Virus record (IMG/VR): IMGVR_UViG_3300030012_000948
Coordinates: 1-39,283 of that record
Length of the DNA stretch: 39,283 bases
Origin: a virus
Lineage: Duplodnaviria; Caudoviricetes
Reading direction: 5' to 3' (one strand)
A model generated the notes under the pieces. The model saw nothing but the letters and a program-made list of their open reading frames with translations, was not told the origin of the DNA and searched no databases. Each line of letters starts with the position of its first letter. The first letter of the stretch is position 1. Positions 1 through 39,283 of this stretch are shown piece by piece. The translations under genes were made by a program, and so were the position numbers.

Positions 1-2
1 AA

Positions 3-530
3 TGGTATATGCCTTGTAAAAAACATAGTATGCAAAAATATAAATGTCCTGAAGGTTATGTAAAAGATTATGTAAAACACAAATGTGTTAAAAAAAAAGA
101 TAAGTATGCAGAAGTAGGTGAAAGAGGTGGTATTAAAAAATCACCTAAAGCACCTAAATCAAGCACACCAAATAAAAATCCTAAAGGAAAGGGAACTGCT
201 AAAGGAGATGCTTCTACAAGTAGAGGTGCTAAAGTAAGTAAAGCTGATGAAGCAACACTACAAAAGAAATCTGATGAATTTAATGAAAGGTATAAAGAAA
301 AGTTAGGTTATGGAGTTACTATTGGACAATTAAAAACTGTTTTTCAAAGAGGATTAGGTGCATTTAATGTATCACATTCACCAAGAGTAACCTCAGCAAA
401 ACAATGGGCATTAGCAAGAGTAAATGCTTATTTATACTTAGTTAAAAATGGTAGGCCACAAAATCCTAAATATGTAGGAGATTTTGATTTATTACCAAGC
501 AAACATCCTAAATCACCAAAAAATAAATAA
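3..530 (+). CDS. C-terminal part of the multidomain prohead protease gene (5'-truncated by the window edge)
   Basis: Translation nearly identical to the last ~170 aa of 30620..32227. The frame is open upstream of the ATG at 9 (tgg tat atg = WYM). Confidence 0.9.
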   Translation, partial: WYMPCKKHSMQKYKCPEGYVKDYVKHKCVKKKDKYAEVGERGGIKKSPKAPKSSTPNKNPKGKGTAKGDASTSRGAKVSKADEATLQKKSDEFNERYKEKLGYGVTIGQLKTVFQRGLGAFNVSHSPRVTSAKQWALARVNAYLYLVKNGRPQNPKYVGDFDLLPSKHPKSPKNK

Positions 531-531
531 T

Positions 532-684
532 ATGAAAAGTAAAAAATTTAAAACACCAAGTAATACATCACCTAAAAATACTAATAGAGGTTGTTTATGT
601 CCTGATGGTAAAAGATATAGTAGAAAGTGTTGTGATGGTTCACTACAAGCTCAAGGTATAGGTTCTATTACTGGTAGTAATTAA
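532..684 (+). CDS. Small basic Cys-rich protein (50 aa, CLCPDG...CCDG), possibly virion-associated
   Basis: ATG at 532 directly after the upstream stop; conserved at 32229..32381 with one amino acid change. Confidence 0.8.
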   Translation: MKSKKFKTPSNTSPKNTNRGCLCPDGKRYSRKCCDGSLQAQGIGSITGSN

Positions 685-712
685 AAAAGCCACTCTTTTG
701 AAGTGGCTCTTT
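683..712. terminator. Bidirectional intrinsic terminator
   Basis: AAAAA-AGCCACT-cttttga-AGTGGCT-CTTT between convergent genes; stem-loop identical at 32380..32411. Confidence 0.8.
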
Positions 713-731
713 AATTTTAGTTATTGGTTTT

Positions 732-944
732 TTATTTTAAATCTCCATTACTGTGCCAAAAAGTTTTATCTAATCTTTCTATTATCCATTTAAACCTTGT
801 ATTTTCATTTTCTTCTTCTTGCATATTTGCAAGCATAGGAGCTTCTTGCATTGCTTTTGTATTTGCTTTTATTTTATCCTCTAACATACTAATAAATAGT
901 AATGCTTCTTTTGATGTCATTGATACTTTTTTAAAATCTGTCAT
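732..944 (-). CDS. Accessory small protein in the minus-strand expression slot (70 aa, unknown function)
   Basis: Has its own promoter, the 20-nt conserved leader and a terminator; replaced by an unrelated ORF in copy B. Confidence 0.8.
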   Translation of the reverse strand: MTDFKKVSMTSKEALLFISMLEDKIKANTKAMQEAPMLANMQEEENENTRFKWIIERLDKTFWHSNGDLK

Positions 945-949
945 AATAT

Positions 950-969
950 TTGTTTTGGTTTTAATTAAT
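950..969 (-). repeat. Conserved 20-nt leader ATTAATTAAAACCAAAACAA, copy 1
   Basis: Exact copies at 22238..22257(+), 22412..22431(+) and 32626..32645(-), each at or just before an ATG. Confidence 0.9.
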
Positions 970-977
970 AATTTATG

Positions 978-1007
978 TAAATATAATTATAAATATTTAA
1001 TAAACAA
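978..1007 (-). promoter_or_regulatory. Host sigma-A-type early promoter overlapped by a TATAATTATA palindrome (982..991)
   Basis: Minus strand reads TTG-N19-TATATTTA, one mismatch from the Flavobacterium consensus TTG-N~19-TAnnTTTG. Confidence 0.65.
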
Positions 1008-1036
1008 GCATTTTATAAAAAAAATTTAAAAAAAAA

Positions 1037-1066
1037 TATAACAGTTAACGTTTTCAAACGTTTATA
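1037..1066 (+). promoter_or_regulatory. Putative phage late promoter (ECF-sigma type) for the head/tail-tube operon
   Basis: TATAAC-N16-CGTTTATA; same boxes and spacing at 19830, 22806 and 32714. Confidence 0.8.
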
Positions 1067-1082
1067 GATATATACTCAAATT

Positions 1083-1688
1083 ATGAAAGCAAACGAAATA
1101 CTAAACAAAATAAAAAATATTGTTGGTGAAAAAGTTGAACTTTCTGAAGAAAAAATAGAAATGGCTGAAATTACATTAGAGAATGGAACTGTATTGGTTG
1201 CAGAAAAGTTTGAAGCTGGAGAATCTATATTTATTAAAACTGAAGATGAGCAAATTGCTTTACCTGTTGGTGAATATGAATTAGAGGACAAAACAATTTT
1301 AGTTGTTACTGAAGAAGGTTTAATCGACAGTATTAAAGAAGCTGCTAAAGAAGCAGAGGAAGAAGAATTATCTGAAGAATCTAATGAAGAAGTAGAAACT
1401 GAATTAGAGGAAGAAGAAAAAGAAGAAATGGAATATGTTACCAAAGAAGAGTTTACTAAAGCAGTAGATGAAATTAAAGCAATGATTGAAAAAATGGGTA
1501 ACAAAGATAAAGAAGAAATGAAGGAAGAAGTAATAGAAGAGAAAGAAGAACTTTCTGCTGTTGCTCCTGAACCTGTAAAACATAATCCTGAAGCTGAAGT
1601 TGATAATAAAGTAAATTTTCATATTGGAAGCAATAGAATACAAACAACGAAAGACAGGGTTTTTGATAAAATTTTTAACAATAATTAA
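1083..1688 (+). CDS. Probable capsid scaffolding protein
   Basis: Very Glu-rich 201 aa protein directly upstream of the major capsid gene. Confidence 0.7.
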   Translation: MKANEILNKIKNIVGEKVELSEEKIEMAEITLENGTVLVAEKFEAGESIFIKTEDEQIALPVGEYELEDKTILVVTEEGLIDSIKEAAKEAEEEELSEESNEEVETELEEEEKEEMEYVTKEEFTKAVDEIKAMIEKMGNKDKEEMKEEVIEEKEELSAVAPEPVKHNPEAEVDNKVNFHIGSNRIQTTKDRVFDKIFNNN

Positions 1689-1699
1689 TATAAAATAAA

Positions 1700-2635
1700 A
1701 TGGCAACAACAACAAGTATAACAAGTACTTACGCTGGAGAATTTGCGGGTAAATATATTTCTGCTGCTCTTTTAAGTGCTAACACAATTGATAAAGGCGG
1801 TATAGAAGTAATGCCTAATATCAAGTATAAATCTACTATGAAAAAAGTAGCTACTGATGCTAATGTAATTAAAAATGCTTCATGTGATTTTGATGCAACT
1901 GCTACAGTAACATTAACTGAGAGATTATTACAACCGGAGGAGTTTCAAGTAAACATGCAATTCTGTAAGCAAGATTTCGTATCGGATTGGGAAGCGGCTG
2001 AAATGGGATTTTCTGCATTTGATAAAATGCCACCTAAATTTTCAGATTTCATTATTGGCCACGTAGCTGGTTTAGTAGCTGAAAAAACTGAACAAAACAT
2101 TTGGGAAGGTGTAAATGCTAATGCTGGTGAGTTTGATGGCTTAGTTACTTTAGCTTTAGCTGATTCTGATGTTATTGATGTAGCATCTCATGCTGCTGTA
2201 ACTGCTGCAAATGTAATTGATAAATTAGGTTCTATTGTTGATGCAGTACCTTCTGCACTTTACAATAAAGAAGATTTACACATTTACGTTTCACAAAACA
2301 TTGCAAGAGCTTATGTAAGAGCTTTAGGTGGATTTGCTTCAGGTATTGGTTCAAATGGTGTTAATGCACAAGGAACACAATGGTACAACGCTGGTGGACA
2401 ACTATCTTTTGATGGTGTAAAAATCTTCGTTGCTAATGGTTTAGCTGATGATACTGCAATGGCTGCTCAAAAATCTAACTTATACTTTGGTACTGGTTTA
2501 TTAAACGATATGAACGAAGTTAAAGTATTAGATATGGCTGACCTTGATGGTTCGCAGAATGTTAGAGTAATAATGCGATACACAAGCGCAGTTAACTACG
2601 GAATAGGTTCTGATATAGTTTTATACCACGCCTAA
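1700..2635 (+). CDS. Major capsid protein
   Basis: 311 aa, follows the scaffold, strongly biased codons, 'IWEG...FDGL' segment typical of HK97-fold capsids of Bacteroidota phages. Confidence 0.8.
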   Translation: MATTTSITSTYAGEFAGKYISAALLSANTIDKGGIEVMPNIKYKSTMKKVATDANVIKNASCDFDATATVTLTERLLQPEEFQVNMQFCKQDFVSDWEAAEMGFSAFDKMPPKFSDFIIGHVAGLVAEKTEQNIWEGVNANAGEFDGLVTLALADSDVIDVASHAAVTAANVIDKLGSIVDAVPSALYNKEDLHIYVSQNIARAYVRALGGFASGIGSNGVNAQGTQWYNAGGQLSFDGVKIFVANGLADDTAMAAQKSNLYFGTGLLNDMNEVKVLDMADLDGSQNVRVIMRYTSAVNYGIGSDIVLYHA

Positions 2636-2690
2636 GAATTAATTAATAACAAGGTGGCTGAAATGCTCCCTTAATTTAAAACAATAACAA

Positions 2691-3239
2691 ATGGCATGTG
2701 ATTTAACGGCTGGCAGAAAAGTACCATGTAAAGATGTAATTGGTGGTATTGTTAGAGCTTGGTTCATTGATTTTGGTGAATTAGGTACTGTAACAAAAAC
2801 TAATGATGAAATTACAGATATGACAGGTACAATAACTGCCTTACAATACGATTTAAAAGGTACTAATAGTTTAGAAACTGCTATTACCTCAAGTAGAGAG
2901 AATGGTACAACATTCTTTGAAGAAACATTAACTTTAACACTACCTAAATTATCTAAAGAAGATAATAAGGAACTTAAGCTGATTGCTTTTGGCCGTCCCC
3001 ACGTTTGTGTAGAAGATAGAAACGGAAACTTCTTTTTATGTGGATTAGAACACGGAATGGAAGTTACGGGCGGTAGTATAGCTACGGGAACAGCGTTTGG
3101 TGATTTAAGTGGATATACTTTAACATTAACAGGACAAGAATTAGAACCAGCTAATTTTATTGCTGGTGGTACTTCTGCTGACCCTCTGGCTGGTATGAGT
3201 TCAGCGACTGTGACAGTTACAGTGGGTACGAATAGTTAA
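2691..3239 (+). CDS. Probable major tail tube protein
   Basis: 182 aa Thr/Gly-rich predicted beta protein, co-transcribed with the capsid gene and followed by a strong terminator; 180/182 aa identical to copy B. Confidence 0.6.
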   Translation: MACDLTAGRKVPCKDVIGGIVRAWFIDFGELGTVTKTNDEITDMTGTITALQYDLKGTNSLETAITSSRENGTTFFEETLTLTLPKLSKEDNKELKLIAFGRPHVCVEDRNGNFFLCGLEHGMEVTGGSIATGTAFGDLSGYTLTLTGQELEPANFIAGGTSADPLAGMSSATVTVTVGTNS

Positions 3240-3244
3240 AAAAG

Positions 3245-3320
3245 ACGCGATTAATATAATTGTGTGATTCATAATATATAGTTTGATTGAGGGGTGGAAG
3301 TGATTAGCCACCCCTTTTTT
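3245..3320 (+). ncRNA. Putative 3'UTR-derived antisense sRNA 1 (hairpin - seed - terminator)
   Basis: Hairpin 3245..3265. Seed 3268..3284 is the exact reverse complement of 14001..14017 (exonuclease start region). Terminator 3289..3320. Conserved at 34946..35022. Confidence 0.65.
3289..3320 (+). terminator. Intrinsic terminator of the capsid/tail-tube operon
   Basis: GAGGGGTGG-loop-CCACCCCTT followed by a T run. Confidence 0.88.
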
Positions 3321-3330
3321 ATTTAAAAAT

Positions 3331-3684
3331 ATGCAAATATTAACTACAAGTGGCACACGAATTATTAACTTTATACCAAGAGAAACAATTACTGGTAGTA
3401 AGACCTATAAATTAGTGATAAAATCAGAAGCTCAAAATAAAGTTATATCAACAGATAATGATGCAACATTTTCTGAATTAGATTACTATTACCAATATTC
3501 AACTACACAAGCATTAATTGAGAATCAATACTATACTATTACAATCACTAACACAACAGATAACGCAATAATTTTTAAAGATAAAATGTATTGTTCAGAC
3601 CAAACACTTTCAGACTATGAAATTTCAAATGGTGTTTATATAGAACAAAGTACAGGAGATAACGAATTTATATATTATGGATAA
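3331..3684 (+). CDS. Hypothetical structural protein (117 aa)
   Basis: Overlaps the portal start; conserved in copy B. Confidence 0.6.
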   Translation: MQILTTSGTRIINFIPRETITGSKTYKLVIKSEAQNKVISTDNDATFSELDYYYQYSTTQALIENQYYTITITNTTDNAIIFKDKMYCSDQTLSDYEISNGVYIEQSTGDNEFIYYG

Positions 3685-5473
3685 TCTACACTTAATACAA
3701 TTAGGCCAATACGAAAGGCCAACAATCACAGAGGAACGTAATAAAGATTGGGTATCAATAGGCGATAACAATGATTATTATCAAAGTTTGATAGACGCCT
3801 ATATGGATAGCACAACAAACCAAGCAGTAATAAATGGTGTTGTTAATCAAATTTACGGAAAAGGATTAGATGCTACTGATTCAGCTGAAAAGCCAGACCA
3901 GTATGCACAAATGAAGAGTTTAGTAAAACCTCACGATTTAAGAAATGTTTGCCAAGATTTAAAGTTATTAGGAGAAGCTGCTTTTCAAATAACTTACAAT
4001 GGTAATAAAATATCAGCAATAACACATTTTCCAAGAGAAACTTTAAGAGCTGAAAAGATGAATGATAAAGGTGAAATAAAAAGCTATTTTTATTCTGCTG
4101 ATTGGAGTAAGGTTAATAGAAATACAAAACTAAAAAAGTTTCCTGTTTTTGGTAGTGGCGCACAAAATGAAATATTTATTATAAAAAGATACGTTACAGG
4201 TTTCTACTACTATTCACCAGCGGACTATAATATTTCGTATTCCATACTTGAAAACGAAGTTGCTTGTTATTTAATTAATGATACTCAGAATGGTTTTAGT
4301 GGTACAAAGGTTGTAAACTTTAACAATGGTGTGCCAGATAGAGAAAAGCAATTAGCTATTAAGAATGATGTAATGCAAAAACTTACTGGCAGCTATGGTG
4401 AAAAAGTAATTGTTGCATTTAACAATAATGCAGAAAGCAAAACAACTGTTGAGGATATACCACTAAATGATGCTCCAGCACATTATTCTTATTTAAGTGA
4501 AGAATGTAGTAGAAAGATTATGCTAACACATAGAGTTACTTCTCCATTACTTATTGGCTTAAGAGATGGTAATAATGGTTTAGGTAATAATGCAGATGAA
4601 ATACAAAATGCAAGCAGATTATTTAATAACGTAGTTATACAACCATACCAAAACCTTTTAATTGATAGCTTAGATACAATATTAGCAGTAAATGATATTA
4701 GTTTAAATCTATACTTTAAAACTATTGAGCCATTAGAATTTATGGAGTTAGATGATATTGATAATGCAGAAGTAGAAGAAGAACAAACAGGAATAAAAGA
4801 TGAAGAAACTGAATTAGAATTAATGGCTGCTAATGCTAAAAGAACTGCTTTAGATGAATTAATTGATTTAGGTATTGATGAAGAAGAACTATTAAAAGAT
4901 TATGAGATGGTTCACAGTGCTGAGGTTGATTATGATTTAGAAGAAGAACTTGATTTTGTAGTAACTGAAATAAATAAAACTTCTAAGAAAGAGTTTGCAA
5001 GTACAGGTAGTGCTAAACCATATAGAGATAGTAAACAAGATGGAATTTCTAAAAAGAAAACAGAAGAAGGTACTGAGTTTTTAGTTAGATATATGTATGA
5101 AGCAGCACCTAATCCAGCAAGTAGCTCAAGAACATTTTGTGATAAAATGATGGCTGCTAAAAAAGTATATAGAAAAGAAGATATTATTGAGATGGGTAAA
5201 AAACCTGTAAATGCTGGTTTTGGTAAAGGTGGTTCTGACACTTATTCAATCTGGCTCTACAAAGGCGGTGCAAGATGCAACCATAGATGGACAAGAAAAT
5301 TGTACGCAAGAAAAGGTGGTAGAAGTTTAGGCGAAGCAATATCAACTACACAAGCTATTAAAAGAGGTTTTAAACCCGAAACAAATGCAAAGAAAGTATC
5401 TATTGCACCAAAAAATATGAAGTATGCTGGCTATACTGCAGCTTATTGGAATGAAAAAGGATTTAAAAAATGA
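3677..5473 (+). CDS. Portal protein with acidic linker and C-terminal MuF-like (head morphogenesis) domain
   Basis: N-terminal ~355 aa portal-like (GKG motif, 'IMLTHRVTSPLLIG'). C-terminal SRTFC...KGGARCNHRW Cys/His motif resembles MuF domains. Confidence 0.75.
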   Translation: MDNLHLIQLGQYERPTITEERNKDWVSIGDNNDYYQSLIDAYMDSTTNQAVINGVVNQIYGKGLDATDSAEKPDQYAQMKSLVKPHDLRNVCQDLKLLGEAAFQITYNGNKISAITHFPRETLRAEKMNDKGEIKSYFYSADWSKVNRNTKLKKFPVFGSGAQNEIFIIKRYVTGFYYYSPADYNISYSILENEVACYLINDTQNGFSGTKVVNFNNGVPDREKQLAIKNDVMQKLTGSYGEKVIVAFNNNAESKTTVEDIPLNDAPAHYSYLSEECSRKIMLTHRVTSPLLIGLRDGNNGLGNNADEIQNASRLFNNVVIQPYQNLLIDSLDTILAVNDISLNLYFKTIEPLEFMELDDIDNAEVEEEQTGIKDEETELELMAANAKRTALDELIDLGIDEEELLKDYEMVHSAEVDYDLEEELDFVVTEINKTSKKEFASTGSAKPYRDSKQDGISKKKTEEGTEFLVRYMYEAAPNPASSSRTFCDKMMAAKKVYRKEDIIEMGKKPVNAGFGKGGSDTYSIWLYKGGARCNHRWTRKLYARKGGRSLGEAISTTQAIKRGFKPETNAKKVSIAPKNMKYAGYTAAYWNEKGFKK

Positions 5474-5973
5474 GTAAAGCACTATTTGTAACAAGACACG
5501 ATATTTCAGTATTTACTGCTGCTAATGGTAATATAGATAATGACAAACTGTTACCATTTATAAATCAAGCACAGGACATACATATACAAAATTACTTAGG
5601 TACTGAGCTTTATGTTAAAATACAAAATGATATAGTTGCTGGTACTTTAGCTAATCCTTATTTAGCATTGGTAAACGATTATATTAAAAATATGTTACTA
5701 CATTGGAGTATGGTGGAATACTTACCTTATGCTGGTGTTAATATTTCAAATGGTGGTATCTATACTAAGAATCCTGAAAATAGCACAGCATTAACAAAGG
5801 AACACGTAGATAGTTTAATTGAAAGAAGCAGAACAACAGCACAGTTTTACACTAACAGATTTATAGATTTTATGCAAAATAACGCAGCTGGATTAATACC
5901 TGAGTATTATAGTAATTCTCAAGAGGATATGTATCCAGATGATGTTGCAGATTTTGGTGGATGGGTACTTTAA
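5470..5973 (+). CDS. Probable head-tail adaptor/connector
   Basis: 167 aa predicted helical protein, coupled to the portal by an ATGA overlap; positional inference. Confidence 0.5.
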   Translation: MSKALFVTRHDISVFTAANGNIDNDKLLPFINQAQDIHIQNYLGTELYVKIQNDIVAGTLANPYLALVNDYIKNMLLHWSMVEYLPYAGVNISNGGIYTKNPENSTALTKEHVDSLIERSRTTAQFYTNRFIDFMQNNAAGLIPEYYSNSQEDMYPDDVADFGGWVL

Positions 5974-5982
5974 AAATATATT

Positions 5983-8040
5983 ATGCCAGATAATAACATA
6001 GAATGGGGACAAGGTGGTGTTAATAACACTAACGATTGGGGAAAAGCAAAAGCTAATTCTACCAATAATTTTGGTGCTGTTTATGATAGTTCACCAAGTG
6101 GTGATACTAATATTGCTGGTGGTGACCCTGTTGTATCAATAACTTATTCTGCAAGTGCTTTTTGTGCTGATGCTTCTGACCCTACACCAACAGTACAAAA
6201 CAACGCTGGTGCTGGCACATTTAGTTCTACATCTGGATTAGTATTTATTAGTACATCTACAGGACAAGTTGATATTTCTGCTTCAACTGCTGGTAGTTAT
6301 TTAATTACTTATACAGATACAGATTCAGCAACTGCTACATTTAACTTAACTATTAATGCTTTACCAACTGCTAATATTACAGGTACATTAAGTTTCTGCG
6401 CTGGTGATAGTACAATACTAACTGCTACAAGTGCAAGTTCTTACTTATGGTCTACAGGTGCAACAACGCAAGAACTAACCGTAACATCAGGTGGTTCATA
6501 TAGTGTTACTGTAACAGATTCTAATGGATGTAGTGCAACATCTTCAACTGTTACCGTTACAGAACATCCATTACCAACTGTTGAAATTACAGGTACATTA
6601 ACTTATTGTGTTGGTTCTAATACTACACTTACTGCAACTGCTGGTTTATCTTCTTACTTATGGTCAACAGGTGAAACAACACAATCTATAAATGTAACTG
6701 CTGGTAGTTATACAGTAACTGGTACAGATAGCAATGGTTGTAGTGCTACTTCTTCTGCTTCTACAGTAACAGAATTACCTTTAGATACTGCTACAGTAAC
6801 TTATAGTGCAAGTGCTTATTGTCAAATGCCTACTGGAGCAACTGCTGTAGATGGTTATTATCCACTATATTCTACAGAATCAGCAGCACAAGCAGAAAGC
6901 TCAGATGGAACAGCACACTCTCATGTATTAGGAGGTGTTACTTACTATATGCCTAATGATGGTGTAATTATATATCATGGTAGTTATTCACTTACAACAC
7001 CAGCACCAAGTATTACAGGTGAATCAGGTACATTTAGTGAATCTACTGGAAACTTATCTATAGATAGTTCAACAGGTGTTATCAATGTTAACACATCAAC
7101 TGCTGGAACATATACTGTTGTATATACTACAAGTGGAAGTTGTCCAAATACAGTAAATAATACTATTACAATAAATGCTTTAGATGGTGCTACATTTGGT
7201 TATTCTGCAAGTAGCTTACCACAAACAGGTACAGCAAGCTTAACAACTACACCAACTACTTCAGGTGGTACATATAGCGCATATCCGAGTGGTTTAAGTA
7301 TTAATTCTTCTACAGGTGAAATAGATTTAGCTGCTTCTACTATACAATCATATAAAATATTCTATGAAACAAGCGGTGCTGGGTGTCCTAATTCATCAAC
7401 ATTTGATTTAGCTGTAACTGCTGCTGGCATTTCAAATGTGTACAGTATGAGCTTTGATGGTTCAAATGATTATATAGATGCTGGTAGTGCATCTTATTTA
7501 AATAGTTTAAGTCAGTTTAGTATTTCAGTATGGTTTAATCTTACTACTGCTGCAAGTAATAAATGTATTGTTTCAGATTGGAATTATAACACAAGTCCTT
7601 TAGGTCATTTTGCATTACAAACGCAAGATGCTTCTGGCAGTAATTATGCTTTATTATTATTTATAAAAGCTACAAGTGATGCAGGTGTTAACAATGTTAA
7701 AACATCTGCTATATTAACTGAAAACACTTGGCATCATGCTGTATTCACTTATAACTCAGGTACAGTTACTTGTTATATTGATGGTTCTTCTGTTTCATTA
7801 ACAACAAACGGAACAATACCTACTAATTTGACTAATCAAGATGGTAATTTATTAATAGGTGATTTTGCTGGTTTAAATAGATTTTGGGGTGGTCAAATAG
7901 ACGAAGTAGGAATCTGGAATACAGCTCTAACATCTACACAAATAAGTGAGATATATAATGCAACAGGAACAAACACAACAAGTGACTTGTCAACTATTGA
8001 ATCAAGTAATTTGAAACTATGGTTAAGAATGGGCGACTAA
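5983..8040 (+). CDS. Adhesin-like fibre/decoration protein with Ig/PKD/SprB-like repeats and a C-terminal LamG (ConA-like) domain
   Basis: Repeats 'YLWSTG..T..I/L.V...Y.VT.TDSNGC' and 'GL.I.SSTG.ID'; LamG motifs 'FDGSNDYI...WHHAVFTY...YIDG...GQIDEVGIWN'. Confidence 0.8.
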   Translation: MPDNNIEWGQGGVNNTNDWGKAKANSTNNFGAVYDSSPSGDTNIAGGDPVVSITYSASAFCADASDPTPTVQNNAGAGTFSSTSGLVFISTSTGQVDISASTAGSYLITYTDTDSATATFNLTINALPTANITGTLSFCAGDSTILTATSASSYLWSTGATTQELTVTSGGSYSVTVTDSNGCSATSSTVTVTEHPLPTVEITGTLTYCVGSNTTLTATAGLSSYLWSTGETTQSINVTAGSYTVTGTDSNGCSATSSASTVTELPLDTATVTYSASAYCQMPTGATAVDGYYPLYSTESAAQAESSDGTAHSHVLGGVTYYMPNDGVIIYHGSYSLTTPAPSITGESGTFSESTGNLSIDSSTGVINVNTSTAGTYTVVYTTSGSCPNTVNNTITINALDGATFGYSASSLPQTGTASLTTTPTTSGGTYSAYPSGLSINSSTGEIDLAASTIQSYKIFYETSGAGCPNSSTFDLAVTAAGISNVYSMSFDGSNDYIDAGSASYLNSLSQFSISVWFNLTTAASNKCIVSDWNYNTSPLGHFALQTQDASGSNYALLLFIKATSDAGVNNVKTSAILTENTWHHAVFTYNSGTVTCYIDGSSVSLTTNGTIPTNLTNQDGNLLIGDFAGLNRFWGGQIDEVGIWNTALTSTQISEIYNATGTNTTSDLSTIESSNLKLWLRMGD

Positions 8041-8051
8041 AGAATTAAGAT

Positions 8052-10259
8052 ATGAGCAACTACTACAACAGACAATGGCGTTTGCCTAACAATGAGAATA
8101 AAGACAAGCAAAGTAACTATTCGCTTTCATTTGATGCTTCAAGTTCACAATACATTACAACTACAGCTTCTGTAAACGGTTATTCAAGTTTTACAATTTC
8201 AGCTTGGGCTAAAGCAGATACTTTAGCAAATGCAGATACTTTATTGGGACAATGGAGAAACAGCAACACATCTAACTCTGCTTTTTTAATGTATGTAATT
8301 AACACTACAACAATGGGCTTTTATATAGGTTCTGGCAGCTCTGCAATTTTAGCTGGTGGTAACACTACACTATCTACTGGACAATGGTATCACTTTTGCG
8401 CAACTTGGGATGGAACAACAACTAAATTATATATAAATGGTGTTCAAGAATCAACCACTGGAAGTGCATCCAGTATTAATACAACAACTGTAGATTTATT
8501 AATAGGAGCTTATAATAATAATGGTGGTACAGGTATTGAATCAAGCAAAACATGGAACGGTCAAATAGATGCAGTATCCATTTATGATTATGCTCTTCCA
8601 GCAACAGGAACAAATTCTGTAGCTACTCTTTATGGTTCAAGCTCTACTGGTATAGGTAATCCAATGAGTTTAAATCCAAAGCCAGTGGCGATGTATAATT
8701 TAGGTGATAAATCAGCGTTTAATGGAGCTAATTATTTAGTGCCTAATAGTTCTTTGAAAGATTATGTTTTTTCTTTTGATGGAAGTAATGATTATATAAA
8801 TTTTGGCAATGATAGTAGCTTACAGCCAGCAAACGCTATAAGCATCAGCGCTTGGGTAAACTTTAGCACTGTAGTAAATTATGGTGCAATATTATTTACA
8901 GGAAATGGAAATGGAAATAGTGGTTGTTATTTATTAACTGTTGTGTCCAATAAATTTTACTTTTATATTCGTAATACTAGCTGGGTTTATGTTGAAGCAA
9001 CTGGATTTACAATAACAACAGGCACTTGGATTCATTTAGTTGCTACTTATGATAAACAGAATTTAAAATTATATGTAAACAATAGCTCTCCTTATACTCA
9101 ATCAGAAACTAATTCTATTTTATATGGAGCGTCTTCTTCTACTAAAATTGGTACTTATAATGGTAATTATTTTAACGGTTCTATTTCAAATGCTCAAATA
9201 TTCAACACAGCGCTACCAGCAACAGGTTCTAACTCAGTAGAAACTCTTTATAATAATGGCTCTCCACTTACTTCAATGAGTGGTTTTTCTTCTTTGCAAG
9301 GTTGGTGGAAATTAGATGCTTCTGCTACTTATGATTCATCAACAACAACTTGGTCTATCCCTGATGACAGTACTAATTCTAATGATGGCACAAGCTCAGG
9401 AATGACACAAGCCAATTTAGTACAGAGTGATTTAAGTTTCAAAACTTCTTATTCACCTTATGCTTTAGATTTTGACGGAACAAATGATTATATAAATGTG
9501 CCTAATAATAATTCTTTAGATTTTGGAACAAATACTGATTTCACTTTGTCAATGTGGGTAAAAAGAGCGTCAACTGGTAACTTTTATAACTTATTGTTTA
9601 ATGGTGATACAAATGGTGCTTTTTGGTGGAGGTTTCAGTCAGATGACACTATAAGATTTTTTCTTGATTATGGTTCTACTTATGATGATGTTCAAACTAC
9701 TGCTACTATTACAGATTCAAACTGGCATCATTTAGTAGCTGTAGCAGATAGAGATACACAATTATCTATATATATAGATGGTCAACTATCTGCAAGTAAT
9801 ACAGTTTCAAATTCTGGTTCAATAAGTACAACATTAGATTTTAAAATTGGAGCAAGATATGATAACACACAAACATTTTCTGGCTCTCTTTCAAATTGTT
9901 CAGTTTGGAACGCTGCTTTATCATCTGCACAAGTATCAGAAATTTATAGTGAAGGAGTACCATCTAATCTGAACAACCATAGTGCATATGCAAACTTAGT
10001 AAGCTGGTGGCAGTTAGGTTCTAATAGTTCTTTCAATACTAACTGGACTGTGCTTGATGAAGTAACTACAAGTGGCAACAATGGAACATCTGTAAATATG
10101 ACTGAAGATGATATTGTAGATGGAGTAGGAAGTTATGCTAATGGTTTAAGTTCTGGAATGGGAGGCGATGAAGTCGTGGGTAACGCTCCCTACAGTAGTA
10201 GTAATTCTCTATCAATCAACATGGATGTACTTGATAGAACAACAGACACGCCAAGTTAA
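8052..10259 (+). CDS. Receptor-binding/fibre protein with three tandem LamG (ConA-like lectin) domains
   Basis: Three repeats of 'FDG..DYI...ISAW...W.H...T.D.....LY.NG...G.I'. Confidence 0.82.
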   Translation: MSNYYNRQWRLPNNENKDKQSNYSLSFDASSSQYITTTASVNGYSSFTISAWAKADTLANADTLLGQWRNSNTSNSAFLMYVINTTTMGFYIGSGSSAILAGGNTTLSTGQWYHFCATWDGTTTKLYINGVQESTTGSASSINTTTVDLLIGAYNNNGGTGIESSKTWNGQIDAVSIYDYALPATGTNSVATLYGSSSTGIGNPMSLNPKPVAMYNLGDKSAFNGANYLVPNSSLKDYVFSFDGSNDYINFGNDSSLQPANAISISAWVNFSTVVNYGAILFTGNGNGNSGCYLLTVVSNKFYFYIRNTSWVYVEATGFTITTGTWIHLVATYDKQNLKLYVNNSSPYTQSETNSILYGASSSTKIGTYNGNYFNGSISNAQIFNTALPATGSNSVETLYNNGSPLTSMSGFSSLQGWWKLDASATYDSSTTTWSIPDDSTNSNDGTSSGMTQANLVQSDLSFKTSYSPYALDFDGTNDYINVPNNNSLDFGTNTDFTLSMWVKRASTGNFYNLLFNGDTNGAFWWRFQSDDTIRFFLDYGSTYDDVQTTATITDSNWHHLVAVADRDTQLSIYIDGQLSASNTVSNSGSISTTLDFKIGARYDNTQTFSGSLSNCSVWNAALSSAQVSEIYSEGVPSNLNNHSAYANLVSWWQLGSNSSFNTNWTVLDEVTTSGNNGTSVNMTEDDIVDGVGSYANGLSSGMGGDEVVGNAPYSSSNSLSINMDVLDRTTDTPS

Positions 10260-10278
10260 TAATATTAAATAAATAAAA

Positions 10279-10524
10279 ATGAATAATAGAACATACATAA
10301 TTTGTAATTTATCAGATAGCAACCTTGTGTTATTTTCACAAGTAAATCAAAGCTCTGCGCAATCTGTTAGAAGAAATTTAGCTAATACACAAATGGTTTT
10401 AAGTTATCAAGTTGAACCAAGTTTTATAACTGATGGAACTTTAACACCTTTAGGAACTTATAATCATAGTGAAATATTAGAGATTTTAGCAGGTAGTGAC
10501 TGGACACCTGAAGACCCAGAATAA
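10279..10524 (+). CDS. Hypothetical protein (81 aa), possible fibre-associated chaperone
   Basis: Clean ORF after the LamG genes; function from position only. Confidence 0.55.
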   Translation: MNNRTYIICNLSDSNLVLFSQVNQSSAQSVRRNLANTQMVLSYQVEPSFITDGTLTPLGTYNHSEILEILAGSDWTPEDPE

Positions 10525-10853
10525 TGAATTATTTAAAAAGTGTAAGAATGGATGACCACAGTATTTTAATGGCAGTAAGTGCTATTATAGGAGCATTAGG
10601 TATAAAAGAAGTTTGGGGTTTAGTATCTAAAAAAATGGATATTGGAGCAACTAAATCTGAAAGAAAGTTTAGTGTATATTCACAAAACATAGAAACACTT
10701 ACAAATAAAATTACAGAACTTGAAGCAAAGATTGAAGTATTAATTGCAGAGAATACACAACTATTGGTTAAGGTTGCAAGAATGGAAGAGAAGTTGATAC
10801 TTAATGCTAAACGCAGAGTAAAATCAAAAATTAAAAAAGATGAGAAAAGTTAA
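10524..10853 (+). CDS. Membrane-anchored coiled-coil protein of the lysis cassette (holin/spanin-like)
   Basis: N-terminal hydrophobic helix (ILMAVSAIIGALGI) and heptad region; overlaps the endolysin start. Confidence 0.55.
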   Translation: MNYLKSVRMDDHSILMAVSAIIGALGIKEVWGLVSKKMDIGATKSERKFSVYSQNIETLTNKITELEAKIEVLIAENTQLLVKVARMEEKLILNAKRRVKSKIKKDEKS

Positions 10854-11355
10854 TAAAATAGTTATACATTGTACCGCTACAAAAGAAGGGCAGAATGTTA
10901 GCCCAGCTACCATAAAGCAATGGCATTTGAACAGAGGTTTTTCAGACATAGGTTATCATTATATTATTGGTATAGAGGGTAAAATAAATGCTGGTAGACC
11001 AGTATCAAGAGCAGGCGCACACGTTAAGAATGGTAATAGTAATTCAATAGGCATTTCTTATGTTGGTGGCTTAGATTCTAATGGTAAAGCAAAAGATACA
11101 AGAACAGATGCACAAAAAACATCATTAATTAAAATACTTAAAGTATTAAAAAACATTTATCCACAAGCAAGTATTCATGGTCATCGAGATTATTCACCTG
11201 ACAGAGATAATAATGGGGTTGAGGAACATGAATTTATGAAGCAATGTCCTTGCTACAATGCAGAATTAGAATACTTAGATTTACAACCAAAATCATTTAA
11301 ACCAAAAACTAAAAAAGCAAAAGATAAATTAAATGGAAAAAAACAATCAAACTAA
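10840..11355 (+). CDS. Endolysin, N-acetylmuramoyl-L-alanine amidase (Amidase_2, T7-lysozyme-like)
   Basis: IVIHCTAT, DIGYHY, GAHV, SIGISYVGG, GHRD and CP zinc/catalytic motifs. Confidence 0.93.
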   Translation: MRKVNKIVIHCTATKEGQNVSPATIKQWHLNRGFSDIGYHYIIGIEGKINAGRPVSRAGAHVKNGNSNSIGISYVGGLDSNGKAKDTRTDAQKTSLIKILKVLKNIYPQASIHGHRDYSPDRDNNGVEEHEFMKQCPCYNAELEYLDLQPKSFKPKTKKAKDKLNGKKQSN

Positions 11356-11449
11356 CTTAGAAGAATTAATTAAAAAACTGGAGAATGTACCAGTACCAGA
11401 AAGAACGTGCAATATAGATGATGAAACTTGTGAAAGTTGTAGTGGATGA
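11333..11449 (+). CDS. 38-aa mini-protein ending CNIDDETCESCSG
   Basis: Hand-translated; fills the endolysin-holin gap, and its stop overlaps the next start (ATGA). Confidence 0.7.
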   Translation: MEKNNQTNLEELIKKLENVPVPERTCNIDDETCESCSG

Positions 11450-11889
11450 AAAAAATAAAAGATACTAAAATAGGAAAATTTTTATCTGAAAAAGCACCAC
11501 AAATACTGGCTGTTGTAGGAGATGTATTACCTGAGCAAGGAACACTTGGTATTGTAAAGAATCTTATTAGTAAAGACCCTGATTTAACACCAGAAGAAAA
11601 GCAAGAAATTCATAATAGGTTAGTAGAGTTTTACAAATTAGAAGTTGAAGATAGAGATTCAGCAAGACAAAGAGAAGTTGAAATGGTTAAAGCTGGTGGA
11701 ACTGACTGGATGATGAATTTTACAGGTATTGTTGGTTTAGGTGGTTTTGTTTTGTTATTAGTTGCAATAGTTTTTATAGAAGTACCAATACACAATAAAG
11801 AGCTTATGATACATACAACTGGAATCGTGGAAGGAATCGTGTTATCAATTACCGGATTCTACTTTGGGTCAATAGCACAAAAAAAGTAA
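11446..11889 (+). CDS. Putative holin (3TM/GTA-holin-like)
   Basis: 'DRDSARQRE' motif, two C-terminal TM segments and 'FYFGS' end; next to the endolysin. Confidence 0.7.
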   Translation: MKKIKDTKIGKFLSEKAPQILAVVGDVLPEQGTLGIVKNLISKDPDLTPEEKQEIHNRLVEFYKLEVEDRDSARQREVEMVKAGGTDWMMNFTGIVGLGGFVLLLVAIVFIEVPIHNKELMIHTTGIVEGIVLSITGFYFGSIAQKK

Positions 11890-11925
11890 ATAATTTTTTT
11901 TCATTATATTTAACAAAATTGTTAA

Positions 11926-12990
11926 ATGAAATCTCATAAAAAAAGATTTAAAGATAAAGGTAATCCCCGTTATCGTCTTAACTCAGATGAGGCACAAATC
12001 ATAAATGATTATAGAAGATTAAAACTTGAAGCAGAAGCTGAGGGTTTAAACCCTAATGATATTCATAGTGGTTGGATAAAGAATAAAAAAGCCAGTTTAT
12101 ATTTTAAGAATCCTAATTTCAAACAAAGCGATTTAAAAGAGTTTAAGAAACAATTATTAAAAGAACTTAAAGAATACTCTCCAAACTTTCAAAAGCTCGT
12201 TAAACCTAAAGTTAATGATGGCCATTGCTTATTAATATCACCAGCAGATATACATATTGGTAAATTATGTAAATCTTTTGTAAGTGGTGAAGAGTATAAC
12301 AAACAAATAGCAGTTCAAAGAACATTAGAAGCTATTGATGGTATATTACAAAAAAGTAATGGATTTAATATAGATAAATTAATACTATGTATTGGTAATG
12401 ATGTAATGCACATTGATACACCAAGTGGTAATAAAACAACAAAAGGAACTGTTCAAGATACAGATGGAATGTTTTTTGAGCATTTTCATATTGCTAAAAG
12501 ATTATATATAAATATCATTGAAACATTAGTTTCTTTTTATCCAGATTTACACGTTGTTTATAATAGTAGTAATCACGACTACTTAACTGGTTTTTGTTTA
12601 GCAGATACAATAGCAACATACTTTAGAAATAGCAAGAATATAACTTTTGATATTAGTTTACAACATAGAAAGTATTATACTTATTATGATAATTTAATTG
12701 GTTCAACTCATGGAGATGGTGCTAAATGGGATTTATTACCTTTATTAATGGCTGATGAATGTTCTGAATGGAGCAGAACTAAATACAGATATATGTTTAC
12801 GCACCATATTCATCACAAGATAAGTAACAAAGATTTAGTAGGTTGCACGCTTGAGAGTTTTAGAAGTCCATCACCAGCGGATTCTTGGCATCACAAAATG
12901 GGTTATACCTCATCTAACAACCAAGCAATAGAAGGTTTTATCTTCTCTAAATACAATGGCCAAGTAGCCAGAATTACACATTTATTTTAG
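11926..12990 (+). CDS. Calcineurin-like metallophosphoesterase
   Basis: Motifs DIH, GND, NHD, HGD and HHIHH in canonical order. Confidence 0.85.
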   Translation: MKSHKKRFKDKGNPRYRLNSDEAQIINDYRRLKLEAEAEGLNPNDIHSGWIKNKKASLYFKNPNFKQSDLKEFKKQLLKELKEYSPNFQKLVKPKVNDGHCLLISPADIHIGKLCKSFVSGEEYNKQIAVQRTLEAIDGILQKSNGFNIDKLILCIGNDVMHIDTPSGNKTTKGTVQDTDGMFFEHFHIAKRLYINIIETLVSFYPDLHVVYNSSNHDYLTGFCLADTIATYFRNSKNITFDISLQHRKYYTYYDNLIGSTHGDGAKWDLLPLLMADECSEWSRTKYRYMFTHHIHHKISNKDLVGCTLESFRSPSPADSWHHKMGYTSSNNQAIEGFIFSKYNGQVARITHLF

Positions 12991-13020
12991 AATTAACATT
13001 TAATTGTTAATAAAGTTTTT

Positions 13021-13051
13021 TTGTTTTGTATTATAATTATATATATATTTA
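13021..13051 (+). promoter_or_regulatory. Host sigma-A-type early promoter of the recombination/replication operon, with TATAATTATA palindrome (13032..13041)
   Basis: TTG-N20-TATATTTA; shares TTTGTATTATAATTATA with 22205..22221. Confidence 0.65.
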
Positions 13052-13074
13052 CACAAATATTAAAAAATTATATT

Positions 13075-13230
13075 ATGTCAAGAACAATAAATTATACAAC
13101 AAGAACTTTTTATGTACCAGCAAATAAAATGGATACATTAGTTCAATTTCAAAATAAATGCAAAGAGAATGGACACAAATCTTATTCTGAAGTATTATTA
13201 AAACTAATGGAACAATACAACGAATTATGA
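13075..13230 (+). CDS. Putative ribbon-helix-helix (Arc/CopG-like) regulator, 51 aa
   Basis: MSRTINYTTRTFYVP (strand), MDTLVQFQNKCKENG (helix), SYSEVLLKLMEQY (helix); first gene of the early operon. Confidence 0.6.
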   Translation: MSRTINYTTRTFYVPANKMDTLVQFQNKCKENGHKSYSEVLLKLMEQYNEL

Positions 13231-13544
13231 TACATTATCCACACCCTCACAATGAACACTACTACAATGAAAATATTCATCATTGGTGGGCATATACAAC
13301 TAACAGATATTTACAAGATAGATTGAGAAACTTAGTTATAAGAGTGAATTGGAATAAAAGAATTATCTGTAGAATACATTTATCAAATAATGATTTAGAA
13401 ATACATAAACATAGATTTGATACATTTATTAAACAATTAGAAAACATTGAAAAGCAATTAAAAACTATTGCAGTTCAATACAATGAACAAAGAATGAATA
13501 AATTAAAAACTATATTTACAAAAATTAGAAACTATGAAAATTAA
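13227..13544 (+). CDS. Hypothetical protein (105 aa)
   Basis: Overlaps both neighbours. Confidence 0.6.
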   Translation: MIHYPHPHNEHYYNENIHHWWAYTTNRYLQDRLRNLVIRVNWNKRIICRIHLSNNDLEIHKHRFDTFIKQLENIEKQLKTIAVQYNEQRMNKLKTIFTKIRNYEN

Positions 13545-13908
13545 AGAATTAGCACAAAAATATGATTTATCAAAAGATGACTTTTGGGAATTAAAAAGAG
13601 GTACAAAAAGTATGTGGATTATTACACATGATGCTTGTGAAAAGATAGCAGCAAAAGAAAACATACAATTTGGCGCACCAACAATATACAGAGATAGCAA
13701 CCAAGATGTAGCAATAGTAGGAGATGCAAAACGTGGAAACAAAGTTATTTGGAGTACTGGTGAAGCGTCACCAAAAAATTGTAAAGCTCCTTATCCTTTC
13801 GCAATGGCCGAAAAGAGATTGAAAGATAGGTTGGTTTTAAAATTAATAGATGCTTATCAGTATTCAATATACTCAGATTCAGAAGCAGATAATTTCAAGA
13901 AACAATGA
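13534..13908 (+). CDS. Possible single-strand annealing protein (Rad52/Erf-like fold)
   Basis: 'GEASPKN...AMAEKRLKDR' motif and position upstream of an exonuclease and an SSB-like gene. Confidence 0.45.
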   Translation: MKIKELAQKYDLSKDDFWELKRGTKSMWIITHDACEKIAAKENIQFGAPTIYRDSNQDVAIVGDAKRGNKVIWSTGEASPKNCKAPYPFAMAEKRLKDRLVLKLIDAYQYSIYSDSEADNFKKQ

Positions 13909-13997
13909 TAGAAACAAACGCAATTGAAGTAATGCAGTTAGTTTTACTATGTATTACTTTAGGTTTAGTAATTGGAACTATAATCAAAAAGAAATAA
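13905..13997 (+). CDS. 30-aa single-TM peptide
   Basis: MIETNAIEVMQLVLLCITLGLVIGTIIKKK; ATGA overlap with the upstream gene. Confidence 0.6.
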   Translation: MIETNAIEVMQLVLLCITLGLVIGTIIKKK

Positions 13998-14012
13998 TTT
14001 AAACTATATATT

Positions 14013-14741
14013 ATGAAAAAGAATCACTTAAGTTATTCAGCATTAAGTCAATTTAAAAAATCTCCTAACCATTTATTAGCATACTGGAACAAAGAATTAA
14101 AAACTACTGATGCTATGCAGTTTGGAAGTTTAATCCACAAAATGTTATTAGAACCAGAATCTTTTTATTATGATTTTGCTGTTTTTGGCGGGGCAAGAAG
14201 AGCTGGTAGACAATGGTTAGAATTTAAAGAAGAAAACGAAGGTAAAACACTAATTAAACAACAAGAATTAGATGATGCAAATAGAATAATTAACAATGCT
14301 ATGTTACATCCAGTACTTACTGAAATGATGCAAAATAAAATAGAATCTGAAGTTAAATTAGAATGGCAACACAAAGATGTTAAATTTAAGGGTTTTGCAG
14401 ACCTTTTAACAACGTTTAATGGTAGAAAATGTGTTGTTGATATTAAAACAACTAATGATGCTGGTAGAAGATTTGAAAGAGATTTATACTATAATGATTA
14501 TAAAATGCAGTTGGCAATGTATCAAGACCAATACGATAAAGATACAGATGCTTATATTGTAGCAATAGAAACTACAACACCATTTAATGTTCAGATATAT
14601 AAATTAGATGATAGTTTATTATTTAAAGGTTGGATGGATTATGATTTTTATACAGATAAGTTTAAAGAATGGGATGGTAGTCCTCAAGGTTACACTAATG
14701 ATATAGTAGAAGTAAAAACAGAAGTGGAGGAAATAGTATGA
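14013..14741 (+). CDS. PD-(D/E)XK exonuclease, RecE/ExoVIII (DUF3799)-like
   Basis: LSYSAL, FGSLIH, KGFAD, VDIKTT and YKMQLAMY motifs. Confidence 0.85.
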   Translation: MKKNHLSYSALSQFKKSPNHLLAYWNKELKTTDAMQFGSLIHKMLLEPESFYYDFAVFGGARRAGRQWLEFKEENEGKTLIKQQELDDANRIINNAMLHPVLTEMMQNKIESEVKLEWQHKDVKFKGFADLLTTFNGRKCVVDIKTTNDAGRRFERDLYYNDYKMQLAMYQDQYDKDTDAYIVAIETTTPFNVQIYKLDDSLLFKGWMDYDFYTDKFKEWDGSPQGYTNDIVEVKTEVEEIV

Positions 14742-14893
14742 AAAAACTTGCAATAATAGGTGGGTTAAGTTTAATGACTGCTGGAACAACTAATATGTTA
14801 TGGCACAAGCAAAAGTTAGATTTAAATCCAAATACATTTGCAATAGCTACAGGAGGTTTTTTTGTAGCTGTAGGAATAACAATTAAATTTTAA
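14738..14893 (+). CDS. 51-aa hydrophobic/membrane protein ending VGITIKF
   Basis: Hand-translated; ATGA overlap with the exonuclease; two hydrophobic segments. Confidence 0.6.
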   Translation: MKKLAIIGGLSLMTAGTTNMLWHKQKLDLNPNTFAIATGGFFVAVGITIKF

Positions 14894-14909
14894 TTAAAAA
14901 CAAATAACA

Positions 14910-15164
14910 ATGAATAAAAAAGAAGAAACAATATATTGTGGAAGTGGTAAAGTTATGAATTCTAAATGGCTTAAAGTAACTATTAATCCAAGTAAATTAG
15001 CTGATTACATACAAGAGTATAATGGCAACAAGTTCATAAAATTAAATATTAATTTAAAAGATGAAGCTGACCAATATGGTAAAGATGTAAGTATTAGTAT
15101 AGATACTTGGAAACCTGAACCACAAGCAGAACCAAGTAATACCTCAAACGATTTACCCTTTTAA
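14910..15164 (+). CDS. Small SSB-like protein
   Basis: Predicted beta-rich 84 aa with a C-terminal DLPF tail typical of SSBs; recombination context. Confidence 0.55.
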   Translation: MNKKEETIYCGSGKVMNSKWLKVTINPSKLADYIQEYNGNKFIKLNINLKDEADQYGKDVSISIDTWKPEPQAEPSNTSNDLPF

Positions 15165-15169
15165 GTTTT

Positions 15170-15493
15170 ATGAAGCGGTCGAAGGTCTTAGAAGCATTGG
15201 GTTTAACGTCACAGGATATACAAAATATGTTGATGAACGGTTACACGATGCCAGAGATAGCAAAGAAGTATAAAATAAGTTATCTTTCATTGATACAAGC
15301 GTATAAGATACAAAAGAAAAATTTTAAGTATGTTGATTTTATACAACCTAAAGAAAAAGTGAAGGATATAAAAAACGTATCCTTCACCTTTGATAAACTA
15401 TATACAGAAGAATCACTTAACGAAGAAGAACTACTTGCTTACTATAAGTATGAAGCTAAAAACAAAGCATATTATGAATATCAAAAACTATAA
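15170..15493 (+). CDS. HTH-containing protein
   Basis: 'GYTMPEIAKKYKISYLSL' helix-turn-helix pattern. Confidence 0.6.
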   Translation: MKRSKVLEALGLTSQDIQNMLMNGYTMPEIAKKYKISYLSLIQAYKIQKKNFKYVDFIQPKEKVKDIKNVSFTFDKLYTEESLNEEELLAYYKYEAKNKAYYEYQKL

Positions 15494-15497
15494 AATT

Positions 15498-16043
15498 ATG
15501 AGTAAACACTTAAATAAAGAAATAGGAATGTTTGGGCAAAAACTTGTCTGCAAATATTTAAAAGAAAATAAAATTAATTATTGGACTAATGAGGATAAAA
15601 ACAACTACAATAAAAATGATATTATTATGGAAAAAGATAATAATCTATATTTTGTAGAAGTTAGCACTAAAAGACACACTTTTAAGATTAATCACAAATG
15701 CACAGGAAAAAATAAAACACAAATAGATAGATACATAGAAAGAGAGTCATTATATGCTCATAAATATTTTATTGTATTTGTAGATTATAGCACCAAAACA
15801 ATTTATGGTAATTATATAAGTAATTTAATGAATAAAACCTATAGTAAGGGAAAAGAATTTCCATATGTTGAAAACTCTGGTGGACAAGTGATTACATATT
15901 TTAATTTAGAAAATATGACTGTTTTGGCAGATATTAATGAAGATGATTTAGATAAACTTGGTGAATTACATTTTAAAAACAAAACACGAAAAGAACAAGT
16001 AAATCTTTTTGATGCAATAAATGATTTGAAGAATGAATATTAA
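15498..16043 (+). CDS. PD-(D/E)XK-like endonuclease (YraN/restriction-like)
   Basis: 'IGMFGQKLVCKYL...DIIM...YFVEVSTK'. ATG 15498 preferred over TTG 15390 because it follows the upstream stop and has a good leader. Confidence 0.55.
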   Translation: MSKHLNKEIGMFGQKLVCKYLKENKINYWTNEDKNNYNKNDIIMEKDNNLYFVEVSTKRHTFKINHKCTGKNKTQIDRYIERESLYAHKYFIVFVDYSTKTIYGNYISNLMNKTYSKGKEFPYVENSGGQVITYFNLENMTVLADINEDDLDKLGELHFKNKTRKEQVNLFDAINDLKNEY

Positions 16044-16695
16044 TAAAGTACATAATGTAGATTGTTTAAACTATATAAATACAATACCTGACAACTTTAT
16101 TGATTTAGTAATAGTTGACCCGCCATACGGAGATAACTCTGGTTATGGTAGAAAAAACAAAACTATATTAAACAATGAAAGCGAAGAAATAAATTATAAG
16201 TTTTTAAAAGTTATATATAATAAAATGAAAAACGACACCAGCTTATATTTATTTACTAATCATAAATTTGCTTTTCAACTAAAAAACTTTGCATTAGAAA
16301 ATAAGTTTAATTATCGTATGCTTTGTATAATGGTAAAGAATAATATAGGTATGGGTTATGGTTTTAGAAATCAATACGAGTTGTGCTTAGTGTTGGAAAA
16401 AGGTAAAGCAAAATACAACCTTAATAATTTTAGCAATGTTTGGAAAATGAAGCACGTTAATCACGATGATAATTCACATCCACATCAAAAAGAATATGAT
16501 ATTATAAGAAAAATCATATTACACTCAAGTGCGGAAAATGATATTGTGTTTGATGGTTTTATGGGAAGCTTTTCTACAGCAATAGCATCTTATAAAGAAA
16601 AAAGAAACTTTATTGGTTGTGAATTAGATGCTAAATGGTATAAATTAGGACAAAAAAAACTAAATCAAATTATGAATCAAACAACATTATTTTAA
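16033..16695 (+). CDS. DNA methyltransferase 1 (N6A/N4C, beta class)
   Basis: VDPPY before HPHQK and VFDGFMGS...FIGCELD. Confidence 0.9.
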   Translation: MNINKVHNVDCLNYINTIPDNFIDLVIVDPPYGDNSGYGRKNKTILNNESEEINYKFLKVIYNKMKNDTSLYLFTNHKFAFQLKNFALENKFNYRMLCIMVKNNIGMGYGFRNQYELCLVLEKGKAKYNLNNFSNVWKMKHVNHDDNSHPHQKEYDIIRKIILHSSAENDIVFDGFMGSFSTAIASYKEKRNFIGCELDAKWYKLGQKKLNQIMNQTTLF

Positions 16696-16697
16696 TT

Positions 16698-17081
16698 ATG
16701 AAAGAATTACCATATTTTAAATTTTATCCTAATCAATGGATAACAGGCAGTATATCATTTATGGATTTAGATGTTCAAGGTGCATTTATGAAAGTTTGTT
16801 GCTACTACTGGAGCAAAGAATGTAATGTAACAAGAAAACAAATTAAAACATTAATACCTAAACAATGGAGTACTTTAGTAGATGCTGAGTTATTTAAGAT
16901 AGAAGAAGAAACTATTAGCATTAAATGGTTAGATGAACAATACCAGCAAAGATTAGTAGAACACAAGCGAAATGTTAGCAACGGAAAGAAGGGGGGCTTA
17001 AGCAGGGCTAAAGCATTAAGAAAAGATAAGATAAGAAAAGATAATAAAGACCCTTATTTAACTACAACATTTATAAAATGA
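16698..17081 (+). CDS. Short replication initiator (YdaU/DUF1376-like N-terminal domain)
   Basis: 'LPYFKFYPNQW...GAFM...NGKKGG' pattern, coupled to the helicase, with internal repeats. Confidence 0.7.
   Translation: MKELPYFKFYPNQWITGSISFMDLDVQGAFMKVCCYYWSKECNVTRKQIKTLIPKQWSTLVDAELFKIEEETISIKWLDEQYQQRLVEHKRNVSNGKKGGLSRAKALRKDKIRKDNKDPYLTTTFIK
16996..17044 (+). repeat. Candidate replication origin inside the initiator gene
   Basis: GCTTAAGC-N7-AAGCATT followed by purine-rich AAGAT/AAGAA repeats; near-duplicate at 22111..22154. Confidence 0.5.
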
Positions 17082-17935
17082 TAGTTAATAAAGAAGATAA
17101 CTTAAAGTACTTATATGCTTTTAAAGAAGGTAAAATTAAACGTGGTTTAGAAATTGGAAACGAGTTTGATAAGTGGTATGTTCACAAACGTGGTAGCTTT
17201 ACAGTTATTGTTGGATTAGATAATGTTGGTAAAACTTTTTTTATGTTATGGTACTTTTTATGCTTAAGCATTAAACACAATGTTAAATGGTGTATATGGA
17301 GCGGAGAAAATAGCTCAGGACAATTAACAAGAGATTTAATACAAATGTATGCACAATGTAAATTGACTAAATTAACTAAACCACAAATAGATAAATACAA
17401 TAATAAAATTTCACAGTGGTTTACTTTTGTTAGTAATAAAAAAATGTATAATCATAAAGATTTACTTAAGATATTTAAAGAGAGTAATTGTGGTGCTTGT
17501 GCTATTGACCCATTCACAGGATTAAACCACAACAGAAGAGTAAATCAATATGAACGTAACTATTTGATTTGCAATGATATAAGAGAGTTTTGTAATACAA
17601 CAGGTAAATCAATATATGTAATGACTCACCCAATGACTGAATCAGCAAGAAGAGTTTACCCACCAAATCACGAATTTGCATCATACATACAACCACCAAG
17701 AAAATCAGATGTTGAGGGTGGACAAGTATTTGCTAATCGCTGCGATTCTTTTCTTTCGATACATAGGTTTACTAATTCACCTGAAAGCTGGATGATGACA
17801 CAAGTAAGAGTAGAAAAAATTAAAGACAAAGAAACAGGAGGAACACCAACTCTTGACCAACCATTATGTTTTGATTACAATAGTGGATTAGGATTTACAA
17901 TTGGTGGTAATAATGTATTAAAACAAAAAAAATGA
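17078..17935 (+). CDS. Replicative helicase (SF4, DnaB/Twinkle-like P-loop)
   Basis: Walker A GLDNVGKT, WSGE, Walker B AIDPF, VMTHP and 'VEKIK' motifs. Confidence 0.85.
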   Translation: MIVNKEDNLKYLYAFKEGKIKRGLEIGNEFDKWYVHKRGSFTVIVGLDNVGKTFFMLWYFLCLSIKHNVKWCIWSGENSSGQLTRDLIQMYAQCKLTKLTKPQIDKYNNKISQWFTFVSNKKMYNHKDLLKIFKESNCGACAIDPFTGLNHNRRVNQYERNYLICNDIREFCNTTGKSIYVMTHPMTESARRVYPPNHEFASYIQPPRKSDVEGGQVFANRCDSFLSIHRFTNSPESWMMTQVRVEKIKDKETGGTPTLDQPLCFDYNSGLGFTIGGNNVLKQKK

Positions 17936-18171
17936 GATATAAATATGAAGACATACAAAAGTTTATGGAGTTTAAAACTTGGACTGATAAACAAAAAATA
18001 GATAAATTACTTGAAATAGATTGTAGTTTATATGCACATCTTGGCACAGATTCAACAAGAAGTGAAAAAGATGAAGTAAAAAGAAGAAGTTTAGAAATAT
18101 ATAGAATTATAAAAACATTAGATAAAAAACTTGGTGATGAATTACTTTACTCAGAAGATTTAAAACAATGA
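17932..18171 (+). CDS. Hypothetical protein (79 aa)
   Basis: ATGA overlaps on both sides. Confidence 0.65.
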   Translation: MRYKYEDIQKFMEFKTWTDKQKIDKLLEIDCSLYAHLGTDSTRSEKDEVKRRSLEIYRIIKTLDKKLGDELLYSEDLKQ

Positions 18172-18797
18172 ATATTACTAATGAAGATAATATGGAGCTA
18201 ATGGCAAGGTATGAAGATAATCACTTTGACCTTGCTATAGTAGACCCTCCTTATGGATTAGGAAAAAAAACTACAAGTGGCGGAACTAATAAAAGTAAAG
18301 GAGGTAAAAATTATCAAGCAGCTAAATGGGATAACCACGATTGGGATAACGAAATACCAACAGATAAATATTTTATTGAATTAAAAAGAGTAAGTAAGAA
18401 CCAGATTGTATGGGGTGGTAATTATTTTCCTTTTTTATGGGATAAAAGTTGTAGGAGTTTGATAACTTGGGATAAAATGGTTTATCTGCCTACTATGAGT
18501 CAAATTGAATATGCTTGGTATTCTAAAGATAAGTTGCCACAACTAATAAAAATAGATAACAATGATTCTAACAGAACACATCCAACACAAAAACCTGTTA
18601 AATTATACGAATGGTTATTAATGAATTACGCAAAAGAAGGAGATAAGATTTTAGACACTCATTTAGGAAGTGGCTCAATAGCTTTAGCTTGCCACAATTT
18701 AGGATATGATTTAACTGCTTGTGAACTTGACAAAGATTACTATGAAGCAGCTATAAAAAGAATAGAACAACACAAACAACAAATAAGAATGTTTTAA
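18168..18797 (+). CDS. DNA methyltransferase 2 (N6A/N4C, beta class)
   Basis: VDPPYG, WGGNYF, HPTQKP and ILDTHLGSGS motifs. Confidence 0.92.
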   Translation: MNITNEDNMELMARYEDNHFDLAIVDPPYGLGKKTTSGGTNKSKGGKNYQAAKWDNHDWDNEIPTDKYFIELKRVSKNQIVWGGNYFPFLWDKSCRSLITWDKMVYLPTMSQIEYAWYSKDKLPQLIKIDNNDSNRTHPTQKPVKLYEWLLMNYAKEGDKILDTHLGSGSIALACHNLGYDLTACELDKDYYEAAIKRIEQHKQQIRMF

Positions 18798-18798
18798 T

Positions 18799-19062
18799 AT
18801 GAATGATTTAGATTATACAATTACAAAGAACAAATTAGAAATATTGCTTTTAAAAGCACAAGAAGGTTTAAAAGTAGGTAAGGTAACACAAAGCAAATTA
18901 GATGCAGTAGAAACATTGCAAGACACTTTAAAATGTATGTTAGAGCTGAGGTTTACAATTGATGAACTAAATAAAAAACAAAGTTTATTAACAATGCAAA
19001 ATGTAAAAGCATACAAAGAAACTGCTGAACTTAAGAAAAAATTTAATACTTTTAAAAAATAA
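18799..19062 (+). CDS. Hypothetical coiled-coil protein (87 aa)
   Basis: Clean ORF within the operon. Confidence 0.6.
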   Translation: MNDLDYTITKNKLEILLLKAQEGLKVGKVTQSKLDAVETLQDTLKCMLELRFTIDELNKKQSLLTMQNVKAYKETAELKKKFNTFKK

Positions 19063-19072
19063 ACTATAAATT

Positions 19073-19165
19073 ATGGGAATTACAATAATATTAACAATAA
19101 CACATTTAACCTGTTTTATATTAGGTATAATAGTAACACAAATCATTGAAAGCAAATTCAAATAA
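19073..19165 (+). CDS. 30-aa single-TM peptide
   Basis: MGITIILTITHLTCFILGIIVTQIIESKFK; leader nearly identical to that of the exonuclease gene. Confidence 0.55.
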   Translation: MGITIILTITHLTCFILGIIVTQIIESKFK

Positions 19166-19322
19166 AAAGAAAAGAACTCTTAATGAGTACAGACAAACAA
19201 AGGACTCGTACTATATTAATCCTCATACTCCTGTTGAGTATAACATTGCTTTACTGTGTAGGATATACCCTAATGATGCAGAGTTAGGAGCTGTAATTAG
19301 AAAACACTTTCAAAAGATATGA
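19146..19322 (+). CDS. Small hypothetical protein (58 aa, YPNDAELGAVIR motif)
   Basis: Hand-translated from a TTG; stop overlaps the ATG of the next gene; start uncertain. Confidence 0.5.
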   Translation: MKANSNKKKRTLNEYRQTKDSYYINPHTPVEYNIALLCRIYPNDAELGAVIRKHFQKI

Positions 19323-19669
19323 GTTTAAATGCAATTCAAAAAGGTAAAAGATTTGAGCTAAAAATAGCCAAAGATTTAGCAAAGAAGTTTGAAACTAATA
19401 TTAGAAGAACACCAAACAGCGGTGGTTTAAGTATTAAAGGAGATATAATGACAACAAGCGGAATACTATCTGAGTATAGCTGGGAGTGTAAGAACCAAGA
19501 GAAATTAAATATCTGGAAAGCATTAGAACAAAGTGAAGGAGATGCAAGAGGAACATTAAAAACACCATTAGTTGTATTTACCAAGAACTTTGAAAAAGAT
19601 TATGTTGCATTAAAATATGATGACTTTGTTAATTTACTTCTTGAATTAAATGAGTACAGAAGTAGATAA
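19319..19669 (+). CDS. Holliday junction resolvase-like PD-(D/E)XK nuclease
   Basis: KGKRFE, SGG...GDI, ECKNQE and PLVVF motifs. Confidence 0.75.
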   Translation: MSLNAIQKGKRFELKIAKDLAKKFETNIRRTPNSGGLSIKGDIMTTSGILSEYSWECKNQEKLNIWKALEQSEGDARGTLKTPLVVFTKNFEKDYVALKYDDFVNLLLELNEYRSR

Positions 19670-20159
19670 TATACTACATATTCTAATAAGAGATGAGAAA
19701 ACTTGGCTTAACATGGCTGAGGAAATAAGCAGCAGTAGTAAAGTACCAGCAAAAGATTTACTACATGATTTTTATATTGCTTTACATAGTAAAATTGATA
19801 GTGGTAAAGTAAAAATTAATGACATCCTGTATAACGATTCTTTAAATAAAGCGTTTATATATAAGATGATGTACAATATATTTATTGATAACATAAGAAA
19901 CGACAGGGACATATTAATAGATAAAGAACTTAAAAACATTATAGAAGCAGACAACGAACCATATATTGATATTGAAAAAGTAGTTGATGAAATAGTAGAT
20001 GGCTTTTATTGGTTTGATAGAAAGTTATTTAATTTATATAGAAAGAAATTCCATAGCATAAGAAAACTATCAGCAGCAACTAATATATCACACGTAGTTG
20101 TATGGAGAACTATAAATAATTGTATTAAAGAGATTAAAAAAAAAATTAATGAAAAGTAA
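19650..20159 (+). CDS. Phage ECF-like RNA polymerase sigma factor
   Basis: Region-2-like 'AKDLLHDFYIAL...AFIYKMMYNIFIDNIR' and region-4 HTH 'SIRKLSAATNISHVVVWRTINN'; 169 aa. Confidence 0.75.
   Translation: MSTEVDNILHILIRDEKTWLNMAEEISSSSKVPAKDLLHDFYIALHSKIDSGKVKINDILYNDSLNKAFIYKMMYNIFIDNIRNDRDILIDKELKNIIEADNEPYIDIEKVVDEIVDGFYWFDRKLFNLYRKKFHSIRKLSAATNISHVVVWRTINNCIKEIKKKINEK
19830..19859 (+). promoter_or_regulatory. Putative late promoter embedded in the sigma gene, upstream of the terminase operon
   Basis: TATAAC-gattctttaaataaag(16)-CGTTTATA. Confidence 0.7.
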
Positions 20160-20526
20160 AGGTTTAGGCGATACAGTAGAAAAGATAACAAAAGCTACTG
20201 GTATAAAACAAGCTACTGATTGGATATTTGATAAACTTGGAAAAGATTGCGGATGTGATGCAAGAAAAGAAAAATTAAATAAATTATTTCCATATAAAGT
20301 AGAATGTTTAAACGAAGAAGAATATATGTATTTAAAAGGATTCTTCACAATAAATAAAAACATAGTAAACAACATAGAACAAAAAGAACTATTAAAAATA
20401 CATAATAGAGTATTTAACACCAACAAAAAAGCATCCAGTTGTGGCAGTTGTGTAAAAGATTTAGTTAATACTATGAAAAGATTATATAATGAATATGAAT
20501 ACGAAAGAGAAAGTAAAAGCAATTGA
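20149..20526 (+). CDS. Hypothetical phage protein (GLGD...DCGC...CGSC), possibly Zn-binding
   Basis: Cys motifs; lies between the sigma and terminase genes. Confidence 0.65.
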   Translation: MKSKGLGDTVEKITKATGIKQATDWIFDKLGKDCGCDARKEKLNKLFPYKVECLNEEEYMYLKGFFTINKNIVNNIEQKELLKIHNRVFNTNKKASSCGSCVKDLVNTMKRLYNEYEYERESKSN

Positions 20527-20576
20527 AAAAAAGCTATTAATGTTTTTAAACAAATACAGTGAAAATACAGTGAAAA

Positions 20577-20915
20577 ATGTCAAGAGAACAAAACTTAAAA
20601 AGTTGGACTAAAGGCCAATCAGGTAATCCAAAAGGCAAACCAAAAGGCGCTAAAAATAGAAGCACAATTATTAAAGAAATACTTAACTTAATGGTTAAGA
20701 AAGTTGATGCAGATGGTAAAGCAGTTTGGCAAAGTAAAGAGTATTTAATGGTTGAAGCATTAGTTAATAAAGCTATTGATAAAGGGGATGTAAATGCTTT
20801 TAATGCTATATATAATAATTTGTATGGTAACTTAAAAGATACTGTTGATGTAAATACTACAGAAGAAGTAAACCATGATTTCAGAAAAATCATTTCAAGG
20901 ATTAAAGCTCAATAA
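20577..20915 (+). CDS. terS: Terminase small subunit (DUF5681-like)
   Basis: 'WTKGQSGNPKGKPKG' N-terminus, directly upstream of the large subunit. Confidence 0.7.
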   Translation: MSREQNLKSWTKGQSGNPKGKPKGAKNRSTIIKEILNLMVKKVDADGKAVWQSKEYLMVEALVNKAIDKGDVNAFNAIYNNLYGNLKDTVDVNTTEEVNHDFRKIISRIKAQ

Positions 20916-22104
20916 AAAGTATTTAGTATTAGATGAATCATTTGCACGTTATTTTATTGTAACTGGTGGTAGAGGTTCAGGTAAATCATTTGCAGTTAAC
21001 TCAGTACTATTACTATTAACTTATCAAGCAGGGCATACTATATTATTTACACGTTACACGCTAAGAGCTGCCAGCATTAGTATTATACCTGAGTTTATAG
21101 AAAAGTTAGAACTACTTGGGGTTATTGACCAATTCAAAATAACAAAGGATGAAATAATAAATAAAGGCAATGGTAGCAAGATAATATTTAGAGGTATCAA
21201 AACAAGTTCAGGTGACCAAACTGCAAATCTTAAATCATTGACTGGTATAACTACGTGGGTAATGGATGAAGCTGAGGAACTTAATGATGAGGATATATTT
21301 GATAAGATTGATTTATCTGTTAGAAACAAAATACAAGAAAACAGAGTTATATTAATATTAAACCCAACAACCAAAGAACATTTTATTTATAAACGTTGGT
21401 TTGAAGATAGGGGAGTTAGTGCTGGTAGTAATATAACAAAAGAAGATACAACATACATTCACACAACATATTTAGATAATATAGACAACCTTTCAGAAAG
21501 CTATATTAAGCAGATTGAAACAATGAAAGTAAGAAGGCCAAACAGATACAAGCATACAATAGAGGGTGCTTGGTTAGATAAAGCTGAGGGTGTTATATTT
21601 ACTGATTGGAGTATAGGAGAATTTAAACAAGTAGGCAAAGTTGTATTTGGCCAAGATTATGGTTTTAGCAATGACCCATCTACATTAGTTAAAACAAGTA
21701 TAGATAAAGAAAATAAAATAATCTATATACAATTATGTTTCTACCAAACTAAACTAACTACAAGTGAGATATTACAACTTAACAAGAAGTTTGCAGCAGA
21801 TAATTTAATAGTAGGTGATTCAGCAGAACCAAGATTAATAACAGAACTAAGCAGAGATTGTAATGTAGTGCCAGCTATTAAAGGACAAGGCAGTATTACG
21901 TTTGGAATTAGTTTATTACAAGATTATGATTTAGTAATAACTGAAGATAGTACAGAATTAATTAAAGAGTTAAATAACTATTGTTGGTTAGAAAAGAAAT
22001 CACAAACACCAGTTGATAATTTTAATCATGCTATTGATGCGCTGAGGTATGCAGTTAGCTACCAATTACAGAATCCTAATTTAGGAGAATATCACATTTA
22101 TTGA
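20875..22104 (+). CDS. terL: Terminase large subunit (PBSX/SPP1-like)
   Basis: GGRGSGKS, WVMDEA, LNP, GQDYG, DSAEP and NHAIDALRY motifs. Confidence 0.95.
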   Translation: MISEKSFQGLKLNKKYLVLDESFARYFIVTGGRGSGKSFAVNSVLLLLTYQAGHTILFTRYTLRAASISIIPEFIEKLELLGVIDQFKITKDEIINKGNGSKIIFRGIKTSSGDQTANLKSLTGITTWVMDEAEELNDEDIFDKIDLSVRNKIQENRVILILNPTTKEHFIYKRWFEDRGVSAGSNITKEDTTYIHTTYLDNIDNLSESYIKQIETMKVRRPNRYKHTIEGAWLDKAEGVIFTDWSIGEFKQVGKVVFGQDYGFSNDPSTLVKTSIDKENKIIYIQLCFYQTKLTTSEILQLNKKFAADNLIVGDSAEPRLITELSRDCNVVPAIKGQGSITFGISLLQDYDLVITEDSTELIKELNNYCWLEKKSQTPVDNFNHAIDALRYAVSYQLQNPNLGEYHIY

Positions 22105-22156
22105 AGCCCCGCTTAAGCCACCCTTAAGCATTTAGATAAGATAAGAAAAGATAAGA
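22102..22156 (+). repeat. Intergenic second copy of the origin-like element
   Basis: Three 11-bp-phased units (tgaagccccgc/ttaagccaccc/ttaagcattta), plus 21 nt (22134..22154) identical to 17024..17044. Confidence 0.6.
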
Positions 22157-22197
22157 TATATAAGAAAAAATAAAAAAAAATAAAAAAAATACTATGT

Positions 22198-22231
22198 TTT
22201 GTAATTTGTATTATAATTATACTTATATTTG
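22198..22231 (+). promoter_or_regulatory. Host sigma-A promoter of the plus-strand accessory slot, with TATAATTATA palindrome (22212..22221)
   Basis: Perfect TATATTTG (-7 box) at 22224..22231, TTTG upstream, and an A-tract UP-like region. Confidence 0.75.
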
Positions 22232-22237
22232 ATTATT

Positions 22238-22257
22238 ATTAATTAAAACCAAAACAA
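22238..22257 (+). repeat. Conserved 20-nt leader, copy 2
   Basis: ATTAATTAAAACCAAAACAA, with the last A being the A of ATG. Confidence 0.9.
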
Positions 22258-22412
22258 TGATTATAGAAACAATGTTAAAATTAGAAAGAGAAAGATACTC
22301 AAGAAAGTTTTTAAATAAACATTTTAATAAAATGACAAAAAAACAAAAAGAACAAGCTATGAAAATACTTGTTGATTTTCAAAAATTTAAAGATAGAGAA
22401 TTAGCATTGTAA
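22257..22412 (+). CDS. Accessory small basic protein (51 aa)
   Basis: MIIETMLKLERERYSRKFLNKHFNKMTKKQKEQAMKILVDFQKFKDRELAL; lies exactly between two leader copies. Confidence 0.75.
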   Translation: MIIETMLKLERERYSRKFLNKHFNKMTKKQKEQAMKILVDFQKFKDRELAL

Positions 22413-22431
22413 TTAATTAAAACCAAAACAA
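22412..22431 (+). repeat. Conserved 20-nt leader, copy 3
   Basis: Exact copy starting in the upstream stop codon. Confidence 0.9.
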
Positions 22432-22432
22432 A

Positions 22433-22648
22433 ATGAAATATCAAGTAATAATAAATGACACTAAAGAAACAGTTTTTACATCAGATAATGGAAAGTATAC
22501 AAAAGTGTGGGAAGATGACTATTATAGGTCTTTGTCTTATAAAAGTGAAAAAGGGTTTTTAAATGCATTAAATAAAATGATTAATAAAAAAAGTCAGATT
22601 AGAGCGTGGAATGAAGATGGTACACCAAATAAAGAATTTAAATTATAA
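22433..22648 (+). CDS. Accessory small protein (71 aa)
   Basis: Follows the conserved leader and precedes a terminator. Confidence 0.75.
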   Translation: MKYQVIINDTKETVFTSDNGKYTKVWEDDYYRSLSYKSEKGFLNALNKMINKKSQIRAWNEDGTPNKEFKL

Positions 22649-22676
22649 GTCAAAATAAACAAAGAACTAAAATTAT

Positions 22677-22703
22677 AAGCTACTGTAATAGGTAGCTTTT
22701 TTT
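22677..22703 (+). terminator. Intrinsic terminator of the accessory slot
   Basis: AAGCTAC-tgtaatag-GTAGCTT plus T run. Confidence 0.8.
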
Positions 22704-22719
22704 ATTATATTTGAAATAA

Positions 22720-22796
22720 GCAAATAATAGCCAATGTTAATTTGCGTTTTGGTTTAAAGTAGGTATTCGGCAAAAGAGCGTTACCTACTTTTTTTT
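22720..22796 (+). ncRNA. Putative stand-alone antisense sRNA 2 (~77 nt; hairpin - seed - terminator)
   Basis: TATATTTG box at 22706..22713; stem GCAAAT/ATTTGC; seed GTTTTGGTTT (22746..22755) complementary to AAACCAAAAC of the shared leader; terminator AAAGTAGGTA/TACCTACTTT plus T run. Confidence 0.65.
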
Positions 22797-22805
22797 ATAT
22801 TTGTA

Positions 22806-22835
22806 TATAACGATTCAACAATTAAAACGTTTATA
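22806..22835 (+). promoter_or_regulatory. Putative late promoter of the tail operon (near-leaderless mRNA)
   Basis: TATAAC-gattcaacaattaaaa(16)-CGTTTATA, ending 5 nt before ATG 22841. Confidence 0.78.
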
Positions 22836-22840
22836 TATAA

Positions 22841-23512
22841 ATGAAGTTAACTATTAACATACCAGAAACACTTAATGAAGTTACTTTAAAGCAATACCAA
22901 AAGTGGTTAAAGATTGCTGAGGGTAAAGAACTGGATTCATTCTTACAACAAAAGATGGTAGAGATATTTTGTAATGTACCATTAAAACAAGTATTACAAA
23001 TAAAAGCTACTGATATAAACAACATCTGTGAAGAGCTATCAAAACTATTTAATAATGAACCTAAATTTATAGATAGGTTTACAAAGAATGATAAAGAGTT
23101 TGGATTTATACCAAAGCTGGATGATATTAGTTTTGGTGAGTATGTTGATTTAGATACTTACCTTGCTGATTGGGAACTTATGCACAAAGCAATAGGTGTC
23201 TTATATAGACCAATAACTTACAAGAAGAAACAACAGTATTTAATAGAAGATTATGAAAGTTCTGATAAATATGATATGTCAGAAACAACATTAGATATTG
23301 TATTTGGAGCGATTGTTTTTTTTTACAATTTAAGAAAAGAATTACAGAAAACTATCCTGAACTATTTAGCAACACAGAAGGAGATAGAGCTGCCTCAGCA
23401 TCTGCGGGATTCTCTGCTAAATGGGGATGGTATCAATCTATCTACGGACTTACTAATGGCAACATTCTCAAGTACAATGAAATTACCAAATCAAAACTAC
23501 ATACCTGTTTAA
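22841..23512 (+). CDS. Probable tail assembly chaperone (0-frame product)
   Basis: First gene of the tail operon; has a T9 slippery site and an open -1 frame. Confidence 0.65.
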   Translation: MKLTINIPETLNEVTLKQYQKWLKIAEGKELDSFLQQKMVEIFCNVPLKQVLQIKATDINNICEELSKLFNNEPKFIDRFTKNDKEFGFIPKLDDISFGEYVDLDTYLADWELMHKAIGVLYRPITYKKKQQYLIEDYESSDKYDMSETTLDIVFGAIVFFYNLRKELQKTILNYLATQKEIELPQHLRDSLLNGDGINLSTDLLMATFSSTMKLPNQNYIPV

Positions 23513-23580
23513 TGCACTTAGCATTTGAAAAAGATAAATATGAATTAGAACAACAGATATTAAAAAGAAGCCAAAGATGA
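23317..23580 (+). other. Programmed -1 frameshift site and extension of the tail chaperone (fusion ~246 aa)
   Basis: T TTT TTT at 23317..23323. The -1 frame reads LQFKKRITENYPELF...FSAKWGWYQSIYGL...RSQR*, and its TGA overlaps ATG 23577. Confidence 0.75.
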
Positions 23581-23843
23581 CAAAGCAAGATATATTAGAG
23601 GAGTTAACTGAAAGAAATTTATTAGTAGAGAATGACCACATTATTTTAGTTGATGGCTTTGAAGAAGCATTTTTAGGTATTACAGCAAATCACCCAGTAC
23701 AAGCAATTTATGATTATTGGATTTGTTTAGATATTTTAATACAAAGAGAGGGTTTAGATTTTGATAATGCTATTGATTCTCTTGATGAATTTATAGAGCA
23801 AGATTTAGGTAATCACACACCAAGATATATAAAAGTAGTATGA
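23577..23843 (+). CDS. Hypothetical acidic protein (88 aa)
   Basis: ATGA-coupled on both sides. Confidence 0.65.
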   Translation: MTKQDILEELTERNLLVENDHIILVDGFEEAFLGITANHPVQAIYDYWICLDILIQREGLDFDNAIDSLDEFIEQDLGNHTPRYIKVV

Positions 23844-24295
23844 ATAGTTTTTATAACATAATAGATAAAATAAAAGAAGTAGTTTCAGCTGAACCATTTA
23901 ACAATGAAATAACATTTGGTGATATAGCTGATATAGATTTAAAGAAACAAAGTTTATTTCCATTATCACACATAATGGTTAATAACATGAATATAGAAGA
24001 GCAACATGTTACTTTTAATATTACTTTATTTCTTATGGATTTAGTTGACATAAGCAATGAACCAGATGCAACTTTATTTTTAGGTAATGATAATAGGCAA
24101 GATATATTAAATACACAAGCAGCTTTAGCTACAAGGGTTATAAGGGTGTTACAAAAAAGTGATTTATATAAAGATGAATTTCAGTTAATAGGCACAGCAA
24201 GTTGTGAGCCATTCACTGAAAGATTTGATAATATGTTGGCTGGTTGGGCAATTACTTTTGATGTTGGTGCTAAAGATGAAATGACTTACTGCTAA
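23840..24295 (+). CDS. Probable tail terminator/completion protein
   Basis: 151 aa acidic protein in the tail operon; positional inference. Confidence 0.5.
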   Translation: MNSFYNIIDKIKEVVSAEPFNNEITFGDIADIDLKKQSLFPLSHIMVNNMNIEEQHVTFNITLFLMDLVDISNEPDATLFLGNDNRQDILNTQAALATRVIRVLQKSDLYKDEFQLIGTASCEPFTERFDNMLAGWAITFDVGAKDEMTYC

Positions 24296-24774
24296 TGAGT
24301 GAATTTAGAAAAGCTTTAGAGAAATACGCAAAGTATGTTATACAGCAATCACGTAGTAATTTAACACGTGGTAAAAATAATGCATCTAAGGCATTATATA
24401 ACAGTTTAGAATATAATATTAAAGGTGATAAGGTTTCTTTTCTTAGTGAAGATTATGGGCAGTTTGTAGATAAGGGTGTAAAGGGTTCTAAATCAACATA
24501 TCCAGAAAGTTCTGCAAGTCCATTTAAATATACTACTAAACAACCACCAAGTAAAGTATTTGACAAATGGAGTATTAGAAAAGGAATAGCACCAAGAGAT
24601 AAACAAGGCAGATTTGTTAAAAGACAATCACTAAATTTTTTAATTGCAAGAAGTATTAAAAACAAAGGAATTAGAGCAACATTATTTTTTACTAAACCAT
24701 TTGAACGTGGTTTAGATTTATACGGAGATGAAATAGTTGCTGGTTATTTAGAAGATAAATTGAATTTACAATGA
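24295..24774 (+). CDS. Probable neck/tail completion protein (HK97 gp10-like)
   Basis: Basic 159 aa with 'LYNSL...YGQFVDKG...GI....FF' pattern. Confidence 0.55.
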   Translation: MSEFRKALEKYAKYVIQQSRSNLTRGKNNASKALYNSLEYNIKGDKVSFLSEDYGQFVDKGVKGSKSTYPESSASPFKYTTKQPPSKVFDKWSIRKGIAPRDKQGRFVKRQSLNFLIARSIKNKGIRATLFFTKPFERGLDLYGDEIVAGYLEDKLNLQ

Positions 24775-25907
24775 GTACAATAATAAGAACAAGAAGTCCA
24801 TTTTTTATAAGAACACCACAAGAAGCAGATAGTAATTTAAGTTACTTTCAAATAACTATTAGCATATTTAGTGGTTTAAGTACATCAACAACACCTTGTG
24901 ATGATTTAGCAGTTTCATATCAATTACAAAAGAAACCATTAGGAGCTGAAAACTCTGTAACTGTTGATATTAGTGAAATAGTAAATGACCAAATAGAACA
25001 AATATTTACAGGCACTTATTCTGCTTCATCTGCTAAAGCTTCTGTTTGGGTAACAGTAACAACATCAGCAAGGCAATCAGATGGCACTATAATTGGCACA
25101 GCAACATCCAACACTTACTTAGCACAAGAGGGCTTTAACAAATTCAAAGAAGGAGTTAATTATACAACAGAACCTATTGCAATGATTAGTGGTTCTTATA
25201 TACAATACGATAGAAACGGAACAGCAACAATACCAGTTAATGTGGAAAGAGTTACTTCTGTTCAATGGCGTTCTGGAACTGGTGTAAGAGAAACAGATTC
25301 ATTTACTGATAATAGTAATTCAAATCAAAAAATTCAATATGCTCAATTTACCAGTACAACATTATTAGATAATGCTTTAGTTACTTATGATAGTGGTAGC
25401 ACTACAACAATTACATTAGCACCAACAGAAGAATGTAAATATCCAGTAAACAAAATAACATTTGTAAACAGATGGGGTGCAATGCAAGATTTATTTTTCT
25501 TTAAAAAATCTGTAGATAGTTTAGAAAGCAGAAGTGAGAGTTTTAACAGAAGCATATTTAAAGCAAGAAGTGTATCATTAGCACCAGGAGAAGAACCAGA
25601 AGAACCTTGTGAAGAAACAATCACTTATAATAGTTATTCAACTACAGCACATGCCAAAAAAACATTTAATGCTAATGCAACAGAATCTGTTTTATTAAAT
25701 AGTGGTTTTGTTAATGAATTAATGAATCCATATTTTGAAGAGTTAATGGTTAGTGAGAATATATGGTTAACAGATTCAGACAATGTAATTTATCCAGTTA
25801 ATTTAAAAGAAAGTTCATTTACTAAAAAGACAGGTTTAAATGATAGGTTAATAAACTATACAATGAACTTTGAAAAAGCATTTGATTTAGTAAACAATAT
25901 TAGATAA
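24771..25907 (+). CDS. Tail tip/baseplate structural protein
   Basis: 378 aa predicted beta-rich, 'FVNRWG' motif, in the tail operon. Confidence 0.55.
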   Translation: MSTIIRTRSPFFIRTPQEADSNLSYFQITISIFSGLSTSTTPCDDLAVSYQLQKKPLGAENSVTVDISEIVNDQIEQIFTGTYSASSAKASVWVTVTTSARQSDGTIIGTATSNTYLAQEGFNKFKEGVNYTTEPIAMISGSYIQYDRNGTATIPVNVERVTSVQWRSGTGVRETDSFTDNSNSNQKIQYAQFTSTTLLDNALVTYDSGSTTTITLAPTEECKYPVNKITFVNRWGAMQDLFFFKKSVDSLESRSESFNRSIFKARSVSLAPGEEPEEPCEETITYNSYSTTAHAKKTFNANATESVLLNSGFVNELMNPYFEELMVSENIWLTDSDNVIYPVNLKESSFTKKTGLNDRLINYTMNFEKAFDLVNNIR

Positions 25908-28102
25908 TGCAAAAGGTTATTCTATACATACAACCACAACTAAGGACAACTACAACTACACAAGATTTTGTTAGAGTTGATTTAATGGAAGAAGATTTAA
26001 TTGAACTAACTCAAGTTATTCAAGATGCAAGAGATATTGAAAAAATATTTACTGATTATTCAAGGACTTTTAATTTACCAGCAAGTAAAACAAATAACAA
26101 GATTTTTAAACATTGGTATAATCCAGATATTGATGGTTTTGATAATCAAATATTTTGTAATGCACGAATAGAATTAAACCACTTGCATTTTAGGTTTGGC
26201 AAAATAAAATTAGAAGAAGCAGTTTTAAAAAATAATGAAATATCAATGTATAAAGTAACATTTTTTGGTGATACTTTAACACTCACAGAATTAATTGGTG
26301 AAGATAGTTTAGATAGTTTATTGTGGTTAAATAATTTTAATCATATTGCCACTAATGCCTATATAAAAGATGCTTTAGAAAATGGCAAAGATTTTACTGT
26401 TGATAGTGTAAGTTATCCAAATGCAATTATATATCCATTAATAGCACACTCACAAAGCTATATTTTTGATGATACTAATAATTTAGATAATGGTTTAAAT
26501 TTAAGTGTTGCTTCTTCACATCACAATAAAAGAGGTGTATTTCCTGAAGATTTAAAACCAGCTATAACTGTTAAAGTTATTTTTAAAGCTATTGAAGAAC
26601 AGTATGGTATAACTTTTAAAACAGGTGAGTTTTTAGATTCTTCTGCTATGACTAACTTATACTTGTGGTTACATAGAGAAAAAGGTAAATTAGTTGCACC
26701 AAATAGTAAAGAACTTAAAACTGCTTTTACTTGCACATCAGGTACAACAGTATGTAATCATTTTAGCTCAACTCAACCACCAATTGGTCCAGAGTCAACA
26801 GGTGGTTCATATATATTTAGTGATAATAATACAGGAGGGCAACCAGAAGGATTTAATTTTGCAGCTCAAATAATACCAACAGATAATACTATTGAATATG
26901 CTATTGATATTATTAATGAAAATGATGGTGTAGTACACGCAACTTTAGAAGGTGTTACAGGTACTCAATCTTTAAGTGTTGGTTTTGGTTTTAATTCAAT
27001 TAATCCAATAGCACAAGGGCAAGGATTTACATTAATAGCTAAAGTAAGAAGTGCAAGTACATTAACTTTTGATTCTGTTTTAACCTGTCAACATTTTGTG
27101 TTTAATTCAAGCACATTAAGTTATGATACTTATTCAGGAACATTTACACAAGATGCTAATTTAACAACTGACCAAACTATTACAATAAGAAACCAAGTAC
27201 CAGATATTAAAGTATTAGATTTTTTAAGAGCATTTTTTAATATGCACAACTTAACTGCATTTTTAAATTTTAATGGTGAAGTGGTTGTTAAAACATTAGA
27301 TAATTTTTATAGTGGTGGAGATACTTTTGACATAACTCCATTTGTAAAAACAGATGAACATACTGTAGGTGCAACAGTTCCATTTAGTGAAGTAGATTAT
27401 GAATATGCAGAACCAAAAAGCATTTTAGCACAACAATTTTTAAACACTAATAATCAAAAGTATGGTGAATTAAATTATGTAGCTGATATTACTAAAAGTA
27501 AAAAGTATGAAATTAAAATACCTTTTGAGCACATGTTGTTTGAAAGATTACAAGATAAAACAAGTAGTGCTTTAACTACAGTTCAGGTTGGTAGTTTTTT
27601 AAATGAAGAACTTGAACCAAGTATTGGACAACCACTTTTATTTTATGGTATCTATCAACAGAATCAGGATAATATTAATTTTATTTATAATACAAGACCA
27701 GCAGTTTATGGAGCTCTAGCAGATAATCCAGCTAATAATTCTGATGTTTTTAACTTAAATGATTATTGGATTCCAAGTGTGTGTAATGAATTAGGTACAT
27801 CATCAACACCACCTACATATAATTTAAATTTTGGTAGTGAAATAAATACTTATACACTAACTGATTATGGTGGTAATAATAATAGTTTATTTCAAACTTA
27901 TTACACTAATTACATCACAAGAGTATTTAACAAAAGAACAAGAATATTCAAGTTTTCTGCAATACTACCACTTAAAGTATTATTAAATCTAACATTAGAT
28001 GATTTAATTGTAGTTGGTACAAGAGCATACACAATAAATAAAATGTCAACTAAATTACAATCAGGTGAAACCAATTTTGAACTACTAAATGAACCATCAT
28101 GA
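25907..28102 (+). CDS. Large tail tip/hub protein
   Basis: 731 aa, 'YSRTFNLPASKTNNKIF' N-terminus typical of Bacteroidota phage tail proteins. Confidence 0.6.
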   Translation: MQKVILYIQPQLRTTTTTQDFVRVDLMEEDLIELTQVIQDARDIEKIFTDYSRTFNLPASKTNNKIFKHWYNPDIDGFDNQIFCNARIELNHLHFRFGKIKLEEAVLKNNEISMYKVTFFGDTLTLTELIGEDSLDSLLWLNNFNHIATNAYIKDALENGKDFTVDSVSYPNAIIYPLIAHSQSYIFDDTNNLDNGLNLSVASSHHNKRGVFPEDLKPAITVKVIFKAIEEQYGITFKTGEFLDSSAMTNLYLWLHREKGKLVAPNSKELKTAFTCTSGTTVCNHFSSTQPPIGPESTGGSYIFSDNNTGGQPEGFNFAAQIIPTDNTIEYAIDIINENDGVVHATLEGVTGTQSLSVGFGFNSINPIAQGQGFTLIAKVRSASTLTFDSVLTCQHFVFNSSTLSYDTYSGTFTQDANLTTDQTITIRNQVPDIKVLDFLRAFFNMHNLTAFLNFNGEVVVKTLDNFYSGGDTFDITPFVKTDEHTVGATVPFSEVDYEYAEPKSILAQQFLNTNNQKYGELNYVADITKSKKYEIKIPFEHMLFERLQDKTSSALTTVQVGSFLNEELEPSIGQPLLFYGIYQQNQDNINFIYNTRPAVYGALADNPANNSDVFNLNDYWIPSVCNELGTSSTPPTYNLNFGSEINTYTLTDYGGNNNSLFQTYYTNYITRVFNKRTRIFKFSAILPLKVLLNLTLDDLIVVGTRAYTINKMSTKLQSGETNFELLNEPS

Positions 28103-28236
28103 AAACAATATTAGAAGCATTAGAATTTTGTAAAGAAAATAAATTATATGATAAACATATAAAGATAGCATTAGGTATCAATAAAGTACCATTAACATTT
28201 AAAGAAGCATTTAACGAATTAAGATTAAGAAGATGA
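28099..28236 (+). CDS. Small hypothetical protein (45 aa)
   Basis: MKTILEALEFCKENKLYDKHIKIALGINKVPLTFKEAFNELRLRR; ATGA overlaps at both ends. Confidence 0.65.
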   Translation: MKTILEALEFCKENKLYDKHIKIALGINKVPLTFKEAFNELRLRR

Positions 28237-30608
28237 AAACAATTAATTATACAGTTGACATAAAAACCAAAACTTCTTCTGTTAAACAAGGAGAGAAAGA
28301 TGTTAAAGATTTAGGTAAAACAACTAAAAAAGTTTCTAAAGATGCAACTAAAAACTTAGATGCAATGGGTGGAGCATTAAATGCTTTACCAGCTCCAATA
28401 CAAAGAATTGTAACAGGTTTTCAAACTTTAAAAGTTGCATTATTATCTTCTGGTATCGGAGCATTTATTGTAGCTGCTGGTGCATTAGCTGGATTATTTA
28501 CTGCTGCAACTAAAAAAGGTGCTGAATTTTCAAAAGCATTATCTGGATTAGAAGCAGTTCTTGGAGCAAGTGATGATGAAATGAATCAACTATCTAAATC
28601 AGCAAAAGAACTTGGTTCATCAACTCAATTCACAGCAAAAGAAGTTGTTAGTTTACAAACAGAATTTGCTAAACTTGGATTTTCAACAAAAGAAATACTT
28701 AAATCTACAAAAGCAACATTAGATTTAGCGGCTTCTTTAGATGTTGGTCTTGGTGAAGCAGCATCGATAGCTGGTTCAACTTTAAGAGCGTTTGGATTAG
28801 AAGCACAAGAAACTCAAAGAGTTGTTGATGTAATGGCTTCATCCACAAGTAAATCTGCTTTAGATTATGATTCCTTAAGAGAATCTTTAAAACTTGTAGC
28901 TCCTACTTCAAGAGCGATGAATGTGAGTATTGAAGAAACAACTGCTCTTTTAGCTACTCTTGCTGATAATGGTTTAAAAGGTTCTATTGCTGGAACTGGA
29001 CTGAGCAAAACTTTTATTGAATTAAATAAAAAAGGTATTCCACTTAATGAAGCACTTGAAAGAGTTAAAAATAGTTCTAATTCTTTAAATAAAGCAATTG
29101 ATTTAGTTGGAGTTGTTGGTTCTAAATCACTTTTAACACTTGCTAATAATGCTCCTAAAATAGACACTTTAACAACTGCTTTTGAAAATTCACAAGGTGC
29201 TGCTCAAAGATTAGCAGAAACAAGATTAGATAATTTAGCAGGAGATACCACTAAATTAAGTTCAGCATGGGAAGGATTTTTATTATCTGTTGAAGATGGT
29301 GAAGGTATATTTAGTAAAATAGCAAGAGGATTTGTCCAAGCATTAACAGGAATTGTAAATACTTTAACTTTTGTTAGTAAAGCAACAGGAGCGTTTTTTG
29401 CAGAAATAAGAGAAACTGCTGGCATTTCTTTAGCAGTTCTTAAAACAGGAATAAAAAACACTTTAAGAGGTATACAAAATTCTTTTTTAAGTTTTAAAGA
29501 AACTATTGCTGATATTCCTTTTATTGGAAAAGCAATTGATAAAGAAAAACTTGCAAAAGATAGAGAAGCATTAAACCAAGCATTAGCAAAAGCAAATGAG
29601 GATGCTAAATACTGGGCTGATATAAGTAAGAAACGAGCAGAAGAAGGCAATCTTTTTGAAAGAACTATAAATAGGTTAAAACAAAAAGAACAACAAAGAA
29701 GTAATGAAGAATTAGAAGAAAGCAATAAGAATAAATCAGATGCTAATGTAAAAGGGTTAGAAGAAGAAGAAAAGAAAACAACGGATTTAATAAAATTAAA
29801 ACAAGAAGAACTTAAAGCAATATTAAATGTAGATGCAGCAACAAGAAAAGAGTTAGCAATTAGAAATGAAAAAGTTAAAGCAATACAAGCTGAAATTAAA
29901 GAACTACAAAATTTAAGAACAGCTAAATTTGATATTGAAAAAATCGACACAGAATCTTTACCTACTTTAAAAGCAAGAGAGATTGAAAAAATAGAAATTA
30001 GAACTGGCGCAGAAGATTTAATTTCAAGAAATATCAAAAAAATTAAAGACCAAACAACACGTGATGATGTTATTAGAGAAAATGAAGATTTTGAAAGAAA
30101 AAAAGCTCTTGCGAATGCACAAGTTGATATTGCTTTAGGTGCTTTAAGTTCTATTGGTCAAATTGCTGATGCTTTTGCTAAAGGAGATGAAAAAAGGGCA
30201 AAGAAAGCATTTAAAATAAATAAAGCTATTGGTATTGCACAGGCAACAATTAACACAGCGAGAGGTATTGTAAATGAACTTTCACACCCTGTCAAAAGTT
30301 TAACTTTTACAAACTATGCTGCTGCTGCTGCAATGGCATTGGCTGGAGCTGCTCAAATAGCAACAATATCTGCAACAAGATTTGATTCTGGTGGGGGTGC
30401 TAAACCAACAACAACAGACGATACTGGTGGTGGTAGTTTAAATGCTGCAACACAACCACCATCTTTCAACGTAGTAGGGCAAAGTCAAGCAAATCAAGTG
30501 GCAATGGCTCTTACAAATCAACCACCAGCACAAGCATTTGTAGTAGCTGGAGATGTTACAACAGCACAACAACTACAAAACAATACAATACAACAAGCAA
30601 CTTTTTAA
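28233..30608 (+). CDS. Tail tape measure protein (TP901-family core)
   Basis: 'LGSSTQFTAKEV...AKLGF...GLKGSIAGT...LDNLAGD...LSSAWEG' core; Ala-rich and helical; 791 aa. Confidence 0.9.
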   Translation: MKTINYTVDIKTKTSSVKQGEKDVKDLGKTTKKVSKDATKNLDAMGGALNALPAPIQRIVTGFQTLKVALLSSGIGAFIVAAGALAGLFTAATKKGAEFSKALSGLEAVLGASDDEMNQLSKSAKELGSSTQFTAKEVVSLQTEFAKLGFSTKEILKSTKATLDLAASLDVGLGEAASIAGSTLRAFGLEAQETQRVVDVMASSTSKSALDYDSLRESLKLVAPTSRAMNVSIEETTALLATLADNGLKGSIAGTGLSKTFIELNKKGIPLNEALERVKNSSNSLNKAIDLVGVVGSKSLLTLANNAPKIDTLTTAFENSQGAAQRLAETRLDNLAGDTTKLSSAWEGFLLSVEDGEGIFSKIARGFVQALTGIVNTLTFVSKATGAFFAEIRETAGISLAVLKTGIKNTLRGIQNSFLSFKETIADIPFIGKAIDKEKLAKDREALNQALAKANEDAKYWADISKKRAEEGNLFERTINRLKQKEQQRSNEELEESNKNKSDANVKGLEEEEKKTTDLIKLKQEELKAILNVDAATRKELAIRNEKVKAIQAEIKELQNLRTAKFDIEKIDTESLPTLKAREIEKIEIRTGAEDLISRNIKKIKDQTTRDDVIRENEDFERKKALANAQVDIALGALSSIGQIADAFAKGDEKRAKKAFKINKAIGIAQATINTARGIVNELSHPVKSLTFTNYAAAAAMALAGAAQIATISATRFDSGGGAKPTTTDDTGGGSLNAATQPPSFNVVGQSQANQVAMALTNQPPAQAFVVAGDVTTAQQLQNNTIQQATF

Positions 30609-30619
30609 AATAAAATACA

Positions 30620-32227
30620 ATGGATATAATAGAATTAATATTAGATGAAGAAAATGAAGAGATGGTTGGAATAGATGCGGTTAGTATCGTAGAGAATCCA
30701 GCTATTGAATCAGATTTTATTGCATTAGCAAGTGATGAAATACAACTTGCAAAAATAGATGAAGAGAAAAAACTTCTTCTTGGTGCAGCACTTATACCAA
30801 ACAAGCCAATATTTAGAAAGCGTAATGATACTATGTTTTATGTTTACTTTTCAAAAGATACAGTAAGAAGAGCAAGTGAATTGTTTTTTCAAAACAGTAA
30901 TCAAAACAACGCAACCTTAGAACACCAAATGAGTGTTAATGGTTTAACTGTTGTAGAATCTTGGATAGTAGAAGATACTAAAATGGATAAATCTGCTAAG
31001 TATGGTTTAGAAATGCCTGAGGGTACTTGGATGATTTCTATGAAAGTGGAGAATAATGAAGTTTGGACTGATTATGTTAAAACTGGTAAAGTAAAGGGTT
31101 TCTCAATTGAAGGATTTTTTTCTGACCGAGCAAAAATTAAAAAACCTGATACAAAAGCAGAGATGGCAGCTATTGAAGAAGAGGAAGCTGAATATATGCT
31201 TAGTAATATTAAGGCACTAATTAAGAAAGATGGTAGAACTAAATCTGGCAAAAAGATAACATTAGAAACTTATAATGATTATCCACAAGCAGTAAGTAAT
31301 AATGCTAAAAGAGGTATTGAACTAAATGAAAAAGTTAATAATAAATGTGCAACACAAGTTGGTAAAATAAGAGCGCAACAATTAGCACAAAAAGAAAACA
31401 TTAGTTTACAAACTTTAAAAAGGATGTACAGTTATTTAAGTAGAGCGCAAGAATATTATGATGAAGGAGATACAAAAGCGTGTGGTACAATTAGTTATTT
31501 ACTATGGGGTGGTAAAGCTGGCCTTAGATGGAGTGAAAGCAAGTTAAAAGAACTTGGTGAAATTAATTTAGCTTCTATGGTGGTTGATGATAACTTTGCA
31601 ATAATAGATGATAGATTAGCTTATAAAACTCAAGAGAAAGCTGAGGAGATGGCTAAAAATATAGGTTGTGAAGGTTTTCACGTTCACGAATTTGAGGGTA
31701 AAGAGTGGTATATGCCTTGTGAAAAACATAGTTTGCAAGAATACAAATGCCCAGAAGGATTTGTAAAAAAAGATGGTAGATGCGTTAAAAAAAAAAGTAG
31801 CTATGCAGAAGTAGGAGAAAGAGGTGGAGTTAAGAAATCACCTAAAGCACCAGCATCTGGAACACCAAATAAAAATCCTAAAGGAAAAGGTACTGCTAAA
31901 GGAGATGCCTCAACAAGTAGAGGAGCTAAAGTAAGTAAAGCAGATGAAGCAACACTACAAAAGAAATCTGATGAATTTAACGAAAGATATAAAGAAAAGT
32001 TAGGATATGGAGTTACTATTGGACAATTAAAAACAGTTTTTCAACGTGGATTAGGTGCATTTAATGTATCACATTCACCAAGAGTAACCTCAGCTAAACA
32101 ATGGGCATTAGCAAGAGTAAATGCTTATTTATATCTTGTAAAAAATGGTAGGCCACAAAATCCTAAATATGTAGGAGATTTTGATTTGCTACCAAGTAAA
32201 CATCCTAAATCACCAAAAAATAAATAA
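30620..32227 (+). CDS. Prohead serine protease (XkdF-like) fused to several accessory domains
   Basis: 'AVSIVENPAIE...TLEH...VESW...GTW...GKVKGFSIEG' protease domain followed by ~350 aa of extra modules. Confidence 0.78.
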   Translation: MDIIELILDEENEEMVGIDAVSIVENPAIESDFIALASDEIQLAKIDEEKKLLLGAALIPNKPIFRKRNDTMFYVYFSKDTVRRASELFFQNSNQNNATLEHQMSVNGLTVVESWIVEDTKMDKSAKYGLEMPEGTWMISMKVENNEVWTDYVKTGKVKGFSIEGFFSDRAKIKKPDTKAEMAAIEEEEAEYMLSNIKALIKKDGRTKSGKKITLETYNDYPQAVSNNAKRGIELNEKVNNKCATQVGKIRAQQLAQKENISLQTLKRMYSYLSRAQEYYDEGDTKACGTISYLLWGGKAGLRWSESKLKELGEINLASMVVDDNFAIIDDRLAYKTQEKAEEMAKNIGCEGFHVHEFEGKEWYMPCEKHSLQEYKCPEGFVKKDGRCVKKKSSYAEVGERGGVKKSPKAPASGTPNKNPKGKGTAKGDASTSRGAKVSKADEATLQKKSDEFNERYKEKLGYGVTIGQLKTVFQRGLGAFNVSHSPRVTSAKQWALARVNAYLYLVKNGRPQNPKYVGDFDLLPSKHPKSPKNK

Positions 32228-32228
32228 T

Positions 32229-32381
32229 ATGAAAAGTAAAAAATTTGTAACACCAAGTAATACATCACCTAAAAACACTAATAGAGGTTGTTTGTGTCCT
32301 GATGGTAAAAGATATAGTAGAAAATGTTGTGATGGCTCATTACAAGCTCAAGGTATAGGTTCTATTACTGGCAGTAATTAA
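32229..32381 (+). CDS. Small basic Cys-rich protein, copy B
   Basis: Homologue of 532..684. Confidence 0.8.
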   Translation: MKSKKFVTPSNTSPKNTNRGCLCPDGKRYSRKCCDGSLQAQGIGSITGSN

Positions 32382-32411
32382 AAAAAGCCACTCTTTTGAA
32401 GTGGCTCTTTT
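32380..32411. terminator. Bidirectional terminator, copy B
   Basis: Same stem-loop as 683..712. Confidence 0.8.
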
Positions 32412-32430
32412 ATTTTAGTTTTTTAGGTAT

Positions 32431-32625
32431 TTATTTAAAATCATAAATACTTTGGAGATAATCAATTACACTATAATACATAGTATCTAAAAAAGTAGTT
32501 TTTTCGTTGTGTTTCCAATTACCATCTTTTTGTATAACTGTAAAATCTATATAAGTTCTATTACATCCTATAGATGTATTTTTGTTAATTTTGATGTAGT
32601 TTCCGTTTTTTAATTCAAGTATCAT
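32431..32625 (-). CDS. Accessory small protein in the minus-strand slot, copy B (64 aa, unrelated to 732..944)
   Basis: Same promoter, leader and terminator; different ORF. Confidence 0.8.
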   Translation of the reverse strand: MILELKNGNYIKINKNTSIGCNRTYIDFTVIQKDGNWKHNEKTTFLDTMYYSVIDYLQSIYDFK

Positions 32626-32645
32626 TTGTTTTGGTTTTAATTAAT
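32626..32645 (-). repeat. Conserved 20-nt leader, copy 4
   Basis: Exact copy abutting the ATG. Confidence 0.9.
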
Positions 32646-32713
32646 AATTTATGTAAATATAATTATAATTATTTAATAAACAAGCATTTTATAAAAAAAA
32701 AATTAAAAAAAAA

Positions 32714-32743
32714 TATAACAGTAAAGGTTTTCAAACGTTTATA
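32714..32743 (+). promoter_or_regulatory. Putative late promoter, copy B
   Basis: TATAAC-N16-CGTTTATA; differs from 1037..1066 only in the spacer. Confidence 0.8.
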
Positions 32744-32759
32744 GGTATATACTCAAATT

Positions 32760-33380
32760 ATGAAAGCAAACGAAATACTAAACAAAATAAAAAATATTGT
32801 TGGTGAAAAAGTTGAACTTTCTGAAGAAAAAATAGAAATGGCTGAAATCACATTAGAAAATGGTACTGTACTTGTTGCAGAATCTTTTGAAGCTGGAAAA
32901 TCTGTATTTATTAAAACTGAAGATGAAGAAATTGCTCTTCCTGTTGGTGAATATAAATTAGAAGAAGGCAAAGTTTTAGTTGTAACTGAAGAAGGTTTAA
33001 TTGACAGTATTAAAGAAGCTGCTGAAGAAGCAGTTGAAGAAGAAGAATTATCTGAAGAATCTAATGAAGAAGTAGAAACTGAATTAGAGGAAGAAGAAAA
33101 AGAAGAAATGGAATATGTTACCAAAGAAGAATTCAAATCTGCTGTTGAAGAAATAAAAGCAATGATTGAAAAAATGGGTAACAAAGATAAAGAAGAAATG
33201 AAGGAAGAAGTAATAGAAGAAGTTAAAGAAGAAAAAGAAGAACTTTCTGCTGTTGCTCCTGAACCTGTAAAACATAATCCTGAAGCTGAAGTTGATAATA
33301 AAGTGAATTTTCATATTGCAAGCAATAGAACACAAACAACTAAAGACAGGGTTTTTGATAAAATTTTTAACAATAATTAA
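32760..33380 (+). CDS. Scaffolding protein, copy B
   Basis: Homologue of 1083..1688. Confidence 0.7.
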   Translation: MKANEILNKIKNIVGEKVELSEEKIEMAEITLENGTVLVAESFEAGKSVFIKTEDEEIALPVGEYKLEEGKVLVVTEEGLIDSIKEAAEEAVEEEELSEESNEEVETELEEEEKEEMEYVTKEEFKSAVEEIKAMIEKMGNKDKEEMKEEVIEEVKEEKEELSAVAPEPVKHNPEAEVDNKVNFHIASNRTQTTKDRVFDKIFNNN

Positions 33381-33391
33381 TATAAAATAAA

Positions 33392-34336
33392 ATGGCGAAT
33401 AGTTTAAATACACCAATTACAAGTACTTATGCTGGTGAGTTTGCTGGGAAATATATCTCTGCTGCTCTTTTAAGTGCTAACACAATTGATAAAGGCGGAA
33501 TAGAAGTAATGCCTAATATCAAGTACAAGTCTACAATGAAGAAAGTAGCAACTGCATCATCTATTATAGGTAATGCTGCTTGTGATTTTTCTGGAACTGC
33601 AGACCAAGTTACATTAACTGAAAGATTATTACAACCAGAGGAGTTTCAAGTAAACCTTGAGTTCTGTAAGCAAGATTTCCAATCGGATTGGGAAGCTGCT
33701 CAAATGGGATATTCTGCATTTGATAAAATGCCACCTAAATTTTCAGATTTCATTATTGGCCACGTAGCTGGTTTAGTAGCTGAAAAAACTGAGCAAAACA
33801 TTTGGGAAGGTGTTAATGCAAACGCTGGAGAATTTGATGGTTTAGTAACTTTAGCTTTAGCTGATGCTGATGTAGTAGATGTAGCATCTCACGCTGCTGT
33901 AACTGCTGCTAACGTAATTGACAAATTAGGTTCTATTGTTGATGCAATACCTTCTGCTCTTTACAATAAAGAAGATTTACACATTTACGTATCACAAAAC
34001 ATTGCAAGAGCTTATGTAAGAGCTTTAGGTGGTTTTGCTACTTCAATTGGTGCTGCTGGTACTGATTCAAAAGGAACACAATGGTACAACGCTGGTGGAC
34101 AACTATCTTTTGATGGTGTGAAAATCTTTGTTGCTAATGGTTTAGCTGATGATACTGCAATGGCTGCACAAAAATCTAACTTATACTTTGGAACTGGTTT
34201 ATTATCAGATATGAACGAAGTTAAAGTATTAGATATGGCTGACCTTGATGGTTCACAAAATGTCAGAGTAATAATGAGATTTACTTCTGGTGTACAATAC
34301 GGAATAGGTTCTGATATAGTTTTATACCACGCCTAA
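33392..34336 (+). CDS. Major capsid protein, copy B
   Basis: Homologue of 1700..2635. Confidence 0.8.
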   Translation: MANSLNTPITSTYAGEFAGKYISAALLSANTIDKGGIEVMPNIKYKSTMKKVATASSIIGNAACDFSGTADQVTLTERLLQPEEFQVNLEFCKQDFQSDWEAAQMGYSAFDKMPPKFSDFIIGHVAGLVAEKTEQNIWEGVNANAGEFDGLVTLALADADVVDVASHAAVTAANVIDKLGSIVDAIPSALYNKEDLHIYVSQNIARAYVRALGGFATSIGAAGTDSKGTQWYNAGGQLSFDGVKIFVANGLADDTAMAAQKSNLYFGTGLLSDMNEVKVLDMADLDGSQNVRVIMRFTSGVQYGIGSDIVLYHA

Positions 34337-34390
34337 GAATTAATTAATAACAAGGGGGTGTGATTCCCCCTTTATTTAAATTTTAATAAT

Positions 34391-34939
34391 ATGGCTTGCG
34401 ATTTAACAGCTGGTAGAAAAGTACCTTGTAAAGATGTAATTGGTGGTATTGTTAGAGCTTGGTTCATTGATTTTGGTGAATTAGGAACTGTAACAAAAAC
34501 CAATGATGAAATTACAGATATGACAGGTACAATAACTGCCTTACAATATGATTTAAAAGGAACAAATAGTTTGGAAACTGCTATTACATCCTCAAGAGAG
34601 AATGGCACAACATTCTTTGAAGAAACATTAACTTTAACACTACCTAAATTATCTAAAGAAGATAATAAGGAACTTAAGCTGATGGCTTTTGGACGTCCCC
34701 ACGTTTGTGTAGAAGATAGAAACGGAAACTTCTTTTTATGTGGCTTAGAACACGGAATGGAAGTTACTGGTGGAAGTATAGCTACGGGAACAGCTTTTGG
34801 GGATTTAAGCGGTTACTCACTAACATTAACTGGTCAAGAATTAGAACCAGCTAATTTTATTGCTGGTGGTACTTCTGCTGACCCTCTTGCGGGAATGAGT
34901 TCAGCGACTGTAACAGTTACTGTAGGTACAAATAGTTAA
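34391..34939 (+). CDS. Probable major tail tube protein, copy B
   Basis: Homologue of 2691..3239. Confidence 0.6.
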   Translation: MACDLTAGRKVPCKDVIGGIVRAWFIDFGELGTVTKTNDEITDMTGTITALQYDLKGTNSLETAITSSRENGTTFFEETLTLTLPKLSKEDNKELKLMAFGRPHVCVEDRNGNFFLCGLEHGMEVTGGSIATGTAFGDLSGYSLTLTGQELEPANFIAGGTSADPLAGMSSATVTVTVGTNS

Positions 34940-34945
34940 AAAAAT

Positions 34946-35022
34946 ACGCAGTTAAATATAATTGTGTGATTCATAATATATAGTTTGATTGAGGGGTGGA
35001 AGTGATTAGCCACCCCTTTTTT
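34946..35022 (+). ncRNA. Putative antisense sRNA 1, copy B
   Basis: Seed (34970..34986) and terminator identical to copy A; hairpin changes preserve pairing. Confidence 0.65.
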
Positions 35023-35033
35023 ATTAAAAAAAT

Positions 35034-35387
35034 ATGCAAATATTAACTACAAGTGGCACACGAATTATTAACTTTATACCAAGAGAAACAATAACTGGTA
35101 GTAAAACTTATAAATTAGTGATAAAATCAGAAGCTCAAAATAAAGTTATAGCAACAGATAATGATGCAACATTTTCTGAATTAGATTACTATTACCAATA
35201 CTCAACTACTCAAGCGTTAGTTGAAAATCAATACTATACTATTACAATCACTAATACAACAGATAACGCAATAATTTTTAAAGATAAAATGTATTGTTCA
35301 GACCAAACACTTTCAGATTATGAGATTTCAAATGGTGTTTATATAGAACAAAGCACAGGAGACAATCAATTTATATATTATGGATAA
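35034..35387 (+). CDS. Hypothetical structural protein, copy B
   Basis: Homologue of 3331..3684. Confidence 0.6.
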   Translation: MQILTTSGTRIINFIPRETITGSKTYKLVIKSEAQNKVIATDNDATFSELDYYYQYSTTQALVENQYYTITITNTTDNAIIFKDKMYCSDQTLSDYEISNGVYIEQSTGDNQFIYYG

Positions 35388-37167
35388 TTTACATTTAATA
35401 CAATTAGGCCAATACGAAAGGCCAACAATCACAGAGGAACGTAATAAAGATTGGGTATCAATAGGCGATAATAATGATTATTACCAAAGTTTGATTGATG
35501 CTTATATGGATAGCACAACAAACAATGCTGTAATTAATGGTATTGTAAATCAAATTTACGGTAAAGGATTAGATGCTACTGATTCTGCACAAAAGCCAGA
35601 CCAGTATGCACAGATGAGGAGTTTGGTAAAACCTCACGATTTAAGAAATGTTTGCCAAGATTTAAAACTATTAGGAGAAGCTGCTTTTCAAATAACTTAC
35701 AATGGTAATAAAATATCAGCAATAACACACTTTCCAAGAGAAACGTTAAGAGCTGAAAAGATGAATGATAAAGGCGAAATAAAAAACTATTTTTATTCTG
35801 CTGATTGGAGTAAAGTTAAACACAATACTAAACTAAAAAAGTTTCCTGTTTTTGGTAGTGGCGCACAAAATGAAATATATATTGTAAAAAGATATGTAAC
35901 TGGATTTTACTATTATTCGCCAGCAGATTATAATACTGCTTATGCAACACTTGAAAATGAGATAGCGTGTTACTTAATTAACGATACTCAGAATGGTTTT
36001 AGTGGTACAAAGGTGGTAAACTTTAATAATGGTGTACCTGATAGAGAAAAGCAATTAGCCATTAAGAATGATGTAATGCAAAAACTTACTGGTAGCTATG
36101 GCGAGAAAGTAATTGTTGCATTTAACAATAATGCAGAAAGTAAAACAACTGTTGAGGATATACCATTAAACGATGCTCCAGCACATTATTCTTATTTAAG
36201 TGAAGAATGTAGTAGAAAGATTATGTTAACTCACAGGGTGACATCACCCTTGCTCATTGGCTTAAGAGATGGTAATAATGGTTTAGGTAATAATGCAGAT
36301 GAAATACAAAACGCCTCAAGGCTTTTTAATAACGTAGTTATACAACCGTACCAAAATCTTTTAATTGATAGCTTAGATACAATATTAGCAGTAAATGATA
36401 TTAGTTTAAATCTTTACTTTAAAACTATTGAACCATTAGAATTTATGGATTTAGAGAATGTTGAAGGTGAAGAAAACATTGAAGAGCAAACTGGAATAAA
36501 GGAAGAAGAAGAAAGCACAGAGCTTGAAATAATGGCTTCTAAGAGCATTTCTAATAAAGATAGTGATGAACTACTAAAAGATGCTTTAGATTCGCTTAAA
36601 GGCGTTAAAATGGATTCTGAAGAGTTTGAAATAGTTGATATTAGAGATTTAGATGATGAAAATGAAAGTATTGAAGATTGGGCTAAATCAATGATACAAT
36701 TAAGTGATGTTATAGATAGTAAAGAAGATGGTTTTTCTACTTTAGATAAATCAATGTATAAAGTAAGATACAAATATGCAAAAGGCAGCAGTAGAGGTGG
36801 AGAAAGCAGAGAGTTTTGCAAAGAGATGATGAACAGAACAAGTGCTGGTATTGTATATAGATTAGAAGATATTGATAAAGCAAGCAGGGATATGAACTTT
36901 AAAGCTGCTAAATTACCAATGCACAATGGCCAAAAGTATGATTTGTTTAAATTTAAAGGTGGTGTTTATTGTAGACACAAATGGCAACAGATTTTATACA
37001 AAATAAAAAAAGGAAAAGAAGTTGGTAGTGAGGATTTAGATGATTACAAAAAAACTAAATCTATTCCAAAGAGTTATGAACCAAAGCCAAGAGGTAGAAA
37101 ACAAGCAGCAAAAGCTCCAGTAAATATGCCTAATAATGGACATCACCCAAATTATAAAGGAAAATGA
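35380..37167 (+). CDS. Portal protein with an alternative MuF-like C-terminal domain, copy B
   Basis: N-terminal ~355 aa near-identical to copy A; C-terminus SREFC...KGGVYCRHKW strongly diverged. Confidence 0.75.
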   Translation: MDNLHLIQLGQYERPTITEERNKDWVSIGDNNDYYQSLIDAYMDSTTNNAVINGIVNQIYGKGLDATDSAQKPDQYAQMRSLVKPHDLRNVCQDLKLLGEAAFQITYNGNKISAITHFPRETLRAEKMNDKGEIKNYFYSADWSKVKHNTKLKKFPVFGSGAQNEIYIVKRYVTGFYYYSPADYNTAYATLENEIACYLINDTQNGFSGTKVVNFNNGVPDREKQLAIKNDVMQKLTGSYGEKVIVAFNNNAESKTTVEDIPLNDAPAHYSYLSEECSRKIMLTHRVTSPLLIGLRDGNNGLGNNADEIQNASRLFNNVVIQPYQNLLIDSLDTILAVNDISLNLYFKTIEPLEFMDLENVEGEENIEEQTGIKEEEESTELEIMASKSISNKDSDELLKDALDSLKGVKMDSEEFEIVDIRDLDDENESIEDWAKSMIQLSDVIDSKEDGFSTLDKSMYKVRYKYAKGSSRGGESREFCKEMMNRTSAGIVYRLEDIDKASRDMNFKAAKLPMHNGQKYDLFKFKGGVYCRHKWQQILYKIKKGKEVGSEDLDDYKKTKSIPKSYEPKPRGRKQAAKAPVNMPNNGHHPNYKGK

Positions 37168-37667
37168 GTAAAGCACTATTTGTAACAAGACACGATATAT
37201 CAGTATTTACTGCTGCTAATGGTAATATAGATAATGATAAATTATTACCATTTATAAACCAAGCACAGGATATTCACATACAAAATTACTTAGGTACTGA
37301 TTTATATGTTAAAATACAAAATGAAATAACTGCTGGTACTTTAGCTGACCCTTATTTAGCTTTGCTGAATAATTATATAAAAAGTATGCTCTTACATTGG
37401 AGTATGGTTGAATACTTACCTTATGCTGGTGTTAATATTTCAAATGGTGGTATATATACTAAGAATCCTGAAAATAGCACAGCATTAAGCAAAGAACACG
37501 TAGATAGCTTAATAGAAAGAAGTAGAACTACAGCACAGTTTTACACAAATAGATTTATAGATTTTATGCAAAATAACGCAGCTGGATTAATACCTGAGTA
37601 TTATAGTAATTCTCAAGAGGATATGTATCCAGATGATGTTGCAGATTTTGGAGGTTGGGTACTTTAA
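37164..37667 (+). CDS. Probable head-tail adaptor, copy B
   Basis: Homologue of 5470..5973. Confidence 0.5.
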   Translation: MSKALFVTRHDISVFTAANGNIDNDKLLPFINQAQDIHIQNYLGTDLYVKIQNEITAGTLADPYLALLNNYIKSMLLHWSMVEYLPYAGVNISNGGIYTKNPENSTALSKEHVDSLIERSRTTAQFYTNRFIDFMQNNAAGLIPEYYSNSQEDMYPDDVADFGGWVL

Positions 37668-37676
37668 AAATATATT

Positions 37677-39283
37677 ATGCCAGATAATAACATAGAATGG
37701 GGACAAGGTGGTGTTAACAACAGTAATGACTGGGGTAAAGCAAAAGCTAATTCTACTAACAACTTTGGTGCTGTTTATGATAGTTCGCCAAGTGGTGATA
37801 CTAATATTGCTGGAGGGCAACCAGTAGTATCAATAACTTATTCTTCAAGTGCATTTTGTGCTGATGCAAGCGACCCTACGCCAACCATACAAAATAATGC
37901 TGGAGCTGGAACATTTAGCTCTACAGCTGGATTAGTATTTATTAGCACAACAACTGGTGAAGTTGATATTGATGCTTCTACTGTAGGAAGTTATTTAATT
38001 ACATATACAGATACAGATTCTGCAACTGCTACATTTAACCTAACTATTAATGCTTTACCTACTGTTATTGTAAGCACTTCTGCTGGTACTATTTGTAATG
38101 GAGAAAGCACAACACTAACTGCTACTGGTGCATCTACTTATGTTTGGAATGATGGTAATACAGATAATCCAAGAACAGTATCACCAACTACAACAACTAC
38201 GTATAATGCTACTGGTACAGATTCTAATGGTTGTACAAGTTCTGGTGGTACTACAATTACTGTAAATGCTTTACCAACTGTTGAAATAACAGGAACATTA
38301 ACTTATTGCGCTGGTAGTACAACAACACTAACTGCTACTGCTGGATTGAGTTCTTACTTATGGAGTACAGGAGCAACTACACAAGCTATAAATGTAACTG
38401 CTGGTAGTTATACAGTAACAGGAACTGATAGCAATGGTTGTAGTGCTACTTCTTCTGCTTCTACAGTAACAGAATTACCTTTAGATACTGCTACAGTAAC
38501 TTATTCAGCAAGTGCTTATTGTCAAATGCCAACAGGTGCTTTAGCTGTAGATGGTTATTATCCTTTATATACTACTGAATCAGCAGCACAGGCAGAAAGC
38601 TCAGACGGAACAGCACACTCTCACACATTAAGCGGAACTACTTACTATATGCCTAATGATGGTGTAATAATATATCATGGTAGTTATTCTTTAACAACAC
38701 CAGCACCTACAATAACAGGTGAAACAGGAACATTTAGCGAATCTACTGGTAATTTAACTATAGATAGTTCTACAGGTGTTATAAATGTTAATAATTCTAC
38801 TGCTGGAACTTATACAGTAGTATATACTACAAGTGGTAGCTGTCCAAATACAGTAAATAATACTATTACAATAAATGCTTTAGATGGTGCTACTTTTGGT
38901 TATTCTGCAAGTAGCTTACCACAAACAGGAACAGCAAGTTTAACAACTACTCCAACAACTTCAGGTGGTGTTTATAGTGCTTACCCAAGTGGTTTGAGTA
39001 TTAACTCATCTACAGGTGAAATAGATTTAGCTGCTTCTACTATTCAATCTTATAAAATATTCTATGAAACAAGTGGTGCTGGGTGTCCTAATTCTTCAAC
39101 ATTTGATTTAGCTGTAACTGCTGCTGGAATTGCTAATAATTACAGTATGAATTTTGATGCTGCCAGTTCAGATTATATAAACGCTGGAAACTTAAGCGCT
39201 ATAAATGGTTTGCAAAAAGTTACTTATTCATTTTGGATGAATGATAGTTCTGGTGGTGCTTCCTATCCAATAGGAACAGATGG
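37677..39283 (+). CDS. Adhesin-like fibre protein, copy B (3'-truncated by the window edge)
   Basis: Starts MPDNNIEWGQGG like 5983..8040; missing from the ORF track, consistent with having no stop in the window. Confidence 0.8.
   Translation, partial: MPDNNIEWGQGGVNNSNDWGKAKANSTNNFGAVYDSSPSGDTNIAGGQPVVSITYSSSAFCADASDPTPTIQNNAGAGTFSSTAGLVFISTTTGEVDIDASTVGSYLITYTDTDSATATFNLTINALPTVIVSTSAGTICNGESTTLTATGASTYVWNDGNTDNPRTVSPTTTTTYNATGTDSNGCTSSGGTTITVNALPTVEITGTLTYCAGSTTTLTATAGLSSYLWSTGATTQAINVTAGSYTVTGTDSNGCSATSSASTVTELPLDTATVTYSASAYCQMPTGALAVDGYYPLYTTESAAQAESSDGTAHSHTLSGTTYYMPNDGVIIYHGSYSLTTPAPTITGETGTFSESTGNLTIDSSTGVINVNNSTAGTYTVVYTTSGSCPNTVNNTITINALDGATFGYSASSLPQTGTASLTTTPTTSGGVYSAYPSGLSINSSTGEIDLAASTIQSYKIFYETSGAGCPNSSTFDLAVTAAGIANNYSMNFDAASSDYINAGNLSAINGLQKVTYSFWMNDSSGGASYPIGTD

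Follow-up and report, generated by a model that had tools for sequence, protein, structure and literature searches.

The 3′ tail of a phage capsid-tube messenger as a candidate antisense RNA against early-gene start codons

Introduction

Why would the 3′ end of a structural transcript in a tailed phage carry the exact complement of the start-codon region of a gene that lies on the same strand, 10.7 kb away? This question is raised by a locus in the virus record IMGVR_UViG_3300030012_000948 (Caudoviricetes), of which we analysed the whole stretch of 39,283 nucleotides, called the window here. How small phages without known regulators shut down their early genes late in infection is largely open; T4 uses proteins. 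Our comparison of the locus with its relatives leads us to favour, on balance, a reading in which the 3′ tail of the capsid-tube operon would act as a multi-target antisense RNA that damps translation of early genes late in infection.

Results

The phage, its family and its probable host

The window contains a phage genome of ~31.7 kb, after which 7.6 kb repeat its start in a variant form with ~90% identity. This second part (31700-39283, a variant of 1-7600) is probably due to a chimeric assembly of two population members. Portal, tape-measure, terminase and primase/helicase genes were annotated, together with a weak sigma-factor match. The element under study follows a gene for a 182-aa virion protein (Table 1), the AlphaFold model of which is mostly beta (pLDDT 77). 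A Foldseek search with this model gave no match at E<=0.001, and the weak matches were mostly to tail-tube, Hcp and neck folds. The tube family comprises 4187 protein homologues and, by our estimate, ~7500 IMG/VR stretches, and the long seed described below was seen in a part of it only. Since the sole cultured relatives of the tube gene are the Nonlabens phages P12024S and L (38-39% identity for P12024), the host is probably a marine flavobacterium, a relative of Flavobacterium that does not use Shine-Dalgarno sequences. The tail of P12024S itself consists of a short U-rich spacer without anti-AUG, and small minus-strand genes are inserted in this phage after the tube terminator and after portal (L349, 2750-2980 and 5123-5365).

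Table 1. Coordinates of the element, its predicted targets and associated features in the window.
Feature	Position	Strand	Basis or remark
Hairpin P1, 9 bp	3245..3265	+	RNAfold; 3′ arm overlaps seed start
Seed, reverse complement of start-codon region	3262..3289	+	Perfect core 3268-3284
Intrinsic-terminator-like hairpin and U tract	3290..3320	+	RNAfold z -4.35; predicted 3′ end of capsid-tube transcript
Copy B of the element, in variant repeat	34946..35021	+	Sequence comparison, fold
Tube gene, 182-aa virion protein, likely tail tube	2691..3239	+	ORF; element starts just past stop codon
Exonuclease gene, RecE-like	14013-14741	+	PHROG exonuclease VIII, E 7e-41; Pfam DUF3799/PDDEXK
Exonuclease start region, main predicted target in the window	13997..14027	+	Complementarity, duplex energy, accessibility, family ranking
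MKELPY gene, weakly primosomal/replication-initiator-like	16698-17081	+	PHROG primosomal protein, E 0.003
MKELPY leader, second predicted target across lineages	16668..16717	+	Weak in the window, -13.8 kcal/mol
Portal gene start, ranked second among sites in the window and possibly a minor or cis target	3660..3686	+	11-nt exact match
Late-promoter-like motif before scaffold-capsid-tube operon	1040..1066	+	Motif scan; putative function
Early-promoter-like cassette heading the run with exonuclease and MKELPY genes	13025..13050	+	Putative function

Architecture of the element

The original prediction described a 9-bp hairpin (3245-3265), an open seed and a terminator after the seed, all of which were reproduced by RNAfold. 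The terminator was missed by a simple terminator scan, which accepts only loops of 3-8 nt. In copy B the seed is the same (34970-34986), two stem changes preserve pairing and the indel falls within the loop, as had been stated. The claim that the seed is unpaired holds for the minimum-energy fold of the window and fails for that of copy B, which buries part of the seed, although the centroid fold of copy B retains the hairpin. Because copy B belongs to the ~90% identical variant of the first 7.6 kb, it counts as one further relative and not as an independent test. Over 43 homologues, the mean unpaired probability of the seed is 0.53, reaching at least 0.6 in 10 of them, and opening the core costs 2.5 kcal/mol in the window.

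P1 forms with at least 5 consecutive pairs in 42 of the 43 distinct homologues when anchored in each sequence; its changes are mostly one-sided, of the G-U/A-U kind, because the 3′ arm is invariant. In the terminator, both sides have changed in 6 of 7 pairs, according to an alignment of the 43 distinct elements in which the rows of lineage C are out of register. A scan of the window with Rfam 15, C4 included, placed no family on the element and gave only two matches with E ~0.9, at 679-765. A reading of the seed as a dif-like site or promoter was rejected by eye, against the consensus sequences that we took for such sites, as indels in lineages B, D and F fall in the spacer that would have to be fixed.

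Pairing with the exonuclease start in the window

The core at 3268-3284 is indeed the exact reverse complement of 14001-14017, which spans the ATG at 14013. Duplex folding also recovers the extra GTGA pairing past a 6-nt loop-out that had been proposed (-23.2 kcal/mol); the first two bases of this extension sit within the hairpin stem. Among exact inverted matches in the unit, the 17-nt one is the third longest, and inverted matches of at least 17 nt arose in 12.5-20% of shuffles (40 local shuffles in each of four settings). The bare match is thus not significant genome-wide, and support from relatives is therefore needed. When opening costs are included, the exonuclease start ranks first among start regions of the window (-12.1 kcal/mol), ahead of portal (-7.1) and of the gene that precedes the exonuclease (-4.6), and net pairing amounts to about -12 to -14 kcal/mol. 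In a small control, five other terminator spacers reached just 7-10 nt.

Inverted matches longer than 17 nt (21-23 nt) link 950-972, upstream of the minus-strand ORF 944-732, with 22235-22257 and 22412-22432. These were rejected as candidate antisense RNAs, being repeated early leaders on opposite strands. Early promoter/leader cassettes recur at 944-732 (minus), 950-1000, 13025-13075, 22205-22257 and 22412-22432, and the single copy on the minus strand is the source of the 21-23 nt inverted matches.

Seed conservation among close relatives

The portal protein led us to 80 loci, 68 of which cover the tube-gene end, near-duplicates included. The 13-nt 5′ core of the seed is kept in all 68 of these tails; 55 have the exact 17-mer, 11 a one-base deletion (lineage B) and 2 are otherwise different. 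Just upstream, third codon positions at the end of the tube gene share 59% identity with the window. Scanning IMG/VR with an 18-mer yielded 115 loci, 110 of them with a tube match. The seed identity of 0.97 in the 43-element set is inflated, its rows having been chosen by seed pattern. The exonuclease leaders are more variable. Among 77 close ones, 4 pair perfectly over 21 nt, 16 over 21 nt with one G-U and 23 over 17 nt, so that 43 retain at least 17 pairs; 26 retain only a core of 11-12 nt and 8 are of other kinds. A test for covariation between seed and exonuclease leader had been suggested. Within lineage A the leader varies under a fixed seed, whereas between lineages covariation is found (see below).

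None of the phage targets is as conserved as the seed, which lineage C retains in the absence of a long phage match. Both observations would suit host mRNAs as the main targets, with the phage matches a by-product of similar start regions. In a search limited to near-exact matches, the exact 18-mer occurred at 3 places in a GTDB collection, all unrelated, and the 15-mer in 10 of 401 Flavobacteriales genomes vs 4 for the control, with no recurring gene. Moreover, covariation with phage leaders is unexpected under host targeting, which we consider quite improbable.

On gene trees, the seed class requires 4 changes, the lowest number possible, for the exonuclease, p117, MKELPY and terminase, 5 for capsid and portal, and 6 for tube and helicase. 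On these counts, the tree test shows that the seed follows the genome backbone better than the tube gene; it is no proof that the seed co-evolved with any single gene. Where the tube gene was swapped, the element remained with the backbone, as a boundary sequence would. Together with the shuffles above, this is what one would expect if the element served mRNA stability or processing, or marked a recombination boundary, and its complementarity had arisen by chance in AT-rich DNA. Chance does not readily explain why each of the distinct seeds A, E, F and G should suit the lineage that carries it, nor the short matches of the other terminator spacers, and we regard this explanation, too, as having little probability. 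The final codons of the tube gene run into the anti-start unit in lineage F. Several loci (L413-L449, L219 and L242) carry a relic of the last tube codons behind a new stop, which forms the 5′ arm of P1 and is a trace of a tube-gene replacement that spared the element.

Covariation of seeds and leaders between lineages

In more distant phages, this position is occupied by other seeds. We compared five seed classes with lineage-mean duplex energies over all 120 assignments. The true assignment ranks 1/120 for exonuclease leaders and also 1/120 for MKELPY leaders, a rank that is not a clean probability because lineage D consists of 2 genomes and lineage E of 1 and the lineages are related. It remains 1/24 when any lineage is dropped, including A, where the match was first noticed. 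Among the 24 gene families present in all five lineages, the exonuclease comes first (residual -15.8), MKELPY second (rank 2/120 on this smaller set) and portal third (rank 3/120), while capsid, tube, scaffold, amidase and p117 rank 85-101; a genome-wide composition effect is therefore not the cause.

The seed of lineage E has lost its AT-rich middle, and the exonuclease start of E has the matching shorter form. The two are exactly complementary over 15 nt, with wobble pairs that extend into the codons, whereas A seeds reach only about -6 kcal/mol on the E start. Of the two units in lineage F, one matches the exonuclease start over 14 nt in G443, G446 and G449 and the MKELPY start over 13-14 nt in four genomes; the other matches the exonuclease start over 11-13 nt in G444, G445 and G452. 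At its 3′ end the seed has C-specific and D-specific forms, each of which fits MKELPY leaders of the lineage concerned. When all genes are considered, the starts that pair best with seeds A, F and G are those of the respective lineage, which is not so for seeds C, D and E. In A and F, the leader 8-mers with the strongest lineage enrichment fall inside the seed complement, as does one of the top four in G. Among the starts of a genome, that of the exonuclease ranks highest in 10 of the 13 A genomes (with one mis-called start) and in the single E genome, and that of MKELPY in 2 of 4 C genomes, the one D genome and 3 of 8 F genomes.

The third family, portal, would be reached in cis if the seed folded back on its start ~400 nt downstream in read-through transcripts and thereby limited portal synthesis. 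Portal is the second site of the window as well, pairs with -24 to -26 kcal/mol in some relatives, and seed-bearing lineages seem, by eye, to have no promoter-like stretch after the terminator. Its leaders vary under a fixed seed (lineage A, -15 to -26 kcal/mol; lineages F and G, -7 to -10) and double as the coding end of the upstream gene, and we take this to be the least probable of the readings considered here. By eye, the terminator runs directly into the next ATG in long-seed lineages, and a promoter-like stretch fills this interval in most other relatives (L276-L348). Expression of the portal operon may depend on read-through.

Mock seeds and the inverted-start explanation

Real start regions of other lineages were used as mock seeds. 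The observed match length was reached by 4 of 999 for the window (17 nt), 6 of 1010 for G030 and 26 of 1608 for lineage E (15 nt); the result was modest for lineage F (45-136 of ~1370), and C, D and G005 were not significant by length. Starts of the same genome, when used as mock seeds, reached the observed match in 1/45, 5/49, 4/50 and 0/50 cases. Own-genome starts thus resemble each other almost as closely as the seed resembles them, and covariation would also follow if the seed were a lineage-typical start copied in inverted orientation.

This is the main rival to an antisense role: the seed would be an inverted member of the start family with a non-pairing function, for instance as a protein-binding DNA site or as a ribosome-loading site of an antisense transcript. 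The seed complement does look like a good start region, own-genome starts match each other at comparable lengths, and the start-associated sequences (SAS) of Cluster K mycobacteriophages have single opposite-strand copies (main text of PMC3203893). We nevertheless judge it unlikely. The minus-strand frame from the seed ATG ranges from 5 to 54 codons and is interrupted by loop indels, so that there is no conserved peptide; a small antisense protein gene was rejected on the same grounds, non-conservation of the frame and frame-breaking indels. No minus-strand promoter was seen behind the terminator, by eye or in a scan of the sigma-70 type only. Furthermore, the complementarity extends into target codons with G-U pairs and bulges, and the seed lies between two covarying RNA hairpins.

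A different seed in temperate relatives

Lineage G has a different invariant seed beside a varying terminator, located after the tube gene in 35 of 36 matches; the search itself fixed 20 seed bases. An exonuclease target had been expected, and an exonuclease match was absent from all ten lineage G records searched, two of them complete. The lineage carries an integrase and a divergent CI-like regulator and is hence temperate. These genes, with an excisionase-like gene, are found in L529 (511-1812) and L530 (14310-15318; G493), and the family clustering contains an integrase-like family, labelled by eye, with members in five genomes. The top start site in both complete G genomes is that of the CI-like repressor, paired over 28 bp with bulges at -24.6 and -24.9 kcal/mol, and none of 120 mock seeds reached the duplex energy of G492. 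The third G genome with a repressor gave a weaker pairing (-17.3 kcal/mol, rank 4). A 7-mer complementary to the 3′ end of the G seed occurs on 5-6 of 40-50 leaders per genome, nearly all of them of early or middle genes.

Lineages that do not fit an exonuclease-only target

The original prediction named the exonuclease as the one target, whose repression could protect DNA ends during packaging. As a predicted target, the exonuclease stood: it shows the strongest covariation among families and is the top site of the window, with the 43 well-paired leaders and the 15-nt match of lineage E pointing the same way. The one-target picture failed. Lineage C has nearly the same seed as A, and its exonuclease start offers only 5-9 matching bases; among 138 starts in four partial C genomes, none has an 11-nt match. 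In G502, one of the two D genomes, the exonuclease start likewise pairs poorly, with only 5 matching bases, and lineage G keeps a seed with no exonuclease match in the records searched. MKELPY covaries too. We therefore rate an exonuclease-specific antisense RNA as unlikely, at about the level of the inverted-start explanation.

Further exceptions were seen. The lineage B deletion is uncompensated in two linked exonuclease leaders (L123, L617), and three further leaders, outside the set linked to B genomes, fit the B seed perfectly. In lineage K (L570, L657) the hairpin persists together with the 3′ portion of the seed, but the anti-AUG has been lost; it is also missing from the second unit of F. 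Short spacers with TTCATTT at 14 more distant loci gave no clear own-start match (matching context in 8/242 vs 10/635 starts). These 14 anti-AUG-word spacers follow the tube stop in L285, L287-L290, L295, L298-L300, L303, L308, L311, L316 and L345. Overall, the predicted seed is complementary to the initiation regions of its putative targets and covaries with them, with exceptions in lineages B, C and K.

Transcription signals around the element and its targets

The late-promoter-like motif has exact copies at 1040, 19833, 22809 and 32717, and 6 matches at no more than one mismatch compare with 1.0 expected; no copy lies within the tube gene. The motif is bipartite (1040-1066, 19833-19859, 22809-22835, 32717-32743), and one copy is inside the sigma-factor-like gene 19650-20159. 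The early cassette, whose promoter likeness was judged by what we take to be the Bacteroidetes promoter consensus, has a second copy at 22205, compared with 0.01 expected by chance. A scan found no terminator-like site on the + strand between this cassette and 22677. RNA contigs stop at 3246 and 3249 without a loose end in two studies and read through the terminator in two others; they come from relatives ~86-89% identical, such contigs break where variants share sequence, and no weight was given to them.

Discussion

A transcript started at the late-promoter-like site 1040 would stop at 3320 and provide an abundant RNA, acting either as whole mRNA or as a processed fragment of ~75 nt. Its seed would pair across the AUG and the A-rich upstream bases that serve Flavobacteria in place of a Shine-Dalgarno sequence. 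In F. johnsoniae, initiation proceeds without Shine-Dalgarno pairing and is favoured by adenines at -3, -6, -12 and -13 and by low structure (cited part of PMC6847099). The predicted duplex spans -12 to +5 and hence -3 and -12, and it would mask the A-rich initiation region. As a result, less recombination nuclease, less replication-initiator-like protein and, in lineage G, less CI-like repressor would be made, shifting the phage from replication and recombination to packaging and, in G, holding the lytic state. The AU-rich duplexes and a seed that is only about half unpaired count against such a role.

A more far-reaching version, possible and put forward more tentatively, is that the switch from early to late is the capsid-tube messenger itself. 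The 3′ tail would be a retunable anti-start-codon guide, matched in each lineage of a very large marine phage family to its own early leaders and directed against the nuclease and the replication initiator in lytic lineages and the repressor in a temperate one, in hosts that do not read Shine-Dalgarno sequences. If true, the tail of a structural mRNA would tie early shut-off directly to the amount of capsid message, and antisense control would be seen to operate where ribosomes ignore Shine-Dalgarno sequences. The natural seed-target pairs of A, E, F and G are ready-made swaps.

A literature search, largely of open-access papers, found no description of the element. By analogy, its mode appears to resemble that of Sar, OOP, C4 and 3′UTR-derived sRNAs, and it belongs to no Rfam family and is not cis-encoded. 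Sar and OOP are encoded opposite their targets. In the cited part of a review, Sar of P22 blocks initiation of ant translation; OOP of lambda, which has a promoter of its own, reduces cII and promotes lysis, and a table lists OOP as cis and Sar as trans (PMC12197685). Like these, the tail would be a phage RNA that pairs with phage mRNA; unlike them, each of which is described there with one lysis-lysogeny gene, it ends a structural operon and has several predicted targets, 10 kb away. A cis-encoded antisense RNA of the OOP type also differs in that seed and target are here on the same strand, 10.7 kb apart. C4 of P1/P7 is an antisense RNA needed for full icd-ant repression (cited part of PMC8198154). 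It is described there as lying within the operon under its control and supporting lysogeny, in both of which the tail differs, and the tail has no Rfam match.

Cluster K mycobacteriophages have a repeated start-codon motif at non-structural genes, and its RNA or protein partner is left open; their SAS are a 13-mer of fixed sequence around a Shine-Dalgarno core, and ‘antisense’ is absent from the main text (PMC3203893). Compared with SAS as described in that text, the leader motifs here are AT-rich, looser and lineage-specific, and their complement resides in a structured mRNA tail. In T4, RegA and RegB shut down early genes post-transcriptionally at initiation regions, and RegA sites are AU-rich, often with the AUG (cited part of PMC3014915). 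The effect is similar, and as far as that account goes the agents there are proteins, whereas the predicted agent here is an RNA.

Bacterial 3′UTR-derived sRNAs carry a conserved seed ahead of the intrinsic terminator at the 3′ end of an mRNA. The tail shares this seed-terminator layout, and the predicted hairpin, U tract and compensatory pairs point to an intrinsic terminator common to tail and mRNA; unlike those sRNAs, the tail would act in a host, probably related to Flavobacterium, that makes no use of Shine-Dalgarno sequences, and its predicted targets are the phage's own genes.

Follow-up and report, generated by a model that had tools for sequence, protein, structure and literature searches.

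An element in the 3′ untranslated region of a likely phage tail gene, here called E1, is probably a trans-acting small RNA that blocks the translation of an exonuclease gene and of a few other early replication genes of the same phage. The sequence features that support this assignment are the structure of E1, its conservation, a 17-base complement and a concerted change of seed and leader. E1 lies in a stretch of 39,283 nucleotides of Caudoviricetes DNA (the window, meaning the whole stretch analysed), in which a genome of about 31.7 kb precedes a partial second strain with 86-89% identity to it. For this reason E1 occurs twice, at 3240 and 34940, and its covariance model finds one copy per strain segment. 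A second element, E2, has a seed that matches the leaders of small accessory cassettes.

Structure, setting and conservation of the two elements

Both elements have the architecture described in the first-pass annotation, that is, a 5′ hairpin, a mostly unpaired middle segment (predicted unpaired probability about 0.6-0.9) and a terminator-type hairpin with a U run, and both fold better than shuffled sequences (z -4.2 for E1, 3245-3320; z -3.2 for E2, 22720-22796). The minimum-energy fold of the exact E1 slice 3245-3320 hides the seed; the centroid and the fold of 3240-3325 keep it open. The shared size of about 76-77 nt, to which meaning had been attached, tells little, because E2 bodies range from 34 to 113 nt in relatives and E1 has no defined 5′ end. 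E1 and E2 were rejected as members of one family, since the E1 model misses E2 at E<=1. The features are collected in the table.

Features of the window and of its two strain segments (positions of the whole stretch)
Feature	Positions	Strand	Remark
Accessory cassette gene, 70 aa, AAACCAAAAC leader	732..961	-	leader at 961
E1 parent gene, 182 aa, likely major tail protein	2691..3239	+	PHROG 19091, function unassigned
E1 5′ hairpin	3245..3265	+	88% of cells paired; two-sided change at 1/7 pairs
E1 conserved core	3262..3289	+	includes seed 3268-3284
E1 intrinsic-terminator-type hairpin and U run	3289..3320	+	compensatory changes, 2/5 consensus pairs
Main predicted E1 target: exonuclease leader, AUG, codons 1-5	14001..14027	+	
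RecE-like PD-(D/E)XK exonuclease	14013..14741	+	PHROG 412 exonuclease VIII E 7e-41; Pfam DUF3799 E 6e-25
Leader near copy, 5′ of gene at 15498	15485..15500	+	
DUF1376-like gene, directly 5′ of DnaB-like helicase	16698..17081	+	Atlas score 0.95 to DUF1376 clusters
Leader second copy (one mismatch to E1 seed) and 30-aa hydrophobic ORF from 19073	19061..19165	+	
Accessory cassette: promoter box, two AAACCAAAAC leaders (22246, 22420)	22224..22648	+	
TAnnTTTG box 5′ of E2	22706..22713	+	Bacteroidota -7 promoter consensus (PMC7366714)
E2 5′ hairpin	22720..22745	+	unrelated bodies in its place in relatives
E2 seed GTTTTGGTTT	22746..22755	+	complement of cassette leader
E2 terminator-type hairpin and U run	22756..22797	+	
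Different accessory gene, 64 aa, same AAACCAAAAC leader	32431..32637	-	equivalent site, second strain
E1 copy, second strain's segment	34941..35028	+	core unchanged

The product of the E1 parent gene is likely the major tail protein, judging by its position after a capsid-like gene, and shares 38% identity with gp03 of Nonlabens phage P12024S; a scan of this cultured relative with the E1 model gave no E1 match. The terminator of E1 is that of the parent gene, as would be expected of a small RNA derived from a 3′ UTR, and neither an intergenic TAnnTTTG box nor a late-promoter-like motif was seen 5′ of the element. The sigma-70 model used for promoter scanning is ill-suited to a Bacteroidota-type host. 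The core of E1 is present in 45 of the 80 loci examined and is retained in relatives whose two hairpins vary; in the 5′ hairpin, the 3′ arm (..TGTG), which leads into the seed, is better conserved than the 5′ arm. An Rfam scan of the window returned three weak matches (E 0.86-3.5), all far under the gathering score, and on E1 the sole match was L20_leader (E 3.5), with no match to c4. A prophage search gave eight loci, with no clear prophage of the E1 clade among them. The RHH label (Atlas score 0.91) and the sigma label (PHROG E 5e-4) given to two proteins of the phage are leads only.

Complementarity of E1 to early gene starts

Positions 3268-3284 of E1 are the perfect complement of 14001-14017 (17/17 bases) at the start of the exonuclease gene, a run longer than the match noted in the first-pass annotation. 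A match of 17 bases was reached by none of 20,000 shuffles, none of the 642 internal ATGs of this genome reaches 10 bases with the E1 seed, and the longest match to starts in 36 records outside the clade is 12. The seed is thus complementary beyond chance to the predicted initiation region of a distant mRNA. A second block of possible pairing lies between E1 3264-3269 and 14022-14027. In cofolding, the exonuclease start ranks first among all starts (-18.4 kcal/mol; runner-up -13.4), and early genes supply seven of the top nine; raw duplex energy across the whole UTR proved too noisy as a target measure. In most lineages the own start is the best or tied-best match of the own seed. Among 22 records with both E1 and the exonuclease, the exonuclease start is the sole best match in 14, and in three more it is second by energy; where the exonuclease match is weak, the DUF1376-like gene, whose position suggests an initiator role, ranks first in four of five. 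The His5 codon of the exonuclease is CAC in 43 of 47 sequences, which is not decisive for a codon constraint because CAT is just as fixed at His20 and His120.

The seed had been taken to address a leader family, AAACTATAwATTATG, shared by early and middle genes. This leader occurs in the window at 14001 and 19061 only, with a form one base longer at 15485, and E1 duplexes of -18 kcal/mol or better form at the starts 14013, 15498 and 19073, that is, at about three of 20 early starts. In viral sequences it precedes this exonuclease in 46 of 119 stretches and other ORFs in 52. A genome-wide "barcode" is thus only partly supported, since viral contigs often contain the leader and, in this genome, about 3/20 early starts carry it. 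The capsid-like and tail genes are without the motif (3 bases each). These data point to a few replication and recombination genes, together with a looser early-leader dialect, as the targets of E1, rather than all early and middle genes.

That the seed is instead a DNA-level site, a translation start for a small minus-strand gene, or a partner in cis of the portal start is highly improbable. In minus-strand orientation the core does read as leader plus ATG, and in 13 of 34 records it opens an ORF of 37-54 aa; the portal start, 400 bases 3′ of E1, matches 11 bases of the seed. Against these readings, the orientation and the AUG register of the seed are fixed and G-U substitutions are tolerated. 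An antisense small gene was rejected because its frame is not kept, the spacing to the upstream stop varying by non-multiples of three. The portal was likewise rejected as the main target, as the match is the coding end of the gene upstream of the portal and fails to track the seed in lineages C and E.

The expectation that the seeds of relatives would find cognate starts in their own genomes was borne out for E1, with own starts matched far above chance and early leaders changing along with the seed. The exonuclease starts of G009 and of the G013/G023/G040 clade are matched by their own seeds over 15 and 14 bases, and by the window's seed over 6; in both trees, G009 and the G013 clade branch separately. 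Two G-U pairs preserve the second block in G011, and in G009 its two sides have both been rewritten. In lineage C the own seed matches 14 of 35 early starts and none of 52 late starts, and a foreign seed 1 of 35 early starts. The leaders themselves have switched: AAACT|ATG precedes 18 of 38 early starts in lineage C vs 5 of 230 in lineage A, and ATATT|ATG 37 of 230 early starts in lineage A vs none of 38 in lineage C. Seed and early leaders have changed in concert in two or three events, lineage E excepted; the number is this small because related genomes are not independent.

The DUF1376-like start matches E1 weakly in the window genome, and in lineages D and E it is the top match. L860 bore out a prediction for lineage D: there the D seed ranks an early gene first and the DUF1376-like gene, a target picked after the data were seen, second of 38 (-21.1 and -19.2, vs -12.0 and -14.2 with the window's seed); the seed was that of L024, a separate contig that is 94.8% identical next to the seed.

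Other genomes fit less well. G010, which is without this exonuclease, has late genes at its two best E1 energies, and the seed of G009 pairs well with many A-rich starts, 18 on lineage-C starts exceeding its own start. The seed of lineage E (G019, G052, G053, G061) differs little from the window's, and it matches the own exonuclease by 5-8 bases and the main lineage-A exonuclease start by 16. No early-versus-late bias is seen in this lineage (4/52 vs 3/68), and G052 offers no good early target of its own seed (ranks 23 and 9). The lineage E pattern would be expected if the RNAs mainly silenced the early or accessory genes of co-infecting relatives (antisense exclusion), self-matches being a by-product, as would the persistence of E2 where no cognate cassette gene stands (below). 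This is very unlikely, since the own start is mostly best or tied-best and changes together with the seed, a pattern that self-escape would not favour.

The core could also be kept for stability, processing or protein binding, the match then arising from a common AT-rich vocabulary of Bacteroidota. The frequency of the leader in viral contigs and the poor fit of lineage E speak for this, as do the variants G041, L049 and L051, which have lost the AUG complement and retain most of the core. Moreover, among 117 terminator-upstream segments outside the E1 clade, TTCAT is enriched 5′ of distant relatives' terminators (19 vs 8.2 expected). Common vocabulary nevertheless seems unlikely as an explanation: it leaves unexplained the 17-base run and the joint switch of seed and early leaders on separate branches, with late leaders unswitched, and a 400-kb stretch of one Bacteroidia genome (G109), not necessarily the host, lacks such a bias (1 of 35 terminators vs 4.6 expected). 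Of the 117 segments, four reach 12 bases, where shuffles give 0.58 and other genomes 1.51; the counts at 10 bases are alike for the own genome and for other genomes (7 vs 7.7), and a family-wide seed-start pattern beyond the E1 clade is at most weakly suggested.

E2 and the accessory cassettes

E2 may tentatively be read as a separate short transcript from a host-type promoter, damping the genes of the accessory cassettes. A TAnnTTT(G/A) box stands 5′ of E2 in all 35 distinct variants, and the seed motif GTTT(T/C)GG is retained in 33 of them. The proposed match between the E2 seed and the accessory leaders was found before all four cassette genes: AAACCAAAAC stands at 22246, 22420, 961 (minus) and 32637 (minus), and additionally twice within coding sequence (28264; 26991, minus). 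The ORFs of the cassette at 22224..22648, of 51 and 71 aa, have no family match. The match is 10 bases long and modest against shuffles (86 of 20,000 match at least three starts, 3,274 at least one), and the cassette leaders all repeat a single motif; the predicted complementarity of seed and target is weakly beyond chance.

In relatives, the claim that the E2 seed has a cognate leader is less well supported than for E1. No compensatory change of seed and leader was seen among the variants: L120 has a changed seed and an unchanged leader, no leader matching the GTTTTGGG seed was seen in G026 and G030, and five partial records keep the seed with no matching leader. An AACCAAA-led gene is absent at the E2 site in 32 of the 52 intervals with GTTT(T/C)GG, and E2 persists without such a gene at 32 of the 69 distinct intervals in all. 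A type I toxin-antitoxin arrangement of E2 and the cassettes does not fit the 10-base match and the frequent absence of a cassette gene at the site.

Relatives of the phage appear in 24 RNA-library runs, all as assembled contigs and in small shares; contigs in two libraries span E1 and one covers most of E2, although these give neither strand nor transcript end nor level and may derive from DNA.

Comparison with known systems and meaning for the phage

The first-pass annotation presented the elements as an undescribed system. Pairing over the start codon is known for the host small RNAs FopS and GibS of Bacteroides thetaiotaomicron (PMC7366714, PMC11697453), and neither element matches the Rfam models of these RNAs. 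FopS RNAs are about 65-70 nt long, have 12-15 paralogues and include FopS-14, which is derived from a 3′ UTR (PMC11697453). Like FopS and GibS, E1 would be a short AU-rich RNA in which an intrinsic terminator follows a single-stranded seed, and is predicted to pair across the initiation region of mRNAs without a Shine-Dalgarno sequence. Unlike FopS, it is single-copy in each strain segment and carries a 5′ hairpin; FopS targets are host glycan transporters, whereas the predicted targets of E1 are the phage's own replication genes. RbpB binding and repression of SusC-type host mRNAs are marks of FopS. The FopS model RF04319 had no match at E<=10 in the window genome and matched the control B. 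thetaiotaomicron genome; membership of E1 or E2 in FopS or another Rfam family was rejected.

The likeness raises the alternative that both are FopS-like RNAs acting mainly on host mRNAs, such as those of outer-membrane transporters, with phage leaders copying the host style. FopS does act on host mRNAs and a FopS-like sequence is reported from a Caudovirales phage (PMC11697453), and E2 lies behind a host-type promoter box and is retained in records without a matching phage leader. Against this, the 21-base core (at most 2 mismatches) is found in 2 of 301 Bacteroidia genomes, not necessarily including the host, vs one control match; in one host-class stretch with 373 starts the best E1 run is 10 and neither leader is present; and the capsid-like and tail genes, which would be expected to need strong leaders, are without the motif. 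Such host targeting is therefore quite unlikely to be the main role.

The C4 RNA of phage P1 acts in trans with short seeds. In T4, the proteins RegA and RegB damp early phage mRNAs post-transcriptionally at initiation regions; they work in a Shine-Dalgarno host, whereas E1 would be an RNA. C4 is described in PMC8201110 as a phage-encoded antisense RNA controlling the phage gene ant. It belongs to an immunity region and keeps lysogeny, whereas E1 stands at the end of a structural operon, and its predicted targets lie in the replication module, more than 10 kb away. The review PMC12197685 describes sar (P22), OOP and aQ (lambda) and PAK_P4as15 as RNAs by which phages reduce the expression of their own genes, each antisense to a single gene, aQ being proposed to act in cis. 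Unlike these RNAs as described there, E1 does not overlap its predicted targets, of which there are several, and would pair through a short seed.

For E1 as a regulator of the phage's own early genes, the following course may be proposed. The RNA would appear late in infection, either as the 3′ end of the capsid-tail transcript or as a processed piece of it. It would pair across about -12 to +5 of its target, with the second block at codons 4-5, and would exclude the ribosome as GibS and FopS do, so that recombination and initiation would be damped before packaging. Whether leader dialects serve as general addresses is more doubtful; here the late-operon RNA would read the early dialect and the E2 RNA the accessory dialect, forming an RNA-only layer of lytic timing. 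If so, any new gene placed behind the standard leader would fall under RNA control.

The idea is testable by reporter without culturing the phage, because the natural seed-leader pairs of different lineages supply matched and mismatched controls; these pairs are also possible orthogonal small RNA-leader parts for Bacteroidota. Early-gene shut-off in phages is known mostly from proteins of E. coli phages. Bacteroidota hosts do not read Shine-Dalgarno sequences, and feedback of the E1 type, if true, would suit hosts without this pairing. An RNA tail of the late operon with which the phage silenced its own recombination and initiation genes in trans would then be a new form of late-to-early feedback.

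E1 and the exonuclease start

E1, the element in the 3′ UTR of a 182-aa gene, is predicted to fold into a hairpin, an open core and a terminator, and the fold of 3240-3325 has a z of -4.4. Its bases 3268-3284 are the perfect complement, over 17 bases, of 14001-14017, which comprises the leader, the AUG and the next two bases of the RecE-like exonuclease gene; a second E1 block can pair with exonuclease codons 4-5, with a bulge of six bases in between. No UTR shuffle out of 20,000 matched any of the 50 starts over 17 bases (16 was reached once), and none of the 642 internal ATGs of the window genome has a run of at least 10 bases to E1. Cofolding places the exonuclease start first at -18.4 kcal/mol, ahead of the runner-up at -13.4, and seven of the top nine starts belong to early genes. 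The first-pass annotation had claimed an E1 leader motif for early and middle genes; it holds for two starts and nearly for a third, the other early starts matching poorly. The start of the ribbon-helix-helix-like ORF at 13075 has a 9-base match. That E1 acts as a DNA site, an antisense gene or a cis-pairing element is very improbable.

The hexamer GTGATT of the E1 seed is found again in the E1 terminator loop (3299-3305) and in the loop of a hairpin after the capsid-like gene of the second strain (34358-34365). A coding stretch of gene 15170 (15395-15420), AAACTATATA followed by GAATCACTTA, is similar to the exonuclease start and is present also in the related records G003 and G029.

Features of E1, E2 and the early block
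Feature	Position	Strand	Remark
E1 start	5 bases past parent-gene stop at 3239	+	
E1 5′ hairpin	3245-3265	+	predicted fold
E1 open core	to 3289	+	predicted fold
E1 terminator	to 3320	+	predicted fold
Early block	13075 to ~20159		exonuclease, methylases, helicase, resolvase, weak sigma-like gene
51-aa ORF heading early block	13075-13230		resembles ribbon-helix-helix proteins (high Atlas score)
DNA methyltransferase genes (two)	16033-16695 and 18168-18797		in early block
E2 TAnnTTTG box	22706-22713	+	ahead of hairpin
E2 seed	22746-22755	+	after hairpin, then terminator

Conservation and concerted change

The anatomy, conservation, complementarity and concerted change of E1 are established at the level of sequence. 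The core pattern occurs in 45 of 80 loci compared and the exact 21-mer in 115 viral stretches. The 3′ UTR of the parent gene, in 136 distinct versions binned by parent-protein identity, was also scored for a looser pattern, which was present in 17/17 at 85% or more, 17/18 at 75-85%, 4/68 at 65-75% and 0/33 below. Among 26 aligned copies both hairpins vary, with hardly any change in the core. Compensatory changes are found at two of five consensus pairs of the terminator; the 5′ hairpin keeps 88% of its pairing with mostly one-sided changes, by controls that ignore relatedness, and is not predicted in the consensus fold of the aligned copies. E1-like cores with GTGTGAT and an AT run, lacking the AUG complement, are seen in G041, at loci L049-L052 and in the second block of G013.

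Of 69 records collected, 22 hold both E1 and the exonuclease, whose start is the sole longest E1 run in 14. In G003, G005 and G029 the run at this start is 11 bases long and the start ranks second by energy, the leader being two bases shorter and pairing being gained further upstream. In G009 the altered seed matches its own altered exonuclease leader over 15 bases, the window's seed only 6; in G013, G023 and G040 the corresponding values are 14 and 6. Since the trees of both proteins group G009 with G021, apart from the G013 clade, these concerted changes are likely two events. That E1 serves to silence co-infecting kin is considered quite unlikely.

That the core is kept for another reason is improbable, though the least so of the alternatives. 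The exonuclease match is weak (5-8 bases) in G019, G021, G052, G053 and G061. In four of these five records a DUF1376-like gene (very high Atlas score), just before the helicase, has energy rank 1 for E1 (rank 9 in G052). This target was picked post hoc and was therefore tested on L860, a lineage-D contig with a non-matching exonuclease leader; with the seed borrowed from L024 (94.8% identical beside it), an early gene ranked first and the DUF1376-like gene second of 38. G010 keeps E1; the exonuclease was not found there, and an unrelated gene starting MNQFKIRCS stands instead (position 14628, oriented record), whose start has the longest E1 run (11 bases), outside the top five by energy.

The bases just before the AUG change in step with the seed between lineages. 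With the exonuclease left out, runs of at least 9 bases to the lineage-A seed occur at 33/194 early versus 12/248 late starts, and those to the lineage-C seed, within its lineage, at 14/35 versus 0/52, counts to which related genomes contribute non-independent rows; the lineage-A seed reaches such runs at 1/35 lineage-C early starts. The proposed leader "barcode" thus survives in a loose form, early leaders following the seed in lineages A and C, and is absent from lineage E (early 4/52, late 3/68). The 17-mer leader is not private: among 119 viral stretches (39 with short flanks) it leads this exonuclease in 46, other ORFs in 52 and short or cut frames in 21.

Host targets are an unlikely aim for E1, slightly more so than another reason for its core. 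At two mismatches the core was found in 2 of 301 Bacteroidia genomes, a sample that may not include the host, versus one control match. In 400 kb of G109, a Bacteroidia stretch that may not be the host, a 10-base run is reached by one of 35 segments upstream of terminators versus 4.6 expected, and the best E1 run among 373 starts is 10. Across 36 phage records outside the E1 clade the anti-start signal is weak. Other pre-terminator segments match several of their own start codons over 11-14 bases in G063 (two or three segments), G076, G069, G033 and G017, at sites unrelated to E1 and with weak enrichment over other genomes.

E2 and the genome setting

E2 (22720-22796) is plausibly a short transcript. 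Its 35 distinct variants all have a TAnnTTTG-type box, 33 end in GTTT(T/C)GG, and the bodies (34-113 nt) are of several unrelated types. The match to cassette leaders is 10 bases, and the four cassette starts have the four best duplex energies (-12.2). Over 69 distinct terminase-to-next-gene intervals, 20 have AACCAAA-led genes, all with E2; 32 have E2 without such a gene, two combine its promoter and terminator with a different seed, and the remaining 15 lack both E2 and such a gene. This association (p 0.002; close relatives only, p 0.02) is confounded by physical linkage. No compensatory change between seed and leaders was found among the 35 variants, and the seed is kept in partial records without a matching leader. 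Upstream of the 22841 homologue, L084 and L100 (G022) carry E2's promoter box and terminator with different seeds; that of L100 includes an AUG complement, with no clear target within its partial record.

The window is a tailed-phage record with a single genome of ~31.7 kb and then a partial repeat of its start. Positions 31706-39283 repeat the first part at 86-89% identity and are therefore taken as part of a second strain joined on, so the record looks chimeric; this segment has a different accessory gene at the equivalent site (32431-32625 vs 732-944). The plus strand carries almost all genes, in the order portal, lysis genes, early block, then terminase and tail genes, and no integrase was found among 47 window proteins scanned. 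The search for cultured relatives turned up only the Nonlabens phages P12024S and P12024L, which have a similar gene order; from these and the TAnnTTTG boxes we infer a Bacteroidota host. The 182-aa gene, 38% identical to their counterpart, is by position presumably the major tail protein gene.

The motif A(A/G)CGTTTATA (19830-19872, 1057, 22826, 32734) precedes late genes; ACGATTC stands upstream of it at 19850 and 22826. The motif is found within the sigma-like gene too, ahead of the terminase genes, possibly as a late promoter that lies in the gene of the very sigma factor it would need. Behind a common promoter and leader, two hypervariable slots (22104-22720 and 690-1000) hold small ORFs of no known family, which in relatives encode about 20 different proteins. 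A gene starting MKLYKGD, which we take to be DNA-methylase-like, is often inserted directly after the terminase gene in relatives.

Precedents and proposed action

In the largely open-access literature covered, we found no description of a 3′ RNA from a late operon that targets a phage's own early genes. P1 C4 (PMC8201110) and sar, OOP and aQ (PMC12197685) are described as phage RNAs against phage genes, in settings other than that of E1. A FopS-like sequence has been noted in a phage, apparently without an assigned function (PMC11697453). E1 gave no Rfam family-model match at gathering score and was rejected as a FopS/GibS member. Its proposed action is nevertheless alike: for GibS and FopS, repression through pairing across start regions is reported (PMC7366714; PMC11697453). 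Bacteroidetes mRNAs are reported to lack Shine-Dalgarno sequences and to rely on structure and upstream adenines (PMC6847099). Across 24 sequencing runs, the search for transcripts yielded only assembled contigs of relatives, which may be DNA. We lean towards a reading, drawn from sequence comparison, in which E1 would be made together with the late capsid-tail transcript, pair in trans with the exonuclease mRNA from -12 to +5 and with some other early mRNAs, and so lower early-gene translation late in infection.

Follow-up and report, generated by a model that had tools for sequence, protein, structure and literature searches.

Genomic context of the locus

The window, that is, the whole 39,283-nucleotide stretch of DNA analysed here, carries a tailed phage whose terminase (20875-22104), portal, tape measure, helicase and sigma-like genes were recognised with PHROGs. 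Its closest cultured relatives are the Nonlabens (Persicivirga) phages P12024L and P12024S (Inhavirus), with 30% identity in gpD, 32% identity in the capsid protein and a like gene order, and from these nearest cultured relatives we infer a marine Flavobacteriia host. Positions 3-4833 and 31706-36542 are 89% identical. The overlap runs over 1-7484 and 31706-39187 at 86-89% identity, with two sister genotypes joined in the record, which is likely an assembly chimera made up of one genome of about 31.7 kb and a sister-genotype overlap.

The spacer between the terminase gene and gpD holds a small cassette operon followed by a putative sRNA gene. A 21-nt purine-rich repeat after the terminase gene (22134-22154) is an exact copy of 17024-17044 inside gene 16698-17081, is kept in many relatives and is possibly an origin-like or initiator-binding site. 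In some relatives (L003, L005, L010, L013 and others) interchangeable ORFs of 244-313 aa, methyltransferase-like by eye, lie right after the terminase gene in this same spacer. A TATAAC...AACGTTTATA motif is found ahead of the scaffold gene and gpD, at 1037-1066, 22806-22835 and 32714-32743, and is a candidate late promoter for the sigma-like gene 19650-20159.

Relatives were collected via the downstream gene gpD and via the terminator motif. Spacer counts refer to 214 complete terminase-gpD spacers, with four rows removed as duplicates or presumed duplicates and near-identical contigs kept separate; the gpD tree was obtained by a quick IQ-TREE search with 115 rows.

Cassettes with a common leader

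The cassette operon begins with a promoter box TATATTTG (22224..22231, + strand), followed by leader 1, AAACCAAAAC (22246..22255, +), and a cargo ORF encoding a soluble protein of 51 aa (22257..22412, +). Leader 2 (22420..22429, +) precedes a second cargo ORF (22433..22648, +) for a soluble protein of 71 aa, and the sequence ahead of it (22401-22414) is a copy of the promoter-leader module found in relatives. The ORF list and profile scan gave no family for the first cargo and no significant family for the second; both leaders are predicted targets of the sRNA by sequence match and pairing energy. By sequence, a second cassette site lies on the minus strand at 732..985, with box TATATTTA at 978-985, a leader at 952-961 and a 70-aa cargo at 732-944, and its counterpart in the sister genotype at 32431..32661 (-) has its box at 32654-32661, its leader at 32628-32637 and a different 64-aa cargo. 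Given the sister-genotype overlap, 952-961 and 32628-32637 hold two alleles of a single leader site that differ in cargo, and one genome therefore has three leaders.

Swappable small ORFs behind one promoter-leader module are thus found in two places, the terminase-gpD spacer and the second site before the scaffold gene. In this lineage the CC leader heads 19 unrelated cargo families, and the 70-aa cargo of 732-944 turns up at the terminase site in L043. That interchangeable small genes sit on a common leader, as a previous sequence-only reading had it, is borne out by these cassettes of relatives and by the one cargo seen at both sites. Representatives of the 19 families match no named family and no toxin family in Pfam or PHROGs; cargo matches to Tad5 (E 0.054) and DnaD_N (E 0.0045) were below the cut-off and were rejected.

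Anatomy of the putative sRNA gene

A terminator at 22679..22703 (+), recognised by fold and sequence, parts the cassette operon from the sRNA gene. The latter opens with the box TATATTTG (22706..22713, +) of the Bacteroidetes primary-sigma -7 type, the predicted sRNA promoter; TAnnTTTG is given as the Bacteroidetes promoter consensus in PMC7366714. The predicted sRNA of about 77 nt (22718..22795, +) has its 5' end placed from the position of the box and its 3' end from the T run. It consists of a 5' hairpin (22720..22745) with the stem GCAAAT (22720-22725) and ATTTGC (22740-22745), an open linker GTTTTGGTTT (22746..22755) whose core GTTTTGG (22746-22752) is the predicted seed, and an intrinsic terminator (22756..22796) in which 22756-22765 pairs with 22782-22791 and the T run covers 22789-22796, so that three of the ten stem pairs draw on the T run. 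An inner terminator hairpin, GC-AAAAGA-GC (22770-22779, +), is conserved and is kept on sister RNAs with other 5' parts.

The minimum free energy fold of 22718-22800 (-19.6 kcal/mol, z -2.5, equalled by 3 of 200 shuffles) has two hairpins and leaves only the 10-nt linker open, with unpaired probabilities of 0.65-0.98. The box, stem, linker and T-run terminator are all read directly where the earlier reading had placed them, and its count of exactly ten open nucleotides agrees with the fold. Its view that the unit has no credible ORF also stands, the sole overlapping frame being one of 22 codons with a TTG start on the minus strand. A minus-strand gene led by the linker was considered and rejected, as there is no ATG downstream and no box upstream. 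Scanning the window against Rfam gave no match at gathering score. Of six metatranscriptomes, X1 and X2 contain contigs that cross the unit into the next gene and X3 contains a single 157-nt contig from 22762; all are assembled contigs, from which strand and ends are unreadable.

Conservation of the unit

Marine uncultured phages related to Nonlabens phage P12024 carry the same unit of box, 5' hairpin, GTTTTGG and terminator. Among 55 distinct units the core GTTTTGG is kept in 43, and the remaining 12 comprise three one-base variants, one GGTTTGG and eight other linkers on the same 3' module. Their boxes are TATATTTG in 39, TATATTTA in nine, TACATTTG in four and TATCTTTA in one, with none found in two. 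Ahead of GTTTTGG there are 37 distinct 5' parts, with a 5-bp hairpin at one extreme and a 100-nt arm at the other. The three T after the core differ among relatives; it is therefore not the full ten-base pairing that is conserved. Predictions have the core mostly open in 27 of 41 units and mostly paired in 14, mainly those of the long-arm type. An invariant 7-mer flanked by an exchangeable hairpin and a terminator has the look of a seed.

When 26 short variants were aligned, 98.9% of 453 cells were paired, a value reached by none of 500 shuffles, with slid controls at 34-58%. Two of the 18 pairs have changed on both sides, one per stem: C-G to U-A in the 5' stem of three variants (97% of cells paired) and G-C to A-U in the terminator stem of eight (99.6% paired). 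Because this count took its structure from the fold of the window itself and drew on related sequences, the compensatory changes are support for the structure, not proof.

A covariance model (R1) found one copy in the window and, among 46 relatives, one copy in each of 11, at scores from 46 bits upwards. It had no match in P12024L or P12024S, where the CCAAAAC leader is also absent, and the RNA family had no match in cultured phages. A search of bacterial genomes with the seed-plus-terminator pattern gave 84 stretches in unrelated taxa, which were taken as chance and served only as a way to Flavobacteriaceae genomes.

Sister RNAs with the same promoter and 3' module and with other 5' parts and linkers are present in eight loci (L004, L020, L063, L084, L116, L125, L150 and L555). 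Their linkers are not U/G-rich, and they have no convincing partner in the start regions of 47 phage records, where the best exact matches are of 11-14 nt and never in the own genome. A further structured element, found in the same spacer of other phages (L008 9745-9864 and others) and not in the window, consists of a GAGG...CCTC or GAGC...GCTC stem followed by a terminator. It sometimes has its own promoter box (L059, L148), occurs as 18 distinct sequences in 76 loci including duplicates, has a fixed inner motif resembling that of the sRNA terminator and gave no Rfam match.

The unit lies just upstream of the conserved late-promoter-like motif at 22806-22835, and 13 of 81 close loci are without it by pattern, some of them genuinely. 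This would agree with there being no functional RNA at all, the locus holding a stray promoter plus an additional terminator, which together insulate the downstream late gene. The fixed seed, the compensatory changes in the 5' stem and the kept box, which insulation does not need, make such an explanation highly unlikely. By its sequence, the locus is a real, conserved sRNA-like gene. The earlier claim of a stand-alone structured RNA gene with a host-type promoter is upheld by the conservation of both box and paired structure, with promoter and terminator as predictions.

Complementarity between seed and leaders

AAACCAAAAC occurs exactly seven times in the window: in the four leaders (952-961 on the minus strand, 22246 and 22420 on the plus strand, 32628-32637 on the minus strand), on the RNA's own minus strand and at two sites inside genes. 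The last two were rejected as targets, the tape-measure site 28264-28273 being perfect in one of nine distinct versions, as by chance, and the site 26982-26991 lying on the non-coding strand. The four leaders take ranks 1-4 among the 53 start regions of the window, at -11.7 kcal/mol against -8.0 kcal/mol for the next, and among 420 10-mers of the spacer with at least three G/C the linker alone matches three start regions in trans. The sequence-only reading had the linker pair 10/10 with four leaders and extend with small bulges. All four leaders do match, but they represent three loci per genome and only seven of the bases are fixed; the bulged extension is seen in the bare duplex for two of the four leaders (-12.3 to -13.5 kcal/mol) but is lost when the whole RNA is co-folded. 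The 10-bp duplex is kept in that co-fold, with a net energy of -12.2 kcal/mol.

Cassettes are present in 89 of the 214 complete spacers: 23 have the seed and a CC leader, nine the seed and another leader, two a CC leader and no seed, and 55 neither. One of the two spacers with a CC leader and no seed has a one-base seed variant and the other is a 39% fragment. The 64 seed-bearing spacers include 32 without a cassette and the nine with a non-CC leader. Complete seed-bearing relatives (G001, G004 and G006) have the CC leader in 3/3 cases. In 51 distinct seed-bearing spacers a CC cassette accompanies 18 of 40 linkers that pair over 9-10 nt and none of 11 that pair over 7-8 nt. The RNA of G011 carries a different linker, and the leader at its second site has lost the Cs behind an unchanged promoter. 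One cargo family follows a CC leader in phages that carry the seed and a leader without CC in distant phages. Among 588 start regions, taken at the first ATG of long ORFs in an 800-kb sample from two Flavobacteriaceae that are not the real host, CCAAAAC was found once.

In the gpD tree the seed and the CC leader are confined to one clade, so that the counts are not independent and come near to one event, and Fisher values overstate the co-occurrence. In no locus examined, including those from a scan for non-standard linkers (six matches), had seed and leader changed in a compensatory manner. Relatives that keep the linker with a different leader, named beforehand as evidence against the pairing, are found in part: nine of the 32 seed-bearing cassette spacers have a non-CC leader, and a second lineage, described below, has retained the seed, with none of its 14 partial records showing a CC leader.

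The adjacency of small ORFs without family to an antisense RNA, together with the CC cassettes in all three complete seed-bearing relatives, recalls type I toxin-antitoxin loci, where a small ORF lies beside a small RNA complementary to its leader (PMC6563280, PMC3919570). In contrast to such loci, the cargos here are hydrophilic and unrelated, the pairing covers 7-10 nt, and RNA and cargo each occur alone. A hydrophobic helix is usually called at a Kyte-Doolittle mean of about 1.6. The top 19-residue mean among the first members of the 19 cargo families is 1.43, so that none of these representatives has such a helix, and, as noted above, none matches a toxin family. In the complete genomes G071 and G073, which are more distant, a 57-aa gene follows the exact leader and such an RNA is absent. 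Neither an integrase nor an antirepressor was found among the 21+12 proteins scanned, and with no integrase among the ORFs examined there is no evident carrier state to protect. It is therefore very improbable that the RNA is a multi-target type I antitoxin neutralising toxic cargos, and this part of the sequence-only reading is not supported, given the 19 family representatives without a hydrophobic helix and the leader without RNA in G071 and G073.

Seed and leader in other phages and in hosts

The second lineage, whose terminase is 27-29% identical, carries the same RNA with the seed. No CC leader was found in its 14 records, which are 13-62% complete; the only occurrences of CCAAAAC-ATG in these partial records are on the minus strand of the RNA itself and at one site within a gene. 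L134 is a recombinant of a second-lineage terminase with the gpD of the present lineage, with the crossover at the RNA; the lineages therefore recombine and likely share hosts. The exact leader also precedes a gene of about 435 aa, without PHROG family, of a much larger phage in 8 of 29 loci (L505, L506, L509-L511, L516, L525 and L528), and it heads genes of 253, 57 and 52 aa in other phages. In Flavobacteriaceae the 10-nt leader starts real genes at 5 of 23 sites checked (L562, L571, L577, L491 and L560), whose products include a TonB-dependent receptor and other envelope-type proteins.

These findings could be explained if the RNA acts in trans and its seed is fixed by a target outside the genome, either host envelope mRNAs in the manner of FopS or early genes of co-infecting phages, with the cassettes as secondary targets. 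Of the 64 spacers with the seed, 41 have no CC cassette; the second lineage, too, retains the seed; other phages, the much larger one included, use the exact leader; the lineages recombine; and one of the five Flavobacteriaceae genes is a TonB-dependent receptor. We nevertheless regard an outside target as rather unlikely, since the five host genes are not orthologues, the 10-mer with ATG occurs 48 times in five host-type genomes against 48 for the reversed control, the linker reaches 9-10 pairing bases only where the phage's own CC cassettes occur, and the second-lineage records are incomplete. A related idea, which we judge quite unlikely, is that the RNA could be an inter-phage weapon aimed at a strong start signal of several unrelated marine Bacteroidota phages, with a resident phage silencing early or structural genes of co-infecting rivals. 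This would explain why the seed is kept in a lineage without such a leader and, if true, would make the 3' module, with its exchangeable 5' parts, a natural guide scaffold open to re-programming.

U/G-rich tracts before terminators

U/G-rich tracts precede 26 of 69 terminators of distant phages and 4 of 98 host terminators. TTTGGTT is present in 8 of the 69 distant-phage tracts, and AACCAAA in 1 of 935 start regions there. The tracts pair with their own leaders at -9.96 kcal/mol and with those of others at -9.87 kcal/mol (1909 of 5000 permutations). As such tracts are common and own leaders are not preferred, a match of 7-10 nt to an A/C-rich leader is weak evidence taken alone. For the 3' tracts of 55 distant spacers the match length to the own operon was 7.4 against 7.0 (86 of 5000 permutations), a difference that comes from L230 and L245; general own-operon pairing of distant 3' tracts was rejected, the energy being no better for the own operon. 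The first leader of the own genome is matched over 15 nt by the tract of L230 and over 13 nt by that of L245. Just upstream of gpD in L210-L288 the operon ends with TTTTCAT, a U/G-rich tract and a terminator, which is anti-start-codon-like and similar to the beginning of the GibS consensus.

The linker might accordingly be no more than a U/G-rich single-stranded tract that binds a host RRM protein of the RbpB type or stabilises the RNA, which would act as a decoy or scaffold, with the leader match a result of base composition. The frequency of the tracts, the pairing energy without own-genome preference and the fixed inner terminator motif common to RNAs with unrelated 5' parts are in keeping with this, and RbpB is described as binding single-stranded sRNA regions (PMC11697453). 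However, generic tracts vary and GTTTTGG, which is fixed in the sRNA, is found in none of 200 pre-terminator tracts directly behind genes; the sister RNAs have linkers on the same 3' module that are not U/G-rich; and the CC leader tracks the seed. We therefore think it unlikely that the linker is such a protein-binding tract.

Comparison with known regulatory RNAs

The CI RNA of phage P4 is a phage antisense RNA of the c4 kind. The c4 antisense RNA of phages P1 and P7, described in PMC12197685, is directed at a single fixed target (ant) and acts in lysogenic immunity. Like the present RNA it is short, structured and of phage origin, and it pairs in trans with phage mRNA at the ribosome-binding region, as the present RNA is predicted to do. 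It differs in that the predicted target leader here precedes at least 19 unrelated swappable genes, that the seed is the linker between two stems and that antirepressor, integrase and lysogeny genes are absent from the 21+12 proteins scanned. The c4 and CI models of Rfam gave no gathering-score match in the window and were not among seven weak matches in L008.

The Bacteroides sRNAs GibS and FopS share with it the phylum-type promoter and a single-stranded U-rich seed with a terminator, and repress by pairing near start codons without Shine-Dalgarno sequence or Hfq (PMC7366714, PMC11697453); one phage with a FopS sequence is mentioned in PMC11697453. The RNA described here differs from them in its seed, its 5' hairpin and its predicted targets, which are phage genes. 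The best score of the GibS model was 27.6 bits against a gathering score of 115, on the neighbouring element of L008, and no GibS or FopS seed or model match was found. The Start Associated Sequences of cluster K mycobacteriophages are likewise a short repeat directly upstream of many unrelated gene starts, though of unrelated sequence and in another host phylum; the passages of PMC3203893 that deal with them propose a site for RNA or protein and identify no partner RNA.

The features of an sRNA class directed against start regions are present, namely a predicted promoter and terminator, no credible ORF, a conserved structure and a conserved seed, open in most units, that is complementary to start regions elsewhere. 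The mechanism class is already known from c4, GibS and FopS; the RNA family itself is not found in Rfam or in cultured phages. No published description of it was found in a literature search of article text. A list of candidate structured RNAs from viral genomes is said to date from 2022. Table S1 of PMC12197685 names 38 phage sRNAs without function, PMC8040213 and PMC2864571 hold lists of candidate structured RNAs, and such lists could include the present sRNA.

Proposed mechanism and significance

Given the anatomy, conservation, complementarity and seed-leader co-occurrence observed, the reading we favour, at about even odds, is that the RNA acts in trans by blocking CCAAAAC-type start regions and so times early accessory genes; its transcription, pairing, repression and timing we infer as follows. 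As both have the same promoter box, host polymerase would make the sRNA at the same time as the cassette mRNAs. The open GUUUUGG seed would then pair with CCAAAAC just ahead of the cassette start codons, in a duplex covering about -2 to -17 of the start region, and damp translation. The stable RNA would accumulate and cut the early burst of accessory protein short, giving a pulse. Such damping would be independent of the cargo behind the leader, and any incoming mRNA with a CCAAAAC leader would be acted on as well. In this reading the RNA is a brake or timer, not an antitoxin on which the cassettes depend.

In Bacteroidetes the stretch from about -2 to -17 is the A-rich zone that sets translation in place of a Shine-Dalgarno sequence, and pairing of GibS and FopS close to the start codon leads to repression (PMC7366714, PMC11697453). 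GibS pairs over 30-50 nt (PMC7366714), and a duplex of 7-10 bp would seem short for a phylum without Hfq.

Another possible anti-start element was noticed in the same phage. A 17-nt stretch in the 3' UTR of gene 2691-3239 (3268-3284, +; copy at 34970-34986), preceding that gene's own terminator, is exactly complementary to 14001-14017 (+), the start of the PD-(D/E)XK nuclease gene 14013. In 18 genomes with both genes the match is of 17 nt in nine and of at most 11 nt in eight, and in G020 both sides have changed with a compensated match of 15 nt. It is a candidate for late shut-off of an early gene and, as a second anti-start element, seems to point the same way as the sRNA.

If the proposed timing role is right, abundant marine phages of the Flavobacteriia type would need only a single leader and a single sRNA to govern their pool of swappable accessory genes, and a gene recombining into a cassette would therefore be controlled at once. 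Riboregulation of the Bacteroidetes kind, without Hfq or Shine-Dalgarno sequence, would then extend to phages, and the 77-nt RNA would provide a tool for gene repression in Flavobacteriia that is easy to test.
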